A stretch of DNA of 64,000 bases from an uncultured Gemmatimonadales bacterium (lineage in GTDB: Bacteria > Gemmatimonadota > Gemmatimonadetes > Gemmatimonadales > Gemmatimonadaceae), in NCBI GenBank assembly GCA_963851265.1, contig CAWKNZ010000002.1, positions 1,664,001 to 1,728,000 of the forward strand, written 5' to 3'. The translations under genes and the position numbers were made by a program. This document shows positions 1 to 64,000 of this stretch, one piece after another. Below the pieces are notes generated by a model. It saw nothing but the letters and a program-made list of their open reading frames with translations, had not been told where the DNA came from and did not search any database. Position 1 is the first letter of the stretch, and every line of letters begins with the position of its first letter.

Positions 1-408
1 CGCGAGGTGCAGCGCCACCCGGTCGACCGATCGCTCGTCCACGTCGACTTTCAGGAACTCGTCGCGGGCGAGCGCGTGACGGTTCGCGTCCCGCTGGTCT
101 TCATCGGCACCCCCGAAGGCGTGCGCTCCGAGGGCGGCCTGCTCGAGGAGCAGCTGCGCGACATCGAAGTCTCGGCCGACCCGTCGAGCATCCCCGACCA
201 CATCGACGTCGACGTGAGCGGCCTCACGCTGGGCCACCCCCTGCACGTGCGTGACCTCACGCTGCCGACAGGGATCACGGTGATCACCGAGGCCGATGCC
301 ACGGTCGTGATGGTCACGGCGGCGCGCGTCGAGGAGCCCGATCCCGCCGCGGCGGCGGACGCGGCCGGCGCCCCCGAGGTGCTGCGGGCCAAGAAGGCCG
401 ACGAGTAA
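1..408 (+). CDS. rplY: 50S ribosomal protein L25/Ctc (5' truncated by window edge)
   Basis: QRHPV..HVDF, VPLVFIG.PEGV..EGG, IPDHIDVDVSGL.LG..LHVRDL motifs; upstream of pth. Confidence 0.95.
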   Translation, partial: REVQRHPVDRSLVHVDFQELVAGERVTVRVPLVFIGTPEGVRSEGGLLEEQLRDIEVSADPSSIPDHIDVDVSGLTLGHPLHVRDLTLPTGITVITEADATVVMVTAARVEEPDPAAAADAAGAPEVLRAKKADE

Positions 409-423
409 GCCGAGTCTCGCGGC

Positions 424-1008
424 TTGAAGGTCATCCTCGGCCTCGGCAACCCCGGCGAGGAGTACCGCGAGACGCGACACAACGTCGGCTGGGTGGTGCT
501 CGACCACCTGGCCGACGTTTGGCGTTTCGACGCGTGGCGCCGGGACGGCGACAGCCTCGTCACGTCGGGGCTCGTGGGCACGACCAAGGTGCGGCTGCTC
601 AAGCCGCAGACGTACTACAACGCGAGTGGGCACGCGCTCACGCCCTTCCTCCGCCGTCCGTTCTGGGCGCCGCAGACGGACCTGCTCGTGGCCTGCGACG
701 ACGTCGCGATCCCGGTCGGCACGTACCGGCTGCGCCCGCAGGGGAGCGCCGGCGGCAGCAACGGGCTCAAGTCGATCGAGCGTACGTTAGGCCACCAGCA
801 CTACCCGCGCCTCCGCGTCGGCACCAAACCGGCCGACGAGCGGCGGGAAGTCGGCAACCTCGTCGACTTCGTACTCTCGCCGTTCGACGCGATCGAGCGA
901 AAGGAGATCGCGGACCTCATGCCGCGCCTCACCGACGCGGTCGAGCTGTGGCTGCGCGACGGGATCGTCGCGGCGATGAACAAGCACAACGGTAAACAGT
1001 CGGCCTGA
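424..1008 (+). CDS. pth: Peptidyl-tRNA hydrolase
   Basis: GLGNPG.EY..TRHNVG, KPQTYYNASG, DD, GSAGG.NGLKSI motifs. Confidence 0.97.
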   Translation: MKVILGLGNPGEEYRETRHNVGWVVLDHLADVWRFDAWRRDGDSLVTSGLVGTTKVRLLKPQTYYNASGHALTPFLRRPFWAPQTDLLVACDDVAIPVGTYRLRPQGSAGGSNGLKSIERTLGHQHYPRLRVGTKPADERREVGNLVDFVLSPFDAIERKEIADLMPRLTDAVELWLRDGIVAAMNKHNGKQSA

Positions 1009-1031
1009 CGCCGGCCTCACGCAAGGACAGC

Positions 1032-2132
1032 ATGCTCCGCATCGGCATCGTCGGCCTGCCCAACGTGGGCAAGTCCACGCTCTTCAACGCGCTCACCTCG
1101 GCCGGCGTCCTCGCCGCCAACTACCCGTTCGCGACCAAGGACCCGAACGTCGGCCGGGTGAACGTCCCCGACCGCCGCCTCGACGTCCTGGCCGGCGTGG
1201 TCTCGCCGCAGCGCACCGTGCCGGCCGCGGTCGAGTTCGTCGATATCGCGGGGCTCGTGAAGGGCGCGTCGCAGGGCGAGGGGCTCGGCAACCAGTTCCT
1301 CGCCAACATCCGCGAGACCGACGCGATCGTGCACGTCGTGCGCTGCTTTGACGACGACGACGTGCTGCACGTGATGGGCTCGGTCGACCCCGCGCGCGAC
1401 CGCGAGACGATCGAATTCGAGCTCGCGCTCGCGGACCTGAGCGTCGTCGAGAAGCGGCTCGACCGCGCGCGCCGTGCGGCCAAGACCGGCGACAAGGACG
1501 CGCAGACCGAGGCGGGCGCCCTGGACCGGGCGCACGCATACCTGAAGGACGGCCGCGCGCTCTTCGAGGCGCACCTCGGCGCCGACGACCTCGCGCTGCT
1601 GCAGCCCCTCTCGCTGCTGACGACGAAGCCGATCCTGTACGCGGCCAACGTGACCGACGCGGAGTTGACGGGCGACGAGGGGCCGCACCTCACGGCGCTG
1701 CGGGCCGCCGTCGCGGCCGGCGGCGAGGTGGCCGAGGTGGTGCCATTCTCGGCGAAGATCGAGAGTGAACTGGCCGAGCTGCCCGAGGCGGACCGTGGCG
1801 AGTTCCTCGCGTCGTTAGGCCTGGAGAGCGCGGGGCTCGACCGCCTGATTCAGGCGGGGTACCGGCTGCTCGGGCTGCAGACGTACTTCACGGCGGGCGA
1901 GCAGGAGGTGCGCGCGTGGACCATCCACCGCGGCGACACCGCGCCGAAGGCGGCGGGCGTGATTCACACCGATTTCGAGCGCGGGTTCATCAAGGCCGAC
2001 ACGGTCGCGTACGGAGAGTTCGTGGCCAACGCCGGGTGGAAGGGAGCGCGGGAGAAGGGCGTGGTGCGGAGCGAGGGGAAGGAGTACGTCGTGCAGGACG
2101 GGGACGTGATGCTGTTCAAGTTCAACGTGTGA
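1032..2132 (+). CDS. ychF: Redox-regulated ATPase YchF
   Basis: GIVGLPNVGKSTLFNALT, DIAGLVKGASQGEGLGNQFL, IHTDFERGFIKA, EGKEYVVQDGD. Confidence 0.98.
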   Translation: MLRIGIVGLPNVGKSTLFNALTSAGVLAANYPFATKDPNVGRVNVPDRRLDVLAGVVSPQRTVPAAVEFVDIAGLVKGASQGEGLGNQFLANIRETDAIVHVVRCFDDDDVLHVMGSVDPARDRETIEFELALADLSVVEKRLDRARRAAKTGDKDAQTEAGALDRAHAYLKDGRALFEAHLGADDLALLQPLSLLTTKPILYAANVTDAELTGDEGPHLTALRAAVAAGGEVAEVVPFSAKIESELAELPEADRGEFLASLGLESAGLDRLIQAGYRLLGLQTYFTAGEQEVRAWTIHRGDTAPKAAGVIHTDFERGFIKADTVAYGEFVANAGWKGAREKGVVRSEGKEYVVQDGDVMLFKFNV

Positions 2133-2249
2133 GCCCCTGCCCTACCCGGCAGCGGGTGCCGCGCTGCAAGGCGCACGGCCACGGATTGCCGGGGAGCGGG
2201 TGAGAAAGTGCCTTGGATAGCCGGTGTCGCGGACACGAATTGGACACAG

Positions 2250-2567
2250 TCAGCCACGCCGGGATCGCGCCAGTGCCGTAGCCTGGGCCGCCGCGACCAG
2301 GTCCCGCGCCCGGGTCACCACGTCGTGCGCGGTCGCGACGAGGATCCCGCTTCGGACCTGAGCGGCGCGCATCGCCGCCGCGGCAGCCAGCACGGAAGGC
2401 GCGGGGCGGGCGCGGGGCGGGCGCGGGGCGGGCGCGGGGCGGGCGCGGGGCGGGCGCGGGGCGGGCGCGGGGCGGGCGCGGGGCGGGCGCGGGGCGGGCG
2501 CGGGGCGGGCGCGGGGCGGGCGCGGGGCGGGCGCGGGGCGGGCGCGGGGTTCGTCAGCGTCGGACAT
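2250..2567 (-). CDS. Small hypothetical protein A (contains the 11-bp VNTR; paralog of 2603-2829)
   Basis: C-terminal segment LAAAAAMRAAQVRSGILVATAHDVVTRARDL aligns 19/31 with the neighbouring ORF. Confidence 0.5.
   Translation of the reverse strand: MSDADEPRARPAPAPRPPRARPAPAPRPPRARPAPAPRPPRARPAPAPRPPRARPAPSVLAAAAAMRAAQVRSGILVATAHDVVTRARDLVAAAQATALARSRRG
2398..2549. repeat. Perfect 11-bp tandem repeat (GCGCGGGGCGG) x ~13.7
   Basis: Read directly from sequence. Confidence 0.95.
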
Positions 2568-2602
2568 GCCGTGTGGCGCCGTATAAACCGTGCCCGGGCG
2601 CG

Positions 2603-2829
2603 TTAGCCGCGCACCCGGCCCGCGCCCAAGGTGTCGTGCTGCCGCCTGGGGACACGTGGCCCGGACGCGGGCCAGGACGTCTCGCGCAGCTCTCGCGACC
2701 GCGCCACGACGTCGCGCGCATCGGCAACGATGATCGCACTGCGGGCTCGCGCGGCGGACGCCGCGGCGGTCGCCGCAAGCCCGAGCTGCGACGTCGCGCG
2801 CAGGTCGGGGGCAGGTCGGGGGCAGGCAT
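2603..2829 (-). pseudogene. Small hypothetical protein B, frameshifted by an 11-bp duplication
   Basis: ATG at 2829; CAGGTCGGGGG x2 at 2801-2822; removing one copy gives MPAPDLRATSQLGLAATAAASAARARSAIIVADARDVVARSREL..., 71 aa. Confidence 0.5.
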
Positions 2830-2945
2830 AAACGTTGGTACGGAACGATTCGTGCCGCGGCGATCCCGGGAGGCGGCCTGCTCGGTGAGCGACGCCGCGA
2901 CTACGGTGCGGAATGCCCCGCCGCGTGGTCGCGGCGGTCACCGGC

Positions 2946-3086
2946 ATGCGCCGCCCCACGCCGGATGATGTCGCCGAGCTCGCCGCCCTCGCCGAACGGC
3001 TCGGCCGCCCACTGAATGACGCCGCGCGGGCGTTCCTCGCCGCCGAGCAGCGTGCGTTCGGCATCGGATACGACGGCCGGCTCTGA
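2946..3086 (+). CDS. 46-aa hypothetical protein
   Basis: MRRPTPDDVAELAALAERLGRPLNDAARAFLAAEQRAFGIGYDGRL*; GC3-rich codons, protein-like composition; below the ORF-track cutoff. Confidence 0.4.
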   Translation: MRRPTPDDVAELAALAERLGRPLNDAARAFLAAEQRAFGIGYDGRL

Positions 3087-3353
3087 CTGAACGAGACGAC
3101 GGCGGTCACGACGTACGAGCGCACGCAATTGCACGCGGCGCTCCGGCACGCGGAGCGCGTCCCGCGGGCGCCCGCCGAGGTGCCGGGCCGCTTGACGGGG
3201 TGCCTCCTCCCGCGGCTCCCGGGGGTAAGTCGACCGGGACGCCGGCCGCGCGGCCGACGACGCGACCGTATCCATACAACGCCGTTGTACAGCGCGGCCG
3301 CTCACGCGCGCATCAACCGGAGGCGTCGACGACTACTCAACGGCTGGACCATC

Positions 3354-3635
3354 TTACGCCGATGTACACCGGGTGGAGGCACTCGACAAACTCGCCGTGC
3401 TGGTCTCCGTGGCTGGCAGGAAGCCCATCGCGGCAGGGTGAAGAGAGTCCACCCACGGTCCCGATATCGATCTTGGGGCATCCACGCGCGATTTCGTGGC
3501 GTTCTCAGGGGTGCCCTTCTCCGCGTCGGTTACCGCGTCGTGGCTCTCTCGCGGCGGTTCCAGGAAGAGGAACCACGGGACCACCACGAGGAGAGCGGCA
3601 AGGCACACGTACAGGTCGACCAGACGGCGGGGCAT
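3354..3635 (-). CDS. Hypothetical small membrane-anchored protein (possibly a remnant)
   Basis: N-terminal hydrophobic stretch LYVCLAALLVVVPWFLFL. Confidence 0.3.
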   Translation of the reverse strand: MPRRLVDLYVCLAALLVVVPWFLFLEPPRESHDAVTDAEKGTPENATKSRVDAPRSISGPWVDSLHPAAMGFLPATETSTASLSSASTRCTSA

Positions 3636-3819
3636 GGGCGGGGCTCGACGGGGAGGGAGGGCTACCGGTGTGCCGCACTAGCGCAAGCCGGCGGCCCGCC
3701 GTCGCCGCGCTGCGCCCCGGGTCCGTAACCACCGATCGGAGCACGACTTCCGGCGTGGGATCGTGAACGGCGCAGCCGAGACCGCGCGGGCGCGCGGGGC
3801 GCGGACGCTACAGGCGCGA

Positions 3820-4150
3820 GCGCACGGTGAGGTCGCGAGTCCACACGTCATCGGCAGCGGCGGCGCCCCGTACACGCCGGCGCCTGGCAGAGTCCACCCA
3901 CACGCGTCCGCGCGTAGCAGCGGGGCGCCTCGCGGGCGCGCTGCGGGGCCACCGCACGTTGGGCGGGTGCCTGCGCTACGGCGCACGCGTGGCGCGCAAT
4001 CAGCGCGGCCACGATCAGTCGCGCTCCCATCCGATCCGGGTGCATGCGGTCACGCTGCTCGAGGAACACGCGGTGCAGTCGCACGGCGCGCATCACGCGC
4101 TGAGCGACGATCTCCGTCCGCTGCGCGCGGATCACCGCGCGTTCCAGCAA
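3820..4150 (-). pseudogene. Degenerate HGGxSTG-domain (phage-type) protein
   Basis: CYARTRVGGLCQAPACTGRRRCR then stop; the shifted frame continues MTCGLATSP, resembling CxAxTRxGxxCQAPAxxxGRCRMHGGLSTGP; boundaries approximate. Confidence 0.45.
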
Positions 4151-4160
4151 TAATCCTTGC

Positions 4161-4620
4161 GTGCCTACAGCCTTGGCGGTCCGCTTCGCCCACGGGGCGC
4201 CGGTCGCGGCGGACGGCGCGCGCCTCACACGCGTGCGAGCGGCCACCCGGCTCGTGTGCGCGGCGTCCGTGATCGTGGTCGCGATCGCGGACGCGTGCGG
4301 AACCTCCGACGCGGTCGCGCCGGCGCCGGCGTCCGTGGCCGGCAGCTACAAGCGCCGGACGATCAACGGCCACGCGCTCCCGGTGCCGCTGCCGCGGCTC
4401 GGGACCGGCCCGTCCGCGACGGTCATGGCCGACTCGCTCGTGCGCAGGCCCGACACGTCCTACACGCGCGTGATAACGGTTCGCGCCACAGACGGAGCTC
4501 GTATCGGTTCGGCACGAACGGTCGGTGGCAGCTGCACGGCGATTCCGTCACCGTGGGGACGCTGTTGACATCGAACGGGGCGTTGGCAGGACCTGGAGCG
4601 ACCCCAGGGACGTATGCTGC
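4161..4620 (+). pseudogene. Frameshifted lipoprotein remnant (beta-rich)
   Basis: Lipobox-like ADACG, SVAGSYKRRTINGHALP; shift near 4495 continues SSYRFGTNGRWQLHGDSVTV; boundaries approximate. Confidence 0.45.
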
Positions 4621-5090
4621 TGGGCGGCGAGCACCACGACATGCGCTCAGTCGTCCCTTCCGCGGACATTGCTGGCAGCAACATCGTTGTTCACTACGCG
4701 ATCCTGAATCGAGGTACGCGTACGGAGGTGGTCAGCGACGCCAACCTCGTCTTCCGAACTCTGCCGCCTTACGGTGAGACGTTTCGGGCGACGGCGAAAG
4801 TGAGCCGCCTCTCCGTACAGCCTGACGCTGACGCCGGAGGCGGCGCGACGGCCGAACTGTTCTTCGTGTCCGCCGCGCCGGCCGCGTTTCTCGCGAATGA
4901 GCGAGTGCGGGGCGTTGATGCACTGCTGCAACTCGCCGCGACACCGCGGACGAACGCCCGCGAGGTTACACCTACGGAGTTGCGGGTCGCGCACATCGAC
5001 TTCCAGAGCGGCACGCCGAAGTCGGAGTTTGGATACGCGTTGTTCGGCAACGACTTAGCGTACACTCGCACGTTCAAGCTCAACGTGTGA
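4614..5090 (+). CDS. Hypothetical protein or fragment whose stop lies in attR
   Basis: 158-aa ORF with less biased codons; ends ...TFKLNV*, mirroring the ychF end LFKFNV*. Confidence 0.45.
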   Translation: MLLGGEHHDMRSVVPSADIAGSNIVVHYAILNRGTRTEVVSDANLVFRTLPPYGETFRATAKVSRLSVQPDADAGGGATAELFFVSAAPAAFLANERVRGVDALLQLAATPRTNAREVTPTELRVAHIDFQSGTPKSEFGYALFGNDLAYTRTFKLNV

Positions 5091-5206
5091 GCCGCGACGC
5101 GCGGACGCGGCCGTTACATCGAGCGACCTCCCCGCGTCGTGCTGATGCCCAGAATCCACGCGCCGAAGTCTGTGCCGCCGCGTCTTTCGCCCCGTCGAAC
5201 GTCCCG

Positions 5207-5413
5207 ATGCGATTTCCTCTCCGTCTGCCGCTCGTCCGCACCGTCCGCCGTCGCGTCGCGTCGTTCGCGCGCGACGAAGCCGGCGCGACCATGGCCGAGT
5301 ACACGCTTCTGGTCGCCGTGATCGCGCTCGTCGCGATCGCAGGCGCGAAGACGCTCGGGACCAATCTCTCGGCCAAGTACTCGAGCGAAGGGGCGCGCGT
5401 CGCCACTCCGTAG
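5207..5413 (+). CDS. Flp family type IVb pilin
   Basis: FARDEAGATMAEYTLLVAVIALVAIAG Flp prepilin motif. Confidence 0.85.
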   Translation: MRFPLRLPLVRTVRRRVASFARDEAGATMAEYTLLVAVIALVAIAGAKTLGTNLSAKYSSEGARVATP

Positions 5414-5486
5414 CGGCCGGTCGCGCCGGCCGCGTGCGGGGGCGCAGGTCCGGCAACGTCGTCGCGGCGTGACGTGCTCACGTCAG

Positions 5487-6014
5487 TCACGACGGTCCGT
5501 GCCGCCCGCCGCGTTGCACGGGCCGAGGATCCCAGCGTCGCGTTTCGAGCGCGGCCGGATCGGCGACCACGTCCGCACCGTCGAACCACTCCGCCGCGTC
5601 TTCCGGCACGCGCACCAAGTCGACCGGAGCGCGCCGCGTCACGCCGGCCAGCGCGTCGTCGACGAGTGCCGCGAAGTGGTGGAGGCTGACGTTCCATTTC
5701 GAGAACACGAAGTGCGTGTCCGGGTAGTCGCGCAGCAAGCGGCCTAACTTCTCGCGCGACGTCACGCCGCACTCGCCCCAGAACGTCACGCCGCGGCCCG
5801 TGTCGTCGAGCGCGTAGAGGTCCGGCTTGAACCGGCTCGGGAAGGGCAGCGCCTGCTCCACGCGCAGTTCCGGGTAGCGCGGCAGGTAGAGCGTCCAGAG
5901 CAGCGCCTTCTGGACCACGTGCTCCCCGCTCTCTTCCGGGCGCTTGACGAGCACGAGCGTGCGCCCGCGCGCGCGAACCGTCAGCTTGCGGCGGAGGCGG
6001 TCGGCGGGCGGCAT
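5487..6014 (-). CDS. YaeQ-like protein (PD-(D/E)XK-like fold)
   Basis: KRPEES.EH...KALL, KPDL...D...FWGECG....KL pattern. Confidence 0.65.
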   Translation of the reverse strand: MPPADRLRRKLTVRARGRTLVLVKRPEESGEHVVQKALLWTLYLPRYPELRVEQALPFPSRFKPDLYALDDTGRGVTFWGECGVTSREKLGRLLRDYPDTHFVFSKWNVSLHHFAALVDDALAGVTRRAPVDLVRVPEDAAEWFDGADVVADPAALETRRWDPRPVQRGGRHGPS

Positions 6015-6074
6015 GCCCGGCGCGCGTTGCAGCCGGCGTGCCCGTCGGCGGCTGCGACGCCGCCCTGCCACTCG

Positions 6075-7244
6075 CTACGCCATGCGGTGCGGAACGAACC
6101 GGCTCGTGTTCGTGGTGATCGGGCCGTCGGCCTCGCGGATCCCGACGCCTGCCGCCTCGCCGTGGACGACCCATGAGCCGAACACCGGGGTTCGACCATC
6201 GAACCGCGGCAGCGGCGCGATCGCCTGGTAGACGTAGCCTTCCGCACCGTACGCCCCGCCCGACCGCGCGATCTCGTCGCCGAACATCACGAGCGACACG
6301 TTCGCCCCCTCGCGCGAGAGCAGCGGCTTGCGCACGTACGCGTCCAGGAGCGCCTCGTCGAAGTAGGCGGGCAGCAGGTTGGGGTGGTCCGGGAACAGCT
6401 CCCACAGAATCGGCAGGATGCCCTTGTTGCTCAGGACGAGCTTCCAGGGGGGTTCGATCCAGCGCGTCCCATCGGCGGACGCGACGAGGTGGGCGCCGAA
6501 CGTCTCGCGCACCATCCACTCCCACGGGTACAGTTTGAACGCCGTTTCGATGGGCCCGTCGTCGCCGTCGACGAACTGCCCCCGCGCGGCGTCCCAGCCG
6601 ATCTCGGACACGAGTAGCTCGCGCGTCGCGACTCCGGCCTGCTCGGCCGTGTCGCGCAGGTACGCGACCGTTGCCGCGTCCTCGACGTCGTCGGCCGAGG
6701 CGAAGTGTACGGGGCCGCCCGCGCCGACGTTAGGCAGCCGCGGCGCGGCGAGGACGCGCGGCCAGGCGGCGACGAGGCGCTCGTGGATCGAGTTGAACTG
6801 GTCGCCCGACGGATCGACGTCCTGCAGCCAGTACCACTGTGCGACCGACGCCTCGACGAGCGCGGTCGGCGTGTCCGCGTTGTACTCGAGCAGGCGCGGA
6901 GGGGAGCGCCCGTCGTACGCGAGATCGAAGCGTCCGTAGAGGGTGGGCTCGGGCACGCCGGCCGCGCCGGCTCGCCAGCTCCGCTCCACGAGGGGCGCGG
7001 CCGCAGGCGGGATCGCCAGCTCCGCCCACCGCCGTTCGGCGATCACGTGGCTGACGGCCGCGAGGCAGAGGCGGTGCAGTTCGTTCGTCGCCGTCTCGAG
7101 CACGTCGACTTCAGCCGGATCGAGCACGTACGACGCGCGCTCGTCCCAGTACGGCTCGCCGTCGGCGCCCGTGTGGTGCGGCAAGCCGACCGACGCCACG
7201 CGCGCCTGCCAGTCCGCGCGCGGGGCGTGCGTTAGGCGCCGCAC
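6075..7244 (-). CDS. Glutathionylspermidine synthase family ATP-grasp ligase (YgiC-like)
   Basis: YWDE, LYGRFDLAYDG, LLEYNADTPT.L.EA, FKLYPWEW, EPPWK..LSNKGIL, SREGANV, SRFVPH; GTG start inferred. Confidence 0.93.
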   Translation of the reverse strand: MRRLTHAPRADWQARVASVGLPHHTGADGEPYWDERASYVLDPAEVDVLETATNELHRLCLAAVSHVIAERRWAELAIPPAAAPLVERSWRAGAAGVPEPTLYGRFDLAYDGRSPPRLLEYNADTPTALVEASVAQWYWLQDVDPSGDQFNSIHERLVAAWPRVLAAPRLPNVGAGGPVHFASADDVEDAATVAYLRDTAEQAGVATRELLVSEIGWDAARGQFVDGDDGPIETAFKLYPWEWMVRETFGAHLVASADGTRWIEPPWKLVLSNKGILPILWELFPDHPNLLPAYFDEALLDAYVRKPLLSREGANVSLVMFGDEIARSGGAYGAEGYVYQAIAPLPRFDGRTPVFGSWVVHGEAAGVGIREADGPITTNTSRFVPHRMA

Positions 7245-7314
7245 GCGGTGCGTCCCACCGCGAGGTGCGCCCTCACCACATGCGCCGCCGCGCGGCGGAT
7301 CACCCTCGGGCGCG

Positions 7315-7869
7315 TCACCCGCCGGACCCGTGCGCCGCGCCGGTCGCGCCGAAGCCGCCGCGGCTGATCCCGCTGCGTGCCGCGCTCCCCGGCGACCCCG
7401 CGCCGCGCCCGAAAAACGCGCGCGCCCGCGCGCCGAGCGACGTGTACCCCGCCGGCGACCGGTACGACGTCCCGGCGTGCGGCTCGAAGCTGCCGGCGCT
7501 CGCCAGGCCGCTCGCGACTCGCCCGCCGTAGTACCAGAGAAACGGCGCGCCGTATCCGGAACCGTAGCCCGGCCCGTAGCCGCGCCTATCGCCGGACGTC
7601 GCGACGCCGCCGTGAGACGCGCCCGCGTCGCTCGACGCGCCGAATTCACCCGACGAGCCCGGGGCGCCGAACGCGCCGGTCCGCCCGCCGTTCGTCGCGG
7701 CCCGGGCGCGGTCGCAGAGCGAGTCGGCAACGACGCGGTTGGTGCCGCGTTGCACGCAATGCAGCGCGTCGGCCGGAGCGTCTGCCCGGCTGCACGCGGC
7801 CGCGCCACCGACCGTGGCCGACGACGCCGAGGCGACGAGGGTGAGGCGTACCGCCTGCGAACGCTTCAT
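7315..7869 (-). CDS. YgiB/DUF1190-like Gly-rich lipoprotein
   Basis: MKRS..VRL signal with AAAC, Cys pair, C-terminal ISRGGFG; upstream of the YgiC-like gene. Confidence 0.75.
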   Translation of the reverse strand: MKRSQAVRLTLVASASSATVGGAAACSRADAPADALHCVQRGTNRVVADSLCDRARAATNGGRTGAFGAPGSSGEFGASSDAGASHGGVATSGDRRGYGPGYGSGYGAPFLWYYGGRVASGLASAGSFEPHAGTSYRSPAGYTSLGARARAFFGRGAGSPGSAARSGISRGGFGATGAAHGSGG

Positions 7870-7937
7870 CGCGCCAACGCTACGCCGCGCGCGCGGTTCG
7901 CACCAGACCGCCCGTGGCGCGCTCGCACCCCGGCCAA

Positions 7938-7966
7938 TTGCCGTAACCCTCGGCCAGTATTAGCTT
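7938..7966 (+). promoter_or_regulatory. Putative sigma70 promoter of the rpsF operon
   Basis: TTGCCG-N17-TAGCTT in an AT-richer intergenic patch. Confidence 0.5.
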
Positions 7967-8009
7967 TGCGCCCTCTTCGTGACGCGCGCACCGACGCGCG
8001 CCTTTTCGA

Positions 8010-8120
8010 AGTCCCCCTTCTTCCGCGCCGGCAACCCGCGGAGGACGGCGTTTCTCCGGTCCGCCCGCGCCCGCGCGCCCTGCACGGGATGCGTACGGCG
8101 GACCCCGACCAAAGGGAGGG
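8010..8120 (+). promoter_or_regulatory. Possible S6:S18-type autoregulatory leader
   Basis: Pyrimidine tract TCCCCCTT (~8012) could pair with the SD region AAAGGGAGGG (8111-8120); such leaders are known upstream of rpsF; fold not computed. Confidence 0.3.
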
Positions 8121-8130
8121 TTTGCCAACC

Positions 8131-8505
8131 GTGCCCACCAAGGCCACGCGTACGTACGAGGCGGTCTACATCTTCGACTCTGCGCTCGAAGACACCGCCA
8201 TCAACGAGAAGCTCGACCGCTTTCACGGCCTGCTGAGCGCCGCCGGCGACATCAGTGTCGAGCACTGGGGCCGCCGCCAGCTGGCCTACGCCATCAAGAA
8301 GCGCGAGAACGGCTACTACGCCATCGCCCGTTTCGACCTGGCGAACGTGAACGTGCTGCCCGAGTTCGAGCGCGCGCTCAAGCTCGACGATGGCGTCCTC
8401 CGCTACCTCATCTCGCTCCACGAGCGGGAGCTCGGCGCCCCGCCGATGTCCGAGGAAGAGATGGCGCGCCGGAAGGCCAACGAAGACGACGACGACGAGG
8501 AGTAG
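8131..8505 (+). CDS. rpsF: 30S ribosomal protein S6
   Basis: RTYEAVYIF, WGRRQLAYAIKK..NGYY, VLRYL, acidic tail; GTG start after SD. Confidence 0.96.
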   Translation: MPTKATRTYEAVYIFDSALEDTAINEKLDRFHGLLSAAGDISVEHWGRRQLAYAIKKRENGYYAIARFDLANVNVLPEFERALKLDDGVLRYLISLHERELGAPPMSEEEMARRKANEDDDDEE

Positions 8506-8508
8506 AGC

Positions 8509-8730
8509 ATGCGCCGCCAACGGAAGTCCGATCCGCTCGCCGAAGCCCGCATCAGGTTCGTCGACTACAAGGATGATCGTCTCCTCTCGCGCTTCATCGG
8601 CGAGACGGGCAAGCTGCTGCCGAGTCGCCTGACCGGCGTCACGGCGCGCCACCAGCGTCAGATCGCGAAGGCCATCAAGAAGGCGCGCTACCTCGCCCTG
8701 ATCCCTTACACGAAGGGGTCGCAGGGCTGA
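8509..8730 (+). CDS. rpsR: 30S ribosomal protein S18 (Cys-less form)
   Basis: [21 protein letters not shown]...[19 protein letters not shown]. Confidence 0.97.
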
Positions 8731-8746
8731 CCGTGGCGGCGCGGTC

Positions 8747-9856
8747 GTGACGGCGGGCGCGGGGGTCGGACCGATCGACTCGCAGCGCAGCGACGCGCGC
8801 GGTTGGATCGCGCCGCTCGCCGCGCTCGCCGGCGCGCTCGCCGTCGCGGCCGCACCGCTCTGGCCGACCTCGCTCGCGCCCGCGGCGGCGCTCGTCGGGA
8901 CGCTGTTCCCGGTCGAGCAAACGATGCTCCTCGTGGTGCCGGCCGTGGCCGCGTGTGCGCTGCTGGCCTGGCTCGGCGGCGGACGCGCGTGGGTCGCGGC
9001 GGCATGGGTCGCGCTCGCGTGCTGGGTCGTCACCCGCCCGCTGCCCGACGGCATCGAGGGCTACGCCGCGCTCGCGCGCGGGTGGGCCCTGCTGCTCGCC
9101 GGGAGCTTCGGCGCGGTGGGCGTGGTCTCGGGCGCGCGGGCCGCATTCCTGCCGCGCGCCCTCACGGCCGTGGCGGTCGCGGCGGCCGTCGCCATGCTCG
9201 CGGCCGCGCGCACGGGCGGCGTCTCGCACGTGACCGAGGTCGTGCGCGCGGAAGCGCAGCGGCGCGGTGACGTCGCGCTCGACCAGTGGGCGGAGCGGAC
9301 GTCGGGTGCGGCGTGGAGCGCGACCGCGCGTCGCGCGCCCGCGGCCGCCGCGCGCGCCGGTGACGCGGAGGACGCGCTCCGCGCACTCCCGGCGAGCGCC
9401 GTCGCGATCGCGCCGGCGCTCGTCGCCGTCGAGTCGCTCGGCGCGCTCGCGCTCGCCTGGGCGCTCTACCACCGGCTCGCGCGCTCGCGGGTCGGGCCCG
9501 CGCTCGTGCCGCTCGCCGCGTTCCGGTTCAACGACCAACTCATCTGGGGGCTCGTCGCCGGCGCGGCGCTCGTCGCGGTTCCGACGCTCGCGGCGCTGCG
9601 ACTCGCCGGGCTCAACCTGCTCGTTTTTTTCGGCGCCCTGTACGCGCTCCGCGGCCTGGCGGTGTGTCGCTGGGCACTCGGCCGCCGCGGCATCGAACTG
9701 CCACTCGGCGCCGGCGTCGCGCTCGGCTTCGCGTTTCCGCTCCTCGGCGGCGTGCTCGCGGCGGTCGTCACGGCCGCCGCACTCGCGCTCGGGCTCGGCG
9801 ACTCGTGGGGCGACTGGCGGACACGCGCCTGGCGCACTCGCCGCCGTCCGGCGTAA
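8747..9856 (+). CDS. DUF2232/YybS-like membrane protein
   Basis: Multiple TM segments, FRFNDQLIWG, LY..RGLA, GLGD.W.DWR; typical position between rpsR and rplI. Confidence 0.75.
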   Translation: MTAGAGVGPIDSQRSDARGWIAPLAALAGALAVAAAPLWPTSLAPAAALVGTLFPVEQTMLLVVPAVAACALLAWLGGGRAWVAAAWVALACWVVTRPLPDGIEGYAALARGWALLLAGSFGAVGVVSGARAAFLPRALTAVAVAAAVAMLAAARTGGVSHVTEVVRAEAQRRGDVALDQWAERTSGAAWSATARRAPAAAARAGDAEDALRALPASAVAIAPALVAVESLGALALAWALYHRLARSRVGPALVPLAAFRFNDQLIWGLVAGAALVAVPTLAALRLAGLNLLVFFGALYALRGLAVCRWALGRRGIELPLGAGVALGFAFPLLGGVLAAVVTAAALALGLGDSWGDWRTRAWRTRRRPA

Positions 9857-9880
9857 CGCTCATACTCTCTGGAGGTCTTT

Positions 9881-10324
9881 GTGGAAGTCATTCTTCGTCA
9901 AGCGGTCGACAGCCTGGGGCACCCCGGCGACGTCGTGACCGTGTCAAACGGCTACGCGCGCAACTACCTGCTCCCGCGCGGCGTCGCGTTCCCCGCCACC
10001 GAGGGGAACAAGAAGCGGATTCAGCAGGAGAAGGCTCGCCTCGAGGCGGCCGAGACGTCGCGTCGCGAGTCGGCACAGCAGCTGGCCGACCGGCTGGCCG
10101 AGGTGTCGATCACCTTCGCGGCGCGCGTCGGTGAGGAGGGCAAGCTCTTTGGCTCGGTGACGGCCGCCGACATCGCGCAGCAGCTCGAGGCTCAGGGCCA
10201 TCACGTGGAGCGGCGCATGATCGACCTCCACGACCCCATCCGGGCGCTGGGTGTGTACCGAGTGCCGATCCGCCTGCACGCGGACGTGCGTCCCGAGATC
10301 AAGGTCTGGGTCATCAAGCAGTAG
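9881..10324 (+). CDS. rplI: 50S ribosomal protein L9
   Basis: EVILRQ.V..LG..GDVV.V..GYARNYLLPRG, GKLFGSVT. Confidence 0.98.
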   Translation: MEVILRQAVDSLGHPGDVVTVSNGYARNYLLPRGVAFPATEGNKKRIQQEKARLEAAETSRRESAQQLADRLAEVSITFAARVGEEGKLFGSVTAADIAQQLEAQGHHVERRMIDLHDPIRALGVYRVPIRLHADVRPEIKVWVIKQ

Positions 10325-10484
10325 ACGTGCGCGCGCCCGCGGTGCGGCCGCGTCCGTCCGAACGTTTGCCGAAACACGGCGCGCGTGCCCGGGGTAGTAA
10401 CCGGGTGCGCGTGCTTCTCGGTGCTACCCGGCACCGGGGTGCCCGCGATTCCGTTCGTCGTCCCCACAGCCCGACGCCGCCCTG

Positions 10485-10868
10485 ATGGCCAACACCGATT
10501 CTCCCGCTCCCGAAACGATCGCCCGCCGCGCGGCCCAACTCGCGCTCGACATGAAGGCCGACGACGTCATCCTGCTCGACCTCAAGGGCGTCACCGACAT
10601 GACCGATTACTTCGTGATCGCGAGCGGGACGTCGGACACGCACGTGCGCGCCACCGCCGAGCACATCGCCGAGCAGCTGAAGAAGGAGGGCGCGGCGGTG
10701 AACCACGTCGAGGGACTGCCGCAAGGGCGATGGGCGCTGATGGATTTCGTCGACGTGGTGGTGCACGTGTTCCACCCGACGCTCCGCCAGTTCTACCAGC
10801 TCGAGCGGCTCTGGGGCGACGCGCGCGCCATTCCCGTAGGCGCGCCGGCCGCGGTCGCCGCGTCCTGA
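10485..10868 (+). CDS. rsfS: Ribosome silencing factor
   Basis: KADDV..LDL, TDYFVIASGTS..HV, W.LMDFVDVVVHVF...RQFYQLERLWGDA. Confidence 0.96.
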   Translation: MANTDSPAPETIARRAAQLALDMKADDVILLDLKGVTDMTDYFVIASGTSDTHVRATAEHIAEQLKKEGAAVNHVEGLPQGRWALMDFVDVVVHVFHPTLRQFYQLERLWGDARAIPVGAPAAVAAS

Positions 10869-11002
10869 CCGCGCGACGCGCGGGCGGCTGACGACGCGTC
10901 CACCGCCCGCGCGCCGGGGACGCGACGCCTCCCCGGCGACGTTCCGCACGCACCACACCGCACGTCACCACTGCCGCACCCGGCCGCTATGCGCGCCGCC
11001 GG

Positions 11003-12727
11003 GTGCGGCGTAGTTTCTCCGCCGTGCCCGCCTCCGCCCGCTCCCCCCTCCCCCGCCGCACGCCCGCGCGCGTCCGCGCGACCGCGCGTCCGTTAGGCGC
11101 TGCGGCCGTGCTGCTCGCCGCCGTGCCGCTCGCGGCCGCGTGTGGGCGCGAGCGCGCGCTCGGCGACGCGCGCGCGGGCGGCGCGGTGGGACGCGGCACC
11201 GACGCCGTCGTGCTGCGCGCGCCGCGCGATGGCGGGCGGATGACCGCCGCGGTCTATCCGCGCCTGGACACGGTGGTGTGGCGGTCGGCCGACGCGTTGC
11301 CGGCCCTCGGCCGCGTGCTCGCCTTCGACCCGTCCGCGGGCCAGCTGGCCGCCGTGGACGCGCGCGGCGTTCCGACGCGCGTCGACCTCCGCCTCGGGAC
11401 GGCGCGCGCCCTCGGGCGCGCCCCGCTCGGCGCCGTGACGGCCGACGGCGGGTCGTTCTTCGGGCTCGACCGCGACGGGGCCGTCACGCGCCTAACGGAC
11501 GCCGGCGGGTCGTGGCGCGTGCGGCTCGCCGAGGTGCCGCAAGCGCTGTACGCGCGCCGCGACGGGTCGGTGCTCGCGGCGGCGGCGCGCGGCGGCGCGG
11601 GGCGCGTGTGGTTGCTGCGGCCGCCCGCCGCGGCGGCGGCCGAGTCGGCCGCCGTGCCCGGCGCGACGGAGCCGATCGTCACCGGCGCGACGGACGGCGT
11701 CTATTTCGCGGCGGGAGACGAGATCCTCGGCGTGCGCGGACGCGGGCTCCGGCCGGTCGCCGCGGTCTCGTTAGGCTCGGCCGTGCGGCGCGCCGTCGCG
11801 ACGCCGAGCGGCGACCGGCTGTACGTGCTCACGGCGCGCGGCGGCGAGGTGCGGGTCGTGGACCGCTACGCCGAGCGCGTGGCGGCGACGATTGCGCTCC
11901 CGGCCGACGCGCGCGACCTGCGCATGGATCCGCTCGGCCGCTACCTCGTCGTGCGTCCCGCGCGCGGCGATTCGGCGTGGGTGGTCGCCGTCGGCACCGA
12001 CCGCGTCGTCGGCGCGACGCGCTCCGACTGGCGCGACGATCTGCCGCTCGTGCTGCCCGACGGCGCGGTCGCTTCGGCCGTCGGCCCGGACGTGGCCATC
12101 GTCGACGGCGAGACGCTGCGCACGCGGCAGACGGTCGCCAACGGCGCGGCCGACGTGTGGCACGTGGTGCTGTGGAACGGGTTCCGCCCGCGCGCCGGCG
12201 CTCCGGCCCGGCCGGCGCCGGTGCACGACGAGACGCCGGACACGGCGCCGGAGAGCGCGCCGCCCGACACCGCCGGCCCCGCGCCCGACACCGCCGCGCC
12301 TCGTCGCGCCGACAGCACGCGCACGCCGCCCGATACTGGCGCGCCCCCGGCCACGCACGCCGCCGTCGCTGCCGCGACCACGCCGGTCAAGTACGTGCCG
12401 GCCGTGCGCGCGCAGCGCGCGCCCCAGACGGCGGTGCAGGTTTCGGACGGCGAGGTCGCCTCGCGCCCCACCACTGCGGGGCCCACGGCGGCGCGCGGGT
12501 ACACCGTGCAGTTCGCGGCGGCCCCCACCGAGCGTGAGGCGCTCGCGACCTTACGCCGCCTGGCCCTGCCCACGCCGGGCGGCCGAGTCGTGCCGCGAAC
12601 CGTCGACGGCAAGACGGTCTACCGGGTGGTCGCCGGGCCGTTCGCGACGCGCGCCGAAGCGGAGCGCGTGCGCCGCGCGGCGGGCGCGGCCGGTGCCGCG
12701 GCCTGGATTTACGGAGGCGCGCCGTGA
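11003..12727 (+). CDS. Lipoprotein with beta-propeller-like region, Pro-rich linker and C-terminal SPOR domain
   Basis: Lipobox LAAAC; ATPSGDRLYV repeat-like segment; YTVQFAA...YRVVAGPFATRAEAE; start uncertain. Confidence 0.75.
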   Translation: MRRSFSAVPASARSPLPRRTPARVRATARPLGAAAVLLAAVPLAAACGRERALGDARAGGAVGRGTDAVVLRAPRDGGRMTAAVYPRLDTVVWRSADALPALGRVLAFDPSAGQLAAVDARGVPTRVDLRLGTARALGRAPLGAVTADGGSFFGLDRDGAVTRLTDAGGSWRVRLAEVPQALYARRDGSVLAAAARGGAGRVWLLRPPAAAAAESAAVPGATEPIVTGATDGVYFAAGDEILGVRGRGLRPVAAVSLGSAVRRAVATPSGDRLYVLTARGGEVRVVDRYAERVAATIALPADARDLRMDPLGRYLVVRPARGDSAWVVAVGTDRVVGATRSDWRDDLPLVLPDGAVASAVGPDVAIVDGETLRTRQTVANGAADVWHVVLWNGFRPRAGAPARPAPVHDETPDTAPESAPPDTAGPAPDTAAPRRADSTRTPPDTGAPPATHAAVAAATTPVKYVPAVRAQRAPQTAVQVSDGEVASRPTTAGPTAARGYTVQFAAAPTEREALATLRRLALPTPGGRVVPRTVDGKTVYRVVAGPFATRAEAERVRRAAGAAGAAAWIYGGAP

Positions 12728-14223
12728 CCGCGCGATCGCCTTCGCCGGCCGCCTCGCCGTGGTACGAGGAGGGACTGCGTGCCGGCGCCGCGCTCGACCG
12801 CGTCGCGTCGGTGCTCGTCGCGGGCCGCGACGGCGAGGCCGCCGCGTGGGTCGCGCTCGGCCTCGCGCGAGCTCAGGCCGACCATCGGCGCGTCGCGGTC
12901 GCCGACCTCGTCGGCGACGCCGAGGCGCTCGTGGTGCCCGGTGCGGACGTCGACGAGGCGGGGATCGCGGACAGCCTGACGTACGGCGTCTCGCTCAACA
13001 AGATCGCGCGCGCCGTCGACGATTCGGACCAACTGTTCGTCCTGCCGAGCGGGAGCGAGCCCGTCGCCACCGAAGCGATCATCGCGAGCGACCGGTGGGG
13101 ACGACTGGCGAGCGGGTTCCGCGAAGTGGGCGCGTTACTCGTCCTCGCGACGCGTGCCGACGCGCCCGGCATCGAGACGCTCGCCGCCCGCGTCGACGGC
13201 GTGGTCATTGCGGGCGATCTAGGCGGCGCACTTCCGAACCTCGCGCCGCCGCTCGCCGTGGTGGCGCTACCAGCGTCGGCGCGCCGGGCACGTTTCGGAC
13301 GGCCGCGCCTTACGCCCGACACGCCGCACGCGGCCGCGGAGCTGGCGACGGAAGGGACAGGCGCCCCGACGACAGCCGTCCCCGCGCCGATCGCCGGCGC
13401 CGAAGCGGGGCGCCGAACGGCGTCGGGAGCAGGCGGCGACATCGTCCTGCTCGAGCCTGAGCCGGCGCGACGCGGCGCGTTCGCGAATCCGCGCACCAGG
13501 GTCGCCGTGCTCGGCCTCGCCGCACTGACCATCGCCGGCGCGGCCGCGCTCTGGTTGCTGCCGCATCGGCTCGATACGGGCGCGCGACCCGGACCGGACG
13601 CGGCCGCGGCGCGGCGACCCCACGGCGCAATCCGGCCCACGGCCGCACCTGCCGAGAGCGCGCACGCGCCGGGACCGCACCCGGCAGCGGCAACCACCGC
13701 CGACAACACGCCACTCGGTCGCTTGACGGTCGGGAACCCCGCCGATTCGGCCGCGGCCGCGGTGTACGCGGTCTACGTCGTCGGATCCAACACCCCCGAC
13801 GGAGCGTCGGTGGACTGGCGCGTCGACCGGACGCCGCCGGTGCTCGCGCTCACGCCCGTCCTGCAGGACGGGGAGCCGTCGTACCGCCTGATCGTGGGCG
13901 CGTACCGGACGCGGGCCCAGGCCGATTCGCTCCTCCACGACCTGCAGCGCCGCGGCGTGCTCGGCGAGGAATCGGGGCGCGTCGTGCGCGCGCCGTACGC
14001 CCTCCTCGTGGAGGCGCGCCTGCCCGCCGCAGAAGCCGCGCGCCGCGTGCAGGCCCTCGCCGCGCGCGGAGTCCCCACGTACCCGCTCTCGCGCGGCGAC
14101 GGCACCGTCGCGCTCTACGCGGGGGCGTTCGAGACGCCCGAGGAGGCCGCGTACCTGGCGCGCACCGCGCGTGCGGCGGGCGTGTCGACCACGCTCGTGT
14201 ATCGCACCGGCTCGGCGCTCTGA
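12724..14223 (+). CDS. Membrane protein: degenerate MinD/CpsD-like P-loop domain, TM helix, tandem SPOR-like domains
   Basis: VA.GLARAQA..RRVAVADL, GIADSL.YGVSL, LFVLPSG; TM VAVLGLAALTIAGAAALWLL; YRLIVGAYRTRAQA and LYAGAFETPEEA. Confidence 0.7.
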   Translation: MTARSPSPAASPWYEEGLRAGAALDRVASVLVAGRDGEAAAWVALGLARAQADHRRVAVADLVGDAEALVVPGADVDEAGIADSLTYGVSLNKIARAVDDSDQLFVLPSGSEPVATEAIIASDRWGRLASGFREVGALLVLATRADAPGIETLAARVDGVVIAGDLGGALPNLAPPLAVVALPASARRARFGRPRLTPDTPHAAAELATEGTGAPTTAVPAPIAGAEAGRRTASGAGGDIVLLEPEPARRGAFANPRTRVAVLGLAALTIAGAAALWLLPHRLDTGARPGPDAAAARRPHGAIRPTAAPAESAHAPGPHPAAATTADNTPLGRLTVGNPADSAAAAVYAVYVVGSNTPDGASVDWRVDRTPPVLALTPVLQDGEPSYRLIVGAYRTRAQADSLLHDLQRRGVLGEESGRVVRAPYALLVEARLPAAEAARRVQALAARGVPTYPLSRGDGTVALYAGAFETPEEAAYLARTARAAGVSTTLVYRTGSAL

Positions 14224-17200
14224 TGCGGCTCACGAAGCTGGAGCTGCACGGCTTCAAGTCGTTCGCGGACCACACGACGCTGCGCTTCGACGCCGGGGCG
14301 ACGGCCGTGGTCGGGCCGAACGGGTGCGGCAAGTCGAACGTGAGCGACGCGATCCGGTGGGTGTTGGGCGAGCAGCGCGCGCGCATGCTCCGCGGCGGCT
14401 CGATGACCGAGGTCATATTCCAGGGCTCGTCCGCGCGTCGGCCGGTGAACGTGGCCGAGGTGTCGCTGCACTTCGACAACAGCGAGGGCGTGCTGCCGGT
14501 CCCATTCCGCGAGGTCGTCATCACGCGACGGCTCTCGCGCTCTGGCGACAGCGACTACTTCCTGAACCGCGCGCCGTGCCGGCTGCGCGACGTGCAGGAC
14601 CTCGTCCGCGGCACCGGGTTGGGCGCGGACAGCGGCGTGGTGATCGAGAGCAAGATGATCGACGCGCTGCTCTCCGACCGCCCGGACGACCGTCGCGAGC
14701 TGTTCGAGGAGGCCGCGGGCGTGGGGCTCTACCGCGACCGCCGCCGCTCCACCGAGCGCCGGCTCGACGAGACGGCGCAGGACCTCTCGCGCCTCGACGA
14801 CCTCGTGAACGAGGTGGCGAGCCAGACGCGCGCGCTCGCGCGGCAACGTAAGCGCGCCGAGCGGCACGCCGAGCTGACGGCGCGTCGATTCGCGTTGGAG
14901 CTGACGCTCGCCGCGCGCGAGATGCTCGGGTGGCGCGACGAACTGCACGCGCTCGACGCGCGTCTCGCGGAGTTGCAGCTGCTGAGCCCGCAGGTCGCCG
15001 CGCAGCTCGCCGAGGCCGAGCGCACGCGCGAGACCGCGGCGGGCGCGCGCGCGGCGGCGGACGCGATGCGCCACGAGCTCTCGCGCATCACGGGATCGGC
15101 GCGCCAGGCCGTGCTCACGTTGCGAGGCGAACTGGCGGTGGCCGACGAGCGGCAGCGCAACGCCTCGTCGCGCCGGGCGCGGGCCGAGGAGGAGCGGCAG
15201 CAGGGGCAGGCCGCGGGCGAGCGGACGGCGGCCGAACGCGCGCATGCGGCCGCCGATCGGGCCCAGGCGGAGCGCGCAGTGGCCGACGCGGCCGCGGCGC
15301 TCGAGGAGCGCGTCGCGGTCGAAGACGAGACGCGCCGCGTAGTGGCTGCCACGCGCCAGCGGGCCGAACAGGCGGACCGGCAGGCACGCGACCTGCGCGA
15401 GCAGGCGCGCCGCCTCGAGATCGACCGCGACGCGGCCGTACGCGAGCAGCAGGAGACGGCGGCGCGCCTCGCCTCGCTCGACCGCGACCTCTCGGCCGCG
15501 CGCGAGCGGCTCGCCGTCGTACGCCGTGACGCGGAGCATGCCGCGCGTGCCGTCGCACTCGCCCGCGAGGAGGCGCTCGTCGCCCAGCAGGCCGTGGACG
15601 AGGCGCGCCAGGGTGTCCGCGCGGCGCGCGAGGCGGACGCCGGCGCGCGGGCCGAGCTGGCGCGCGCGGAGCAGGAGCACACCGCGTTAGGCGCCCGCGC
15701 GCACGCGCTCGAGGCGCTCGAGCGCGACCGGGTCGGGCTCGCCCCGGCCGCCGCGCGGCTGCTCAAGGAGCGGGCGCGATTCGGCGACGGTGCGGTGCTC
15801 GGGCCGCTGTCGGACTTCCTCGACGCCGACGCCGACGCGGCGGCCGACGTCGAACGGTTTCTCGGAGCGAACCTCTACGCGGTCGTCGTGCGCGACCGGG
15901 CCGCGGCCGACGCGGTGCGCGCGTGGCACGCCGCGGCCAACCCGGGACCGCTATTGCTGCTCCCGGCCGACGCGGCAGGCGCGCGCCCGTCCGACGCGGG
16001 CGCTGCGTCGGCGGCCGGCGGGCTCGCGGAGCGCGTGCGCGCCGGCGGCGACGCGGCCGGGTGGGCGCGCGTGCTGCTCGGCGGCGTCGAGTCGTTAGGC
16101 GGTGGCGCGTTCGCCGACGCGCGCGGCGCGGTGCTGCTGCCCGGCGCGGCGGTCGGGCCGGGCACGCTGCGTCGCCGCGCCGAACTGGCGGAGCTGCGCA
16201 CGCAGCTCGACGCGCTCGAGGCGGTGCGGGAGCGCGCGCGCGCGGCCGTCGTAGCCGCGCGCTCCGCGCTGGCCGACGCGGAGCGCGAGCAGGCCTCGGC
16301 CGCCGAGACGCTCACCGTCGCCCAGCAGGACGCGCGGCGCGCCGACGACGTCGCGGCGGACCTCGCGCGCCGGCAGCACCGCGCGGAGCGCGAACTCGCC
16401 GACGCCGAGCACCTCGTCGGCCGGCTCGGCGCGCGGATGGAGGAGCTGCGCGCGCGCGCGGCGCAGCTCACCGAGCGCGCGACTTCGGCGGTCGAGCAGG
16501 CGGCGCAGCGCGACGCGGACTCGGGCGAGGCCCGCGCGGCGCTCGGCGAGGCCGAACACGCCCTGGAAGCAGCGCGCGAGGAGCGCACCGTGTGGCAGGT
16601 CGAGCAGGCGCAGTCGCAGGCGCGCCTGCAGTCGGCCGCGGACCGGGAACGCCGGCTCGCGGGCGAGGTGGCGCAGGCCGCCGCGCGCGTCGAGCAGATC
16701 ACCCGCGAGCTGCTCACGCTCGACTCCGCCGACGGCGAGCTGGCCCAGCACGCGGCCGAATGGCGCGTCACGCTCGACGCGCGCGAGGCGGAGCTGGGGG
16801 ATGCGGAATCGCGGCTGGCCGAGGCCGAGGAGGCACTCGCCGCGACGACGCACGCGGTGAACGACGCGGCGGAGTCGCTCGACGCGATTCGCCGCGACAG
16901 CACCCGACTCGCCGACGAGATGCACGCGGCCGCGCTGCGCCACACGCAGCTGGCCGGGCGGCGCGACGCCCTGCGCAGCCGGTTGGAGACCGAGTGGCGC
17001 CGGCCACTCGACGAGCTGATCGCGCGCCACGAATCGGTCGAGGGCGAACCCGAGGCGCTCGCGCGCGAGCTCGGCGAGGTGCGCTCGCAGCTCGAGCAAC
17101 TGGGGGTGGTGAACCCGCTCGCGGTCGAGGAACACGAGGAGGAAGTGCGACGGCTCGACTTCCTCACCGGGCAGCGGGCGGACCTGCAGCAGGCCCGGGT

Positions 17201-17777
17201 GTCGCTCCAGCAGGCGATCCGCGAAATCGACACGACCGCGCGCGAGCTGTTCCTCGCCACGTTCGCGCAGACGCGCGAGAACTTCCGGCAAATCTTCCAG
17301 ACACTATTCGGCGGCGGCGAGTGCGACCTGCGGCTGGAGGACCCGTCGCGCCCCCTCGACTGCGACATCGAGGTGCACGCGAGCCCGCGCGGCAAGCGCA
17401 CGCAGCGCATTCATCTACTCTCGAGCGGGGAGCGCGCGCTCGTCGCGCTGTCGCTGCTCTTCGGGATCTTCCTCACGAAGCCGAGCCCGTTCTGCCTGCT
17501 CGACGAGGTCGACGCGCCGCTCGACGACCAGAACGTCGGGCGCTTCGTGCGCATGCTCAACCAGTTCAAGCGCAACACGCAGTTCATCGTCATCACGCAC
17601 AACCCGCGCACCACCACCGAGGCGGCCGACGCGGTGTACGGCGTGACGATGCAGGAGCCCGGCGTGAGTTCGGTCGTGAGCGTGCGGCTGCGCGGCGGCC
17701 CCACCGTCGACGCGGACGCAGCCGACGCGACGCGAGACGACGCGGCGTCGCGCGCGCTCGCGCTGGCGGGAGACTGA
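14223..17777 (+). CDS. smc: Chromosome segregation protein SMC
   Basis: GFKSFAD, GPNGCGKSNVSDAIRWVLGEQ, long coiled coils, hinge, LLSSGE, LDEVDAPLD, QFIVITH. Confidence 0.97.
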   Translation: MRLTKLELHGFKSFADHTTLRFDAGATAVVGPNGCGKSNVSDAIRWVLGEQRARMLRGGSMTEVIFQGSSARRPVNVAEVSLHFDNSEGVLPVPFREVVITRRLSRSGDSDYFLNRAPCRLRDVQDLVRGTGLGADSGVVIESKMIDALLSDRPDDRRELFEEAAGVGLYRDRRRSTERRLDETAQDLSRLDDLVNEVASQTRALARQRKRAERHAELTARRFALELTLAAREMLGWRDELHALDARLAELQLLSPQVAAQLAEAERTRETAAGARAAADAMRHELSRITGSARQAVLTLRGELAVADERQRNASSRRARAEEERQQGQAAGERTAAERAHAAADRAQAERAVADAAAALEERVAVEDETRRVVAATRQRAEQADRQARDLREQARRLEIDRDAAVREQQETAARLASLDRDLSAARERLAVVRRDAEHAARAVALAREEALVAQQAVDEARQGVRAAREADAGARAELARAEQEHTALGARAHALEALERDRVGLAPAAARLLKERARFGDGAVLGPLSDFLDADADAAADVERFLGANLYAVVVRDRAAADAVRAWHAAANPGPLLLLPADAAGARPSDAGAASAAGGLAERVRAGGDAAGWARVLLGGVESLGGGAFADARGAVLLPGAAVGPGTLRRRAELAELRTQLDALEAVRERARAAVVAARSALADAEREQASAAETLTVAQQDARRADDVAADLARRQHRAERELADAEHLVGRLGARMEELRARAAQLTERATSAVEQAAQRDADSGEARAALGEAEHALEAAREERTVWQVEQAQSQARLQSAADRERRLAGEVAQAAARVEQITRELLTLDSADGELAQHAAEWRVTLDAREAELGDAESRLAEAEEALAATTHAVNDAAESLDAIRRDSTRLADEMHAAALRHTQLAGRRDALRSRLETEWRRPLDELIARHESVEGEPEALARELGEVRSQLEQLGVVNPLAVEEHEEEVRRLDFLTGQRADLQQARVSLQQAIREIDTTARELFLATFAQTRENFRQIFQTLFGGGECDLRLEDPSRPLDCDIEVHASPRGKRTQRIHLLSSGERALVALSLLFGIFLTKPSPFCLLDEVDAPLDDQNVGRFVRMLNQFKRNTQFIVITHNPRTTTEAADAVYGVTMQEPGVSSVVSVRLRGGPTVDADAADATRDDAASRALALAGD

Positions 17778-17779
17778 CC

Positions 17780-18574
17780 GTGGCAGGCGCGTTCGCGATT
17801 CGCCTGACGACGATCGGCACCGGTACGGTCCCGCCTTCGGCCACCCGCGTCAATCCCGGGCATCTCGTCGAAGCGGGCGCCGTGCGGCTGCTCATGGATT
17901 GCGGCAGCGGCGTCGTGCACCGGATGGCGACGCTCGGCGTCGACTGGGCCTCGATCACGCACGTCGCGCTCACGCACTTCGACCAAGACCACACGAGCGA
18001 CGTGGCCGCGCTGTTCATCGCCTGGCGGTACGGGCAGCTGCCGCCGCGCGCGGCCCCGGTGGTGGTGCTGGGACCGGTCGGCACGCGCGGGCTGCTCGAC
18101 CGCCTCGCGGCGGCGCTCTGGGCGACGCTGCTCACGCCCGGGTTCCCGGTCGAGGTGGTCGAGCTGGCGGCGGGCGCGACGCACGTTCTCGGCGACGGCG
18201 TCGTGCTCTCGACGCGCGCGGTCACGCACCAGCCGGAGAGCATCGCCTACGCGGTCGAGCACGCGGGGCGCCGCGTGGTCTACACCGGCGACACCGCGCC
18301 CGACCCGACGTTAGGCGCCTGGGCGCGCGGCGAGGGCGGGTGCGACGTGCTCCTCACGGAATGTTCGCTCCCCGAGACGATGGCCGTGCCGTCGCACCTG
18401 ACGCCCGAGAGCGTGGGCGACCTCGCCGCTGCGGCCGACCCGGGGCTGCTGGTGCTGGCGCACCTGTACCCGCCCGTGGAGGCGCTCGACCTGCCCGCGA
18501 TAATCGGCGGGCGATGGCGGGGACGCGTGGTGGTGGCGCACGACGGCTGGTCGGTGGAGTTGCCGCCGCGGTAA
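17780..18574 (+). CDS. MBL-fold metallo-hydrolase (RNase Z/ElaC-like)
   Basis: IGTGT, LLMDCGSG, THFDQDH, VVYTGDT, SHLTP, LAHLYP, VAHDG. Confidence 0.85.
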   Translation: MAGAFAIRLTTIGTGTVPPSATRVNPGHLVEAGAVRLLMDCGSGVVHRMATLGVDWASITHVALTHFDQDHTSDVAALFIAWRYGQLPPRAAPVVVLGPVGTRGLLDRLAAALWATLLTPGFPVEVVELAAGATHVLGDGVVLSTRAVTHQPESIAYAVEHAGRRVVYTGDTAPDPTLGAWARGEGGCDVLLTECSLPETMAVPSHLTPESVGDLAAAADPGLLVLAHLYPPVEALDLPAIIGGRWRGRVVVAHDGWSVELPPR

Positions 18575-18661
18575 TCGCCGCGCCGGGAACGGCGCGCCGG
18601 TGCCGACGCCTTGCCGGGTCCGACGGTTGCACTGATCTCGTTCCATTCCTGAGGAGTACAC

Positions 18662-19714
18662 ATGCTAGTGGTCATGCAGGCCGACGCCACGCCGAGTCAG
18701 ATCGAAGGCGTCTGCGACGCGATTCGCGAGATGGGCTTCGAGCCGCTGCCGATGCCGGGCGCTCAGCGCACCGCCGTCGGACTCATCGGCAACGACGGGC
18801 AGGTGGACGGGTCGCACATCTCGGCAATGGGCGGCGTGGCGCAGGTGCTGTACGTGTCGAAGCCGTACAAGCAGGTCTCGCGCGAGTGGAAGCCCGAGAG
18901 CTCCGTCATCGAGATCGCACCCGGCGTGCGGTTCGGCGCGGGCGAGGTGCCCGTGATCGCCGGGCCGTGCTCGGTCGAGAACGAGCGCCAGATCATCGCC
19001 TCGGCGCACGCGGTCCGCGACGCGGGCGCGGTCGCGCTGCGTGGCGGCGCGTTCAAGCCGCGCTCGTCGCCGTACAGCTTCCAGGGGCTCGGCCGCGAGG
19101 GGCTCGTGCTGCTCGCGAAGGCGCGCGAGGAGACCGGCCTCGCGATCGTCACCGAGGCGCTCGACGAGGAGGGCGCGCACCAGGTCGCCGAGTTCGCCGA
19201 TCTGGTCCAGATCGGCGCGCGCAACATGCAGAACTTCTCGCTCCTGCGGCTCGTGGGCCGGCTCGGCAAGCCGGTGCTGCTCAAGCGCGGCATGGCCGCG
19301 ACCATCCAGGAGCTGCTGCTCGCGGCGGAGTACGTCCTCGCGGCAGGCAACCCCAACGTGATTCTCTGCGAGCGCGGCGTGCGCGGGTTCGATCCGGCCA
19401 CGCGCAACATCTTCGACGTGAGCGCGGTGCCGCTCGTGCACAAGCTGTCGCACCTGCCCATCGTCGCCGACCCCAGCCACGGCGTGGGCGTGCGCGAGTA
19501 CGTGCCGGCGATGGCGCGCGCGGCGGTGGCGGCCGGTGCCGACGGACTGATCATCGAGGTGCACCCGAACCCCGACCGCGCGCTGTCCGACGGCGCGCAG
19601 TCGCTCTACCCCGACCAGTTCGCGAAGCTGATGCGCGAGGTGGACGCCATCGCGCGGGCGATCGGGCGCGAGATCGCCGCGCCGACCGGAACGGGGGTGG
19701 CGGCGGCGGGGTAG
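18662..19714 (+). CDS. aroF: DAHP synthase (class I-beta) with N-terminal regulatory domain
   Basis: [46 protein letters not shown]. Confidence 0.96.
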
Positions 19715-19722
19715 ATCGTGGC

Positions 19723-20436
19723 ATGACATCGTCATTCGGATTCACCCGCGGCGCGTTGCCCGCGGGCCTGCTCGCCGCCGCTGCGCTCGCGGCGGGCCTA
19801 ACGGCATCGCCGGCCGGCGCGCAGGACCCGGCGTCGGCCGCGATCGACCGCGCCGCGCAGGCGTTCCGCGCGGCGCGCACCATCCACGCGACGTTCGAGC
19901 AGACGCTCAGCAATCCCGCGACGGGTACGACGAACACCACGTCGGGCGACCTCTCGCTCGCGCAGCCCAACCGCGTCGCGCTCCGCTTCAACAACGCGGG
20001 CGGCGATCGCGTGATCGTCGACGGCCGCACCGCGTGGGTGTACCTGCCGAGTGCGGCGCCCGGGCAGGTGATGAAGCTGCCCGCCCGCAGCACCGGCATC
20101 TCGGGCGTCGAGAGCGTGAGCGAGCTGCTGGCCTCGCCCCGCTCGAGGTACACCGTCGCCGATGGGGGCGCCGCAACGGTCGGCGGCCGGGCGACGCGCG
20201 TGGTCGTGCTCACGCCGAAGGCCGACGGCCAGCCCGTGACGAAGGCGCGCGTGTGGGTGGACGACCAGGACGGCGCCGTGCGCCAGATGGAACTGACCGA
20301 CGCGAACGGGCTGGTCCGCTCGCTGCGCATGACGACGTGGGAGCCCAATGCGAAGCTCGCGCCGTCGACGTTCACGTTCGAGGTCCCGAGCGGGGTTCGC
20401 GTCGTCGATCGGGCGCCGGCGCCGACCGGCCGCTGA
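19723..20436 (+). CDS. lolA: Outer-membrane lipoprotein carrier LolA family protein
   Basis: Signal peptide; ATFEQT, G.L...PNR, VIVDG..AWVYLP, FTFEVPSGVRVVD. Confidence 0.8.
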   Translation: MTSSFGFTRGALPAGLLAAAALAAGLTASPAGAQDPASAAIDRAAQAFRAARTIHATFEQTLSNPATGTTNTTSGDLSLAQPNRVALRFNNAGGDRVIVDGRTAWVYLPSAAPGQVMKLPARSTGISGVESVSELLASPRSRYTVADGGAATVGGRATRVVVLTPKADGQPVTKARVWVDDQDGAVRQMELTDANGLVRSLRMTTWEPNAKLAPSTFTFEVPSGVRVVDRAPAPTGR

Positions 20437-20449
20437 CCCGCGTTCGGCG

Positions 20450-21346
20450 TTAGGCTGGGTCCGAACCGTCCGCCGAGCCACGGCGCGGTCGAGCTTCGGG
20501 CCGCTCGAGCATCGAGGCGATGACGTCTAGACCGCGTCGCGGCGGCGCGCCCGATTCCCGGGCGACATCGACGGTCGCACGCGCGAGCGCGCGGTAGAGT
20601 GCGTCGGCGTCGGCGTCCGCGGTGAGTGCCGCGAGGTGGCGTGCGACGGTCGCGGCGTCGCCGCGCGCGACCGGGCCGGTGAGCGCGGCGGCGGGATCCA
20701 TCGCGGCGCCGACGTTCGCCGCCGCCGACGCGAGCAGCCCGCGTACAGCACCGCGCGCGCCCTCGCGCTCGACCCCCGCAGCCGCGAACAGCCGCTCGGC
20801 GGTCGCGGCGAGTACTACGGGAAAGTTCGACGCGAACACGGCGGCCGCGTGATAGACCGCGCGCGCATCGGGCGCGTCCGGGATCGTGAGGGTGCGCGCC
20901 GCGATGCGGTCCGCCAAGCGACGCCCCATCGTCACCGCCGCCGCGTCGCCGCCGAGCCCGATCCAGACGCCGCGCAGGCGCTCGGCCCCGGAGTTCGGGT
21001 CAGCGAGCGGCACGAGGGGGTGGAACGTACCGACCCCGGCGACGCGGCCGCGAAGGACGGCATCCGACGCGTCGGGCGCGCGGGCGCCGCTCAGCTGCAA
21101 CACCACCGCATGCGGCCCCGGCCCCGCGCGGGTGTGCGCGGCAGCCGCGAGCTCCTCGAAGACGCCAGTCACGGCCGCATCGGGCACCGCGACGATCACC
21201 ACGTCGACGACACCGACCACCGTGGGCAGCGGGCGGTCGCGCCCCCAGGTTCCCAGCACCGGCACGGACGCCGCCTCGAGCGCTGCCGCGAGCGAGCGTC
21301 CGGCCTTCCCCGCCCCGACCACGCACGCGCTCGGCGCGTCCGGCAT
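20450..21346 (-). CDS. Rossmann-like and DUF2520 domain protein
   Basis: VVGAGKAG, VAVPDAA, FHPL, YHAAAVFASN, LTGPVARGD..TVARHL. Confidence 0.9.
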   Translation of the reverse strand: MPDAPSACVVGAGKAGRSLAAALEAASVPVLGTWGRDRPLPTVVGVVDVVIVAVPDAAVTGVFEELAAAAHTRAGPGPHAVVLQLSGARAPDASDAVLRGRVAGVGTFHPLVPLADPNSGAERLRGVWIGLGGDAAAVTMGRRLADRIAARTLTIPDAPDARAVYHAAAVFASNFPVVLAATAERLFAAAGVEREGARGAVRGLLASAAANVGAAMDPAAALTGPVARGDAATVARHLAALTADADADALYRALARATVDVARESGAPPRRGLDVIASMLERPEARPRRGSADGSDPA

Positions 21347-21384
21347 CCCGCCGCGCCGCACGCGCGTCGCCCGGCGCGTACGGC

Positions 21385-23103
21385 CTAACGCGTCGCCGGG
21401 TGCGCGGCCGAGTCGGCCGCGGCACGTGCGCGCGCCACGCTGTCCGCCCGAGCCGCCGCCGTCGCACGCCCGAGCAGTTGCGCGGGCGAGGTCGCGCCGG
21501 CGGCCAGCCCACGCGCGGTGCGGAGGGCGACGTCGTCGACGGCGCGGCGCTGGAACTCCGCGTCGGGGCCGAACACGGTGCGCGCGACCTCGTACCCGAT
21601 CTGCCGGTCGACGAGCGAACGGGCCGCGTCGAACGTCGCACGGGTCATCACGACGTGGCGCGCCGCGAGCCCGCGCCAGACCGCGTCGCGCGAGGCCGGC
21701 GTGACCGCGAAGCCCGGATGCGCGGCAAGCGCGCGCGCGCCCGGGCTCGCCGCGTACTCCGCGACCGCGTCGCGGAACGCGGTCACCTGCCGGCCGAGCG
21801 CGCGGACGAACGCCAACTCGGCCGGGGCGGCGGCGGTGTCGCCGGCCACGACGTCTGGCGCGATGCCGCCGGCGCCGAACACCGTCCGTCCGCCGTCGGT
21901 GTGGAAACGCGGGCGGTGCGCGCCGGCGTTGTCGGGGCTGCTCCCCGGCGCGTCGTCCTCCGCGGCCACCTCGTCCGGCGTGGCGAGCGGGCGGCTGATG
22001 GAGCGCCCGGACGGCGTGTACCAGAGCGCGGTCGTCAGCTTCAACGCACCCCCGCCCGCAACGGGGAAGACGTTCTGCTTGCTCCCCTTCCCGTACGTGG
22101 GCGTGCCGACGACGGCCGCGCGGTCGTGGTCCTGGAGCGCGCCGACGACGATCTCCGCCGCGCTCGCGGTGCCGCCGTCGACGAGCACGACGAGCGGGAG
22201 CCCGGCGTACTGCGCCGGAAGCGAGTCGACGTAGCGGTGCTCGTCGTCGGGCGTGCGGCCGGCCGTGCGCACGACGAGTTGGCCGGGGGCGAGGAACAGG
22301 TCGGCCACCCCCACGCCCTGGTCGATCGATCCACCGGGATTGCCGCGCAGATCGAACACGACCGACGTCGCGCCTAACGCGTGCAGCGAGTCGATCGCCT
22401 GGCGCACCTCCCCGGCCGACGCCGCGGTGAACGCGGCGAGATCGAGGTAGCCGACGCCGTCGCCGAGGAGGGCGACGCGGCGCACCGAGCGGAGCCGGAC
22501 CTCCTCGCGCGTGACCGTGACCGGGATGCGGCCTTCGATCCCCGGCCGCTCGACGACGAACCGCACGGGCGTGTTGGGCGCGCCGCGCAGACGCTTGGTC
22601 GCCTCTTCGGCGGTGAGTCCGTGCGTTGGATCGCCGGCGATCTCGACGATCCGGTCGCCCGCGCGCACCCCCGCCCGCTCACCCGGCGACCCGGGCACCG
22701 GATTCACCACCGTGACGACGCCGTCGCGCACGTCGAGCCGCAGGCCGACGCCGGCGTAGGTGCCCGCGGCGGTCTCGGTCAGTCTCCGCAGGCGCTCGGG
22801 GGTGAGGAGCGCGCTGTTGGGATCGCCGAGTTCGCGTACGAGCCCCACGGCGGCCTGGTCCCGCAGACGTTCGGGCGCGATCGAGTCGACGTACTCGCGC
22901 GCGACGCGGCGGCTCACCTCGTCGAACAGGTGCGCGCCGGCCGCGGTGCTGGGCCCCTGCCCCTGCACACCGCGCCCGACGAGCCACGCCCCCGCGACGA
23001 CGGCCGCGGACAGCGCGGCGAGGACGACCACGGGTTTCGGATGCACGCGCACGCGGGGGGTGGTGGACGGAGCGGAAGGACGCGCCTCGGGACCGGGGCG
23101 CAC
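21385..23103 (-). CDS. S41 family C-terminal processing protease (PDZ)
   Basis: YAGVGL, PDZ domain, DLRGNPGG, TASAAEIV.GALQDHDRA, TYGKGS.Q, YTPSGRSI; start uncertain (23052-23103). Confidence 0.93.
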   Translation of the reverse strand: MRPGPEARPSAPSTTPRVRVHPKPVVVLAALSAAVVAGAWLVGRGVQGQGPSTAAGAHLFDEVSRRVAREYVDSIAPERLRDQAAVGLVRELGDPNSALLTPERLRRLTETAAGTYAGVGLRLDVRDGVVTVVNPVPGSPGERAGVRAGDRIVEIAGDPTHGLTAEEATKRLRGAPNTPVRFVVERPGIEGRIPVTVTREEVRLRSVRRVALLGDGVGYLDLAAFTAASAGEVRQAIDSLHALGATSVVFDLRGNPGGSIDQGVGVADLFLAPGQLVVRTAGRTPDDEHRYVDSLPAQYAGLPLVVLVDGGTASAAEIVVGALQDHDRAAVVGTPTYGKGSKQNVFPVAGGGALKLTTALWYTPSGRSISRPLATPDEVAAEDDAPGSSPDNAGAHRPRFHTDGGRTVFGAGGIAPDVVAGDTAAAPAELAFVRALGRQVTAFRDAVAEYAASPGARALAAHPGFAVTPASRDAVWRGLAARHVVMTRATFDAARSLVDRQIGYEVARTVFGPDAEFQRRAVDDVALRTARGLAAGATSPAQLLGRATAAARADSVARARAAADSAAHPATR

Positions 23104-23792
23104 TACTGAGACTCGACGAGGGCGCGGAATGTTTCGGCGTCGGCCCAGCGCGCGGCGACCGCGGCGTCCGCGAGTGCGGCGGCGACCCGGCCTGCCACCG
23201 CGTCGGGCGTGCCCTCCGCGTCGACGAGCGTGACCGGGCCCACCTCGGGGTGCGCGGCCTGCCACGCCGGATCGGCGGCGCGCCCGAATGCGTCCGCGAC
23301 CCGCGCGTGGAACGCCGCGCCCGCCTGCTCCAGCCGGTCGGGGGCTCCGCGCGCCGCAACGCGTGCCGCGCTCGTCGCGGGGGCGCAGGTCAGGAGCAGC
23401 GTGAGGTCGGGCACGAGGCCGTTCGTCGCGAGCGCGTTTGCCGCGCGCACGCCGCGCGCGTCGAGGCCGCGCCCGGCAATCTGGTACGCGTAGGTGGAGA
23501 GGAAGAAGCGGTCGAGAATGACCACGCGCCCGGCCGCCAGATCGGCCACGACGCGCGCGACGAGCTGCGCGCGCGCGGCCATGAACAGGAGCGCCTCGGC
23601 CCGCGCGTCGATCTCCGCCGCGGGGTCGAGCAGGAGCGCGCGTACGCGCTCGCCGAGCATGGTCGCTCCCGGTTCGCGGTACGTCGCCACGTCGGCCCCA
23701 GCCGCGCCGCACGCGGCCGCGAGCCGGGCCACCTGCGTCGACTTGCCCACGCCCTCGGCGCCCTCGAAGACGACGAGGTGCCCGGGCGGCAT
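23103..23792 (-). CDS. tmk: Thymidylate kinase
   Basis: FEGAEGVGKSTQ, REPG, EALLFMAARAQ, DRF.LSTYAYQ. Confidence 0.96.
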   Translation of the reverse strand: MPPGHLVVFEGAEGVGKSTQVARLAAACGAAGADVATYREPGATMLGERVRALLLDPAAEIDARAEALLFMAARAQLVARVVADLAAGRVVILDRFFLSTYAYQIAGRGLDARGVRAANALATNGLVPDLTLLLTCAPATSAARVAARGAPDRLEQAGAAFHARVADAFGRAADPAWQAAHPEVGPVTLVDAEGTPDAVAGRVAAALADAAVAARWADAETFRALVESQ

Positions 23793-23806
23793 CGCGACGC
23801 CCGCGC

Positions 23807-24160
23807 TCAGGTGAGCGTGATGATCGGGCTCGCCGCGCCCTTCCGGATCCCTTCGGAGATCCACTCGTTCACGCGGGCCATGAGTTTGTCGAAGTTGTCC
23901 TGCGCGGAGACGTAGCGCTGGTAGGTCCCGTTGGTCTGCACCTGCGAGAGCAGCTCGTCGAGCCGGCGCTCCATCTCGTCGGTGGGGTTCTCGCCGCGTT
24001 CGAGCAGGCGCTGCGCGTCCACGCGCAGCTGCTCCATCTCGCGCAGGGCGGCAACAGCCGTGCGGTCCTCGTTCAGCGCGTCGCTCGAGCGCTTCACGGC
24101 CTTGTACTCCTCACTCTGGCCGATCTGACGGCCGAGCTCATTGGCTTTTTCCTGGATCAT
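23807..24160 (-). CDS. YlbF/YmcA family regulator
   Basis: IQEKA.ELGRQI.QSEEYK..K; helical; Y..AQ..F..LM..VN..I pattern. Confidence 0.75.
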   Translation of the reverse strand: MIQEKANELGRQIGQSEEYKAVKRSSDALNEDRTAVAALREMEQLRVDAQRLLERGENPTDEMERRLDELLSQVQTNGTYQRYVSAQDNFDKLMARVNEWISEGIRKGAASPIITLT

Positions 24161-24178
24161 CCCCGTAATAAAGGGACC

Positions 24179-25073
24179 TCAGCGCCGAGCCGCGAGCACG
24201 AACCGCTCGCGTCCCGCGAGGTCGAGGCGCACGGCCACGTCGGCGTAGCGAGCGTCGCTCGACACCAGCTCGGCCGCGATGCCCGCGCGTCGCGCGTCGA
24301 CCTCGAGAGCCAGCAGCCCGCCCGGCGCGAGGAGGGCGGGTGCGTCGCGGACGATCGCCGCGATCGCGGCCATTCCGTCCGCGCCGGCGAACAGGGCGAG
24401 CGCGGGCTCCCAGTCGCGCACGCCGGCCGGCAGCGCGGCCGCCTCGTGGTACGCGATGTACGGAGGATTGCTCACCACCGCCCGCAACTGCCCGCGCATG
24501 TCGTCGACCGGGGCGAGGAACGCGCCGTGGCGGAACTCGACTGCCGCACGCAGCGCCGGGCCCAGGTGCGCCGCGTTGGCGCGCGCCACTTCCAGCGCGT
24601 CGGTCGACACGTCGGTGCCGATCACGCGCTCGAACGCGCCCTCACTCGCGAGCGCGAGCGCGATCGCCCCCGACCCGGTGCCGACGTCCACGACGATGCC
24701 GCCGGGAGCGTCCGCGAGGCGCCCGAGCACCTCGTCGACGAGCACCTCGGTCTCCTGCCGCGGAATGAGCACGCGCTCGTCCACGTCGAGCGTGAGGTGG
24801 CGGAAAGCCGCGCGCCCGACCGCGTACGCGAACGGCGCCCCGCGGGCGCGCCGCTCGGCCGCCGCGTGCGCGGCCGCGACGAGCGCAGGTTCGGCGGGCT
24901 CGGCGGCCCGGAGCGTAGGCCAGAAGCGCGGCTGGTCGGCGAGCGCGGCGACGAGGTCGCGCGCCTCCGCGCGCGACTCGGCCAGCCCCGCGTGCGCGAG
25001 GATCGGCGAGAGCGCGTCGACGAGCCCGCCCACCGTCGTGGCGCGCGTGGAGGCCACCGTCCCTCCCGCGCGG

Positions 25074-25081
<8 letters not shown>
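24179..25081 (-). CDS. prmC: Release factor glutamine methyltransferase
   Basis: VLIPRQETE.LV, DVGTGSGAIA, VSNPPYI, EP..ALF.G.DG. Confidence 0.96.
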
Positions 25082-26156
<1,075 letters not shown>

Positions 26157-26329
26157 GCGAGCGCCCAATCTAGCCGGCTCAGGAGCGTGCCACCGCCGCC
26201 GAACGCCGCCGAGCCATGCGGCAGACGCGCGACGATCGCGTGACCTGCCGCACATGGCCGAGGGACGCTGGACCGCGGGAGAACGCGTGTGGCTTGACGG
26301 CCGTGCGGTCGGTGGCGCACCGTTCCGCC

Positions 26330-27220
26330 ATGTCGAGCATCCCTGCGCCCACGCCCCATCCACGCGTGGCCGAGTTCCTCGGTTACGTCCCGATCCTGCA
26401 ACGCCTCGCGCCCGAGGAGCGGCGCGCGCTCGCCGCGCTCGTCCGGGAGCAGCGGGTCCCGCGCGGCGGCCTCATCGTACGTCAGGGCGATCCGGGCGAC
26501 GCGCTCTACATCGTGCGCTCGGGCATGGTGAAGGTCGCGGTCGTGGGCGATGACGGACGCGAGGTGATCCTCGGCACGCTCGGGCCCACGGCGCACTTCG
26601 GCGAACTCGCGCTCGTCGACGGGCAACCGCGGTCGGCGCACGTGCTCGCGATGGAGCCGACCGCGCTGTACGTGCTGCGACGCGACGATTTCCGGCGGCA
26701 GGTGGAGCAGATGCCGCGCGTGGCGTGGGCGCTGCTCGAGGAGATCTCGCGCCGGCTGCGCGAGGCCGACGCCAAGATCGCGGGGCTCGTCCTGCTCGAC
26801 GTCCCCGGGCGGGTCGCGCGCCTCGTCCTCGACCGCGCGTCGGGGACGCCGGGCGTCGTGGAGCGTGCTCCCACGCACGAGGTGATCGCACAGATGATCG
26901 GCGCGAGCCGCGAGACGGTGTCGCGCGCGATGAAGGAACTGCAGGGCGCTGGTCTGCTGCGCATGGAACGCCGCCTGATCGCGATCCTCGACCGCGAGGG
27001 ACTCGAGCGGCGCGCGGCGCCGGGCGCCGGCGCGCGCGCGAAGGCGGAACGCGCGGCGGCCGACGACGCGGCGAACGACGCGACCGAGCAGCACACGGGC
27101 GAGCACGAGGCGGTCGGCGACGATGCTGCCGGCCACGACGCGGGCGGCCCCGACGCGATGGACGCCGCCGCCTCGCGCGACGCCGGGGGCGACGCGCCGG
27201 CGGTGGTCGCCGCGGGGTGA
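26330..27220 (+). CDS. Crp/Fnr family transcriptional regulator
   Basis: QGDPGDALYIVRSG, FGELALVDGQPRSAHV, HTH THEVIAQMIGASRETVSR. Confidence 0.93.
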   Translation: MSSIPAPTPHPRVAEFLGYVPILQRLAPEERRALAALVREQRVPRGGLIVRQGDPGDALYIVRSGMVKVAVVGDDGREVILGTLGPTAHFGELALVDGQPRSAHVLAMEPTALYVLRRDDFRRQVEQMPRVAWALLEEISRRLREADAKIAGLVLLDVPGRVARLVLDRASGTPGVVERAPTHEVIAQMIGASRETVSRAMKELQGAGLLRMERRLIAILDREGLERRAAPGAGARAKAERAAADDAANDATEQHTGEHEAVGDDAAGHDAGGPDAMDAAASRDAGGDAPAVVAAG

Positions 27221-28092
27221 GCGCAGGCGGCAGTCTCGCGCTCGTCTGCTGGGGGGTTCGCGGCTCGGTTCCGGCGCCGGGTCCGGCGACCGCGCGATAC
27301 GGGGGAAACACGCCGTGCGCCGAAATCCGCGCGGCCGACGGGCGGTTGCTGCTGCTCGACGCGGGCACCGGAATGCGGCCGTTAGGCGCGGCCTGGGGCC
27401 CCGGGCCCGACGTCCCGGACGCGGAGATCGACGTGCTCGTCTCGCACGCGCACGGCGACCACCTGCACGGCCTCGGCTTCTTCGCGCCGTTCGTCGCCGG
27501 GCAGGCCCGCCTCACGCTCCACACCGCGCTGGGACAGGTCGCGGCGATCGAGGCGGGCGTGCGCGCGATCCTGGCCCCGCCGCTCTTCCCCACCATCGAC
27601 GGGCTGCTCGCGCGCGTGCACGTGCGGGGCCTCGATCCCGACGCGACGACCACCGTCGCCGGCTTCGACGTGCGCGCGCTCGAAGCGGCACACCCGGGAG
27701 GAGCCGCCGGCTTCCGTGTCACCGACCCGGACGGGGGTGGCTCGCTGGTGTACCTCCCGGACAACGAACTCGCCGCGGTCGAGACGTTGGGCGGCGGCCG
27801 CGGCGCGCTGCTCGCCGCGATCGCGGACGCCGACCTGCTGATCCACGACGCGACGTACCTGCCGGCCGAGTTGACGAGACATCGGGGGTGGGGGCACTCG
27901 TCGTACGCGGAGGCCGTGCGGCTCGCGTCGGACGCGGCGATCGGGAAGCTCTTGCTGCATCACCACCATCCGTCGCGGGACGACGACGGGGTGGATCGAC
28001 TGCTGCGGGTGGCGAGAGGCCTGGGGGAGGCGGCGCGGCCGGGGGTGGAGGTGGGCGCGGCGACGGAAGGGGAGGTGGTGCGGGTCGCCTGA
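27217..28092 (+). CDS. MBL-fold metallo-hydrolase (possible cNMP phosphodiesterase)
   Basis: WGVRGS.PAPG..T.RYGGNT.C, LDAGTG, SHAHGDHLHG, GWGHSS, HHHP.RDD. Confidence 0.85.
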   Translation: MSAGGSLALVCWGVRGSVPAPGPATARYGGNTPCAEIRAADGRLLLLDAGTGMRPLGAAWGPGPDVPDAEIDVLVSHAHGDHLHGLGFFAPFVAGQARLTLHTALGQVAAIEAGVRAILAPPLFPTIDGLLARVHVRGLDPDATTTVAGFDVRALEAAHPGGAAGFRVTDPDGGGSLVYLPDNELAAVETLGGGRGALLAAIADADLLIHDATYLPAELTRHRGWGHSSYAEAVRLASDAAIGKLLLHHHHPSRDDDGVDRLLRVARGLGEAARPGVEVGAATEGEVVRVA

Positions 28093-28126
28093 CCCGTTCC
28101 GCGTCTGCGGCTGCGGGCGGGATGCC

Positions 28127-29707
28127 TCAGGCGGGCCCCCAGCCCCCCCCGCCCGGCGTTTCGATCCTCACCACCTCCCCCGCGCGCACCTCCACCCGGC
28201 ACTTCGCGGACAGCGCCGTTTCGCCTAACGCGTTCCGCCCGGTCATCCCGTCCGCGCCGCCGCTTGCCCCCCGCGGCGCCCGCGCCCGCCGCTCGGTGAG
28301 GAGGGTGACCGTACAGGGTGCGAGCGCCCGGTACTCCCGCACGATCCCGTCGCCACCGGCGTGCCGCCCCGCACCGCCCGACCCCTCGCGCACCGCGTAG
28401 CGCTCGACGCGCAGCGGGTAGGCCCGCTCGAGCGCCTCGACCGGCGTGTTGAGCGTGTTACTCATCCCCACGTGCACCCCGGTGGGCCCCGGCCCGCGCG
28501 ACGACGCGCCCTGCCCTCCGCCTAACGTCTCGTAGAACGTCCACGCGCCCCCGCCCGACTCGCCGCCGAAGGTCACGTTGTTCATCGTCCCCTGCCCCTG
28601 GGCGGCCACGTCGAGCCCGGCGGCGGCGAGCGCGGCGAAGATCACGTCGGTGAGTCGCTGCGACATCTCGACGTTCCCCGCCGCGACCGCCGCCCCGCGC
28701 GGCGCGTCCGCCGCGCACCCCGCCGGCACCGTGAGGACGACGGCGCGCCCGACCCCGTCGTTGGTCGGGACGTCGTCGTCGACGAGAGTGCGGACGGCGA
28801 ACACCCCCGCCGCGCGCGCGACCGCTCGCGGGCAGTTCACGTTGCCCCGCACGCGCGGCGACGTGCCCGCGAGGTCCACGTGCAGGCGCCCGTCGCGCAC
28901 CTCGACCGCCGCGCGCACGGGCACGGGCGCGTCGCTCACGCCGTCGCCCTCGAGCGCGTCGTCGGCCACGCCGCGTGCACCCTCGTACCGGGCGAGGCGC
29001 GCGCGCGTGCGCCGTTCCGCGTAGTCGAGCAGTGCTGCGCAGGCCGCGCGCACGCGTGCGCCGCCCTCCCGCGCCCACAGCGCGCGCCACGCGTCGCGCC
29101 CCGCGGCACAGGCCGCGAGCTGCGCGCGCAGGTCGCCGCGGCGCTCCTCGGGCGTGCGGACGTTGGCGAGCACGATCGCGAGTACGTCGGCGTCGGGCGT
29201 GCCCGGCGGATCCGCCTCGGCGCGCACGAGGCGAACCGGCGGCAGCACCAACCCTTCCTGGACGAGCTCCGTCGCGCCCTGCGGCATGCTTCCGGGACTC
29301 ATCCCGCCGACGTCGGCGTGGTGAGCGCGAACGGCCGCAAAGCCGATCAACCGCTCCGCGTCGTCCGGATCGGCGATCACCTCGACGAGCGTGAGGTCGG
29401 GCAGGTGCGACCCACCGGCGAGCGGGTCGTTGAGCAGGAACACGTCGCCCGGGCGCGGGCCGCGCGCGCGCACGGCCGCGACCGCCTCGGGCATCGCGCC
29501 CAGGTGGACGGGGATGTGCGCCGCCTGGGCGACCATCGCGCCGTCCGCGTCAAACAGGGCCGACGACGCGTCGCGCCGCTCGCGGATGTTGGGCGAGAGC
29601 GCCGTGCGTACGAGCAGCGCGCCCATCTCCTCCGCGATCATCGCGAGCGCGTGCCCCCACACCGGGAGGGCGAGCGCGTCGATCGTCTCGTGCCGCTCGG
29701 AATTCAT
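28127..29707 (-). CDS. Hydantoinase B/5-oxoprolinase family
   Basis: SPNIRERRD.S.ALFD, HIPVHLG, GGSHLPD, QGTMNN, NTPVEALE. Confidence 0.93.
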   Translation of the reverse strand: MNSERHETIDALALPVWGHALAMIAEEMGALLVRTALSPNIRERRDASSALFDADGAMVAQAAHIPVHLGAMPEAVAAVRARGPRPGDVFLLNDPLAGGSHLPDLTLVEVIADPDDAERLIGFAAVRAHHADVGGMSPGSMPQGATELVQEGLVLPPVRLVRAEADPPGTPDADVLAIVLANVRTPEERRGDLRAQLAACAAGRDAWRALWAREGGARVRAACAALLDYAERRTRARLARYEGARGVADDALEGDGVSDAPVPVRAAVEVRDGRLHVDLAGTSPRVRGNVNCPRAVARAAGVFAVRTLVDDDVPTNDGVGRAVVLTVPAGCAADAPRGAAVAAGNVEMSQRLTDVIFAALAAAGLDVAAQGQGTMNNVTFGGESGGGAWTFYETLGGGQGASSRGPGPTGVHVGMSNTLNTPVEALERAYPLRVERYAVREGSGGAGRHAGGDGIVREYRALAPCTVTLLTERRARAPRGASGGADGMTGRNALGETALSAKCRVEVRAGEVVRIETPGGGGWGPA

Positions 29708-29717
29708 CGCGCCTCCG

Positions 29718-31667
29718 TCAGAGTGCCTCGACCCACCAGCCGCCGACGTCGAGCGCGCGCGCCGCCCACCCCGGAGCCACGTACAGCGTCGCGTCGGCGA
29801 GGGCGATCGCGGCAGGTCCGTGTACCACGTCGCCGGGCCGGGTGCGCGCGTCGTCTACCGCGCCCCCTGCGGCGCCCCCGTCTCCGAACACGCGACGCGC
29901 GAACACGGGCGACGCGCCCGGCGTGACGGCTGCGTGCCGCAGGCTCACCACCTCGGCCGCGCGCTCGAGCGTGAACCCGGCGCGCCGCGCGTGCGCCGCC
30001 GCGAACCGCGCGGCCAGCGCCGCGCCGTCGTCGCCGTCGTGCACGGGCACGTCGAGCTCCGCGCCCTGCCCCACGTAGCGGACGCGCGCCCACGTGCGGC
30101 GCTCGGCGCCGCCCCCCGCCGCGGCGGCGGCACGCGCGACGAGACCGCCTAACGCGTCGGCCGGCAGTGCGTCGGCGAACCGCGCGACCCCGACGAGCGC
30201 CTCGCGGCGGTCAGGCGCCGCGGCGAGCCCGACCGCGCTCAGCACCCCCGCGTGCGGCGGCACGAGCACGCGCGTCACGCCGAGCCGCTCGGCGAGCGCG
30301 CAGGCGTGCAGCGGCCCGCCGCCACCGAACGCCACGAGGACCAGTCCGCGCGGGTCGACGCCGCGTTCGACGCTCACGCGCCGCAGCGCACGCGCCATCT
30401 CCGCGTCCGCGGCGGCGACGATGCCCTCCGCGACCGCGCGCACCCGCGCGTCGGGCGCGGCGCGTCCGTCGAGCCGTTCTGCGACGCCCGCCACCGCGGC
30501 GTGCGCGCGCGCGGCGTCGATCGCGACGTTGCCGCTCAGGCGCGACGGCGCGAGGCGGCCGAGGACGACGTGCGCGTCGGTGACGGTCGCGTCCGTGCCG
30601 CCGCGTCCGAACGCCGCGGGCCCCGGCACCGCGCCCGCGCTCCGCGGTCCGACGCGCAGCGCGCCGCCGTCGTCCACCCACGCCACGCTCCCGCCGCCGG
30701 CCGACACCGTGTCGACGAGCACGCGCGGCAGCGCGATCGGCACGCCCGCGACCACGCCGCCCGCCTCGACGAGCGGCTCGCCGTCGAGCACGAGGCCGAC
30801 GTCGGCACTCGTCCCGCCGACGTCGAGCGTGAGCGCGTCGCGCACGCCTAACGCCGCGAGCACCGCGGCCGCGCCGGCCACGCCTCCGGCCGGGCCGGAG
30901 AGCGCGAGCGCCGCCGCGCGCTCCGCGGCCTCGTCGGCGCGCAGCACGCCACCGCCCGACGTCATCACGCCCGGCGCCGGGTACCCCGCGCCGCGCAGTC
31001 GCTCGCCGAGCCGGCGGAGGTAGTGCGCCACGCGCGGGCGCGCGTACGCTTCGGCCGCGGTCGTCGCCGCACGCTCGTACTCGCGCGGCTCCGGGTAGAC
31101 GGTCGATGAGCGCACGACGGGCACCCCGGACGGCAACGCCGCCTCGAGCGCGGCCGCGAGCGCGCGCTCGTGCGCGTCGTGCGCGTACGCGTGCAGCAGC
31201 ACGACCGCGACCGCCTCGGGCGAGCGCCCGCGCACAGCCTCGACGGTCGCGGCGACCGCGGCGGCGTCGAGCGCGCGGACGACCCCGTCCGGGCCCATCC
31301 GCTCCGCCACGCCCACCGCGTCGTCCGCGGCGACCAGCGGCGGCGGGTGGTGGGCGGTGAGGTCGTACAGGCGGGCGCGGTCCTGGCGCCGCAGGCGCAG
31401 CACGTCGGTGTGCCCCGCGGTCGCGCACAGCACCACCCGCGCGCCCGTCCGCTCCAGCAGGAGGTTGGTCACGACCGTGGTGCCGTGCACGACGCGGCCG
31501 ACGCTGGCTGGCGCGAGGCCCGACGCGCCCAACGCATCGAGCACCCCCTCGCTCTGGTCGGCCGGGCGCGTCAGCACCTTCGCGGTCGAGACGCGCCCGT
31601 CGGGCGCGATCGCCGCGAGGTCGGTGAAGGTGCCGCCGACGTCGATCCCGACCGCGACGCCGGTCAC
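29718..31667 (-). CDS. Hydantoinase A/5-oxoprolinase family
   Basis: GIDVGGTFTD, HGTTV.TN, REYER, SGPAGG, DVGGTSADV, AFGGGGPLHA. Confidence 0.93.
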   Translation of the reverse strand: MTGVAVGIDVGGTFTDLAAIAPDGRVSTAKVLTRPADQSEGVLDALGASGLAPASVGRVVHGTTVVTNLLLERTGARVVLCATAGHTDVLRLRRQDRARLYDLTAHHPPPLVAADDAVGVAERMGPDGVVRALDAAAVAATVEAVRGRSPEAVAVVLLHAYAHDAHERALAAALEAALPSGVPVVRSSTVYPEPREYERAATTAAEAYARPRVAHYLRRLGERLRGAGYPAPGVMTSGGGVLRADEAAERAAALALSGPAGGVAGAAAVLAALGVRDALTLDVGGTSADVGLVLDGEPLVEAGGVVAGVPIALPRVLVDTVSAGGGSVAWVDDGGALRVGPRSAGAVPGPAAFGRGGTDATVTDAHVVLGRLAPSRLSGNVAIDAARAHAAVAGVAERLDGRAAPDARVRAVAEGIVAAADAEMARALRRVSVERGVDPRGLVLVAFGGGGPLHACALAERLGVTRVLVPPHAGVLSAVGLAAAPDRREALVGVARFADALPADALGGLVARAAAAAGGGAERRTWARVRYVGQGAELDVPVHDGDDGAALAARFAAAHARRAGFTLERAAEVVSLRHAAVTPGASPVFARRVFGDGGAAGGAVDDARTRPGDVVHGPAAIALADATLYVAPGWAARALDVGGWWVEAL

Positions 31668-32986
31668 GCGCGCCGGCCCGGGACGGCGGCCGTCGCCTGG
31701 CGCGCGGCCCACGCGAGCGCCGCGGCGAGCGCGACGTTGGCGGGCAGGAGCATCGCGAACAGCTCGCCGCTCCGCTGCCCCACGCCGGGGACGAGGACGA
31801 GAATCGCCCCGAGCACGGTCATCGCCGCGAGCGCCCACGCCGCTCCGGCCGCGCGCGCGCCCCACCGAGCCGCCGCCGGGCCGCGCCGCGCGGCGAGCGC
31901 GCCGACGACGAGCGCGAGCACGATGAAGCCGAGCGTGTTGGCGGCGAGCAGGTTCCAGTTACGCCCCATGTAGGGTGCGTGCTTCGTCACGGTGCCCGCC
32001 AGCAGCAAGGCCGTCCCGAAGAAGCCGAGCAAGAGCGTCCAGACGCCGGCTAGCAGCCCGAACACCAGCCGCCCGACGCCGCCGGCCTGCGCGGCCAGCC
32101 ACGCGCCGAGCGCGAAGAGCAGCGCGAGCGCCACCCCCGCGAGCCCGTACGCGACCACGTGCGACGGCGGCCCGGCCGGTTCGGGCGGCCGGGCCGCCGC
32201 GAACACGGTGCGCTCCGACGCGACGAGCGGGACGAGGCGGCCGTCGGCGGCGCGCAGGCGCACGCCGCGCAGGTGCGCCATCATCCGCACCGGGAGAAAG
32301 CTCTCCTCCCACGCGTCGAGCGGCGCGTCCGCGGGGCGGCCCAGCGCGAGCTGGATGCCCGTGTACGTGGCCGGGTCGCCGTCGGTGAGGCGACGGGTGT
32401 GCGAGCGGTACGTGGTCCCGGTCGGCGCCCCGACGAGCGCGGCGCGGAGCGCACCGCCTAACGTGCGGTCGAGCAGGTCGCGCACGCGCGTCGAGCAGTT
32501 GTCGCGGTAGTAGTCGTACCGGTAGTAGCGGTTCTCCTCGCGCGAGTTCCAGTCCACGAAGTCGCGCACCGCCGCGCGCTGCGCGGCGGTCAGCGCGAGT
32601 TCCTGCAGGTACACGCTCCGATTCTCGACGTGCGCGTAGTGCTCGGCGAGCGCCGGCGCGTCGAACCCCTGCATCCAGTAGCGCGTGTCGCCTGTGAGGA
32701 AGCGCCACACGAAATTGGGCTGGTTGAAGTCGAACATGCCCCAGTTGTACGCCACCGCCGACCCGGTCCGCCCGTCGCGCACGACGAGCGCGTTGTGCCC
32801 GAACCGCTCCCACACGTCGTCGCCCGCGCCGATGGTCATGAGCGAGACCGTGAGACTGTCGCCGGGTGTGGCGCCGGGCACAGGCGTTGGGCCGCCCGCG
32901 ACGCCCTGCGCCCGCGCCGGCGTCGCACGCAGCGCGGCAAGCACGACGCCCAGCACGAGCACGAAGCGCGCGAACGCGGCGGACAT
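31664..32986 (-). CDS. DUF4105 (Lnb N-terminal-like) membrane protein
   Basis: FGHNAL, YNWGMFDF, YRYDYYRDNCSTRVRD, FLP, C-terminal TM helices. Confidence 0.85.
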   Translation of the reverse strand: MSAAFARFVLVLGVVLAALRATPARAQGVAGGPTPVPGATPGDSLTVSLMTIGAGDDVWERFGHNALVVRDGRTGSAVAYNWGMFDFNQPNFVWRFLTGDTRYWMQGFDAPALAEHYAHVENRSVYLQELALTAAQRAAVRDFVDWNSREENRYYRYDYYRDNCSTRVRDLLDRTLGGALRAALVGAPTGTTYRSHTRRLTDGDPATYTGIQLALGRPADAPLDAWEESFLPVRMMAHLRGVRLRAADGRLVPLVASERTVFAAARPPEPAGPPSHVVAYGLAGVALALLFALGAWLAAQAGGVGRLVFGLLAGVWTLLLGFFGTALLLAGTVTKHAPYMGRNWNLLAANTLGFIVLALVVGALAARRGPAAARWGARAAGAAWALAAMTVLGAILVLVPGVGQRSGELFAMLLPANVALAAALAWAARQATAAVPGRRA

Positions 32987-32997
32987 GCGGCCCGCTC

Positions 32998-33885
32998 TCA
33001 CAGCCCGCGCCGCCGCTCGAATACGTAGCTCGCGCCCGCGCGCACCGAACCGTAGCGCGCGCCGTTGAACAGGTCGTACCGCGCTTCGGCACTCACTCGG
33101 AACGCGCGCACCGGCGTGAAGTCGAACCCGACCGCACCGGTCGGCCCGAGCGCGACGCCGTCGAGGGCGCGCGCCACGAACGTGCCGTCGAGCGTGGGAT
33201 TCTGGACGTTGATGAAGTGTGTCGCCGCGCCAACCGCGAGCCACGGGCGCAGCACCCCGGCCGGCCCACCGCGCCCGAACACGCGCGGTCGCCAGCGCGT
33301 CTCGACGCTGAGCGCGACGTCCGAGCTGCGCACCTGCCCCACGTGGACCGAATCGCCGGGCGGTCCGTGGGGCGCCTGCGCGCTGATGGCGCGGCCGAGC
33401 GCCTGCGCGAAGCCGTCCACCGCGTCATCGGTGTACCGCGACGTCCAGTACGTCGCGCCGAACACGACGCGGAAGTCGGGGACGATCTCGCCGTAGTCCG
33501 CGTGGAGCGCGTAGAGGGCGGTGCTGCGCACCTGGTCGGGGAACGCCACGCCGCCGTCGAGTCCGATTTCGCGCAGCCGCAACCGGTCGAGGTTGAGCTG
33601 GTGGAAGATCGAGCGCTCGGGCCGGCGCGCGACGTCGGCGAGTTGGCTCGCGACGACGCTGTCGCGCGCGACCGAGTCGGGCAGCGCGCGGTGGAGCGAG
33701 TCGAACCGCGCGGCGGAATCGCGCGCGCTGCGTTGGGCGGTGTCGGCGCGCGCCGTGTCGCGCGTCGCGGGCCGCTGGGCGCGGGCCGCGCGTGGTCCGA
33801 ACGTGCCGCACGCCAGCAGCACGCCCGCGGTCGCCCACGCACCCGTCGGGCGCCGCAGGCCGACGCGCTCACTCCACCGGATCAA
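32998..33885 (-). CDS. Putative outer-membrane beta-barrel protein
   Basis: Signal-like N terminus; alternating beta strands; C-terminal SVRAGASYVF; start uncertain. Confidence 0.65.
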   Translation of the reverse strand: MIRWSERVGLRRPTGAWATAGVLLACGTFGPRAARAQRPATRDTARADTAQRSARDSAARFDSLHRALPDSVARDSVVASQLADVARRPERSIFHQLNLDRLRLREIGLDGGVAFPDQVRSTALYALHADYGEIVPDFRVVFGATYWTSRYTDDAVDGFAQALGRAISAQAPHGPPGDSVHVGQVRSSDVALSVETRWRPRVFGRGGPAGVLRPWLAVGAATHFINVQNPTLDGTFVARALDGVALGPTGAVGFDFTPVRAFRVSAEARYDLFNGARYGSVRAGASYVFERRRGL

Positions 33886-35299
33886 CGGTCGTTCCCGGGT
33901 AGTAGGTCTGGAGGATGTGGCGGAAGTCCTGCCCGGCGCGCGCCCGCCCGATCGCGCCCCACTGGCACATGCCGACGCCGTGCCCGTTGCCACGGCCGCG
34001 GAGCACGAGGCGCAACACGCGCCCGTCGTCGCCGCCGGTGGCCGCGGCGGAAAAATAGGTACTGGGGAGGATGTCGGTCCCCACGCCGGTCTCGCGGCCG
34101 AGGGGGCTGCGCATGGCGAACCGGATCGCGTTGCCGCGCAGGACGAAGCGGCCCGCGTCGGTGGTGACCGTCACCGACGCGGTGCGTCCCGACGGCGTCC
34201 GCTCGCCCGCCCGCCACTCGCGCACCGCGCCCAGCGGACCGCCTAACGTCGTGCCCGCGCGTCCGTCCGCCGGTGCCGCGTAGCGCCGCAGGTACCGCGC
34301 GAGCACCTCGTCGAGCGCGTCGGCGTCCCACGACCGCTCCCAGTGCGCGCGCGGGGCGATGTCGCAGTACGCGCGGTCCTCGCCCGGCACCGAGTCGCTC
34401 ACGCGCCGCAGGTACGGCGCGCGCTCGGCGCCCCACACCTCGGAGGGGTCGGCGGTGTTCCCGCCGCACGCCGAGTAGTACGGGGCCGACACGACCGCGC
34501 CCTCGTAGCGCAGCACGAGCCCCGTGGTCGCGAGCAGCGCACGGTCCGCGTTGGGCTGCTCGACGTTGACGCCGCCGTAGAGCTGGTCCTCGGTGGTCGC
34601 GCGCACGTCGTAGGGCGCGGCCGCGCGCGCGACCGCCGCCGACCGCGGCAGGAACTCCGCGATGCGGCTGTAGAGATAGCTGCGCGCGGTGACCGCCTGC
34701 GCTTCGAGCGCGGCATGGTCGCCGGCGCGCTCGGTAGGCAATTCCAGCGGCAGCACGCCGCGCAGGTACTCCTCGCCGCCAAGGCGGTTCACCACGGTCA
34801 CGGCGCCGCTCGCCGGATGCAGCCAGAGCGCGCCGCGGTAGCGGTGGCCGGCGTAGCGCACGAACCCGTCGTCGGCGTTCTCGGGGCGCGCGACGAGCGG
34901 GCCGTCGACCCAGGGGGTCGCTGCGCCCGACGCGCCGCGCGCACGCACCCGTCCGTCGCGCACCTCCACCGTCCACGCACTTCCGCCGGGTGCGTGCGCG
35001 AGCACCCCGCCGTTCGCGTCCGCGAACACCCAGGGCGCGGTCGCGCTCACCTCGGGCGCACGTACGGCGAATGCGACGGCCACGCGCACGACGCGCCCGC
35101 CCGTCGGGACGGCGACGCCGCCGTCGGAAGTCGTCGTGCTCGCGTTCGGGCGCGACGCGCCGCCGGCCTGCGCGCTCCGCGCCGGGTCGCGCGTCGCAGC
35201 CTCGTGCGCGGGCGCCGGTCCCGCGTGACACGCGAGCAGCGCCGCGCCCGCGAGAGCCGCCGCGCCGGCCCCGACGCGCGCGGTGCGCGCCCGGGTCAA
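33869..35299 (-). CDS. SpoIID/LytB domain lipoprotein (lytic transglycosylase-like)
   Basis: YRG, VN....EEYLRGV...E, ALEAQAVTARSY, DQLYGG, GRGNGHGVGMCQWGA, ILQTYYPG. Confidence 0.92.
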   Translation of the reverse strand: MTRARTARVGAGAAALAGAALLACHAGPAPAHEAATRDPARSAQAGGASRPNASTTTSDGGVAVPTGGRVVRVAVAFAVRAPEVSATAPWVFADANGGVLAHAPGGSAWTVEVRDGRVRARGASGAATPWVDGPLVARPENADDGFVRYAGHRYRGALWLHPASGAVTVVNRLGGEEYLRGVLPLELPTERAGDHAALEAQAVTARSYLYSRIAEFLPRSAAVARAAAPYDVRATTEDQLYGGVNVEQPNADRALLATTGLVLRYEGAVVSAPYYSACGGNTADPSEVWGAERAPYLRRVSDSVPGEDRAYCDIAPRAHWERSWDADALDEVLARYLRRYAAPADGRAGTTLGGPLGAVREWRAGERTPSGRTASVTVTTDAGRFVLRGNAIRFAMRSPLGRETGVGTDILPSTYFSAAATGGDDGRVLRLVLRGRGNGHGVGMCQWGAIGRARAGQDFRHILQTYYPGTTVDPVE

Positions 35300-36705
35300 C
35301 GGCCGTAGCTGCCGATGGTCGTGGCCGCGCCGACTCCGGAGCCGGCCAGGGGCAGCGCGCGCGGCGCGCGCCGCGGCACCACCGGCAGCACGGGTCCGAC
35401 CGCGGTCGCGTGGAAGTCGTAGTCGTCGACCACCTCGTCGACGACGACCTCGACGAAGCTGCCCGGGACCGCGGGGGTGTCGACCCACGTCACGCCGTCC
35501 ACGTCGTCCGCCTGCCACGGCGCGCGGGCCTGCGCCGGCGCGCCGTCGGCCGCGGCGCGGTCGACGAGCACGGTCGCGCGCGTGCCGATGCGCTCCTCGT
35601 ACCGTTCGGCGGTGATGGCGCGCTGCAGCTCGGTCAGCCGCTCCAGCCGGTCGCGCTTGACCACGTCGGGCACGTCGTCGGCGAGGGCGTACGCGCGCGT
35701 GCCCTCCTGCGGCGAGTAGGCGAAGGCGCCGACGCGGTCGAAGCGCGCCTCTTCCAGAAAGTCGCAGAGCGCGAGGAAATCGGACTCGGTCTCGCCGGGG
35801 AATCCGACGATGCACGTGGTCCGGATCGCGACCCCCGCCACCGCGTCGCGAAACCGCGCGAGCTTCTCGCGCATCGTCCGCTGCCGCTCGGGGCGCCGCA
35901 TCCGCGCGAGTACGGCGTCGCTCGCGTGCTGGATCGGCATGTCGAGGTAGCGCAGCACGCGCGGGTTGGCCGCCACGACCTCCAAGAGGCGCGGCGTGAT
36001 CCCGGTCGGGTACAGGTAGAGGTTGCGGTACCATGCGACGTCCGTCTCGGCCAGCAGCGCCTCGAGCAGGTCGGGAAGCCGCGCCCCGTCGGCGCGGTCG
36101 CGCCCGTAATGCGCCAGGTCCTGCGCGACGAGGTTGATCTCGCGCGCGCCCTGCAACTCCAGCAGCTGCGCCTCGCGTACGACGTCGGCCACCGCGAACG
36201 AGCGGTGCCGCCCGCGCATGAGCGGGATCGCGCAGAACGCGCACCCGTGATCGCACCCCTCGCTGATCTTGAGGTAGCGCACGTGCGGCAGGTCGCCGCC
36301 GTAGAGGCGCACGCCCGGGTGCTCGCTCAGCGCGTCGGGTGAGACGAGCCCGCGAGCCGCGAGCTGCGGCACGAGCTGGTCGACGTCGCTCGCGCCGAGG
36401 AACAGGTCGACCTCGGGCAGCGCCTCGGCCAGCTCCTCGCGGTGGCGCTGCACCATGCAGCCCACCGCCACCACCGCCTGACACGCGCCGTCGACCTTGA
36501 GACGCCCGGCGCCGACGAGCGCGTCGATGCTCTCCTGCTTGGCCGCGTCGATGAAGCCGCACGTGTTGACCAGGATCACCTCGGCCTCGCTCGGGTCGCC
36601 CGTCGGCGTGGCGCCGTGCGCGACGAGCTCGGCGAGGTAGCGCTCCGAGTCGACGGTGTTCTTGTCGCAGCCGAGCGTGAGCAGGGCGACCTTGACGCCT
36701 AACAT
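35296..36705 (-). CDS. rimO: Ribosomal protein S12 methylthiotransferase
   Basis: LGCDKNTVDSE, NTCGFIDAAKQES, YLKISEGCDHGCAFCAIP, TRAM-like tail. Confidence 0.95.
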   Translation of the reverse strand: MLGVKVALLTLGCDKNTVDSERYLAELVAHGATPTGDPSEAEVILVNTCGFIDAAKQESIDALVGAGRLKVDGACQAVVAVGCMVQRHREELAEALPEVDLFLGASDVDQLVPQLAARGLVSPDALSEHPGVRLYGGDLPHVRYLKISEGCDHGCAFCAIPLMRGRHRSFAVADVVREAQLLELQGAREINLVAQDLAHYGRDRADGARLPDLLEALLAETDVAWYRNLYLYPTGITPRLLEVVAANPRVLRYLDMPIQHASDAVLARMRRPERQRTMREKLARFRDAVAGVAIRTTCIVGFPGETESDFLALCDFLEEARFDRVGAFAYSPQEGTRAYALADDVPDVVKRDRLERLTELQRAITAERYEERIGTRATVLVDRAAADGAPAQARAPWQADDVDGVTWVDTPAVPGSFVEVVVDEVVDDYDFHATAVGPVLPVVPRRAPRALPLAGSGVGAATTIGSYGR

Positions 36706-36720
36706 TCGCGGGTCCGCGGC

Positions 36721-37221
36721 CTACCGGTAGTTGCCGAACTTCAGCTCGACGCCGAAGTCGCCCTTCCGCAGCAGCTGGATCGCCGCCTGCAGGTCGTCCT
36801 TGTCGGGCGCGGTCACGCGCACCTGCTCGGCCTGGATGCTCGCCTGCACCTTCTTGAGCTTGGCCTCCTTCACCGCGGCCGCCACCTTCTTGGCCGTGTC
36901 GGAGTCGAGCGCGGTCTTGAGCTTGACCTCGCGGCGGACGGTGTCGCCGCCCGCCTGCTCGATCTTGCCGATGTCGAGGTTCTTCACCGGCACGCCGCGC
37001 TTGATGAGCTTGGCCTGCAACACGTCGAACAGCGCGGTCATCTGGAAATCGCTGTCGGCGACGAGCGCGAGCGTGCTCTCCGCGCGCTGGAAGTCGATCG
37101 CGGCCTTCGACCCCTTGAAGTCGTAGCGCTGCGCGATCTCCTTCTGCGCCTGATTGACGGCATTGTCGACTTCCTGCAGGTCGACCCCGGTGGTCACGTC
37201 GAACGAGTACGTCTGGGCCAT
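36721..37221 (-). CDS. yajQ: YajQ family nucleotide/c-di-GMP-binding protein
   Basis: SFDV...VDLQEVDNA, RYDFKG, KVQASIQ.EQVRV, FGNYR. Confidence 0.95.
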   Translation of the reverse strand: MAQTYSFDVTTGVDLQEVDNAVNQAQKEIAQRYDFKGSKAAIDFQRAESTLALVADSDFQMTALFDVLQAKLIKRGVPVKNLDIGKIEQAGGDTVRREVKLKTALDSDTAKKVAAAVKEAKLKKVQASIQAEQVRVTAPDKDDLQAAIQLLRKGDFGVELKFGNYR

Positions 37222-37417
37222 CACGTCGCGGACAGATACGATCGGGCCGCGCGGCATACGCGCACGGCTGCGGCAGCCCACAAGCTAACTCGTTCGGGCG
37301 CGGAGAGTTGGGCGCGCTTTAACATCCGGTCGCGCTGGGGCGTCTACGCTGCACCCCCGAACGACCCCCGGCCGCCGCGCCCCGCGACGCCGCGCCGTTC
37401 GCACGCCCGGACCACAC

Positions 37418-38857
37418 GTGCGTCGCCTCCTCACCCTCGCGGCCGCCGCCGCACTCGCGATCGGCTGCACCGATCGCGCCTCCCCGACGGCGGTCGCACC
37501 CGTCGCGCGCGTGCGTCCCACGGTCGACACCGTCGCTCTGCTTGCTGACGCCAGCAACGCGCTCGAGCTGTGGGTGCACGTCGACGTCACGCGCGCCGAC
37601 TCGGTGCGCGTGCTCTACCGCGTGGGCGCCGGCGGCGAGCAGACCACGCCGATGGTCACCGCCGCGGACACGGCGAACGTTCCGATCCTCGCAGTCCCGC
37701 CTGGCGCCACGGTGCGGGCGCAGGTGGTCGCGATGCGCGCCGGCGTTGCCGACACGTCCGCGCCGGTGACCGCGATCAACACCGCGGCCGTCCCCGACAT
37801 CGTGCGTCGCGTGCGACTCACGACCACGGCAGGCCACGCCAGCCGCGGGTACGTGCTGACCGCGGTCACCCTCGGTGACACGTCCTACGCGGTCGCGTTC
37901 GATTCGACCGGCACCGTGGCGTGGTACCGCGCGTTCCCCGGGCTCGTCGGCGGCAACAACGCATACCAGCAGCCCAACGGCGACATCACCCTGTTTCTCG
38001 GCGGCGCTGCCGGCGCGACGTCTCCGACCGGCTACTTCGCGGAGGTGCAGCCCTCGGGCACGCTCGTCCGGCAGTGGGCGGCGCCGACGGGCTACTCCAC
38101 CGACGTGCACGAACTCCGGCTCGGCGCCGGCGCGGGCGGGTCGTCGTACGTGTTCGGCTTCGACACGGCCACGATGGATCTTTCCGCACGCGGCCGCGCG
38201 ACGAACGCGGCGGTGGCGGGCCATGAGATCTTCCGGCTGAACGCGCAGGGCGTCGCCACGCCGGTGTTCGTCGCGCGTGACCACTTCACCGTCGCCGATT
38301 GGATCGACCCCGAACCCAACGTCCTGGACTTCGACCATCCCAACTCGATCGACGTCGACCGCGACGGCGGCCTGATCGTCTCGTGGCGCAACTTCGACGA
38401 GGTCTCGAAAATCGACCCGGCCACGGGTCAGTTCGTGTGGCGGCTCGGGGGCGCGCACAACCAGTTCACCTTCGTCAACGACCCGCTTGGCGGCTTCGGC
38501 GGGCAGCATTTCGCCCGCATGCTCCCCGATGGCGACTTGCTCCTCTACGACAACGGCACCATTCACGCGCCGCAAGCGACGCGCGCGGCCGAGTATCGGC
38601 TCGACCTCGCCGCGCACACGGCGACGCTCGTGTGGGAATTCCGGCACCAGCCCGCGATCTTCACCCCGCTCGTGGGCTCGGTGCAGCGCCTCGCGAGTGG
38701 GCACACGTTCATCGGGTACGGCTACGTCGGCGTGGCCACCGAGGTCACGCCGACGGGCACGGTCACGTGGGAGGGGCAGCTCACGGTGGACGGTCAGGCG
38801 ACGCTCGCGTACCGTCTGCTCAAGGTCGCCGCGCTCGCGCGATACGCGGCGCCGTAG
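37418..38857 (+). CDS. Aryl-sulfate sulfotransferase (ASST) family lipoprotein
   Basis: Lipobox AIGC; DVHE, DFDHPNSI, S.RN...V.KID, WRLGG, QHFAR, YDNG. Confidence 0.85.
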   Translation: MRRLLTLAAAAALAIGCTDRASPTAVAPVARVRPTVDTVALLADASNALELWVHVDVTRADSVRVLYRVGAGGEQTTPMVTAADTANVPILAVPPGATVRAQVVAMRAGVADTSAPVTAINTAAVPDIVRRVRLTTTAGHASRGYVLTAVTLGDTSYAVAFDSTGTVAWYRAFPGLVGGNNAYQQPNGDITLFLGGAAGATSPTGYFAEVQPSGTLVRQWAAPTGYSTDVHELRLGAGAGGSSYVFGFDTATMDLSARGRATNAAVAGHEIFRLNAQGVATPVFVARDHFTVADWIDPEPNVLDFDHPNSIDVDRDGGLIVSWRNFDEVSKIDPATGQFVWRLGGAHNQFTFVNDPLGGFGGQHFARMLPDGDLLLYDNGTIHAPQATRAAEYRLDLAAHTATLVWEFRHQPAIFTPLVGSVQRLASGHTFIGYGYVGVATEVTPTGTVTWEGQLTVDGQATLAYRLLKVAALARYAAP

Positions 38858-38893
38858 CGCCGCGGCGCGGAACGACGCCGCGGCGGCCCGGCG

Positions 38894-39757
38894 CTAACCG
38901 AGAAAGCTCGCCAGCCCGCGGGCCTGCGACTGGTGGCGCAGCCGCGAGATCGCCTTCTCCTTGATCTGGCGCACGCGCTCGCGCGTGACGCCGAGCAGGA
39001 CGCCGATGTCCTCGAGGGTCATCGGTTCGCCGCCGTCGAGGCCGAAGTAGAGACGGAGGATCTTCGACTCGCGCTCCTTGAGCGTAGCGAGCGACTCGTC
39101 GACGGCCTCCGTGAGCGCGCGCTCGAACATCTGCTCGTCGGGGCCCGCGCTGTCCTCGTCAGCGAGGTAGTCGAGGAGGCGCGTGTCCTCGCCCGGCGCG
39201 AGTGGCGCGTCGAGCGACAGGTGCCCCTGGGAGATCGCGACCGTCTTCGCGACCTCCTCTTCGGACAGTTCCATCCCTTCGGCGATTTCGGCGTGCGTCG
39301 CCTCGCGCCCGAGCTCCTGCTGGAGCGCGTTGGCGCGGCGGCCGATCCGGTGGAGCGCGCCGGCGCGGTTGAGCGGTACGCGCACGATCCGGCTCTGCTC
39401 GGCGAGCGCCTGGAGGATCGCCTGACGGATCCACCACACGGCGTAGGAGATGAACTTGATCCCTTTCGTCTCGTCGAACTTGTGCGCCGCGCGGATCAGC
39501 CCGAGGTTGCCCTCGTTGATGAGGTCCGAGAGCGACACGCCCTGGTGCTGGTACTTCTTCGCGACCGAAACGACGAAGCGCAGATTCGCGCGCACGAGCG
39601 CGTCGAGTGCGCCCTGGTCGCCGTGTCGGATGCGGCGCGCGAGTTCGGCTTCTCGCTCGCGACTGATCAGCGGATAGACGCTGATGTCGCGCAGGTACTG
39701 ATCGAGGGATCCCTCGTCAGACGTGCGCGCTTTACGGGGTACGGTAGAAACGCCCAT
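38894..39757 (-). CDS. RpoD/SigA family sigma70 factor lacking region 1.1
   Basis: SLDQYLRDI, ANLRFVVSVAKKY, DLINEGNLGL, KFISYAVWWIRQAI, TRERVRQIKEKA. Confidence 0.95.
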   Translation of the reverse strand: MGVSTVPRKARTSDEGSLDQYLRDISVYPLISREREAELARRIRHGDQGALDALVRANLRFVVSVAKKYQHQGVSLSDLINEGNLGLIRAAHKFDETKGIKFISYAVWWIRQAILQALAEQSRIVRVPLNRAGALHRIGRRANALQQELGREATHAEIAEGMELSEEEVAKTVAISQGHLSLDAPLAPGEDTRLLDYLADEDSAGPDEQMFERALTEAVDESLATLKERESKILRLYFGLDGGEPMTLEDIGVLLGVTRERVRQIKEKAISRLRHQSQARGLASFLG

Positions 39758-40021
39758 CTGCTCGCTCCTGACTGCCGCGTTGCTCCGCCCGTGACGCGCG
39801 GGGGGGTGCGCGTTCGGGTGTCGTGCGGGGACGACCCGGTGTTCGGCCGTGGCGGCACCGAACGCCGGCACGCCGCCGGGAAGGGGGACGGCGTGTACGG
39901 CTGGACTACGGGTGAGGCGGTACTGCGAGGTGCGGTCGAACTACGTCGTGGTGCAATCGGCTGCGGCCGCCGGCTCGTCCCACTTAGAGAATGCGGAAAA
40001 GCGCGGCGGAACGGCTCAATC

Positions 40022-40939
40022 TCACTGAACCCGCGTGAAGATCCGTCGCCACCGCACCCGCGTCGCCCAGGCGAGGGACGTCGTGGTGTCGGGCGTATAG
40101 CTGTAGTAGACGAACAGTGGGCGGCCAATCACGAGCGAATCGGCCACGAACCCCCAGTAACGGCTGTCGAGCGAGTTGTCGCGGTTGTCGCCGAGCACGA
40201 AATAGTGGCCGGCGGGCACGATGAGCGGACCCCAGTTGTCGCGCGACGGGTGCGCGGTCGGATCGGAGAGCGGCGCGAGCGGCGTGCGCGGGCCGTCGCG
40301 GAGCGGCGACCGAGCGACAGGCGCCGCGGCGGCCGTCCGCACCGCGAAGTGCGTCTGCCACTCGAAGTCGGCGGCGGCCGGGTCGGATCCGGGCTCGGTG
40401 TGCTCCACGTACGCCTCGGTGCGCGGGACGTTGTTCACGAGCAGCGTCCCGGCGCGCATCGCGAGCGTGTCGCCGGCCACGCCGATGATCCGCTTCACGA
40501 GATTCTTCTCGGGGTCCTTCGGCCAGGTGAACACGATGACCTGGCCGCGTGCGGGCGTTTGGAGGCGCGGCAGGTGGTGCTTGGTGAACGGCACCTCGGC
40601 GCCGTACCCGAGCTTGTTGACGAGCAGGAAGTCGCCGACGAGAATCGTGCGCTCCATGCTCCCGCTCGGAATCTTGTACGCCTCGACGAAGAACGCGCGG
40701 ACGAAGAGGAAGAGCAGGACCGCGAGCGAGCAGACCTTCGCCCACTCCCAGAACCAGCCGAACACGCGCAGGCGCGGCCGGCGGTTCACGCGCTCAAGCG
40801 CGAACGCGCGATCGGCGTCTGAACACCACGCCGCCGCGCTCGGCTGTGAGGCGGGGGACGAAGCGGCGCCCGGATACGGCAAATCGGCCCCGGTCCCGAG
40901 ATCCATTACGGCGAGGTGGGCGGGTGGCAGGCGGGACAC
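40022..40939 (-). CDS. lepB: Signal peptidase I
   Basis: IPSGSME.T.LVGDFLLVNK, VKRIIG..GD, YFVLGDNRDNSLDSRYWGFV; start uncertain. Confidence 0.93.
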   Translation of the reverse strand: MSRLPPAHLAVMDLGTGADLPYPGAASSPASQPSAAAWCSDADRAFALERVNRRPRLRVFGWFWEWAKVCSLAVLLFLFVRAFFVEAYKIPSGSMERTILVGDFLLVNKLGYGAEVPFTKHHLPRLQTPARGQVIVFTWPKDPEKNLVKRIIGVAGDTLAMRAGTLLVNNVPRTEAYVEHTEPGSDPAAADFEWQTHFAVRTAAAAPVARSPLRDGPRTPLAPLSDPTAHPSRDNWGPLIVPAGHYFVLGDNRDNSLDSRYWGFVADSLVIGRPLFVYYSYTPDTTTSLAWATRVRWRRIFTRVQ

Positions 40940-41044
40940 GCGCGGCCAGCGCGCCGTGGCGCGCGTCGACTACGCATGACGGAAATAAAATCGATCGGCT
41001 TGACAGCGTGCAAGCGGCATCCCGAGACGCGCCATCCGGGACGG

Positions 41045-42556
41045 TCAGTCCGGCGTGCCGAGGTAGTTGTCGATCTGCGCGCGCTGTAGCGTGCCCGAGT
41101 AATCGACGTAGCCGACCTTGGTTTCGGAGTAGAACTCGTACACTTCCCAGCCGCCCTCGCGGTGACCGTTACCAGTTTGTTTCACGCCGCCGAACGGCAG
41201 GTGCGCCTCGGCCCCGATGGTCGGCGCGTTCACGTACGTGATGCCGTTGTCGAGGTCCTGCAGCGCGCGGAAGCCGAGTGCCAGGTCGCGGGTGTAGACG
41301 CTGGACGAGAGGCCGTACTTCACGTCGTTGTTGACCAGGAACGCCTCGTCCGCCGAATCGACGCGCACGACCGAAAGCACCGGCCCGAAGATCTCCTCCT
41401 GCTCGAGTCGGCTCCCCGGCCGCACGCCGGTGAAGATCGTCGGCTCGTAGAACCAGCCGTGGGACAGCGCGTCAGCGTCGGCACGCCGCCCGCCGGTGAC
41501 GAGGGTCGCACCCTCGTCGCGGCCAATCGCGACGTATTCCTCGACTTTCGCGCGCGACGCCTCGTGAATGAGCGGGCCGACGTCGGTGCCCGGCTTGCGA
41601 CCGTCTCCGAGGACGAGGGCCTGCGCCCGCTCGGCGAGCCGCTCGACGAACCGGTCGTGGATACCGCGCTGCAGCACGAGCCGGCTGGTCGCCGTGCAGC
41701 GCTGCCCCGTGGTACCGAACGCGCCCCACAGCACCCCTTCGAGCGCGAGGTCGAGATCCGCGTCGTCGAGCACGATCTGCGCGTTCTTGCCGCCCATCTC
41801 GAGCGACAGACGTTTGTGCGTGCGCCCGCACGCCTCTCCGACGCGGGAGCCGGTCTCGGTCGACCCGGTGAACGACACGGCGTCGACGCCGTCGTGAGCG
41901 ACGATCGCCGCGCCCACGTCGCCTTCCCCGTGGACGAGCTGGATGACCTCGGGCGGGAGCCCCGCCTCGAGTAGCACCTCGACGAACACGTGGCCGGTGT
42001 GCGGCACGTCCTCCGCGGGCTTGAACACGCACGCGTTGCCGCACAGCAGCGCGGGAAAGAGCTTCCAGGTCGGGATCGCGAGCGGGAAGTTGAACGGCGT
42101 GATGATGCCACACACGCCGATCGGTCGCCGGTACGTCATCGCCCACTTGTTCCGCAGCTCGCTCGGCACGGTGTGACCGAACAGGCGCCGGCCCTCGGTC
42201 GCGGCGTAGTACGCGGTGTCGATGCCTTCCTGCACGTCGCCGCGCGTCTCGGTGAGCGGCTTTCCCATTTCGCGTGTCATCAGGTCGGCGATTTCGTCCT
42301 TGCGCGCGACGAGCAGGTCACCCGCACGGCGCAGCACGTCGCCGCGCGCGGGCGCTGGCGTGCGGCGCCATTCCTCAAAGCCTCGGCGCGCGCTTGCCAC
42401 GGCCCGGGCGACGTCGTCCGCTCCGGAGCGGGGGAAGCGCCCGATGAGGTCGCGCGTATCGGCGGGGTTCCGGTTCTCGAAATACTCGCCGGTCGATGGG
42501 GCGACCCACGCGCCCGCGATGAAGTTGTTGAAGAGCTGATCTGGAGAAGCAGGCAT
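41045..42556 (-). CDS. Aldehyde dehydrogenase family protein
   Basis: ITPFNFP, FTGST, LEMGGKN, GQRCTA, EEIFGPV. Confidence 0.95.
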
Positions 42557-42742
42557 GCGCGCGGACGGCAAACGGATCGTGAGCGAGGGGGAGCGGGGCG
42601 GGAATCTACCCGCCGCACCGCGCCGCCCGTTGCACGCGGCGGCCGATTGACGGCACGCACCGGGTCGCCACATTGGAGCGCACCTGCGCGCCACCCGCCC
42701 GGCCCGCCGCCCTTCGCGCTCCACGACCGTCGTGCCCCCGCC

Positions 42743-44260
42743 ATGCCGACGCCTCGCCCCGCCGTTCTCGTTGCACGGTCGTTCGTCGCGATCAGCGCCG
42801 CGACCGCCCGACTCGCGTACGCCCAACCTCCCGCCACCCCGCGCGCCGTGACGCCCGCGTCCGCGGCCTCACCCGCGGTGCCCGTCGCGGTTCGCGGCGT
42901 CGTGTTCGACTCGCTCGCGCGCGCCCCGCTCGCCGGCGCGATCGTCCAGGCCGTTCGTGCCGACAACCCGGCCATCGCGCGGACGACCACGACCGATTCG
43001 GCCGGCGACTTTCAGATCGACTCGCTCGCGCCGGGTCGGTACCTGCTCGGCTTTCTCCATCCCACGCTCGACTTGCTCGCGGTCGAGATCAGGCCGGTGA
43101 CGGTCGTCGCCGATGGGCGACCGCTGCCAGCGGTGACGCTCGCGGTCCCGGGCCCGGGAGCGGTGCGCGCGGCCGTGTGTCCCCCGACGGCGCCGGGCGA
43201 TTCGTCCGGCGCCGTCGCCGGGATCGTGCGCGACGCGTCGACCGGCAACCCGGTCGCGGGCGCGACCGTCGTCCTCTCGTGGCAGGAGCTATCGCTCGGG
43301 CGCGGCGGAGTGCAGCGCGAGACGCGCCGCGTGCCGACGACCGTACGCGCGGACGGCGGCTTCCTCGTGTGCGGCGTGCCATCAGACGGCCCGATCGCGG
43401 CGAGCGCGTCAGCCCCCGGTGCGACGAGCGGCCTGGTCGAGATCACCGCGCCCGCGCACGGCCTCGCCGTCCAGCGGTTCTCGCTCGGACCCGTGGCCTC
43501 CGCACCGGCGTCGGCGCGGGGGACCGCCCCCGACTCGGCGGACGAGGCGGAGCGCGGCGGACTCCCCCGCCCGGCGCCCGGGACGGCGCGCCTCGTGGGC
43601 CGCATACTCGGCCCCGACGCTCAGCCGGTGCGCGGCGCGCGCGTCCGCGTCTGGGGCACCGATGCCAGCACCACGTCCGGCGACGACGGCCGCTACGCGC
43701 TCGCCGACCTGCCGTCGGGCACGTTCACCGTCGACGTGCGCGGTATCGGCCTCGAGCCGTCACACACACCGGTCGACCTCGCCAGCGGGCAGACGGCCGA
43801 GGTGCGCGTGGCGCTCGGCAAGGCCGTCCCGAAGTTGGACCGGATCAACGTGATCGGTTCGGGTACGGCGCGCAGCCGCTTTCTCGAAGCGTTCGCGGCG
43901 CGTCGACGTACCGGGCAGGGGCGCTACTTCACCGCGGCGGAGATCGAGGCGCGACACGCGCTGGAGCTGACCGACGTGGTCCGCGGCACGCCGTCGCTCA
44001 ACGTCATCCCGCGCGGCGCGCGCGGGAACGTGTTGCGCGGGCGGGGAGGATGCATCCCGAATGTCTGGCTCGACGGCAGTCTGATCCGTGGCGGCGCGAA
44101 CGACATCGACGATATCGTCCCGGCGCAGGCGGTCGAGGCGATCGAGGTGTACGGAAGCGGCGCGACGGTTCCCGCGCAGTACAACATCACGGGCACCGGA
44201 GGTTCGTTCACGGGCGGCCCCGTCAGTTGCGGCGCGGTCCTGATCTGGACGATGCGCTGA
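42743..44260 (+). CDS. Secreted protein with carboxypeptidase-regulatory-like repeats and C-terminal TonB plug-like domain (no barrel)
   Basis: Signal peptide; three G.V.D....P..GA.V repeats; YFTAAEIE, C.PNVWLDG, IEVY, CGAVLIWT. Confidence 0.8.
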   Translation: MPTPRPAVLVARSFVAISAATARLAYAQPPATPRAVTPASAASPAVPVAVRGVVFDSLARAPLAGAIVQAVRADNPAIARTTTTDSAGDFQIDSLAPGRYLLGFLHPTLDLLAVEIRPVTVVADGRPLPAVTLAVPGPGAVRAAVCPPTAPGDSSGAVAGIVRDASTGNPVAGATVVLSWQELSLGRGGVQRETRRVPTTVRADGGFLVCGVPSDGPIAASASAPGATSGLVEITAPAHGLAVQRFSLGPVASAPASARGTAPDSADEAERGGLPRPAPGTARLVGRILGPDAQPVRGARVRVWGTDASTTSGDDGRYALADLPSGTFTVDVRGIGLEPSHTPVDLASGQTAEVRVALGKAVPKLDRINVIGSGTARSRFLEAFAARRRTGQGRYFTAAEIEARHALELTDVVRGTPSLNVIPRGARGNVLRGRGGCIPNVWLDGSLIRGGANDIDDIVPAQAVEAIEVYGSGATVPAQYNITGTGGSFTGGPVSCGAVLIWTMR

Positions 44261-44420
44261 GCGCACCAGAGTACCGGGCCGACCGATCGCCGCGCGAGCC
44301 ACCGGCGCCGGGCCTGGCCGGCGCGGGCGTCGGGCGGAACGATTCCGGCCCGCGCCAGTACGGAGAGCGGCACCGCCCGCCCGCCGAGTTCCTCCTCAGC
44401 TTCCTCCCGCTCAGCGCATC

Positions 44421-46121
44421 GTGTTCCGCTTCCCTCGCGCCTCTGTTCGCGTTCCGCAGTCGCGCCCCGTGAGTTGGGCGCGGCGATCGTCGGCACTCGT
44501 CGCCGTGCTCGCCGCAGCCGGGCCCGCACTCGCCCAGGCACGGCCGAAAGCCGGCGCGATCGGCGGCGCGACGACGCAGCCACCGCGCAACACCGGACGT
44601 CCCACGGCGGGCGCGACGGACGATGCGCCGCCGGCCGCTGCGGCCGCGGCCGCGCCACGGGCCGGGCGCACGATGGCCGCGTTCGGCGTCGTCTACGACT
44701 CGCTGTCCGGCGCGCCGCTGGCCGGCGCGACGGTGCAGTTCGTGGGGGAGGCGGACCGGGCTCGGGCGTACTCCGCAGAGACCGACTCGACGGGCCGCTA
44801 CCGGCTTCCCGGGCTGGCGCCGGGCCGGTACGTGGCGGGCTTCCTCCACCCCGACGTCGACGCGCTCGGCATCGAGGTTCGACCGATACTCGTCGATCTC
44901 CTCCCGGATACGGCCGCGCAGGTCGACTTCGGCGTGCCCGGATCGCGGACGTTGCTGCCGGCGCTCTGCGGGGCGAACAACCCGTACGGCCGCGGCGCGA
45001 CGGGGACGACCGACGAGACCCTGATGGCGCTGCTCCAGCCGAAGGCGCCGGGCGCGCTCACCGGGAGCGTCCGCGATGCGGAGAGCGGGATGCCGATTCC
45101 GGGCGCGAAGGTGATCGTGACGTGGAAGGAGGTGAAGAGTTCGGGTGGCGCGCTCATCAATGCGAGCCGGCGCGCGCCGGCCGTGGTGCGCGCGGACGGC
45201 GGATTCACGGTGTGCGGACTGCCCGCCGATGTCGATCTCGTCGCGAGCGCCGAGGCGCGCTCGCGACGAACGGGGCTCGTGGACGTCCGGATCAGCGCGG
45301 GACGCCTGGTCCGGCGCGACTTCCTGCTCGGCGATTCGGCCACGGCGACTGTGGTCACGCTTCCCGACACCGCGGTGCCGCGCGAAGGGCGGCTGACCAT
45401 GCCACTGACCGTCGCGCGCGGAAAGGCGCGGCTCACCGGCGTGGTGCGGACGCCCGACGGCCGCCCGGTCACGGGGGCGACGGTCCTGGTGTACGGTACC
45501 GACGCGAAAGGGCAGACCTCGTCGACCGGCACGTTCTCGCTCAGCGGGCTTCCCGCGGGCACGTACAGCGCCGAGGTGCGCGCGATCGGCTACGCGCCGA
45601 AGCGGGTTCCGGTAAACCTCTCGTCGACGCGCGTCGCCTCGATCGCGATCCCGCTCGACCAGCGCGTGCAGCAGATCGAGGGCGTCGTGGTCAAGGCCGA
45701 CCGGACGAAGCTGGAGAAGGACTACACAGGCTTCCTCGATCGCGTGAAGCACGGCATGGGGCATTACATCACCGAGGAACAGCTCGCCAATCGGCAGGCG
45801 ATCGTCTTCACCGACGTGCTGCGGATGACGCCGGGGATGAACGTCGTGCCGAACGGTTCGATGGGCTACGCGGTCCAGGGCCGCGGCGGGTGCACGCCGG
45901 ACATCTACCTGGACGGCATGCCGATCATCGACGGCGCGTCGAGCCTGAACGACCTCGTGAACCCGAACGACGTGGCGGGGGTCGAGATCTACAACGGCGG
46001 CGCGACCACGCCGGTGCAGTTCCAGTCGACTGCTGGCAGCGGGAGTTGCGGCTCGGTGGTCGTCTGGAGCAAGCGCGGCCGGCCGAACGCGTCGACGCAG
46101 TCGTCCTCTTCACGCGAGTAA
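44421..46121 (+). CDS. Paralog of the preceding gene: carboxypeptidase-regulatory-like repeats plus plug-like domain (no barrel)
   Basis: Shared GVVYDSL..APLAGA.VQ, PGRY..GFLHP, VRADGGF.VCG.P, GRGGC.P..YLDG, CGSVVVW. Confidence 0.8.
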   Translation: MFRFPRASVRVPQSRPVSWARRSSALVAVLAAAGPALAQARPKAGAIGGATTQPPRNTGRPTAGATDDAPPAAAAAAAPRAGRTMAAFGVVYDSLSGAPLAGATVQFVGEADRARAYSAETDSTGRYRLPGLAPGRYVAGFLHPDVDALGIEVRPILVDLLPDTAAQVDFGVPGSRTLLPALCGANNPYGRGATGTTDETLMALLQPKAPGALTGSVRDAESGMPIPGAKVIVTWKEVKSSGGALINASRRAPAVVRADGGFTVCGLPADVDLVASAEARSRRTGLVDVRISAGRLVRRDFLLGDSATATVVTLPDTAVPREGRLTMPLTVARGKARLTGVVRTPDGRPVTGATVLVYGTDAKGQTSSTGTFSLSGLPAGTYSAEVRAIGYAPKRVPVNLSSTRVASIAIPLDQRVQQIEGVVVKADRTKLEKDYTGFLDRVKHGMGHYITEEQLANRQAIVFTDVLRMTPGMNVVPNGSMGYAVQGRGGCTPDIYLDGMPIIDGASSLNDLVNPNDVAGVEIYNGGATTPVQFQSTAGSGSCGSVVVWSKRGRPNASTQSSSSRE

Positions 46122-46174
46122 GCGGCGCTCCGTCGCGTGCCACATCGGGGCTGGGTGCCGGTACGCGGGCGCGG

Positions 46175-46696
46175 TTACGGAGTGCAGCTCCACGCCGCGG
46201 GGTGGGCGAGCGACGGAATCGCGTAGCCGACCTTCGGCAGGACTTCGCGGGCGCCGAGCGTGACGGCGCCCGCGAACATCGCGAGGCCGAGGAGGTGGAC
46301 GAATGCCGCGCGGTGTCGCCAGGCGGACGTGGACGTGACGATTCCGACGACGCCGAGCAGCGCGACGAGTCCGAGGTAGTAGCTGAGTTCGATGCCGCAG
46401 CGCGACGTGTAGGGCCAGTAGATCAGCGCCGCGACGACCGCGACGCCCAGAACGATGCGGAAGAGCAGCGCGAATTGCGCGCGCCACGACCGCCGGCCCG
46501 GCGCCGCGGGGACGCCGAGCGCGCGCCCCGACACGATGCCAGGCTCGGCGGGGCGTCGGGGTGGCTCGACGATCGCAGTTGGCGCCGGCGTCCCGCGGGC
46601 GGCCGCGCTCGGCGCCGCGGCGGCTGGCGGATCGGGCACCGCGGCGAGGCGCCGGTCGAGATCGGCGAGTTCGCGGTCCCAGTCGCGGTCGGGCAT
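46175..46696 (-). CDS. Hypothetical membrane protein (about 3 TM)
   Basis: MPDRDWDRELADLDRRL; WPY..RCG; ends WSC; follows the response regulator by 4 bp. Confidence 0.7.
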   Translation of the reverse strand: MPDRDWDRELADLDRRLAAVPDPPAAAAPSAAARGTPAPTAIVEPPRRPAEPGIVSGRALGVPAAPGRRSWRAQFALLFRIVLGVAVVAALIYWPYTSRCGIELSYYLGLVALLGVVGIVTSTSAWRHRAAFVHLLGLAMFAGAVTLGAREVLPKVGYAIPSLAHPAAWSCTP

Positions 46697-46700
46697 CGGG

Positions 46701-48077
<1,377 letters not shown>

Positions 48078-48137
48078 GTCAGCGGGAAGCCGAGTGGTGG
48101 GTCGCCGCGCTCCGCACGGCGCCTTCGGCGCGTGCGG

Positions 48138-48797
48138 TCACGGCGTCGCCTTGTAGAGCGTGATGCGGCCGCGCCCGACGCGGACGTCGCCGATGTACGG
48201 CGGCAACTGGACGGGCACGGCGTCGGGGGACACGCCGGACGGGTTGTCGCCTTTGTGAAACCGGGCGACCACGCGGGGGATGAGCGGGGTGGGAACGGGC
48301 ACCGTGCCGATCTGGACGTCGCGCACGCGGAACTGGGCCATTCCCGGCCGGAGGACGTCGAGCGTGCCGCCGAGCCGGAGCGTGTCGCGCTCGTGAAGCA
48401 GGGCGCGGACCGCGGGGCCGAGGATTCCGGCAAAGTCGGCTGGCGAGACGACCGAGCGGAGCTGGATGCGGTCGCCGACGACGCTGGTCTGCGCGTTGCG
48501 GAGGGCGGCGGGGAGCGCGTCCGAGAGCGAGAGGAACGCGTACGACGCGAGCTCGCCGGGTCGCAGGTTGACGTACACCGGGCCGCGCGGCGCCGCGAGG
48601 GTGCGCACCGCGCGTTCGCCGCGTGCGGCGCTGGCCTGGTCGACCGGTTGCCACGTCGCGAGGGTGTCGGCCCGGCGCGCGTCGGCGCGTCCGTCGAGGC
48701 GGGCGACCAGCGGGCGCCAGGTGTCGCGCGTGATGAACAGCGCGGCCAGGATGGCGAGGACGGCGAGGCAGCCAAGTCGGCGCAGGCAGCCGAACAT
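48138..48797 (-). CDS. Hypothetical membrane-anchored protein
   Basis: GCLRRLGCLAVLAILAALF anchor; protein-like composition. Confidence 0.7.
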   Translation of the reverse strand: MFGCLRRLGCLAVLAILAALFITRDTWRPLVARLDGRADARRADTLATWQPVDQASAARGERAVRTLAAPRGPVYVNLRPGELASYAFLSLSDALPAALRNAQTSVVGDRIQLRSVVSPADFAGILGPAVRALLHERDTLRLGGTLDVLRPGMAQFRVRDVQIGTVPVPTPLIPRVVARFHKGDNPSGVSPDAVPVQLPPYIGDVRVGRGRITLYKATP

Positions 48798-48870
48798 CAG
48801 CGCGCGCGGCGGGCGGCGGGGCGTGGGTAGATCGCGCGTCGGGACGTCATGCGCTCCAACGTAGCGGTGC

Positions 48871-48915
48871 GGGTCGTAACCGCGCGGCTCGTAACCGCGC
48901 GGGTCGTGGGCGCGC
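48871..48915. repeat. Imperfect 15-bp tandem repeat x3
   Basis: GGGTCGTAACCGCGC / GGCTCGTAACCGCGC / GGGTCGTGGGCGCGC. Confidence 0.7.
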
Positions 48916-48941
48916 GGGGTGGCGGAGCGTCGGCGTGCGGA

Positions 48942-50495
48942 TCACCCAAGTGCGAACGCGGGCTCGCGGGCGCTGGCCGCCGGTCGCGGCGTCGGGGTTC
49001 GGTACCGGAGGGCTTCGGCGACGTGGGCCGGTCCGATCGCGGGCACGTCGTCGAGATCGGCGATGGTGCGCGCGACCTTCAGCACGCGAAAGTAGGCGCG
49101 CGCGGAGAGCCCGAGACGGTCGGCGGCCGCGACGAGCAGTTCGCGGGCGTCGGGGTGTACAGCCGATTCGCGGTCGAGCCAGCGACCGGCGACGCCCGCG
49201 TTGGTCGTGATGCCGGGTAGCGTGCGGTAGCGCGCGCGCTGGCGGATCCGCGCGTCGGCGACGCGTGGGCGGATGGCGCTGGACGGTTCGCCGAGTGTGC
49301 GCACGCCGATGGCGCGCGGGGGCACGGCGCCGACGCGGACGTGCATGTCGATGCGGTCAGCGAGTGGGCCCGAGAGGCGGGCGGCGTAGCGTTCGACGTC
49401 GGCGGGAACGCATGTGCACACCGCGCCTGGCTCGCCGGCGCGGCCGCACGGGCACGGATTCATCGCCGCGACGAGAGTGAATCGCGCCGGGTACGTGACG
49501 GTCGCGGTGGCACGGGAGAGGGCGACAGTGCCGTCCTCGAGTGGCTGGCGGAGGCTGTCGAGGACGTGACGGGGGAACTCGAGCAACTCGTCGAGGAAGA
49601 GGACGCCGAGGTGGGAGAGCGAGACCTCGCCGGGTCGGGGCGGTGATCCGCCGCCGACGAGTCCGGCGGTCGAGATCGTGTGGTGCGGGGAACGGAACGG
49701 GCGTTCGGGCGTCGCGTCGATTGCGCCGGTGAGACCAGCGACGGAGCGGATCGCGAGGACTTCGAGCGCTTCGCGGTCCGTGAGTGGGGGAAGAATTGTG
49801 GGGAGTCGGCGCGCGAGCATCGTCTTCCCCGCCCCGGGCGGACCGACGAGCGCGAGGTTGTGGCCGCCTGCCGCGGCGATCTCGAGGGCGCGTTTGGCGG
49901 TGTCCTGGCCGACGACGTCGGCGAAGTCGTCGCCGTGGGGGGCGCTGCGCGTGGTCGACGCAGCCGGGGGCGTGCTGTGCGGCAGGCGGCCGGCGTCGAG
50001 CGCGGCCAGGAGTTCGCGGAGCGTGGCTGGCGCGTACACCGCGACATTCTCGACGCGTGCGGCCTCCGCGAGGTTGCCCGGCGCAACGATCAGGGAGTGG
50101 CCCGCGTCGGCGGCCCAGAGGGCAACGGGGAGGACGCCCCGGACTGGACGGAGCGAGCCGTCGAGGGCGAGTTCGCCGACTGCCACCACGCCGGCGAGGG
50201 CCGCCGAGTTGAGCAGGCCGGTGGCGGCGAGCGCGCCGAGTGCGATCGGGAGGTCGAAGCCCGAGCCGCTCTTCGGGATGTCGGCCGGGCTCAGGTTGAC
50301 GGTCGTTCGGCGCGGCGGAAGGGGGAGATCGCTGTTCGCGAGGGCGGCGACGACCCGTTCGCGCCCTTCCTTGACGGCGCTGGCCGCGAGGCCGACGACC
50401 GTGAGTTGAGGGAGGCCGAGTGCGGCGTGCACTTCGACGGTGACCTCGAAGGCCTCGATGCCGCGGACGGCGGCGGAGCGGACGGATGCGAGCAC
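48942..50495 (-). CDS. comM: YifB/ComM Mg-chelatase-like AAA ATPase
   Basis: VNLSPADIPKSGSGFDLPIA, AAAGGHN, GPPGAGKTMLARR, PGEVSLSHLGVLFLDE, AAMNPCPCG. Confidence 0.95.
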   Translation of the reverse strand: MLASVRSAAVRGIEAFEVTVEVHAALGLPQLTVVGLAASAVKEGRERVVAALANSDLPLPPRRTTVNLSPADIPKSGSGFDLPIALGALAATGLLNSAALAGVVAVGELALDGSLRPVRGVLPVALWAADAGHSLIVAPGNLAEAARVENVAVYAPATLRELLAALDAGRLPHSTPPAASTTRSAPHGDDFADVVGQDTAKRALEIAAAGGHNLALVGPPGAGKTMLARRLPTILPPLTDREALEVLAIRSVAGLTGAIDATPERPFRSPHHTISTAGLVGGGSPPRPGEVSLSHLGVLFLDELLEFPRHVLDSLRQPLEDGTVALSRATATVTYPARFTLVAAMNPCPCGRAGEPGAVCTCVPADVERYAARLSGPLADRIDMHVRVGAVPPRAIGVRTLGEPSSAIRPRVADARIRQRARYRTLPGITTNAGVAGRWLDRESAVHPDARELLVAAADRLGLSARAYFRVLKVARTIADLDDVPAIGPAHVAEALRYRTPTPRPAASAREPAFALG

Positions 50496-50613
50496 GGGCC
50501 GACGGTACAGCCGTGGGCCCGTGCGAGGTGCATCAAAACATTTCGCGGTGGGGCGGCGCGTCGCCGCGCCCGTACAGCGCGGCTGCCTTCGGCCCGCGTG
50601 GTCGGCGTGAACG

Positions 50614-51159
50614 TCAGTTCGGGGTCTTGGACGTCGTAGTCGTCGTCGGGAGCGTGACTACCGGGACGTCGACCTCGAAGATGAGCACCGAGCCGGCGGG
50701 TATGGTGTTGTTGCTCGACTTGTCCCCGTAGCCGAGCGCCGGCGGGATGATGAGGCGTCGGCGGCCGCCCTGGTTGATGCCGATCAGGCCGCGGTCGAAT
50801 CCGCGGACCACCTGTCCTGCGCCGAGCACGAACGTGAGGGGCGACTGCGAGCCCTGGTTCGTTCCGAAGGTGCGGCCGTCGGGGAGCCAGCCGGTGTAGT
50901 AGTAGCTCAGCGTTGCCTTCGGGACCGCCTTGGGGCCGCTGCCGACCGCGACGTCGAGGTAGTAGACGCCCGACGTATCCCGCGTGTACTCGCTCAGGCG
51001 GATGCCGAGCTTGGTCGAGTACGCGACCGTGGTCGGGTCCTGGTCGGGCGACGTAACGTCGCGGCAACTTGCGCCCGCGAGCACCACGCCGGCGGTGGCG
51101 ATGGCGGCGGTGAGGCGCGTGCGGGCCGAGCGGCGGGCGAAAGCGGGCGGTCGGAACAT
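50614..51159 (-). CDS. FKBP-type peptidyl-prolyl isomerase (lipoprotein)
   Basis: YTGWLPDGRTF, F.LG.GQVVRGFDRG, GGRRRLIIPPALGYG, IPAGSVLIFEVD. Confidence 0.92.
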   Translation of the reverse strand: MFRPPAFARRSARTRLTAAIATAGVVLAGASCRDVTSPDQDPTTVAYSTKLGIRLSEYTRDTSGVYYLDVAVGSGPKAVPKATLSYYYTGWLPDGRTFGTNQGSQSPLTFVLGAGQVVRGFDRGLIGINQGGRRRLIIPPALGYGDKSSNNTIPAGSVLIFEVDVPVVTLPTTTTTSKTPN

Positions 51160-51270
51160 TAGGTACGCTTGGGAGTGCGATGGGGAGCGCGGCATAATGT
51201 AGGATCGCCGGGCGTTCGCGTCCGGCGTCGGTACCCCGCGTGCCGCTATCGGCTCCGCGTGCCCGCCCCG

Positions 51271-51312
51271 GAGCACCGGCCGCGGAGCACCGGCCGCCGA
51301 GCACCGGCCGCC
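51271..51312. repeat. 14-bp tandem repeat x3 (GAGCACCGGCCGCS)
   Basis: Units at 51271, 51285, 51299 in a divergent intergenic region. Confidence 0.85.
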
Positions 51313-51427
51313 GCGCGACGGTCTCGGCATGCCGGGCGCAGTACGCCGACCGGCTGACGGCTGCCGGCGTGTGCCCGTCAGCGTGTGCCCGTGGCCGTCC
51401 GCCCACTCGTCTTCGACCCGTCCGCCC

Positions 51428-51898
51428 GTGACCCTCCCAACACCTTCGACCTCGTCGGACGCGAGTCCGGGCTTCACGTGGCGGGAGTTGCGGATGCGCG
51501 TCGGGTGGGCGCTGCGCCTACGCTGCCCCAATTGCGGCGGCGGGCCCGTGCGCAGCTCGTGGCTCAAGCGTCTCGCCGGGTGTCCGGTGTGCGGGATCCG
51601 GCTCGACCGCGGCGAGAACGATTACTTCATCGGCGCCTACATGGTCAACCTGATCGCGGCGGAGGTACTGCTCGCGGCGGGGCTGCTCGTCGTGCTGCTC
51701 GCAACGTGGCCGGCGCCGCCGTGGGACGCGATCCAATACGGGGGCGTGGCGCTGATGATCGTGCTGCCCGTGGTCACGTACCCCTTCACCGAGCTGCTCT
51801 GGCTCGCGTTCGACCTCGTCTTCCGCCCGCTCACGCCCGCCGAGCTGCAGTGGCATCGCGAAGGGAGTCTGGACGCGCGCGAGCTGCCGCACCGTTAA
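51428..51898 (+). CDS. DUF983 family zinc-ribbon membrane protein
   Basis: LRLRCPNCG.G....W.....CPVCG....R.E..YF.GA, two TM helices; start uncertain. Confidence 0.8.
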   Translation: MTLPTPSTSSDASPGFTWRELRMRVGWALRLRCPNCGGGPVRSSWLKRLAGCPVCGIRLDRGENDYFIGAYMVNLIAAEVLLAAGLLVVLLATWPAPPWDAIQYGGVALMIVLPVVTYPFTELLWLAFDLVFRPLTPAELQWHREGSLDARELPHR

Positions 51899-51925
51899 TC
51901 TCCGTTAGGCACACTGCGCTCCGCC

Positions 51926-53341
51926 ATGCCCATCGCGACCGTCAACCCGGCCACCCGCGAGGTGGTCCGCACCTTCCCCCCGGACGACGACGCGGCGGTC
52001 GAGCGCGCCCTCGCCGCGGCCTCCGAGACCGCGCGGACGTGGCGCACGGTCCCCGCCGCCGACCGCGCCGCGGTCGTCGCGCGCGCTGGCGACCTGCTCG
52101 ACGCGCGGCGCGACGCGTACGCGCGGCTCATGACGCTCGAGATGGGCAAGCCGATCCGCGCGGCGCGCGACGAGGCGGCGAAGTGTGCGCTCGCCTGCCG
52201 GTTCTACGCGGAGCACGGGCCGCGTTTCGTCGCGCCCGAGACGCTCTTCGACGACGCCTCGGGCAGCGGGCAGGTGCGCTACCAACCGTTAGGCGTCGTG
52301 CTCGCCGTGATGCCGTGGAACTTCCCGTTCTGGCAGGTCATCCGCTTCGCCGCGCCGGCGCTCGTCGCCGGGAATGTCGGGCTGCTGAAGCACGCGTCCA
52401 ACGTGCCGCAGTGCGCGCTCGCCATCGCCGAGCTGTTCCGCGACGCGGGCGCGCCGGCCGGGGCCTTTCAGACCCTGCTGGTCGACGCGCCGCGCGTGGG
52501 GCCGATCATCGCCGACCCGCGCGTCGCGGCCGTGACGCTCACAGGGAGCGAGGGCGCGGGCGCGTCCGTCGGCGCGGCCGCGGGCGCCGCGCTCAAGAAG
52601 ACCGTGCTCGAACTGGGCGGCAGCGACGCGTTCGTCGTCCTCGCCGATGCCGACGTCGAGGCGGCCGCCCGCGCCGCGGTCACCGCGCGGACGATCAACA
52701 ACGGGCAGTCGTGCATCGCGGCCAAACGGTTCGTCGTCGAACAACCGGTGTACGACGCGTTCGTCGACCGGCTCGCGGCGGGAATGCGCGCGCTCCGCGT
52801 AGGAGACCCGTTCGACGAGGAGACGGCGGTCGGTCCGCTCGCCACGGCGCAGATCCGCGACGACATCGCCGACCAGGTCCGCCGGACGCTCGACGCCGGC
52901 GCGCGTCTGGTCTGCGGCGGGGCGGCGCCCGACGGCGCCGCACTCGCCGGCGGGTTCTACTATCTGCCAACCGTGCTCGCCGACGTGCCGCGAGCCTCCC
53001 CGGCGGCCCAGGAAGAGACGTTCGGGCCCGTGGCGGCCGTCCTCCGCGCCGCCGACGCGGACGAGGCGCTCACCATCGCCAACGACACTCCGTACGGCCT
53101 GGGCGCGGCGGTCTGGACGCAAGATCCGGCCGCGGCCGAGCGGTTCGCCGCGGGGCTCGAGGCCGGGTCGGTGTTCGTGAACGGTATGGTCGTCTCGGAC
53201 CCGCGGCTCCCGTTCGGCGGGATCAAACGCTCGGGCTACGGACGCGAGTTGAGCGCGGTCGGACTGCGCGAGTTCACGAACGTGAAGACCGTGCGCGTCG
53301 CCCAAGGTGGCGCCGGCGCGCCGGGCGGCGCGACCGAGTAG
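51926..53341 (+). CDS. NAD(P)-dependent succinate-semialdehyde dehydrogenase family
   Basis: VMPWNFPFWQV.RFAAP, LKHASNVP, LELGGSD, NNGQSCIAAKR. Confidence 0.92.
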   Translation: MPIATVNPATREVVRTFPPDDDAAVERALAAASETARTWRTVPAADRAAVVARAGDLLDARRDAYARLMTLEMGKPIRAARDEAAKCALACRFYAEHGPRFVAPETLFDDASGSGQVRYQPLGVVLAVMPWNFPFWQVIRFAAPALVAGNVGLLKHASNVPQCALAIAELFRDAGAPAGAFQTLLVDAPRVGPIIADPRVAAVTLTGSEGAGASVGAAAGAALKKTVLELGGSDAFVVLADADVEAAARAAVTARTINNGQSCIAAKRFVVEQPVYDAFVDRLAAGMRALRVGDPFDEETAVGPLATAQIRDDIADQVRRTLDAGARLVCGGAAPDGAALAGGFYYLPTVLADVPRASPAAQEETFGPVAAVLRAADADEALTIANDTPYGLGAAVWTQDPAAAERFAAGLEAGSVFVNGMVVSDPRLPFGGIKRSGYGRELSAVGLREFTNVKTVRVAQGGAGAPGGATE

Positions 53342-53372
53342 GCGCGAGTCGCGGCGCCGCGAGGACGCCGCG

Positions 53373-55100
53373 TCAGGAGCGTGCCGGCAATACGGGCCGC
53401 AGCACGCGCCGCCACCAGCGCGCGCGCTGTTCGACGCGCTCCGCCGCCGCGCGGATGCGCCGCCACGCGCCGAGCATCGCCCCCGCGTCCGCGAAGCGCC
53501 GCTCCGGCTCGGGGTCGAGCGCGCGTCGCAGGAACTCGGCGAGCGCGGTCGGGAACCGGTCGAGCGGCGGTGCGCCGCGCATCTGCGACGCGAGCACCGC
53601 GGGTCCGTCGAGCCCGGGGAACGGCGGCTGCGCCTCGAGCGCGTAGTACAGGATCGCGCCCATCGCGAACACGTCCACCGTCGCGCCCTGCGGCTCGCCG
53701 AGCAGCTGCTCGGGCGGGGCGAACGCCGGGGTGCCCGACGCACCGGTGACCTCCTCGCCTAACGCACTCGCGATGCCGAAGTCCGACACGCGCCAGCGGC
53801 GGTAGCGGTCGATGAGCAGGTTCTCGGGCTTGAGGTCGCGGTGCACCACGCCGATCGCGTGCGCCGCGGCGAGCCCCTCGAGCACGAATTCGATCTGCGC
53901 GCCCACGTCGACGAGCGTGCGCGCCCCCGCGCGCCGCACGAGCTCCGCGAGCGAGCCGCCGTCGGCGAGCTCCATCGTGTACCAGCTCACCCCGCCGCGC
54001 GAGTCGAAGTCGAAGATCGGGACGAGCGCCGGGTGCGCGAGCTGCGCGGCGAGCGTCGCCTCGCGCCGGAACCGCGCCACCGCGTCGGCGTCGCGCGCCA
54101 CGTGCGCGTGCAGCATCTTGAGCGCGACCTCGCGTCCCAGCGAGAGGTCGCGCACGCGCCACACCGAGCCGAACGTGCCGGCGCCTAACGGTGCGAGCGT
54201 CTCGTAGTCGTCGCCGGTGGCCCAGCGCAGCCGCGCTTCGGCCGTGAGCGCGACGGTCTCGTCGGTCGCGCCCTCGGTCGCGACGATGGGCGTCGGCCGC
54301 ACCGCGATGCCGCGGTCGAGCGCGCGCACCATCGCCGCGACCGACGCGAACCGGCGCGTCGGGTCGGGGTCGAGCGCCCGCTCGATCACGTCGGCCGCGC
54401 TCGCCGGACACTCGGGACGCAGCAGGCGCACGGGCGGCACGTCGTCCGCCGGCGGCAGTTCGCCGGTGAGCGCGAAGAACGCCACCGCCGCCAGCTGCCA
54501 CTGGTCGGTGCTCACGGTGGGCGCCCACCGGCCACGCTCCTCCGGCGCCCGCGGAATCGTGACCGGGTCGGGCGAGATCGCCGCGGGGACGCGATCGCGC
54601 GGGACGGCCCATTGCCACCCCAACAGCCACAGCCGGCCGGACGAGGTCAGCCACAGGGTGCTCGGCGACACCGCCCCGTGCGGCCCGCCGCTGTCGTGCA
54701 GGTACGACACCACCGCGCCGGCCTCGCGCAGCAGCCGGAGCACCGCCGGGATCCCCTCTGGCCCGTGGCGCCCGACACGCTGGTGGAGCGGCTCTCCGCC
54801 GATCCAGCGGCGCAGGTACCCCGGCCCGCGTCGCGGCTCGCGCGCCGGCACCCAGTAGTGATACGTCGTCGGCACCGTCGGGTGACTGCGGTGCGCCAGC
54901 GCGCGCGCCTCGGCCAGCAGCCACGGCGCGTGCGCCGGATCGGGCGCGGTTACGAGCGACAGCGACCGCCCGAGCGCGTCGATGATCTCCTGGTAGTGCC
55001 GGTACTGCTCCTCGCGCGCGTCACTCCCCCACGCCCAGCCCGGCGGTAACTGCCACGACGCCAGGTGCGGTGGCAAGCGCGGGGAGGGGGCAGGAGGCAT
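53373..55100 (-). CDS. Tandem Ser/Thr kinase (N-terminal pseudokinase plus C-terminal intact kinase)
   Basis: C-terminal LGAGTFG, VALK, HRDLKPEN, DFG, PPE; N-terminal copy has HGAVSPST/LGW/APE. Confidence 0.88.
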   Translation of the reverse strand: MPPAPSPRLPPHLASWQLPPGWAWGSDAREEQYRHYQEIIDALGRSLSLVTAPDPAHAPWLLAEARALAHRSHPTVPTTYHYWVPAREPRRGPGYLRRWIGGEPLHQRVGRHGPEGIPAVLRLLREAGAVVSYLHDSGGPHGAVSPSTLWLTSSGRLWLLGWQWAVPRDRVPAAISPDPVTIPRAPEERGRWAPTVSTDQWQLAAVAFFALTGELPPADDVPPVRLLRPECPASAADVIERALDPDPTRRFASVAAMVRALDRGIAVRPTPIVATEGATDETVALTAEARLRWATGDDYETLAPLGAGTFGSVWRVRDLSLGREVALKMLHAHVARDADAVARFRREATLAAQLAHPALVPIFDFDSRGGVSWYTMELADGGSLAELVRRAGARTLVDVGAQIEFVLEGLAAAHAIGVVHRDLKPENLLIDRYRRWRVSDFGIASALGEEVTGASGTPAFAPPEQLLGEPQGATVDVFAMGAILYYALEAQPPFPGLDGPAVLASQMRGAPPLDRFPTALAEFLRRALDPEPERRFADAGAMLGAWRRIRAAAERVEQRARWWRRVLRPVLPARS

Positions 55101-55128
55101 CGTCGTCGCGTGGGTCGGCGCGGGCAGT

Positions 55129-58100
55129 CTAGGCCGGCCCGTCGGCTGCCCGCAACGCCACGGTCACGGTCGTTCCTTCCCCCTCCACGCTCTCGGCCGC
55201 GATCCGCCCACCCCATCCGTCGACGAGCCGGCGCGCGATCGCGAGGCCGAGCCCGCTGCCGCTCGTCCGCGTCGAGAAGTGCGGATCGAAGATGCGCGGC
55301 AGCACGTCGGGCGCTATCCCACAGCCGTCATCGCGAACCGAGAGCACGACGCCGGCGCCGTCGTGGTGGCCGCTGCGCGCGGCCGGTGCGACGGTGACCT
55401 GCACACGCCGTGCGCCGGCCAGCCGCGCGTTCTCGAGCAGGTTGAGCACCACCTCGCGCAGCTCGCCGTCGCGCGCCCACGCCGACGCCCGATCCGGCGC
55501 GTCGAGCTCCCACTGCACGTGACCGCCGTCCACGGCCTCCGCTTGCCCCGCGCCCTCCGCGGTCCCGAGCCGCTCGAGTGCGACCACGTCGCGCGCGATC
55601 GCGGCAACGTCGGCCGGTTCGGGCGCCGGAGCGTGGGCCGGCGTGGTGCCGTAACGGCTGAACGCCCGCGCGATCTCGTCCAGCCGGTCGATTTCCGCCA
55701 ACACCCGCTCGGCGTTCGCCTCGAGCAGCACGCCGAAGTCGCCGCGTCCGTCGCGGTACGCGCGTCGCAGGAGTTGCACGCCCAGCCGGATGGGGGTGAG
55801 CGGGTTTTTGATCTCGTGCGCGACCTGACGCGCCATCTCGCCCCACGCGAGCGCGCGCTGCGCGTGCGCGAGATCGGTCACATCGTCGAGGGTGAGCACC
55901 GCGCCCTGCGCCGCACGCACGAGCTCCACCGCGTCGAGACCCGAAACTCCGGTCGTGCCGGGCACCGCACCGAGCGTGGTGAGCCGAGCCCGGAGTTGTC
56001 GGCCGCGCAGCGTCACCTCGAACGCCACGTCGCGACCGTCCGGGCCCTCCGGAGAGACGCCAGCCGCCGCGTCGGCGAGAAACTCTCGCATCGGCCCGGC
56101 GATCTCGGGCGGGACGAGCAGATCGAGCGGGCGGCCGACCTCGAGCGGGCGGCCGAGCAGGGCCGCGGCGCGCGGGTTCGCGACGGTGACGCAGGCCGCC
56201 GCGTCGACCGCGATGACACCGCTCGCCACGTCGCGTAGTACGGCGCCGGTGCGGCGGCGCGCCGCCTCGAGTTCGACGTGACTCGCGTCGAGTTCCGAGG
56301 CCATGTGCCGGAACGCGCCGAACACCGGGCGGAATTCTGCCGGCGGTTCGCGATGGAGTGCGGCCGCGACCCGGTGCGCCCCGCGCCCGAGGCTCGCCGG
56401 GTCCGACTCGGAGAGTCCCGGCTTGCCGCGGGCCAGCGCGACCGCGGCGCGGCGCAGCGATCCCACCGGTCGCGCGAGTTGGCGCGCCGCGACGCCGCTC
56501 AGCCAGAGGGCCGCGAGCGCACCCGTCATCGCCGCGAGCAGGACGAGGAACCCGAGGTCTCGCCGCCGCTGGTCCAGCAGCACGTCGTCGCTGCGCGCTG
56601 GCGTGGCGAGAATCACCCGCCGACCGTCGGTCGTCAGCCCCGCGCGGAACCCGATGAGCGCGCGGCCGAGCGCGGCCGGACCGTCGATCGTCGCGGTGAG
56701 TTCGTCGCCCACGGCGACGCTCAGCATCTCGGCGACCGGCATGAGGCGACCGAGCGGCGCGAGCGGCACGAGCGCCGGCTCGCTCGCCGCAGTGAGCACG
56801 CCGCGCTCGTAGGCGAGCAGCGGCGCGCCGAGGCGCGCGGCCACCGGCGGCAGCACGCTCGTGCCCGCGCTCAGCGCGCCGTCCGCCATCGCGGCCCGCA
56901 GCGTCTCGCGCACGAGCTGGGTGCGCGCCTCACGGTCGCCCGCCTGCAGCTGCGCGAACGTCCACGCCGCGAAGACGAGCGTCGGGACCGCGAAGAAGCC
57001 GAACAACGCCGCCGTCAGGCGCGCGCGGTAGCTCCGCATCCAGTACTGCCAACCGCGGCGCGGCCGCGGCCAGCGCGCCGCATCGAGTGACGGGAGCCAC
57101 CAGAGCACGCCGATCACGAGCAGGTTGCCGAAGACCAGCAGCGCCGCGCGTTCGGCGAGTACGCCGAGCGACCCGAGCATCACTTCGACGTGCGCGGCCG
57201 CAGGGCCGTCCGGGAGGAGCACCTCGGCTTCGGCGTGCGCGATTTCGTCGCCGCGCGTCCAGCGCAGCGGCACCGGCCGCGCGTTCGGCGGCGGGCGGAC
57301 GCCCTCGGGCCGCGTCGCGCCCATCGGGCTCACGCGCCGCCCCTCGTGCAGGAGCGACAGGAGGTAGGGCGGCTCGTCGACGCGTGTCTGCCCACCGGCG
57401 AGCAGCACGTCGAGCGGGTCGATAGTCACGAACTGCGCGCGCGGGAAGAGCGTGACCGTCGCGATGCGCCCATCACGTTGCGGCACGGCGAGCAGCGTGG
57501 CCGCGCCCGGATCTGCCGCGATCGCGCGCGTCACCGCGGCGTGCGTCGCCGCGGCCTCTCGGATCGCGCCGACGACCGCCGTCGTATCGACGCCCCACAG
57601 GACGAAGCCGACGTGTTCGAGCGGCGACATGGCCCGCCGGGTCGTCGTGTCGGTCGCGGTCGCGTCGCGCACGGACGCCGTGTCCCACCGCGCGATCGAG
57701 ACGGGATAGCCGGCCGCGGCGAGCGCGGAGAGCGCGTAGCGCCGCAGGAGCGCCGCGCCGGCGGGGTCGCCCGCGGGCGCCGGGTCGGTCGCGAGCGTCC
57801 GGCCGAACCGCGCCAGCAGTGTGAGCGCGTCCGCATCGGGCATGGCGAGCGCGCGCACGTCGCGTTCGGCAAGCGCGACCTGACGCTCCATGGTCGCGCC
57901 CCAGACGAGCGTGCTCGCGCCGAGGCCGGCGACCGTGATCGCGGCAGGGATCACTGCGCGATTCGCGCGCGCCAGGACGACCAGCGCCGCCGGGATCGCC
58001 CAGAGCGCGGGATACCACGTCGGCCAGCCGTCGGGCGCGCTCCACTGTGTGGCCCCGACGACGGCGACGACCGCCGCGACGATCGGTCCGGCGAGGACGA

Positions 58101-59559
58101 AAAGCGACGCGTACGGCCCGACTTCGCCGCGCGTGAACCGCTCGCGCAACGGACGCACGAGCCCGACCACCCAGAGCAGGACGGCGGCGATGAGCAGGCA
58201 GAACGCGCCCTGCCACGCGATGAACAGCCCGGGCGTCGCGCCACCCGGGGGCGGGCTGATGCCGCGGGCCAGATCGCGTACGACGTGCGCTCCGAGTACG
58301 AACACCACCGCGCCGGCCAACGCCCCCCCGTACGCGCGCAACGTCCCTCGCCACCGGTCGCGCCCGGCTGCCTCCGTGCCGTGCCAGGCCGTGGCGACCG
58401 CGAGAAGTGCGACCGCACCCGTCGCGGCGAGCGCGCCGACGGTCGACGTGAGCGCGCCTCCAATCGGCGAGAAGTACACGGCGGGATCGAAGAACCGCGT
58501 CGCGTTGGAGAGCGCGCCGAGCGGCGTGAGGGCGAGCACCACCAGCGGGAGTGCGAGGCCGGCGGTCGACGCCGACGCGCGCGACAGGCGGGTGCGCGCG
58601 CCGAGGCGCCAGAGCGCGGCCGCGGCGAGCATCGTCATCAGGGTCACGCCCGGCGCGGCCACGCGACGCGCGTCGTCGAGGAGCTGCGCACGCACGGCGG
58701 CCGGGTCGGGCGGCACGGCACGGAGGGCGAGGCGCGCCGCCGAGCCCGGCACGGTCATTGTCCACCACTCCGGACCCACCGTCGGCGCCCCGTTCGCACT
58801 CGACCCCGACGGCTCGAGCGCGCGCACCTCCAGTCCACGCAACCCGCTCTCCCGCAACACGGCCGCGTCGAGCGCGCGCGCGAGGACGTCTGCCGGCGGC
58901 TCGGCGTGCAGCACGGTCGCAGCCACCGCGCGTCGACCGCCGCCCGATGCGGTCGCGTACAGCACCACGTAGAACGGCGAGCCCACGACACCCGTGCGCA
59001 CGCCCGCGTCGAGCGAATCGGGGCGGACGCGCCACGTTCCCGCCCAGCCCAGCGGCGTGCCGCGCGCGTCGAGCACCGCGACGGCGCGTTCACCGCGCCG
59101 TGCATCGCCCGAATCCGCGAGCGGCGCGAGCGCCTCGAACACCGCGCGCGGACTCCCCCCGGCCCGCGCGGCACGCGTGAGCGCGGTTCGCGCCGTGCGC
59201 TCGAGCGTCGCGAGGGTTGGCGCGACGGCAGCGGCCACGGCGGCCACCGCGGCGTTCTCGGGATGCGTGGCGCGCGCGCGCGCGACCTGCACGGCCGGCG
59301 TGGCGACGAGGAACGAGGCGAGCGCGAACAGCACGGCGGTCCCACGATCGATCTCGCGCTGGTGCACCGCGTCCGGCCCGAACCGCGGCCGTTTCCAACG
59401 CAGGGCGAGCGCGGCGATGCTGGCGACCACGGCGAGGACCGCATAGCGTTCGGAGGCGTTCCGAAACCAGAGCGCCGCCCCCAGCACCGCGACGGCTTGC
59501 AGAACGCCGACGCCGACGTCCGCCAGCTGCCCGCGACGTCCCTCCCGCCGCTCGCTCAT
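55129..59559 (-). CDS. Large multi-pass sensor histidine kinase (NtrY-like)
   Basis: Many TM helices, HAMP- and PAS-like segments, AWGEMARQVAHEIKNPLTPIRL, NLLENA, DDGCG, GSGLGL; start uncertain. Confidence 0.92.
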   Translation of the reverse strand: MSERREGRRGQLADVGVGVLQAVAVLGAALWFRNASERYAVLAVVASIAALALRWKRPRFGPDAVHQREIDRGTAVLFALASFLVATPAVQVARARATHPENAAVAAVAAAVAPTLATLERTARTALTRAARAGGSPRAVFEALAPLADSGDARRGERAVAVLDARGTPLGWAGTWRVRPDSLDAGVRTGVVGSPFYVVLYATASGGGRRAVAATVLHAEPPADVLARALDAAVLRESGLRGLEVRALEPSGSSANGAPTVGPEWWTMTVPGSAARLALRAVPPDPAAVRAQLLDDARRVAAPGVTLMTMLAAAALWRLGARTRLSRASASTAGLALPLVVLALTPLGALSNATRFFDPAVYFSPIGGALTSTVGALAATGAVALLAVATAWHGTEAAGRDRWRGTLRAYGGALAGAVVFVLGAHVVRDLARGISPPPGGATPGLFIAWQGAFCLLIAAVLLWVVGLVRPLRERFTRGEVGPYASLFVLAGPIVAAVVAVVGATQWSAPDGWPTWYPALWAIPAALVVLARANRAVIPAAITVAGLGASTLVWGATMERQVALAERDVRALAMPDADALTLLARFGRTLATDPAPAGDPAGAALLRRYALSALAAAGYPVSIARWDTASVRDATATDTTTRRAMSPLEHVGFVLWGVDTTAVVGAIREAAATHAAVTRAIAADPGAATLLAVPQRDGRIATVTLFPRAQFVTIDPLDVLLAGGQTRVDEPPYLLSLLHEGRRVSPMGATRPEGVRPPPNARPVPLRWTRGDEIAHAEAEVLLPDGPAAAHVEVMLGSLGVLAERAALLVFGNLLVIGVLWWLPSLDAARWPRPRRGWQYWMRSYRARLTAALFGFFAVPTLVFAAWTFAQLQAGDREARTQLVRETLRAAMADGALSAGTSVLPPVAARLGAPLLAYERGVLTAASEPALVPLAPLGRLMPVAEMLSVAVGDELTATIDGPAALGRALIGFRAGLTTDGRRVILATPARSDDVLLDQRRRDLGFLVLLAAMTGALAALWLSGVAARQLARPVGSLRRAAVALARGKPGLSESDPASLGRGAHRVAAALHREPPAEFRPVFGAFRHMASELDASHVELEAARRRTGAVLRDVASGVIAVDAAACVTVANPRAAALLGRPLEVGRPLDLLVPPEIAGPMREFLADAAAGVSPEGPDGRDVAFEVTLRGRQLRARLTTLGAVPGTTGVSGLDAVELVRAAQGAVLTLDDVTDLAHAQRALAWGEMARQVAHEIKNPLTPIRLGVQLLRRAYRDGRGDFGVLLEANAERVLAEIDRLDEIARAFSRYGTTPAHAPAPEPADVAAIARDVVALERLGTAEGAGQAEAVDGGHVQWELDAPDRASAWARDGELREVVLNLLENARLAGARRVQVTVAPAARSGHHDGAGVVLSVRDDGCGIAPDVLPRIFDPHFSTRTSGSGLGLAIARRLVDGWGGRIAAESVEGEGTTVTVALRAADGPA

Positions 59560-59570
59560 CCGCCGCTCTG

Positions 59571-61010
59571 ATGGACGCAGGACCGGACGTCGCGCCGGAT
59601 GAGCCGCCGCCCACGTCGGCACGCTCGTCGGTCCGACGCGTCGCAGACTTCACCCCCGGCGCGCTCGCCACCGAATTGCGCGCCGACGCGCGCCTGCTGC
59701 TGCCGGTCGGCGCGCTCACGATGCGCTGGGCACACCTCCCGACCGGCGCCGATACGGTGATCGTCGACCGCCTCGCGGACGACCTTTCCGCGCGTTCCGG
59801 CGTGTTGCGCGCGCCGACCGTCAGCTACGGCACGACGGAGTCGGCCCCCGCCGGCGCCCTCGGCGCCACATCGGTCCGGAAGAAGACACTGCACCGGCTG
59901 TTGAACGACCTGCTCGCCGAATGGGAGTTGCACGGCGTGGATGAGTTCGTCCTCGTGACGGCGCATCGGTACGACGCGCACCTGGAGGCGCTCGCGACGG
60001 TGATCACGGCGCGCGCGCGCGTGCGGGTCGTCGACGCGCTCGCGGTGAATTGTACGGACTTGCTCGTCTCGCCCAGTCCCGACGAGCGCGATGAGGAGAC
60101 CGCGACTTCGCTGCTGCTCCACCTCGCCCCAGAACTGGTGCGGATAGCCGTCCCGGTCGACGATGCCCCCCATCGCACACCGCGCGCCGAGCCCGCGGCG
60201 GTCGGACTCGCCGCAGCCAGCGCCGAGAAGGGGGAGCGCATCTATGCGCGCATTCTCGGCCGCATCGCGACGCGCGTGCTCGGCGTGCCGGTCGCGGACG
60301 CGCCGCGCTTCGCCGTCGCGGCCCTACTCGCGGGCACGCTGGCGGCCGCGCTCGCGCGCCCGAGCGCCGCGCGCGCGCAGGTGGTCGCGGTCGACGAGGG
60401 CAGCTTCGTGGTGACGCGCGCGGGCGCGACGATCGGGCGCGAGCAGTTTCGCATCGTCCGACAGCCCGTCGTCGGCGGAGCCGCGGCGTTCGTCGCCCGC
60501 TCGGTCGCGGCGTACGGGACGCACCGTGTGATCCCTGCCCTCCAAACCGACGAGTCCGGCGCGCCGCTCCGCTACCAGGTCGAGGTGCGCGGCGACGGCA
60601 TCGACGAACGCGTTTCGGCGCAGGCGGGCGCGACGGGCCACTTCGCGGCGCAGGTGCGGCGCCACGGTGCCGAGGGCGCACGCGAGTACCTCCTCGCGCC
60701 GAGCACGGTCATCGTCGACGACGACACGTTCCACCAGCTCTACTTCGTCGCGCGACGCGCGCTCGCCGGCGCGACCGTGGTCCCGGTGCTGGTACCACGT
60801 ACCGACGCGCAGCTCACGGTCGCGGTGACCCGCGTCGGCTCGGAAGCGGTGACGATCGGCGGGACCGCGCTGCCGGCCATCCACTTCGCCCTCACCGACG
60901 CGCGCGCCGCGTGGCGCCGCGACCTGTGGGTCGATCGCAACGCGCGCGTGCTCCGCGTGCTCGTGCCCGCGACCGGCGTCGAGGCCACCCGCGAAGATCC
61001 GCCGCGTTGA
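59571..61010 (+). CDS. Degenerate creatininase-like domain in frame with a signal-peptide-bearing beta-rich domain
   Basis: LLLPVG.....AHLPTGADT, APTVSYG, ASAEKGERIY; then AVAALLAGTLAAALARPSAARAQ and DEGSF...DLWVD...RVLRV. Confidence 0.7.
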   Translation: MDAGPDVAPDEPPPTSARSSVRRVADFTPGALATELRADARLLLPVGALTMRWAHLPTGADTVIVDRLADDLSARSGVLRAPTVSYGTTESAPAGALGATSVRKKTLHRLLNDLLAEWELHGVDEFVLVTAHRYDAHLEALATVITARARVRVVDALAVNCTDLLVSPSPDERDEETATSLLLHLAPELVRIAVPVDDAPHRTPRAEPAAVGLAAASAEKGERIYARILGRIATRVLGVPVADAPRFAVAALLAGTLAAALARPSAARAQVVAVDEGSFVVTRAGATIGREQFRIVRQPVVGGAAAFVARSVAAYGTHRVIPALQTDESGAPLRYQVEVRGDGIDERVSAQAGATGHFAAQVRRHGAEGAREYLLAPSTVIVDDDTFHQLYFVARRALAGATVVPVLVPRTDAQLTVAVTRVGSEAVTIGGTALPAIHFALTDARAAWRRDLWVDRNARVLRVLVPATGVEATREDPPR

Positions 61011-61050
61011 CGGCGCGCCGAACACGCGCCGACGACGCGATCGCGACCTC

Positions 61051-62667
61051 ATGAAACCGCGCGCCGGCCCGCGTCGTATGCCCGCACGGTCGTTCCCTCC
61101 CGCCTCTTCCCGCATGCCGTCCTTCCCCGCCCCCGGCCGCGCGGCTGCCGTCCGACGCGGACGTCCCTCGCGCTTTTCCGGCGCGCTCCTCGTCGGCGCG
61201 CTGGTCCTCGGCGTCGCGCCCGCGGCCACACCGGTCGTCGCCCGCGCCCAAAGCATCACCGCCACCCCCGCGGCGCCCTCCGCCCTCTCGCTCGAGGACG
61301 CCATCGCGCTCGCCCGGACCAACGCGCCGGCGTACCTGCAGAGTACCAACCAGCGGCGCCGGGCGGACGCACAGGTACGCAGCGCACGCGGGGCATTGCT
61401 TCCGACGTTCACCACGAGCCTCGGCTCGACGTACCGCGAGGGCGGCCAGCAGCTCATTGCCGGCCAGGCGTTCGGTGCCTCGGCAAGCCAGGTGCAGGGG
61501 AGCTACGCGCTCGACCTCACGGCGTCGTACAGCGTTGCCGCATTGACGGCGCCGCGGCTGCAGCGGGCTGCCCGCGACGCGGTCGATGCCGACATCCTCG
61601 GGTCGGGCCAGCAGCTGCGGACCGGCGTGACGCAGCAGTACCTGACGGCGCTCCAGCAGCAGGCCCGGGCCGAGCTCGCCGACACCCTCGTCGCGACCGC
61701 GCGCACGCAGCTCGAGCTGGCGAAGGCGCGCGTCGCGGTCGGCGCCGCCACCGTGCTCGACGTGCGCCGCGCCGAGGTCGCGCTCGGCCAGCAGCAGGTC
61801 GCAGGTATTCAGGCGCGCAATCAGGCCGAGGTGGAGCGCGTGCGCCTGCTGCAGCAGATCGGCGTCGAGCCGAGCCGACCCGTCACGCTCACCTCGCGCT
61901 TCACGGTGAGCGACCCCGGCCTCACGCTCGACGCGCTGCTGCAGCAGGCGCGGACGTACAACCCCGCGCTCAACGCGCTCCGCTCGCGAGAGCGCGTGGC
62001 CGGTCTCTCGATCCGCCAGGCGCGCGGGGCGTACCTGCCGTCGCTGAACCTGTCGGCCAACGTCAGCGGGTTCAGCAGCCAGTTCACCAACACCGACGCG
62101 CTCGTCGCCGGCGCCCTCGGGTCGCAGGTCGCCCAGTGTCAGCAGCAGGCGGCCGTGCGCGCGATCGCGACCGGCCAGCCGGCCGATGCGTCGAGCTGTA
62201 CGGGCATGACGCTCACGCCGGCGCAGATCGCCAGCGCGCGCGCGGGCAACGGCAACTTCTTCAGCTTCTCGCGCAACCCGTACACGCTTTCGGCGTACCT
62301 GTCGTTCCCGATCTTCAACGGCTTCCAACGCGAGGTCGGCGTGCAGCAGGCGCGGGCCGACCAGTACGACGCCGACGCCCGCACGCGCGCGCAGGAGTTG
62401 CAGCTGACGGCCGACGTGACGGCGGCGTACCGCACGCTCGATTCGCAGCGGCAGGTCGTTGCCCAGCAGGAGCGGAACGTCGCGACCGCGAAGGAAGCGC
62501 TCTACCTGGCGCAGGAGCGGTACCGCGTCGGCGCGGGCGGCTACCTCGACGTGTCGCAGGCGCAGGACGCGTACAACACCGCGCAGACCGACTACATCAA
62601 CGCCGTGTACCAGTACCACAGCGCGTTCGCGACGCTCGAGAGCGCGGTCGGCCGTCCTCTCCGTTGA
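61051..62667 (+). CDS. TolC family outer membrane protein
   Basis: LSLEDAIALA, A....LPT, GAATVLDVRRAEV, PIFNGF, ERYRVG....LDV; start uncertain. Confidence 0.92.
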   Translation: MKPRAGPRRMPARSFPPASSRMPSFPAPGRAAAVRRGRPSRFSGALLVGALVLGVAPAATPVVARAQSITATPAAPSALSLEDAIALARTNAPAYLQSTNQRRRADAQVRSARGALLPTFTTSLGSTYREGGQQLIAGQAFGASASQVQGSYALDLTASYSVAALTAPRLQRAARDAVDADILGSGQQLRTGVTQQYLTALQQQARAELADTLVATARTQLELAKARVAVGAATVLDVRRAEVALGQQQVAGIQARNQAEVERVRLLQQIGVEPSRPVTLTSRFTVSDPGLTLDALLQQARTYNPALNALRSRERVAGLSIRQARGAYLPSLNLSANVSGFSSQFTNTDALVAGALGSQVAQCQQQAAVRAIATGQPADASSCTGMTLTPAQIASARAGNGNFFSFSRNPYTLSAYLSFPIFNGFQREVGVQQARADQYDADARTRAQELQLTADVTAAYRTLDSQRQVVAQQERNVATAKEALYLAQERYRVGAGGYLDVSQAQDAYNTAQTDYINAVYQYHSAFATLESAVGRPLR

Positions 62668-62698
62668 GCCCCCTCCCCACTCCCGCCCGATCCGCCCC

Positions 62699-63994
62699 AT
62701 GCGCAAGAGCGTCAAACTGACCATCGCCGGCGTGGCCGTCGCCGCACTGGGCGGCGTCGCGGCCGCGGGCGCCAACAACCGGTCCAACAAGGGCGTCGAG
62801 GTCAAGACCGAGCCCGTGCGGCGGCGCGACCTCGTCGCCTCGGTGACTGCGAGCGGTCAGGTCCGCCCGCACACCAAGGTCGACGTCGCCGCCGACATCA
62901 GCGGGCGCATCGTCCGCCTCGCGGTCAAGGAGGGCCAGCTCGTCACGCGGGGCCAGTTCCTGCTGCAGATCGACCCGGCGCAGTACGCCGCCACGGTGCA
63001 GAGCGCGCAGGCGGCGGTGTCACAGGCGCGCGCGCAGCAGGCGCAGGCGCAGGCCAATCTCATCCAGGCCCAGCGCGCGTACGAACGCATGGCGGCCATC
63101 AAGAAGCAGAACCCGCAGCTCGTCTCCGAGTCGGAGCTCGACCAGCTCCACACGCAGGCCGACGCCGCGCGGGCCCTCGCCGACGCGAGCCGGTTCGCCA
63201 TCAACCAGGCACTCGGTCAGCTGCAGAACGCCCAGCAGGCGCTCGACAAGACCACGATCGTCGCGCCGATGAGCGGCCGCGTCACGCGCCTCAACGTCGA
63301 GCAGGGCGAGACGGCCGTGCCGGGCACGTTCAACAAGGACGCCGCCACGCTGCTCACGATCAGCGACATGAGCGTGCTCGAGACCAAGATCAAGGTCGAC
63401 GAGACGGACGTCGCGCGCATCAAGCTCGGCGACTCGGCGGTCGTCCAGATCGACGCGTTCCCGGACTCGACGTTCACGGGCCGCGTGACCGAGATCTCCA
63501 ACAGCGCGCTCAAGGCCGCGACGGGGCAGCAGGCCGCCGACCAGGCCGTGGACTACGAGGTGACCGTCCAGCTCCTCAATCCGCCGGTCGACACGCGCCC
63601 GGACTTCTCGGCGACCGCCAAGGTCGTCACGGCGGCGCGCCAGCGCGCGCTCGCGGTGCCGATCATCGCGCTCACCGTGCGCGAGAACGAGCCCGTCGGC
63701 GGCGACACCGCGCAACAGGGCCTCGGTGCAAAGCGTCCTCAGAAGGAAGTCGGCAAGAAGGACGTCGAAGGCGTCTTCCTCGTCGGCAAGGACAACAAGG
63801 TCCAGTTCCGCCCGGTGCGCGTCGGCATCGCGGGGGACAAGTACTTCGAAGTCGTCGGCGGTCTTCGCGAAGGAGAGACGATCGTGTCGGGAACGTACCA
63901 GGCCATCCGCGAGCTGAAGGACGGCGCGGCGATCCGCATCGCCCGCGACACCACGAAGGGCGCCAAGACGGCCGAGACGGGGGCGCCCAAGTGA
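62699..63994 (+). CDS. Efflux periplasmic adaptor subunit (MacA-like)
   Basis: V.ASGQVRP, ISGRIVRLAVKEGQ.V, TTIVAPMSGRV, VDETDV..IKLG, GLREGETIVSG. Confidence 0.93.
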   Translation: MRKSVKLTIAGVAVAALGGVAAAGANNRSNKGVEVKTEPVRRRDLVASVTASGQVRPHTKVDVAADISGRIVRLAVKEGQLVTRGQFLLQIDPAQYAATVQSAQAAVSQARAQQAQAQANLIQAQRAYERMAAIKKQNPQLVSESELDQLHTQADAARALADASRFAINQALGQLQNAQQALDKTTIVAPMSGRVTRLNVEQGETAVPGTFNKDAATLLTISDMSVLETKIKVDETDVARIKLGDSAVVQIDAFPDSTFTGRVTEISNSALKAATGQQAADQAVDYEVTVQLLNPPVDTRPDFSATAKVVTAARQRALAVPIIALTVRENEPVGGDTAQQGLGAKRPQKEVGKKDVEGVFLVGKDNKVQFRPVRVGIAGDKYFEVVGGLREGETIVSGTYQAIRELKDGAAIRIARDTTKGAKTAETGAPK

Positions 63995-64000
63995 GCGCGA

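Follow-up and report, generated by a model that had tools for sequence, protein, structure and literature searches.

An octamer in excess on both strands of a Gemmatimonadaceae genome: a possible uptake-sequence-like self tag

Introduction

Why does one octamer recur on both strands across the core genes of a soil bacterium of the Gemmatimonadaceae (phylum Gemmatimonadota)? The word is CGTTAGGC and its reverse complement is GCCTAACG; the two differ, which makes the word asymmetric and non-palindromic. Its core is the 7-mer GTTAGGC/GCCTAAC and its fuller form is (C/T)GTTAGGC. The initial annotation of the window, the whole stretch of 64,000 nucleotides that was analysed, had proposed it as a candidate uptake or chromosome-signal sequence. 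To our knowledge, detailed study of short words that are hyper-abundant in a genome has been limited to two kinds, namely HIP1 and the uptake sequences found in two families of proteobacteria, and neither uptake sequences nor competence have been described in Gemmatimonadota. The DUS of the Neisseriaceae is read by the minor pilin ComP, the USS belongs to the Pasteurellaceae, and it was thirty years before a function of HIP1 started to come to light. A literature search found no published description of the word and none that connects gemmatimonads with uptake sequences. The reading that we tentatively favour, at a probability of about 40%, is a self tag resembling uptake sequences, which drive, or selection acting on DNA fragments, has spread.

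Results

Copies of the word in the window

The search of the window returned 26 exact copies divided equally between the strands (13 each), all at the positions that had been annotated by eye, together with two copies of the 7-mer core only. None of 100 dinucleotide-preserving shuffles reached 26 copies (mean 1.04, maximum 5). The gene placement was borne out for pth, ychF, smc, prfA, the S41 protease (ctpA-like), hydantoinases A and B and the Ser/Thr kinase. The mixture of frames was likewise as described, with 18 sense copies reading xCG-TTA-GGC, three antisense copies reading CTA-ACG and one reading CCT-AAC. Two further copies form stop codons, and the copy at 51903 is intergenic, as had been noted, as is the one at 11091. 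The copies are as follows.

785..792, +, pth, sense ACG-TTA-GGC (T-L-G)
1813..1820, +, ychF, sense TCG-TTA-GGC (S-L-G)
5742..5748, -, 7-mer core only, GCCTAAC then T
6728..6735, +, glutathionylspermidine-synthase-like gene, antisense CCT-AAC (P-N)
7230..7237, +, the same glutathionylspermidine-synthase-like gene, antisense CTA-ACG (L-T)
11091..11098, +, intergenic, upstream of the SPOR-domain gene
11490..11497, -, SPOR-domain gene, antisense CTA-ACG
11769..11776, +, SPOR-domain gene, sense TCG-TTA-GGC
15685..15692, +, smc, sense GCG-TTA-GGC, kept in 4/4 congeners aligned
16093..16100, +, smc, sense TCG-TTA-GGC, kept in 3/4 congeners
18309..18316, +, MBL-fold hydrolase gene, sense ACG-TTA-GGC
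19796..19803, -, lolA, antisense CTA-ACG
20448..20455, +, DUF2520 gene (- strand), the TTA of the word giving its TAA stop
21383..21390, -, end of the S41 protease gene, the TAG of the word being the stop codon
22372..22379, -, S41 protease gene, sense GCG-TTA-GGC
25671..25678, -, prfA, sense ACG-TTA-GGC
27380..27387, +, MBL-fold gene, sense CCG-TTA-GGC
28223..28230, -, hydantoinase B, sense
28520..28527, -, hydantoinase B, sense
30147..30154, -, hydantoinase A, sense
30846..30853, -, hydantoinase A, sense
32456..32463, -, Lnb_N-domain gene, sense
34241..34248, -, SpoIID-like gene, sense
36697..36703, -, 7-mer core only, GCCTAAC then A
51903..51910, +, intergenic
52287..52294, +, aldehyde dehydrogenase gene, sense
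53757..53764, -, Ser/Thr kinase gene, sense
54183..54190, -, Ser/Thr kinase gene, sense

Genome-wide excess and frame independence

The enrichment extended beyond the window. A total of 1,396 copies were found in the 4.60-Mb genome (1 per 3.3 kb), every one of the 12 contigs carrying 0.27-0.41 copies per kb. An order-3 Markov model predicted 58 copies, or 15.6 once the word was masked. The word was the top over-represented 8-mer of the genome, its excess lying between 24-fold and 90-fold according to the null used. The excess also held against a codon-aware null, as TTA was used at 528 of approximately 1,900 xCG-Leu-GGC sites compared to 1% of all Leu codons, and GGC directly followed 690 of the 886 in-frame TTA codons sampled. 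TTA is nonetheless an ordinary Leu codon here because the genome has a tRNA-Leu(taa).

Occupancy of peptide-compatible sites was similar in the sense frame (527/3058, 17%) and the antisense frame (121/682, 18%), and the remaining two open frames were likewise in excess (43/1108 and 22/2375). The 375 copies without an assignment in the frame model comprised 86 TAA stops, 55 TAG stops and 234 intergenic or unclear copies. The word was thus not restricted to any frame: it occurred in the four open ones, in the two that give stop codons and in intergenic DNA. In ychF, S/T-L-G was encoded at the position of the word by 45 of 46 relatives, and 41 of those 45 wrote the Leu as CTC or CTG. The frame occupancy, the stop codons and the TTA-GGC counts support the earlier argument that frame independence points to double-stranded DNA, and not to protein or RNA, as the cause. 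The origin of the word lies at the DNA level and is independent of orientation.

Orientation of the copies

The strand symmetry seen in the window held genome-wide, with 708 forward and 688 reverse copies. Replichore polarity, for which the initial annotation had left room, was not found, and in 100-kb bins the orientation of the copies followed gene strand. Intergenic copies agreed with the local gene majority in 123 cases and disagreed in 111, and where gene-strand bias was strong they split 27:22. In favour of a polar signal of the Chi, KOPS or SRS kind are the length of the word (8 bp), its location in core genes and a density comparable to that of E. coli Chi. However, the equal totals, the gene-following orientation and the 123:111 split refute such polarity for this genome, and we give this explanation practically no chance. 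Apparent one-strand runs of copies were an artefact of listing order.

Conservation and distribution among relatives

In a sample of four congeners at 78-83% nucleotide identity, copies were retained in 128 of 203 pairwise cases (63%) versus 24% for all 8-mers. The word was enriched in 46 of 151 sampled Gemmatimonadaceae genomes and in none of 92 genomes from other families of Gemmatimonadota. Close relatives showed a present/absent contrast, with about 4,000 copies versus 66 within one genus.

Spacing and flanking sequence

The flanks of the genomic copies showed no conservation beyond codon periodicity. A dispersed repeat of the REP or MITE type was ruled out, as no sequence was conserved well beyond the short core. 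For spacing, an equal number of copies was dealt over 7,571 opportunity sites in 500 trials, and close pairs were depleted: 53 gaps below 300 bp were observed against 122 +/- 9.7 expected, and none of the 500 trials gave so low a count. Pairs below 300 bp were inverted in 26 cases and direct in 27, which shows that close inverted pairs were not favoured. Pooled samples of relatives had 15 gaps below 100 bp compared to 39.7 expected, with the strongest deficit in the densest genome (G012), while three of the eight samples (G004b, G001 and G051), all from around parB, showed no close-pair deficit. The largest word-free stretch was core origin-proximal DNA and not acquired DNA or an island.

The close-pair deficit would also fit the footprint, or a saturating benefit per segment, of an intracellular protein that binds the word, either a nucleoid-organising factor or one by which a defence or repair nuclease tells self from non-self, with each copy kept by selection for that function. 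The copies are conserved, the presence and absence between close relatives is as in accessory systems, and for HIP1 its authors argue for selection and nucleoid structure (excerpts of PMC5861425). Against such a protein site, the analysis yielded no candidate protein, two thirds of the Gemmatimonadaceae do without the trait, and the word has no orientation preference, while the signals read by translocating nucleases and pumps are polar. Known architectural or Chi-type signals also fall far short of a 90-fold excess across thousands of sites. Overall, the protein site is unlikely but keeps an appreciable chance.

Competence genes and candidate readers

The genome encodes ComEC, DprA, a ComEA-type HHH protein, a PilQ-like secretin and ComM. 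The ComM-type gene that had been noted in the window was confirmed at 48942-50495, but the hinted link with competence gained nothing from it, since ComEC, the PilQ-like secretin and ComEA occurred alike in word-rich and word-poor genomes. ComEC was present in 5/5 genomes tested (three word-rich and two word-poor), ComEA in 5/5 and the PilQ-like secretin in 148 of 151 family genomes. As the competence machinery is equally present in word-poor relatives, it supports nothing specific. The ComP-type DUS receptor domain (Pfam ComP_DUS) had no match in this genome (G000), and just two of the 151 genomes, both of them word-poor, passed its cut-off.

Alternatively, a DNA methyltransferase may target the word, and biased repair or methylation-dependent processes may have spread it, as has long been proposed for HIP1. 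A candidate enzyme is an Eco57I/MmeI-like N6 methylase (1,141-1,177 aa), the gene of which adjoins a SNF2-type helicase gene in this genome. Enzymes of this family read asymmetric 6-8-bp words, many of which end in AC like GCCTAAC. HIP1 provides a precedent, being recognised by two methylases and having a transformation effect that is reportedly methylation-dependent (excerpts of PMC13756078; bioRxiv 10.1101/2024.09.10.611283). However, homologues of the methylase at approximately 50% identity were present in 5/5 genomes tested, including two word-poor ones, and Vsr and C5 methylase were each found in 0/3 word-rich genomes. No single-mismatch neighbour of the word was depleted, unlike the outcome of very-short-patch repair, and the close-pair deficit is not predicted by a per-site repair bias. 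Recognition sites of restriction systems are moreover usually avoided, whereas the word is enriched. A methylase origin is considered improbable. None of the candidates, namely ComEC, PilQ, ComEA, a ComP-type pilin, Vsr, C5 methylase and the Eco57I/MmeI-like methylase, separated rich from poor genomes.

Identity with the integron attC core

The core GTTAGGC/GCCTAAC is letter for letter the same as the boundary boxes (R'/R'') of attC sites in this genome and its relatives, a match that the initial annotation had not mentioned. The attC consensus is GTTRRRY for the core R' and RYYYAAC for the inverse core R''; the chance of a random 7-mer fitting GTTRRRY is about 0.001-0.002. Sites bounded by GCCTAAC...GTTAGGC were found, for example, at C10:194558 and C10:202950 (97 nt), at C10:203674 (119 nt) and at C6:1592 adjoining intI. 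The cargo of the C10 array was that of typical cassettes (BrnT, DUF433/DUF5615 and DUF4926/DUF6883). The attC architecture is an imperfect inverted repeat of inverse core and core, about 55-140 nt long, which forms a hairpin and occurs in cassette arrays. Only a handful of sites, within C10:188936-203800 and at C6:1592, had it, and more than 99% of the copies were lone duplex words without partner box, hairpin or cassette.

The dispersed copies could accordingly be integrase-related sites (attG-like landing pads, decoys or a by-product of the integrase or a related recombinase), the word being the R-box duplex that integron integrases recognise. Besides the shared 7-mer and the cassette array, the same boxes delimit cassette arrays in another family of the order (G015:C95, with GCCTAAC at most 150 nt upstream for 21 of 26 GTTAGGC) and were also present in metagenomic contigs whose GC content is 30-64%. 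Genomic attG sites are reported as places of cassette integration, and transformation as a supply of cassettes for the integrase (both from excerpts of PMC12614218). On the other side, integrase presence (IntI matches at E<=1e-30) did not track enrichment, with 32/46 rich and 59/94 poor genomes positive, and the intI of this genome is split by approximately 2.1 kb encoding a large serine recombinase. The dispersed copies lack partner box and hairpin, and copies occur within essential genes, in which cassette insertion would be harmful. Insertion or excision by an integrase would also seem to offer no visible step that turns neighbouring sequence into the word. This explanation is rated as distinctly unlikely.

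Uptake alone, however, leaves the identity of the word with the attC core unexplained. An uptake or self-recognition component tuned to the attC core might be the reader. Word-rich Gemmatimonadaceae would in that case preferentially import or spare cassette-boundary DNA, and the spread of the word would be the footprint of drive arising from that preference. We regard this combination as a long shot.

Discussion

The self-tag reading rests on the DNA-level origin of the word, its orientation independence, short-range spacing, conservation and patchy distribution, and on the competence gene set. Under it, (C/T)GTTAGGC would be a lineage-specific 'self' word, read as double-stranded DNA in either orientation and written wherever it is tolerated: synonymously in S/T/P/A-Leu-Gly, Pro-Asn, Leu-Thr and Val-Arg, in TAA and TAG stops and in spacers. 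The maintaining force would act on segments of a few hundred bases and not on single sites, and the likeliest is the one at work on DNA uptake sequences. Some component of the uptake or recombination route would favour word-bearing fragments, so that alleles lacking the word would give way to those that have it. This would be molecular drive, whether or not selection also favours exchange among conspecifics. From these features we infer that the word is read during uptake or recombination. Several observations stand against uptake: the competence genes do not discriminate, the ComP domain is absent here, the word is patchy in the family, the core is identical to attC, three of the eight samples of relatives lack the close-pair deficit and the largest word-free stretch is core DNA.

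A third hyper-abundant word, found this time in another phylum whose members are abundant in soil, would show such tags to be a general solution. The clean contrast within one genus offers comparative genomics a direct route to the reader. The attC-core identity raises a possible link between transformation and cassette exchange, and an attC-tuned reader, if true, would mean a mechanistic coupling of natural transformation with integron cassette traffic. In practical terms, the word marks DNA native to these lineages and could aid binning, host assignment and the design of transforming DNA.

Comparison with known systems

Like Chi, KOPS and SRS, the word is an 8-mer in core genes at similar density, but it has no strand polarity and a far larger excess. 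With integron attC it shares a 7-mer identical to the R'/R'' pair, whereas its copies are mostly lone and its enrichment does not track integrase presence.

HIP1 (GCGATCGC) of cyanobacteria is, in excerpts of PMC5861425 and PMC13756078, an octamer in 15- to 300-fold excess that is conserved both inside ORFs and in the DNA between them, is described as neither a peptide nor an RNA signal and is now proposed to act in transformation. The word resembles it as an over-represented octamer that is not a peptide or RNA signal. However, HIP1 is a palindrome with two known methylases and is near-universal in its phylum, while the word is asymmetric, has a methylase only as a candidate and is patchy within one family.

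At 7-8 bp the word is shorter than DUS and USS, has no extended flank consensus and belongs to another phylum. Its genome has no ComP-type domain to match that of DUS, close inverted pairs are not favoured, and its presence is not family-wide (46/151, with 0/92 in the rest of the phylum). Uptake sequences are described in excerpts as having no orientation bias, even spacing and positions mostly inside ORFs (PMC1939737), with spacing tied to conversion tracts and high conservation in the core genome (PMC2397512). The word shares with them a short exact form, a copy number in the hundreds to thousands, occurrence on both strands with no polarity along the chromosome, a placement mostly in genes in tolerant frames but also in spacers, a spacing more even than chance and conservation of individual copies.

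Abundance and form of the octamer

The octamer CGTTAGGC (hereafter the word) was present in the window in 26 exact copies, 13 per strand, all at the positions reported in the initial annotation. That annotation was also correct on the additional 7-mer copies at 5742 and 36697, on the host genes and on the reading frames. Dinucleotide-preserving shuffles of the window contained a mean of 1.04 copies and a maximum of 5. In the window, 18 of the 26 copies were read in sense as xCG-TTA-GGC, while antisense copies were read as CTA-ACG (n = 3) or CCT-AAC (n = 1). The copies that supplied stop codons or were intergenic were as follows.

Word copies in the window that supply stop codons or are intergenic
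20448: TAA stop codon
21383: TAG stop codon
11091: intergenic
51903: intergenic

Window positions 34249-51902 formed a 17.6 kb stretch of lower GC (0.70-0.72) without the octamer and with a single 7-mer core copy at 36697. The genes of this stretch were ordinary (MiaB-like, sigma factor, signal peptidase, two TonB-receptor-like, NtrC-type regulator and ComM). A small Com_YlbF-family gene was found at 23807-24160 on the minus strand, with tmk and prmC/prfA on either side.

The genome of the window (G000) is an assembly of 4.60 Mb in 12 contigs with 73% GC, in which the window is C2:1664001-1728000. The excess reached past the window, with 1,396 genomic copies and 0.27-0.41 copies per kb on each contig. 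An order-3 Markov model predicted 58 copies, or 15.6 with the word masked, and the word was the top over-represented 8-mer. It was unremarkable under the maximal-order model because its own sub-words were equally enriched. The specific part of the word was the 7-mer core GTTAGGC (1,762 genomic copies), and GTTAGG accounted for 1,848 of the 1,925 genomic TTAGG. The core followed C 1,396 times, T 243 times, G 69 times and A 54 times. The remaining single-base variants of the word were enriched only 1- to 3-fold and none was depleted. Across the genome, GC-richer DNA carried more of the word: density was 0.25 per kb where local GC was 68-70% and climbed to 0.48-0.66 per kb where it was 76-78%. 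The flanks of the copies showed codon periodicity only and no further conservation genome-wide, which ruled out the candidate explanation that the word belongs to some longer repeat.

Reading frames and codon context

Frames were assigned with a crude codon-usage model built from long ORFs, whose non-overlapping gene set covered only 69% of the genome. A total of 767 copies were sense xCG-TTA-GGC, 30 sense xxC-GTT-AGG-C, 167 antisense G-CCT-AAC-G and 57 antisense GC-CTA-ACG. The 375 copies outside these four open frames comprised 86 TAA stops, 55 TAG stops and 234 intergenic or unclear copies. In a gene sample, 61 of 291 TAA and 44 of 496 TAG stops lay in the word. TTA made up 1% of leucine codons and was followed by GGC in 690 of 886 in-frame occurrences; in xCG-Leu-GGC contexts, TTA was used 528 times compared to 1,102 for CTC.

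The word occupied 527 of 3058 (17%) peptide-compatible sites in the main sense frame and 121 of 682 (18%) in the main antisense frame. The minor frames carried it at 43 of 1108 and 22 of 2375 sites, both well over the codon-usage expectation. Since occupancy was equal in both main frames, the sense excess of 797 to 224 reflects which peptides are common and not a strand-specific reader, that is, a putative molecule recognising the word. At the ychF copy, the S/T-L-G peptide was kept in 45 of 46 relatives, with codons that were mostly CTC or CTG. A translation- or RNA-level signal was ruled out as antisense frames, stop frames and spacers were equally affected and a tRNA-Leu(taa) gene was found in G000. 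The excess persisted against a codon-aware null and was seen in antisense frames, stop codons and spacers, which upheld the proposal of a DNA-level rather than protein-level cause. Overall, the word is a strong and real genome signature at the DNA level.

Orientation and spacing

The word occurred 708 times on the forward and 688 times on the reverse strand of G000. Replichore polarity, which the initial annotation had linked to a Chi/KOPS-like class, was absent: in 100-kb bins, the orientation of the word tracked the local gene strand. Intergenic copies agreed with the local gene majority in 123 cases and disagreed in 111 (27 to 22 where gene-strand bias was strong). Chi/KOPS polarity was ruled out by this gene-following orientation together with the intergenic split, and long one-stranded runs of the word were explained by listing order or by integron cassette arrays.

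Copies avoided each other at short range. When 1,396 labels were distributed among 7,571 opportunity sites, comprising the word and its synonymous sister words, 122 ± 9.7 gaps shorter than 300 bp were expected compared to 53 observed, and 0 of 500 trials were as low. Direct and inverted close pairs (<300 bp) were equally rare (27 and 26). In pooled samples from five relatives, 15 gaps below 100 bp were found against 39.7 expected, and 41 below 200 bp against 75.5 expected. The deficit was clearest in G012, the densest genome, and was missing from three samples around parB (genomes G004, G001 and G051). The distance over which copies exclude each other was roughly 0.3-0.5 kb. Such a deficit is predicted if a benefit or drive saturates within each DNA segment, and is not predicted by a per-site mutational or repair bias.

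Word-free origin region

The longest interval lacking the 7-mer core was C1:182877-227962 (examined as loci L199-L201, G000:C1:182001-228500), a 45 kb stretch in which about 17 copies were expected. It was origin-proximal core DNA with mnmG/gidA, parA, parB and mnmE, and its identity to congeners was ordinary (80-81%), which ruled out a divergent import. The counterpart region held about 15 copies in G004 and about 10 in G001, and G051 and G012 showed normal word density around parB; these four genomes ruled out a conserved word-free feature. The stretch may have been imported from a word-poor congener, may be a chimera of the assembly, or may reflect local exclusion.

Distribution and conservation among relatives

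All of the nearest YchF relatives came from MAGs labelled Gemmatimonadaceae, Gemmatimonadales or Gemmatimonadetes, and only 2 of 41 of their loci of at least 8 kb carried 0.2 copies per kb or more. An even family sample of 151 genomes from 77 genera was tallied, with genomes called word-rich when the count was more than twice that of a reversed-word control. Word-rich genomes numbered 46, 11 were intermediate and 94 (word-poor) were at <0.6 of the control, and the highest densities in the family were about 1.3 per kb. Members of one genus could differ in count (3,896 and 4,141 copies vs 66; 858 and 940 vs 173). Within-genus contrasts set G060 and G160 apart from G118, and G097 and G145 apart from G027. 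None of 92 phylum genomes from other families was at or above the control count. The tallies take in the unpublished genomes G011, G045, G046, G144, G203 and G232, none of which was word-rich and on which alone no statement is based.

No substitute "dialect" word was found in a 200 kb sample of the word-poor G006. In 183 kb of G118, a word-poor congener, there was likewise no substitute and the top words were parts of a MITE-like composite repeat. This repeat was dispersed (L047, L049, L052, L054 and L056), with a unit made of a AGGGTTCA pair or a TGCTTTCT pair spaced 14 nt, and the inverted pair about 60-80 nt further on.

Four congeners shared synteny with window bases 14201-34200, with an identity of 78-83%. 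Among the 35 word sites in this alignment, seven were shared by all four genomes and 15 occurred in one alone. Pairwise, 128 of 203 word copies (63%) were retained, compared to 24% for all 8-mers in the same alignment. A congener without a copy as a rule had a synonymous spelling there, e.g. CGCTCGGC, CGTTGGGC or GCCGAGCG.

Candidate readers of the word

None of the presence-tested candidates parted word-rich from word-poor genomes. ComEC and ComEA (199 aa) were each present in 5 of 5 genomes tested and a PilQ-like secretin in 148 of 151, with no difference between rich and poor. A small secreted HHH protein was rejected as it was missing in two word-rich genomes, and the ComP_DUS domain was rejected as it occurred in 2 of 151 genomes, both word-poor. 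A rival reading of the word, as an intracellular binding or self-recognition site, is rather unlikely.

For a methylation-linked word, a drive by Vsr and a C5 methylase was rejected, with each found in 0 of 3 word-rich genomes tested. A methylase-motif screen of G000 ORFs gave 48 candidates, and among the 20 of these that were picked by motif type and run against Pfam there was one DNA methylase, located as follows.

L222:7720-13511 (G000:C7:579720-585511): Eco57I/MmeI-like N6 methylase, 1,141 aa, adjoining a 759-aa SNF2/ResIII helicase

All five relatives tested had homologues of this methylase at about 50% identity, several of them carrying one in-frame stop. The methylase and helicase pair is conserved family-wide and not mobile; the methylase was rejected as a discriminating reader, being present in 5 of 5 genomes tested. 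A methylation-linked word is quite improbable.

Integrons and viral contigs

The attC core consensus is GTTRRRY. The attC sites of G000 had the boundaries GCCTAAC...GTTAGGC, in an array at C10:188-204 kb and at C6:1592, adjoining the integron integrase gene. Cassette arrays delimited by the same boxes also occurred in a different family of the order, as well as on metagenomic contigs with a GC content of 30-64%. The probability of the word core matching the consensus by chance was about 0.001-0.002; a chance origin of this shared spelling is unlikely, and a causal link would be hypothetical. The comparison of flanks between attC boxes and dispersed copies used a sample that was skewed by the search pattern and symmetric by construction.

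Integron integrase matches were found in 59 of 94 word-poor and 32 of 46 word-rich genomes, and this presence without association ruled out the integrase as a determinant of the enrichment. The intI of G000 (TIGR02249) was in two pieces in locus L223 (G000:C6:1-9000; intI region 3005-6044).

L223:5244-6044, minus strand: intI positions 2-265
L223:3005-3166, minus strand: intI positions 260-313
Between the pieces, about 2.1 kb, plus strand: large serine recombinase gene (Resolvase, Recombinase, Zn ribbon)

From this gene layout, the serine recombinase DNA looks like an insertion interrupting intI. The cassette array (L224, G000:C10:186001-206000) and intI were on separate contigs, and the cassettes were largely toxin-antitoxin-like pairs (BrnT, DUF433/DUF5615, DUF4926/DUF6883), some duplicated. 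An integron-linked site is quite improbable.

A scan of viral contigs for two same-strand copies 300-330 apart gave at least 120 stretches, and the 80 loci fetched were mostly cassette arrays. The IMG/VR contigs L136, L147, L077, L089 and L112 were integron cassette arrays though filed as viral, with one-stranded GTTAGGC every 250-900 bp and GCCTAAC 55-134 nt upstream. In another IMG/VR contig, L105 (15,179 bases, 63% GC), 19 copies were dispersed over both strands (1.25 per kb), and a recognisable domain (HTH) was found in only 1 of its 17 ORFs. L105 may represent a phage or prophage whose host is word-rich.

Comparison with known systems

No published description of the word was found in the literature on the 8-mer, on GTTAGGC with integron or on Gemmatimonadetes integrons and attC; the matches listed for the 8-mer or for GTTAGGC with integron were mostly primers or unrelated, and those for Gemmatimonadetes integrons and attC were on other subjects. 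No literature joining Gemmatimonad with "uptake sequence" was found.

Of the readings considered, an uptake-sequence-like self tag is the most likely, with a probability of about 40%. Excerpts of PMC1939737 and PMC2397512 describe uptake sequences as lacking orientation bias, evenly spaced and largely within ORFs, with spacing linked to conversion tracts and strict core-genome conservation. HIP1 resembles the word in how large its excess is, in being conserved and in having no role at the level of genes (PMC5861425), and is itself now proposed as an uptake signal in PMC13756078, where it was analysed by phylogenetic profiling. Unlike the situation with Neisseria-type uptake sequences, G000 has no ComP-type receptor; the word, unlike HIP1, is non-palindromic; and its occurrence is restricted to part of one family. 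The word is best regarded as resembling both uptake sequences and HIP1 while belonging with neither.
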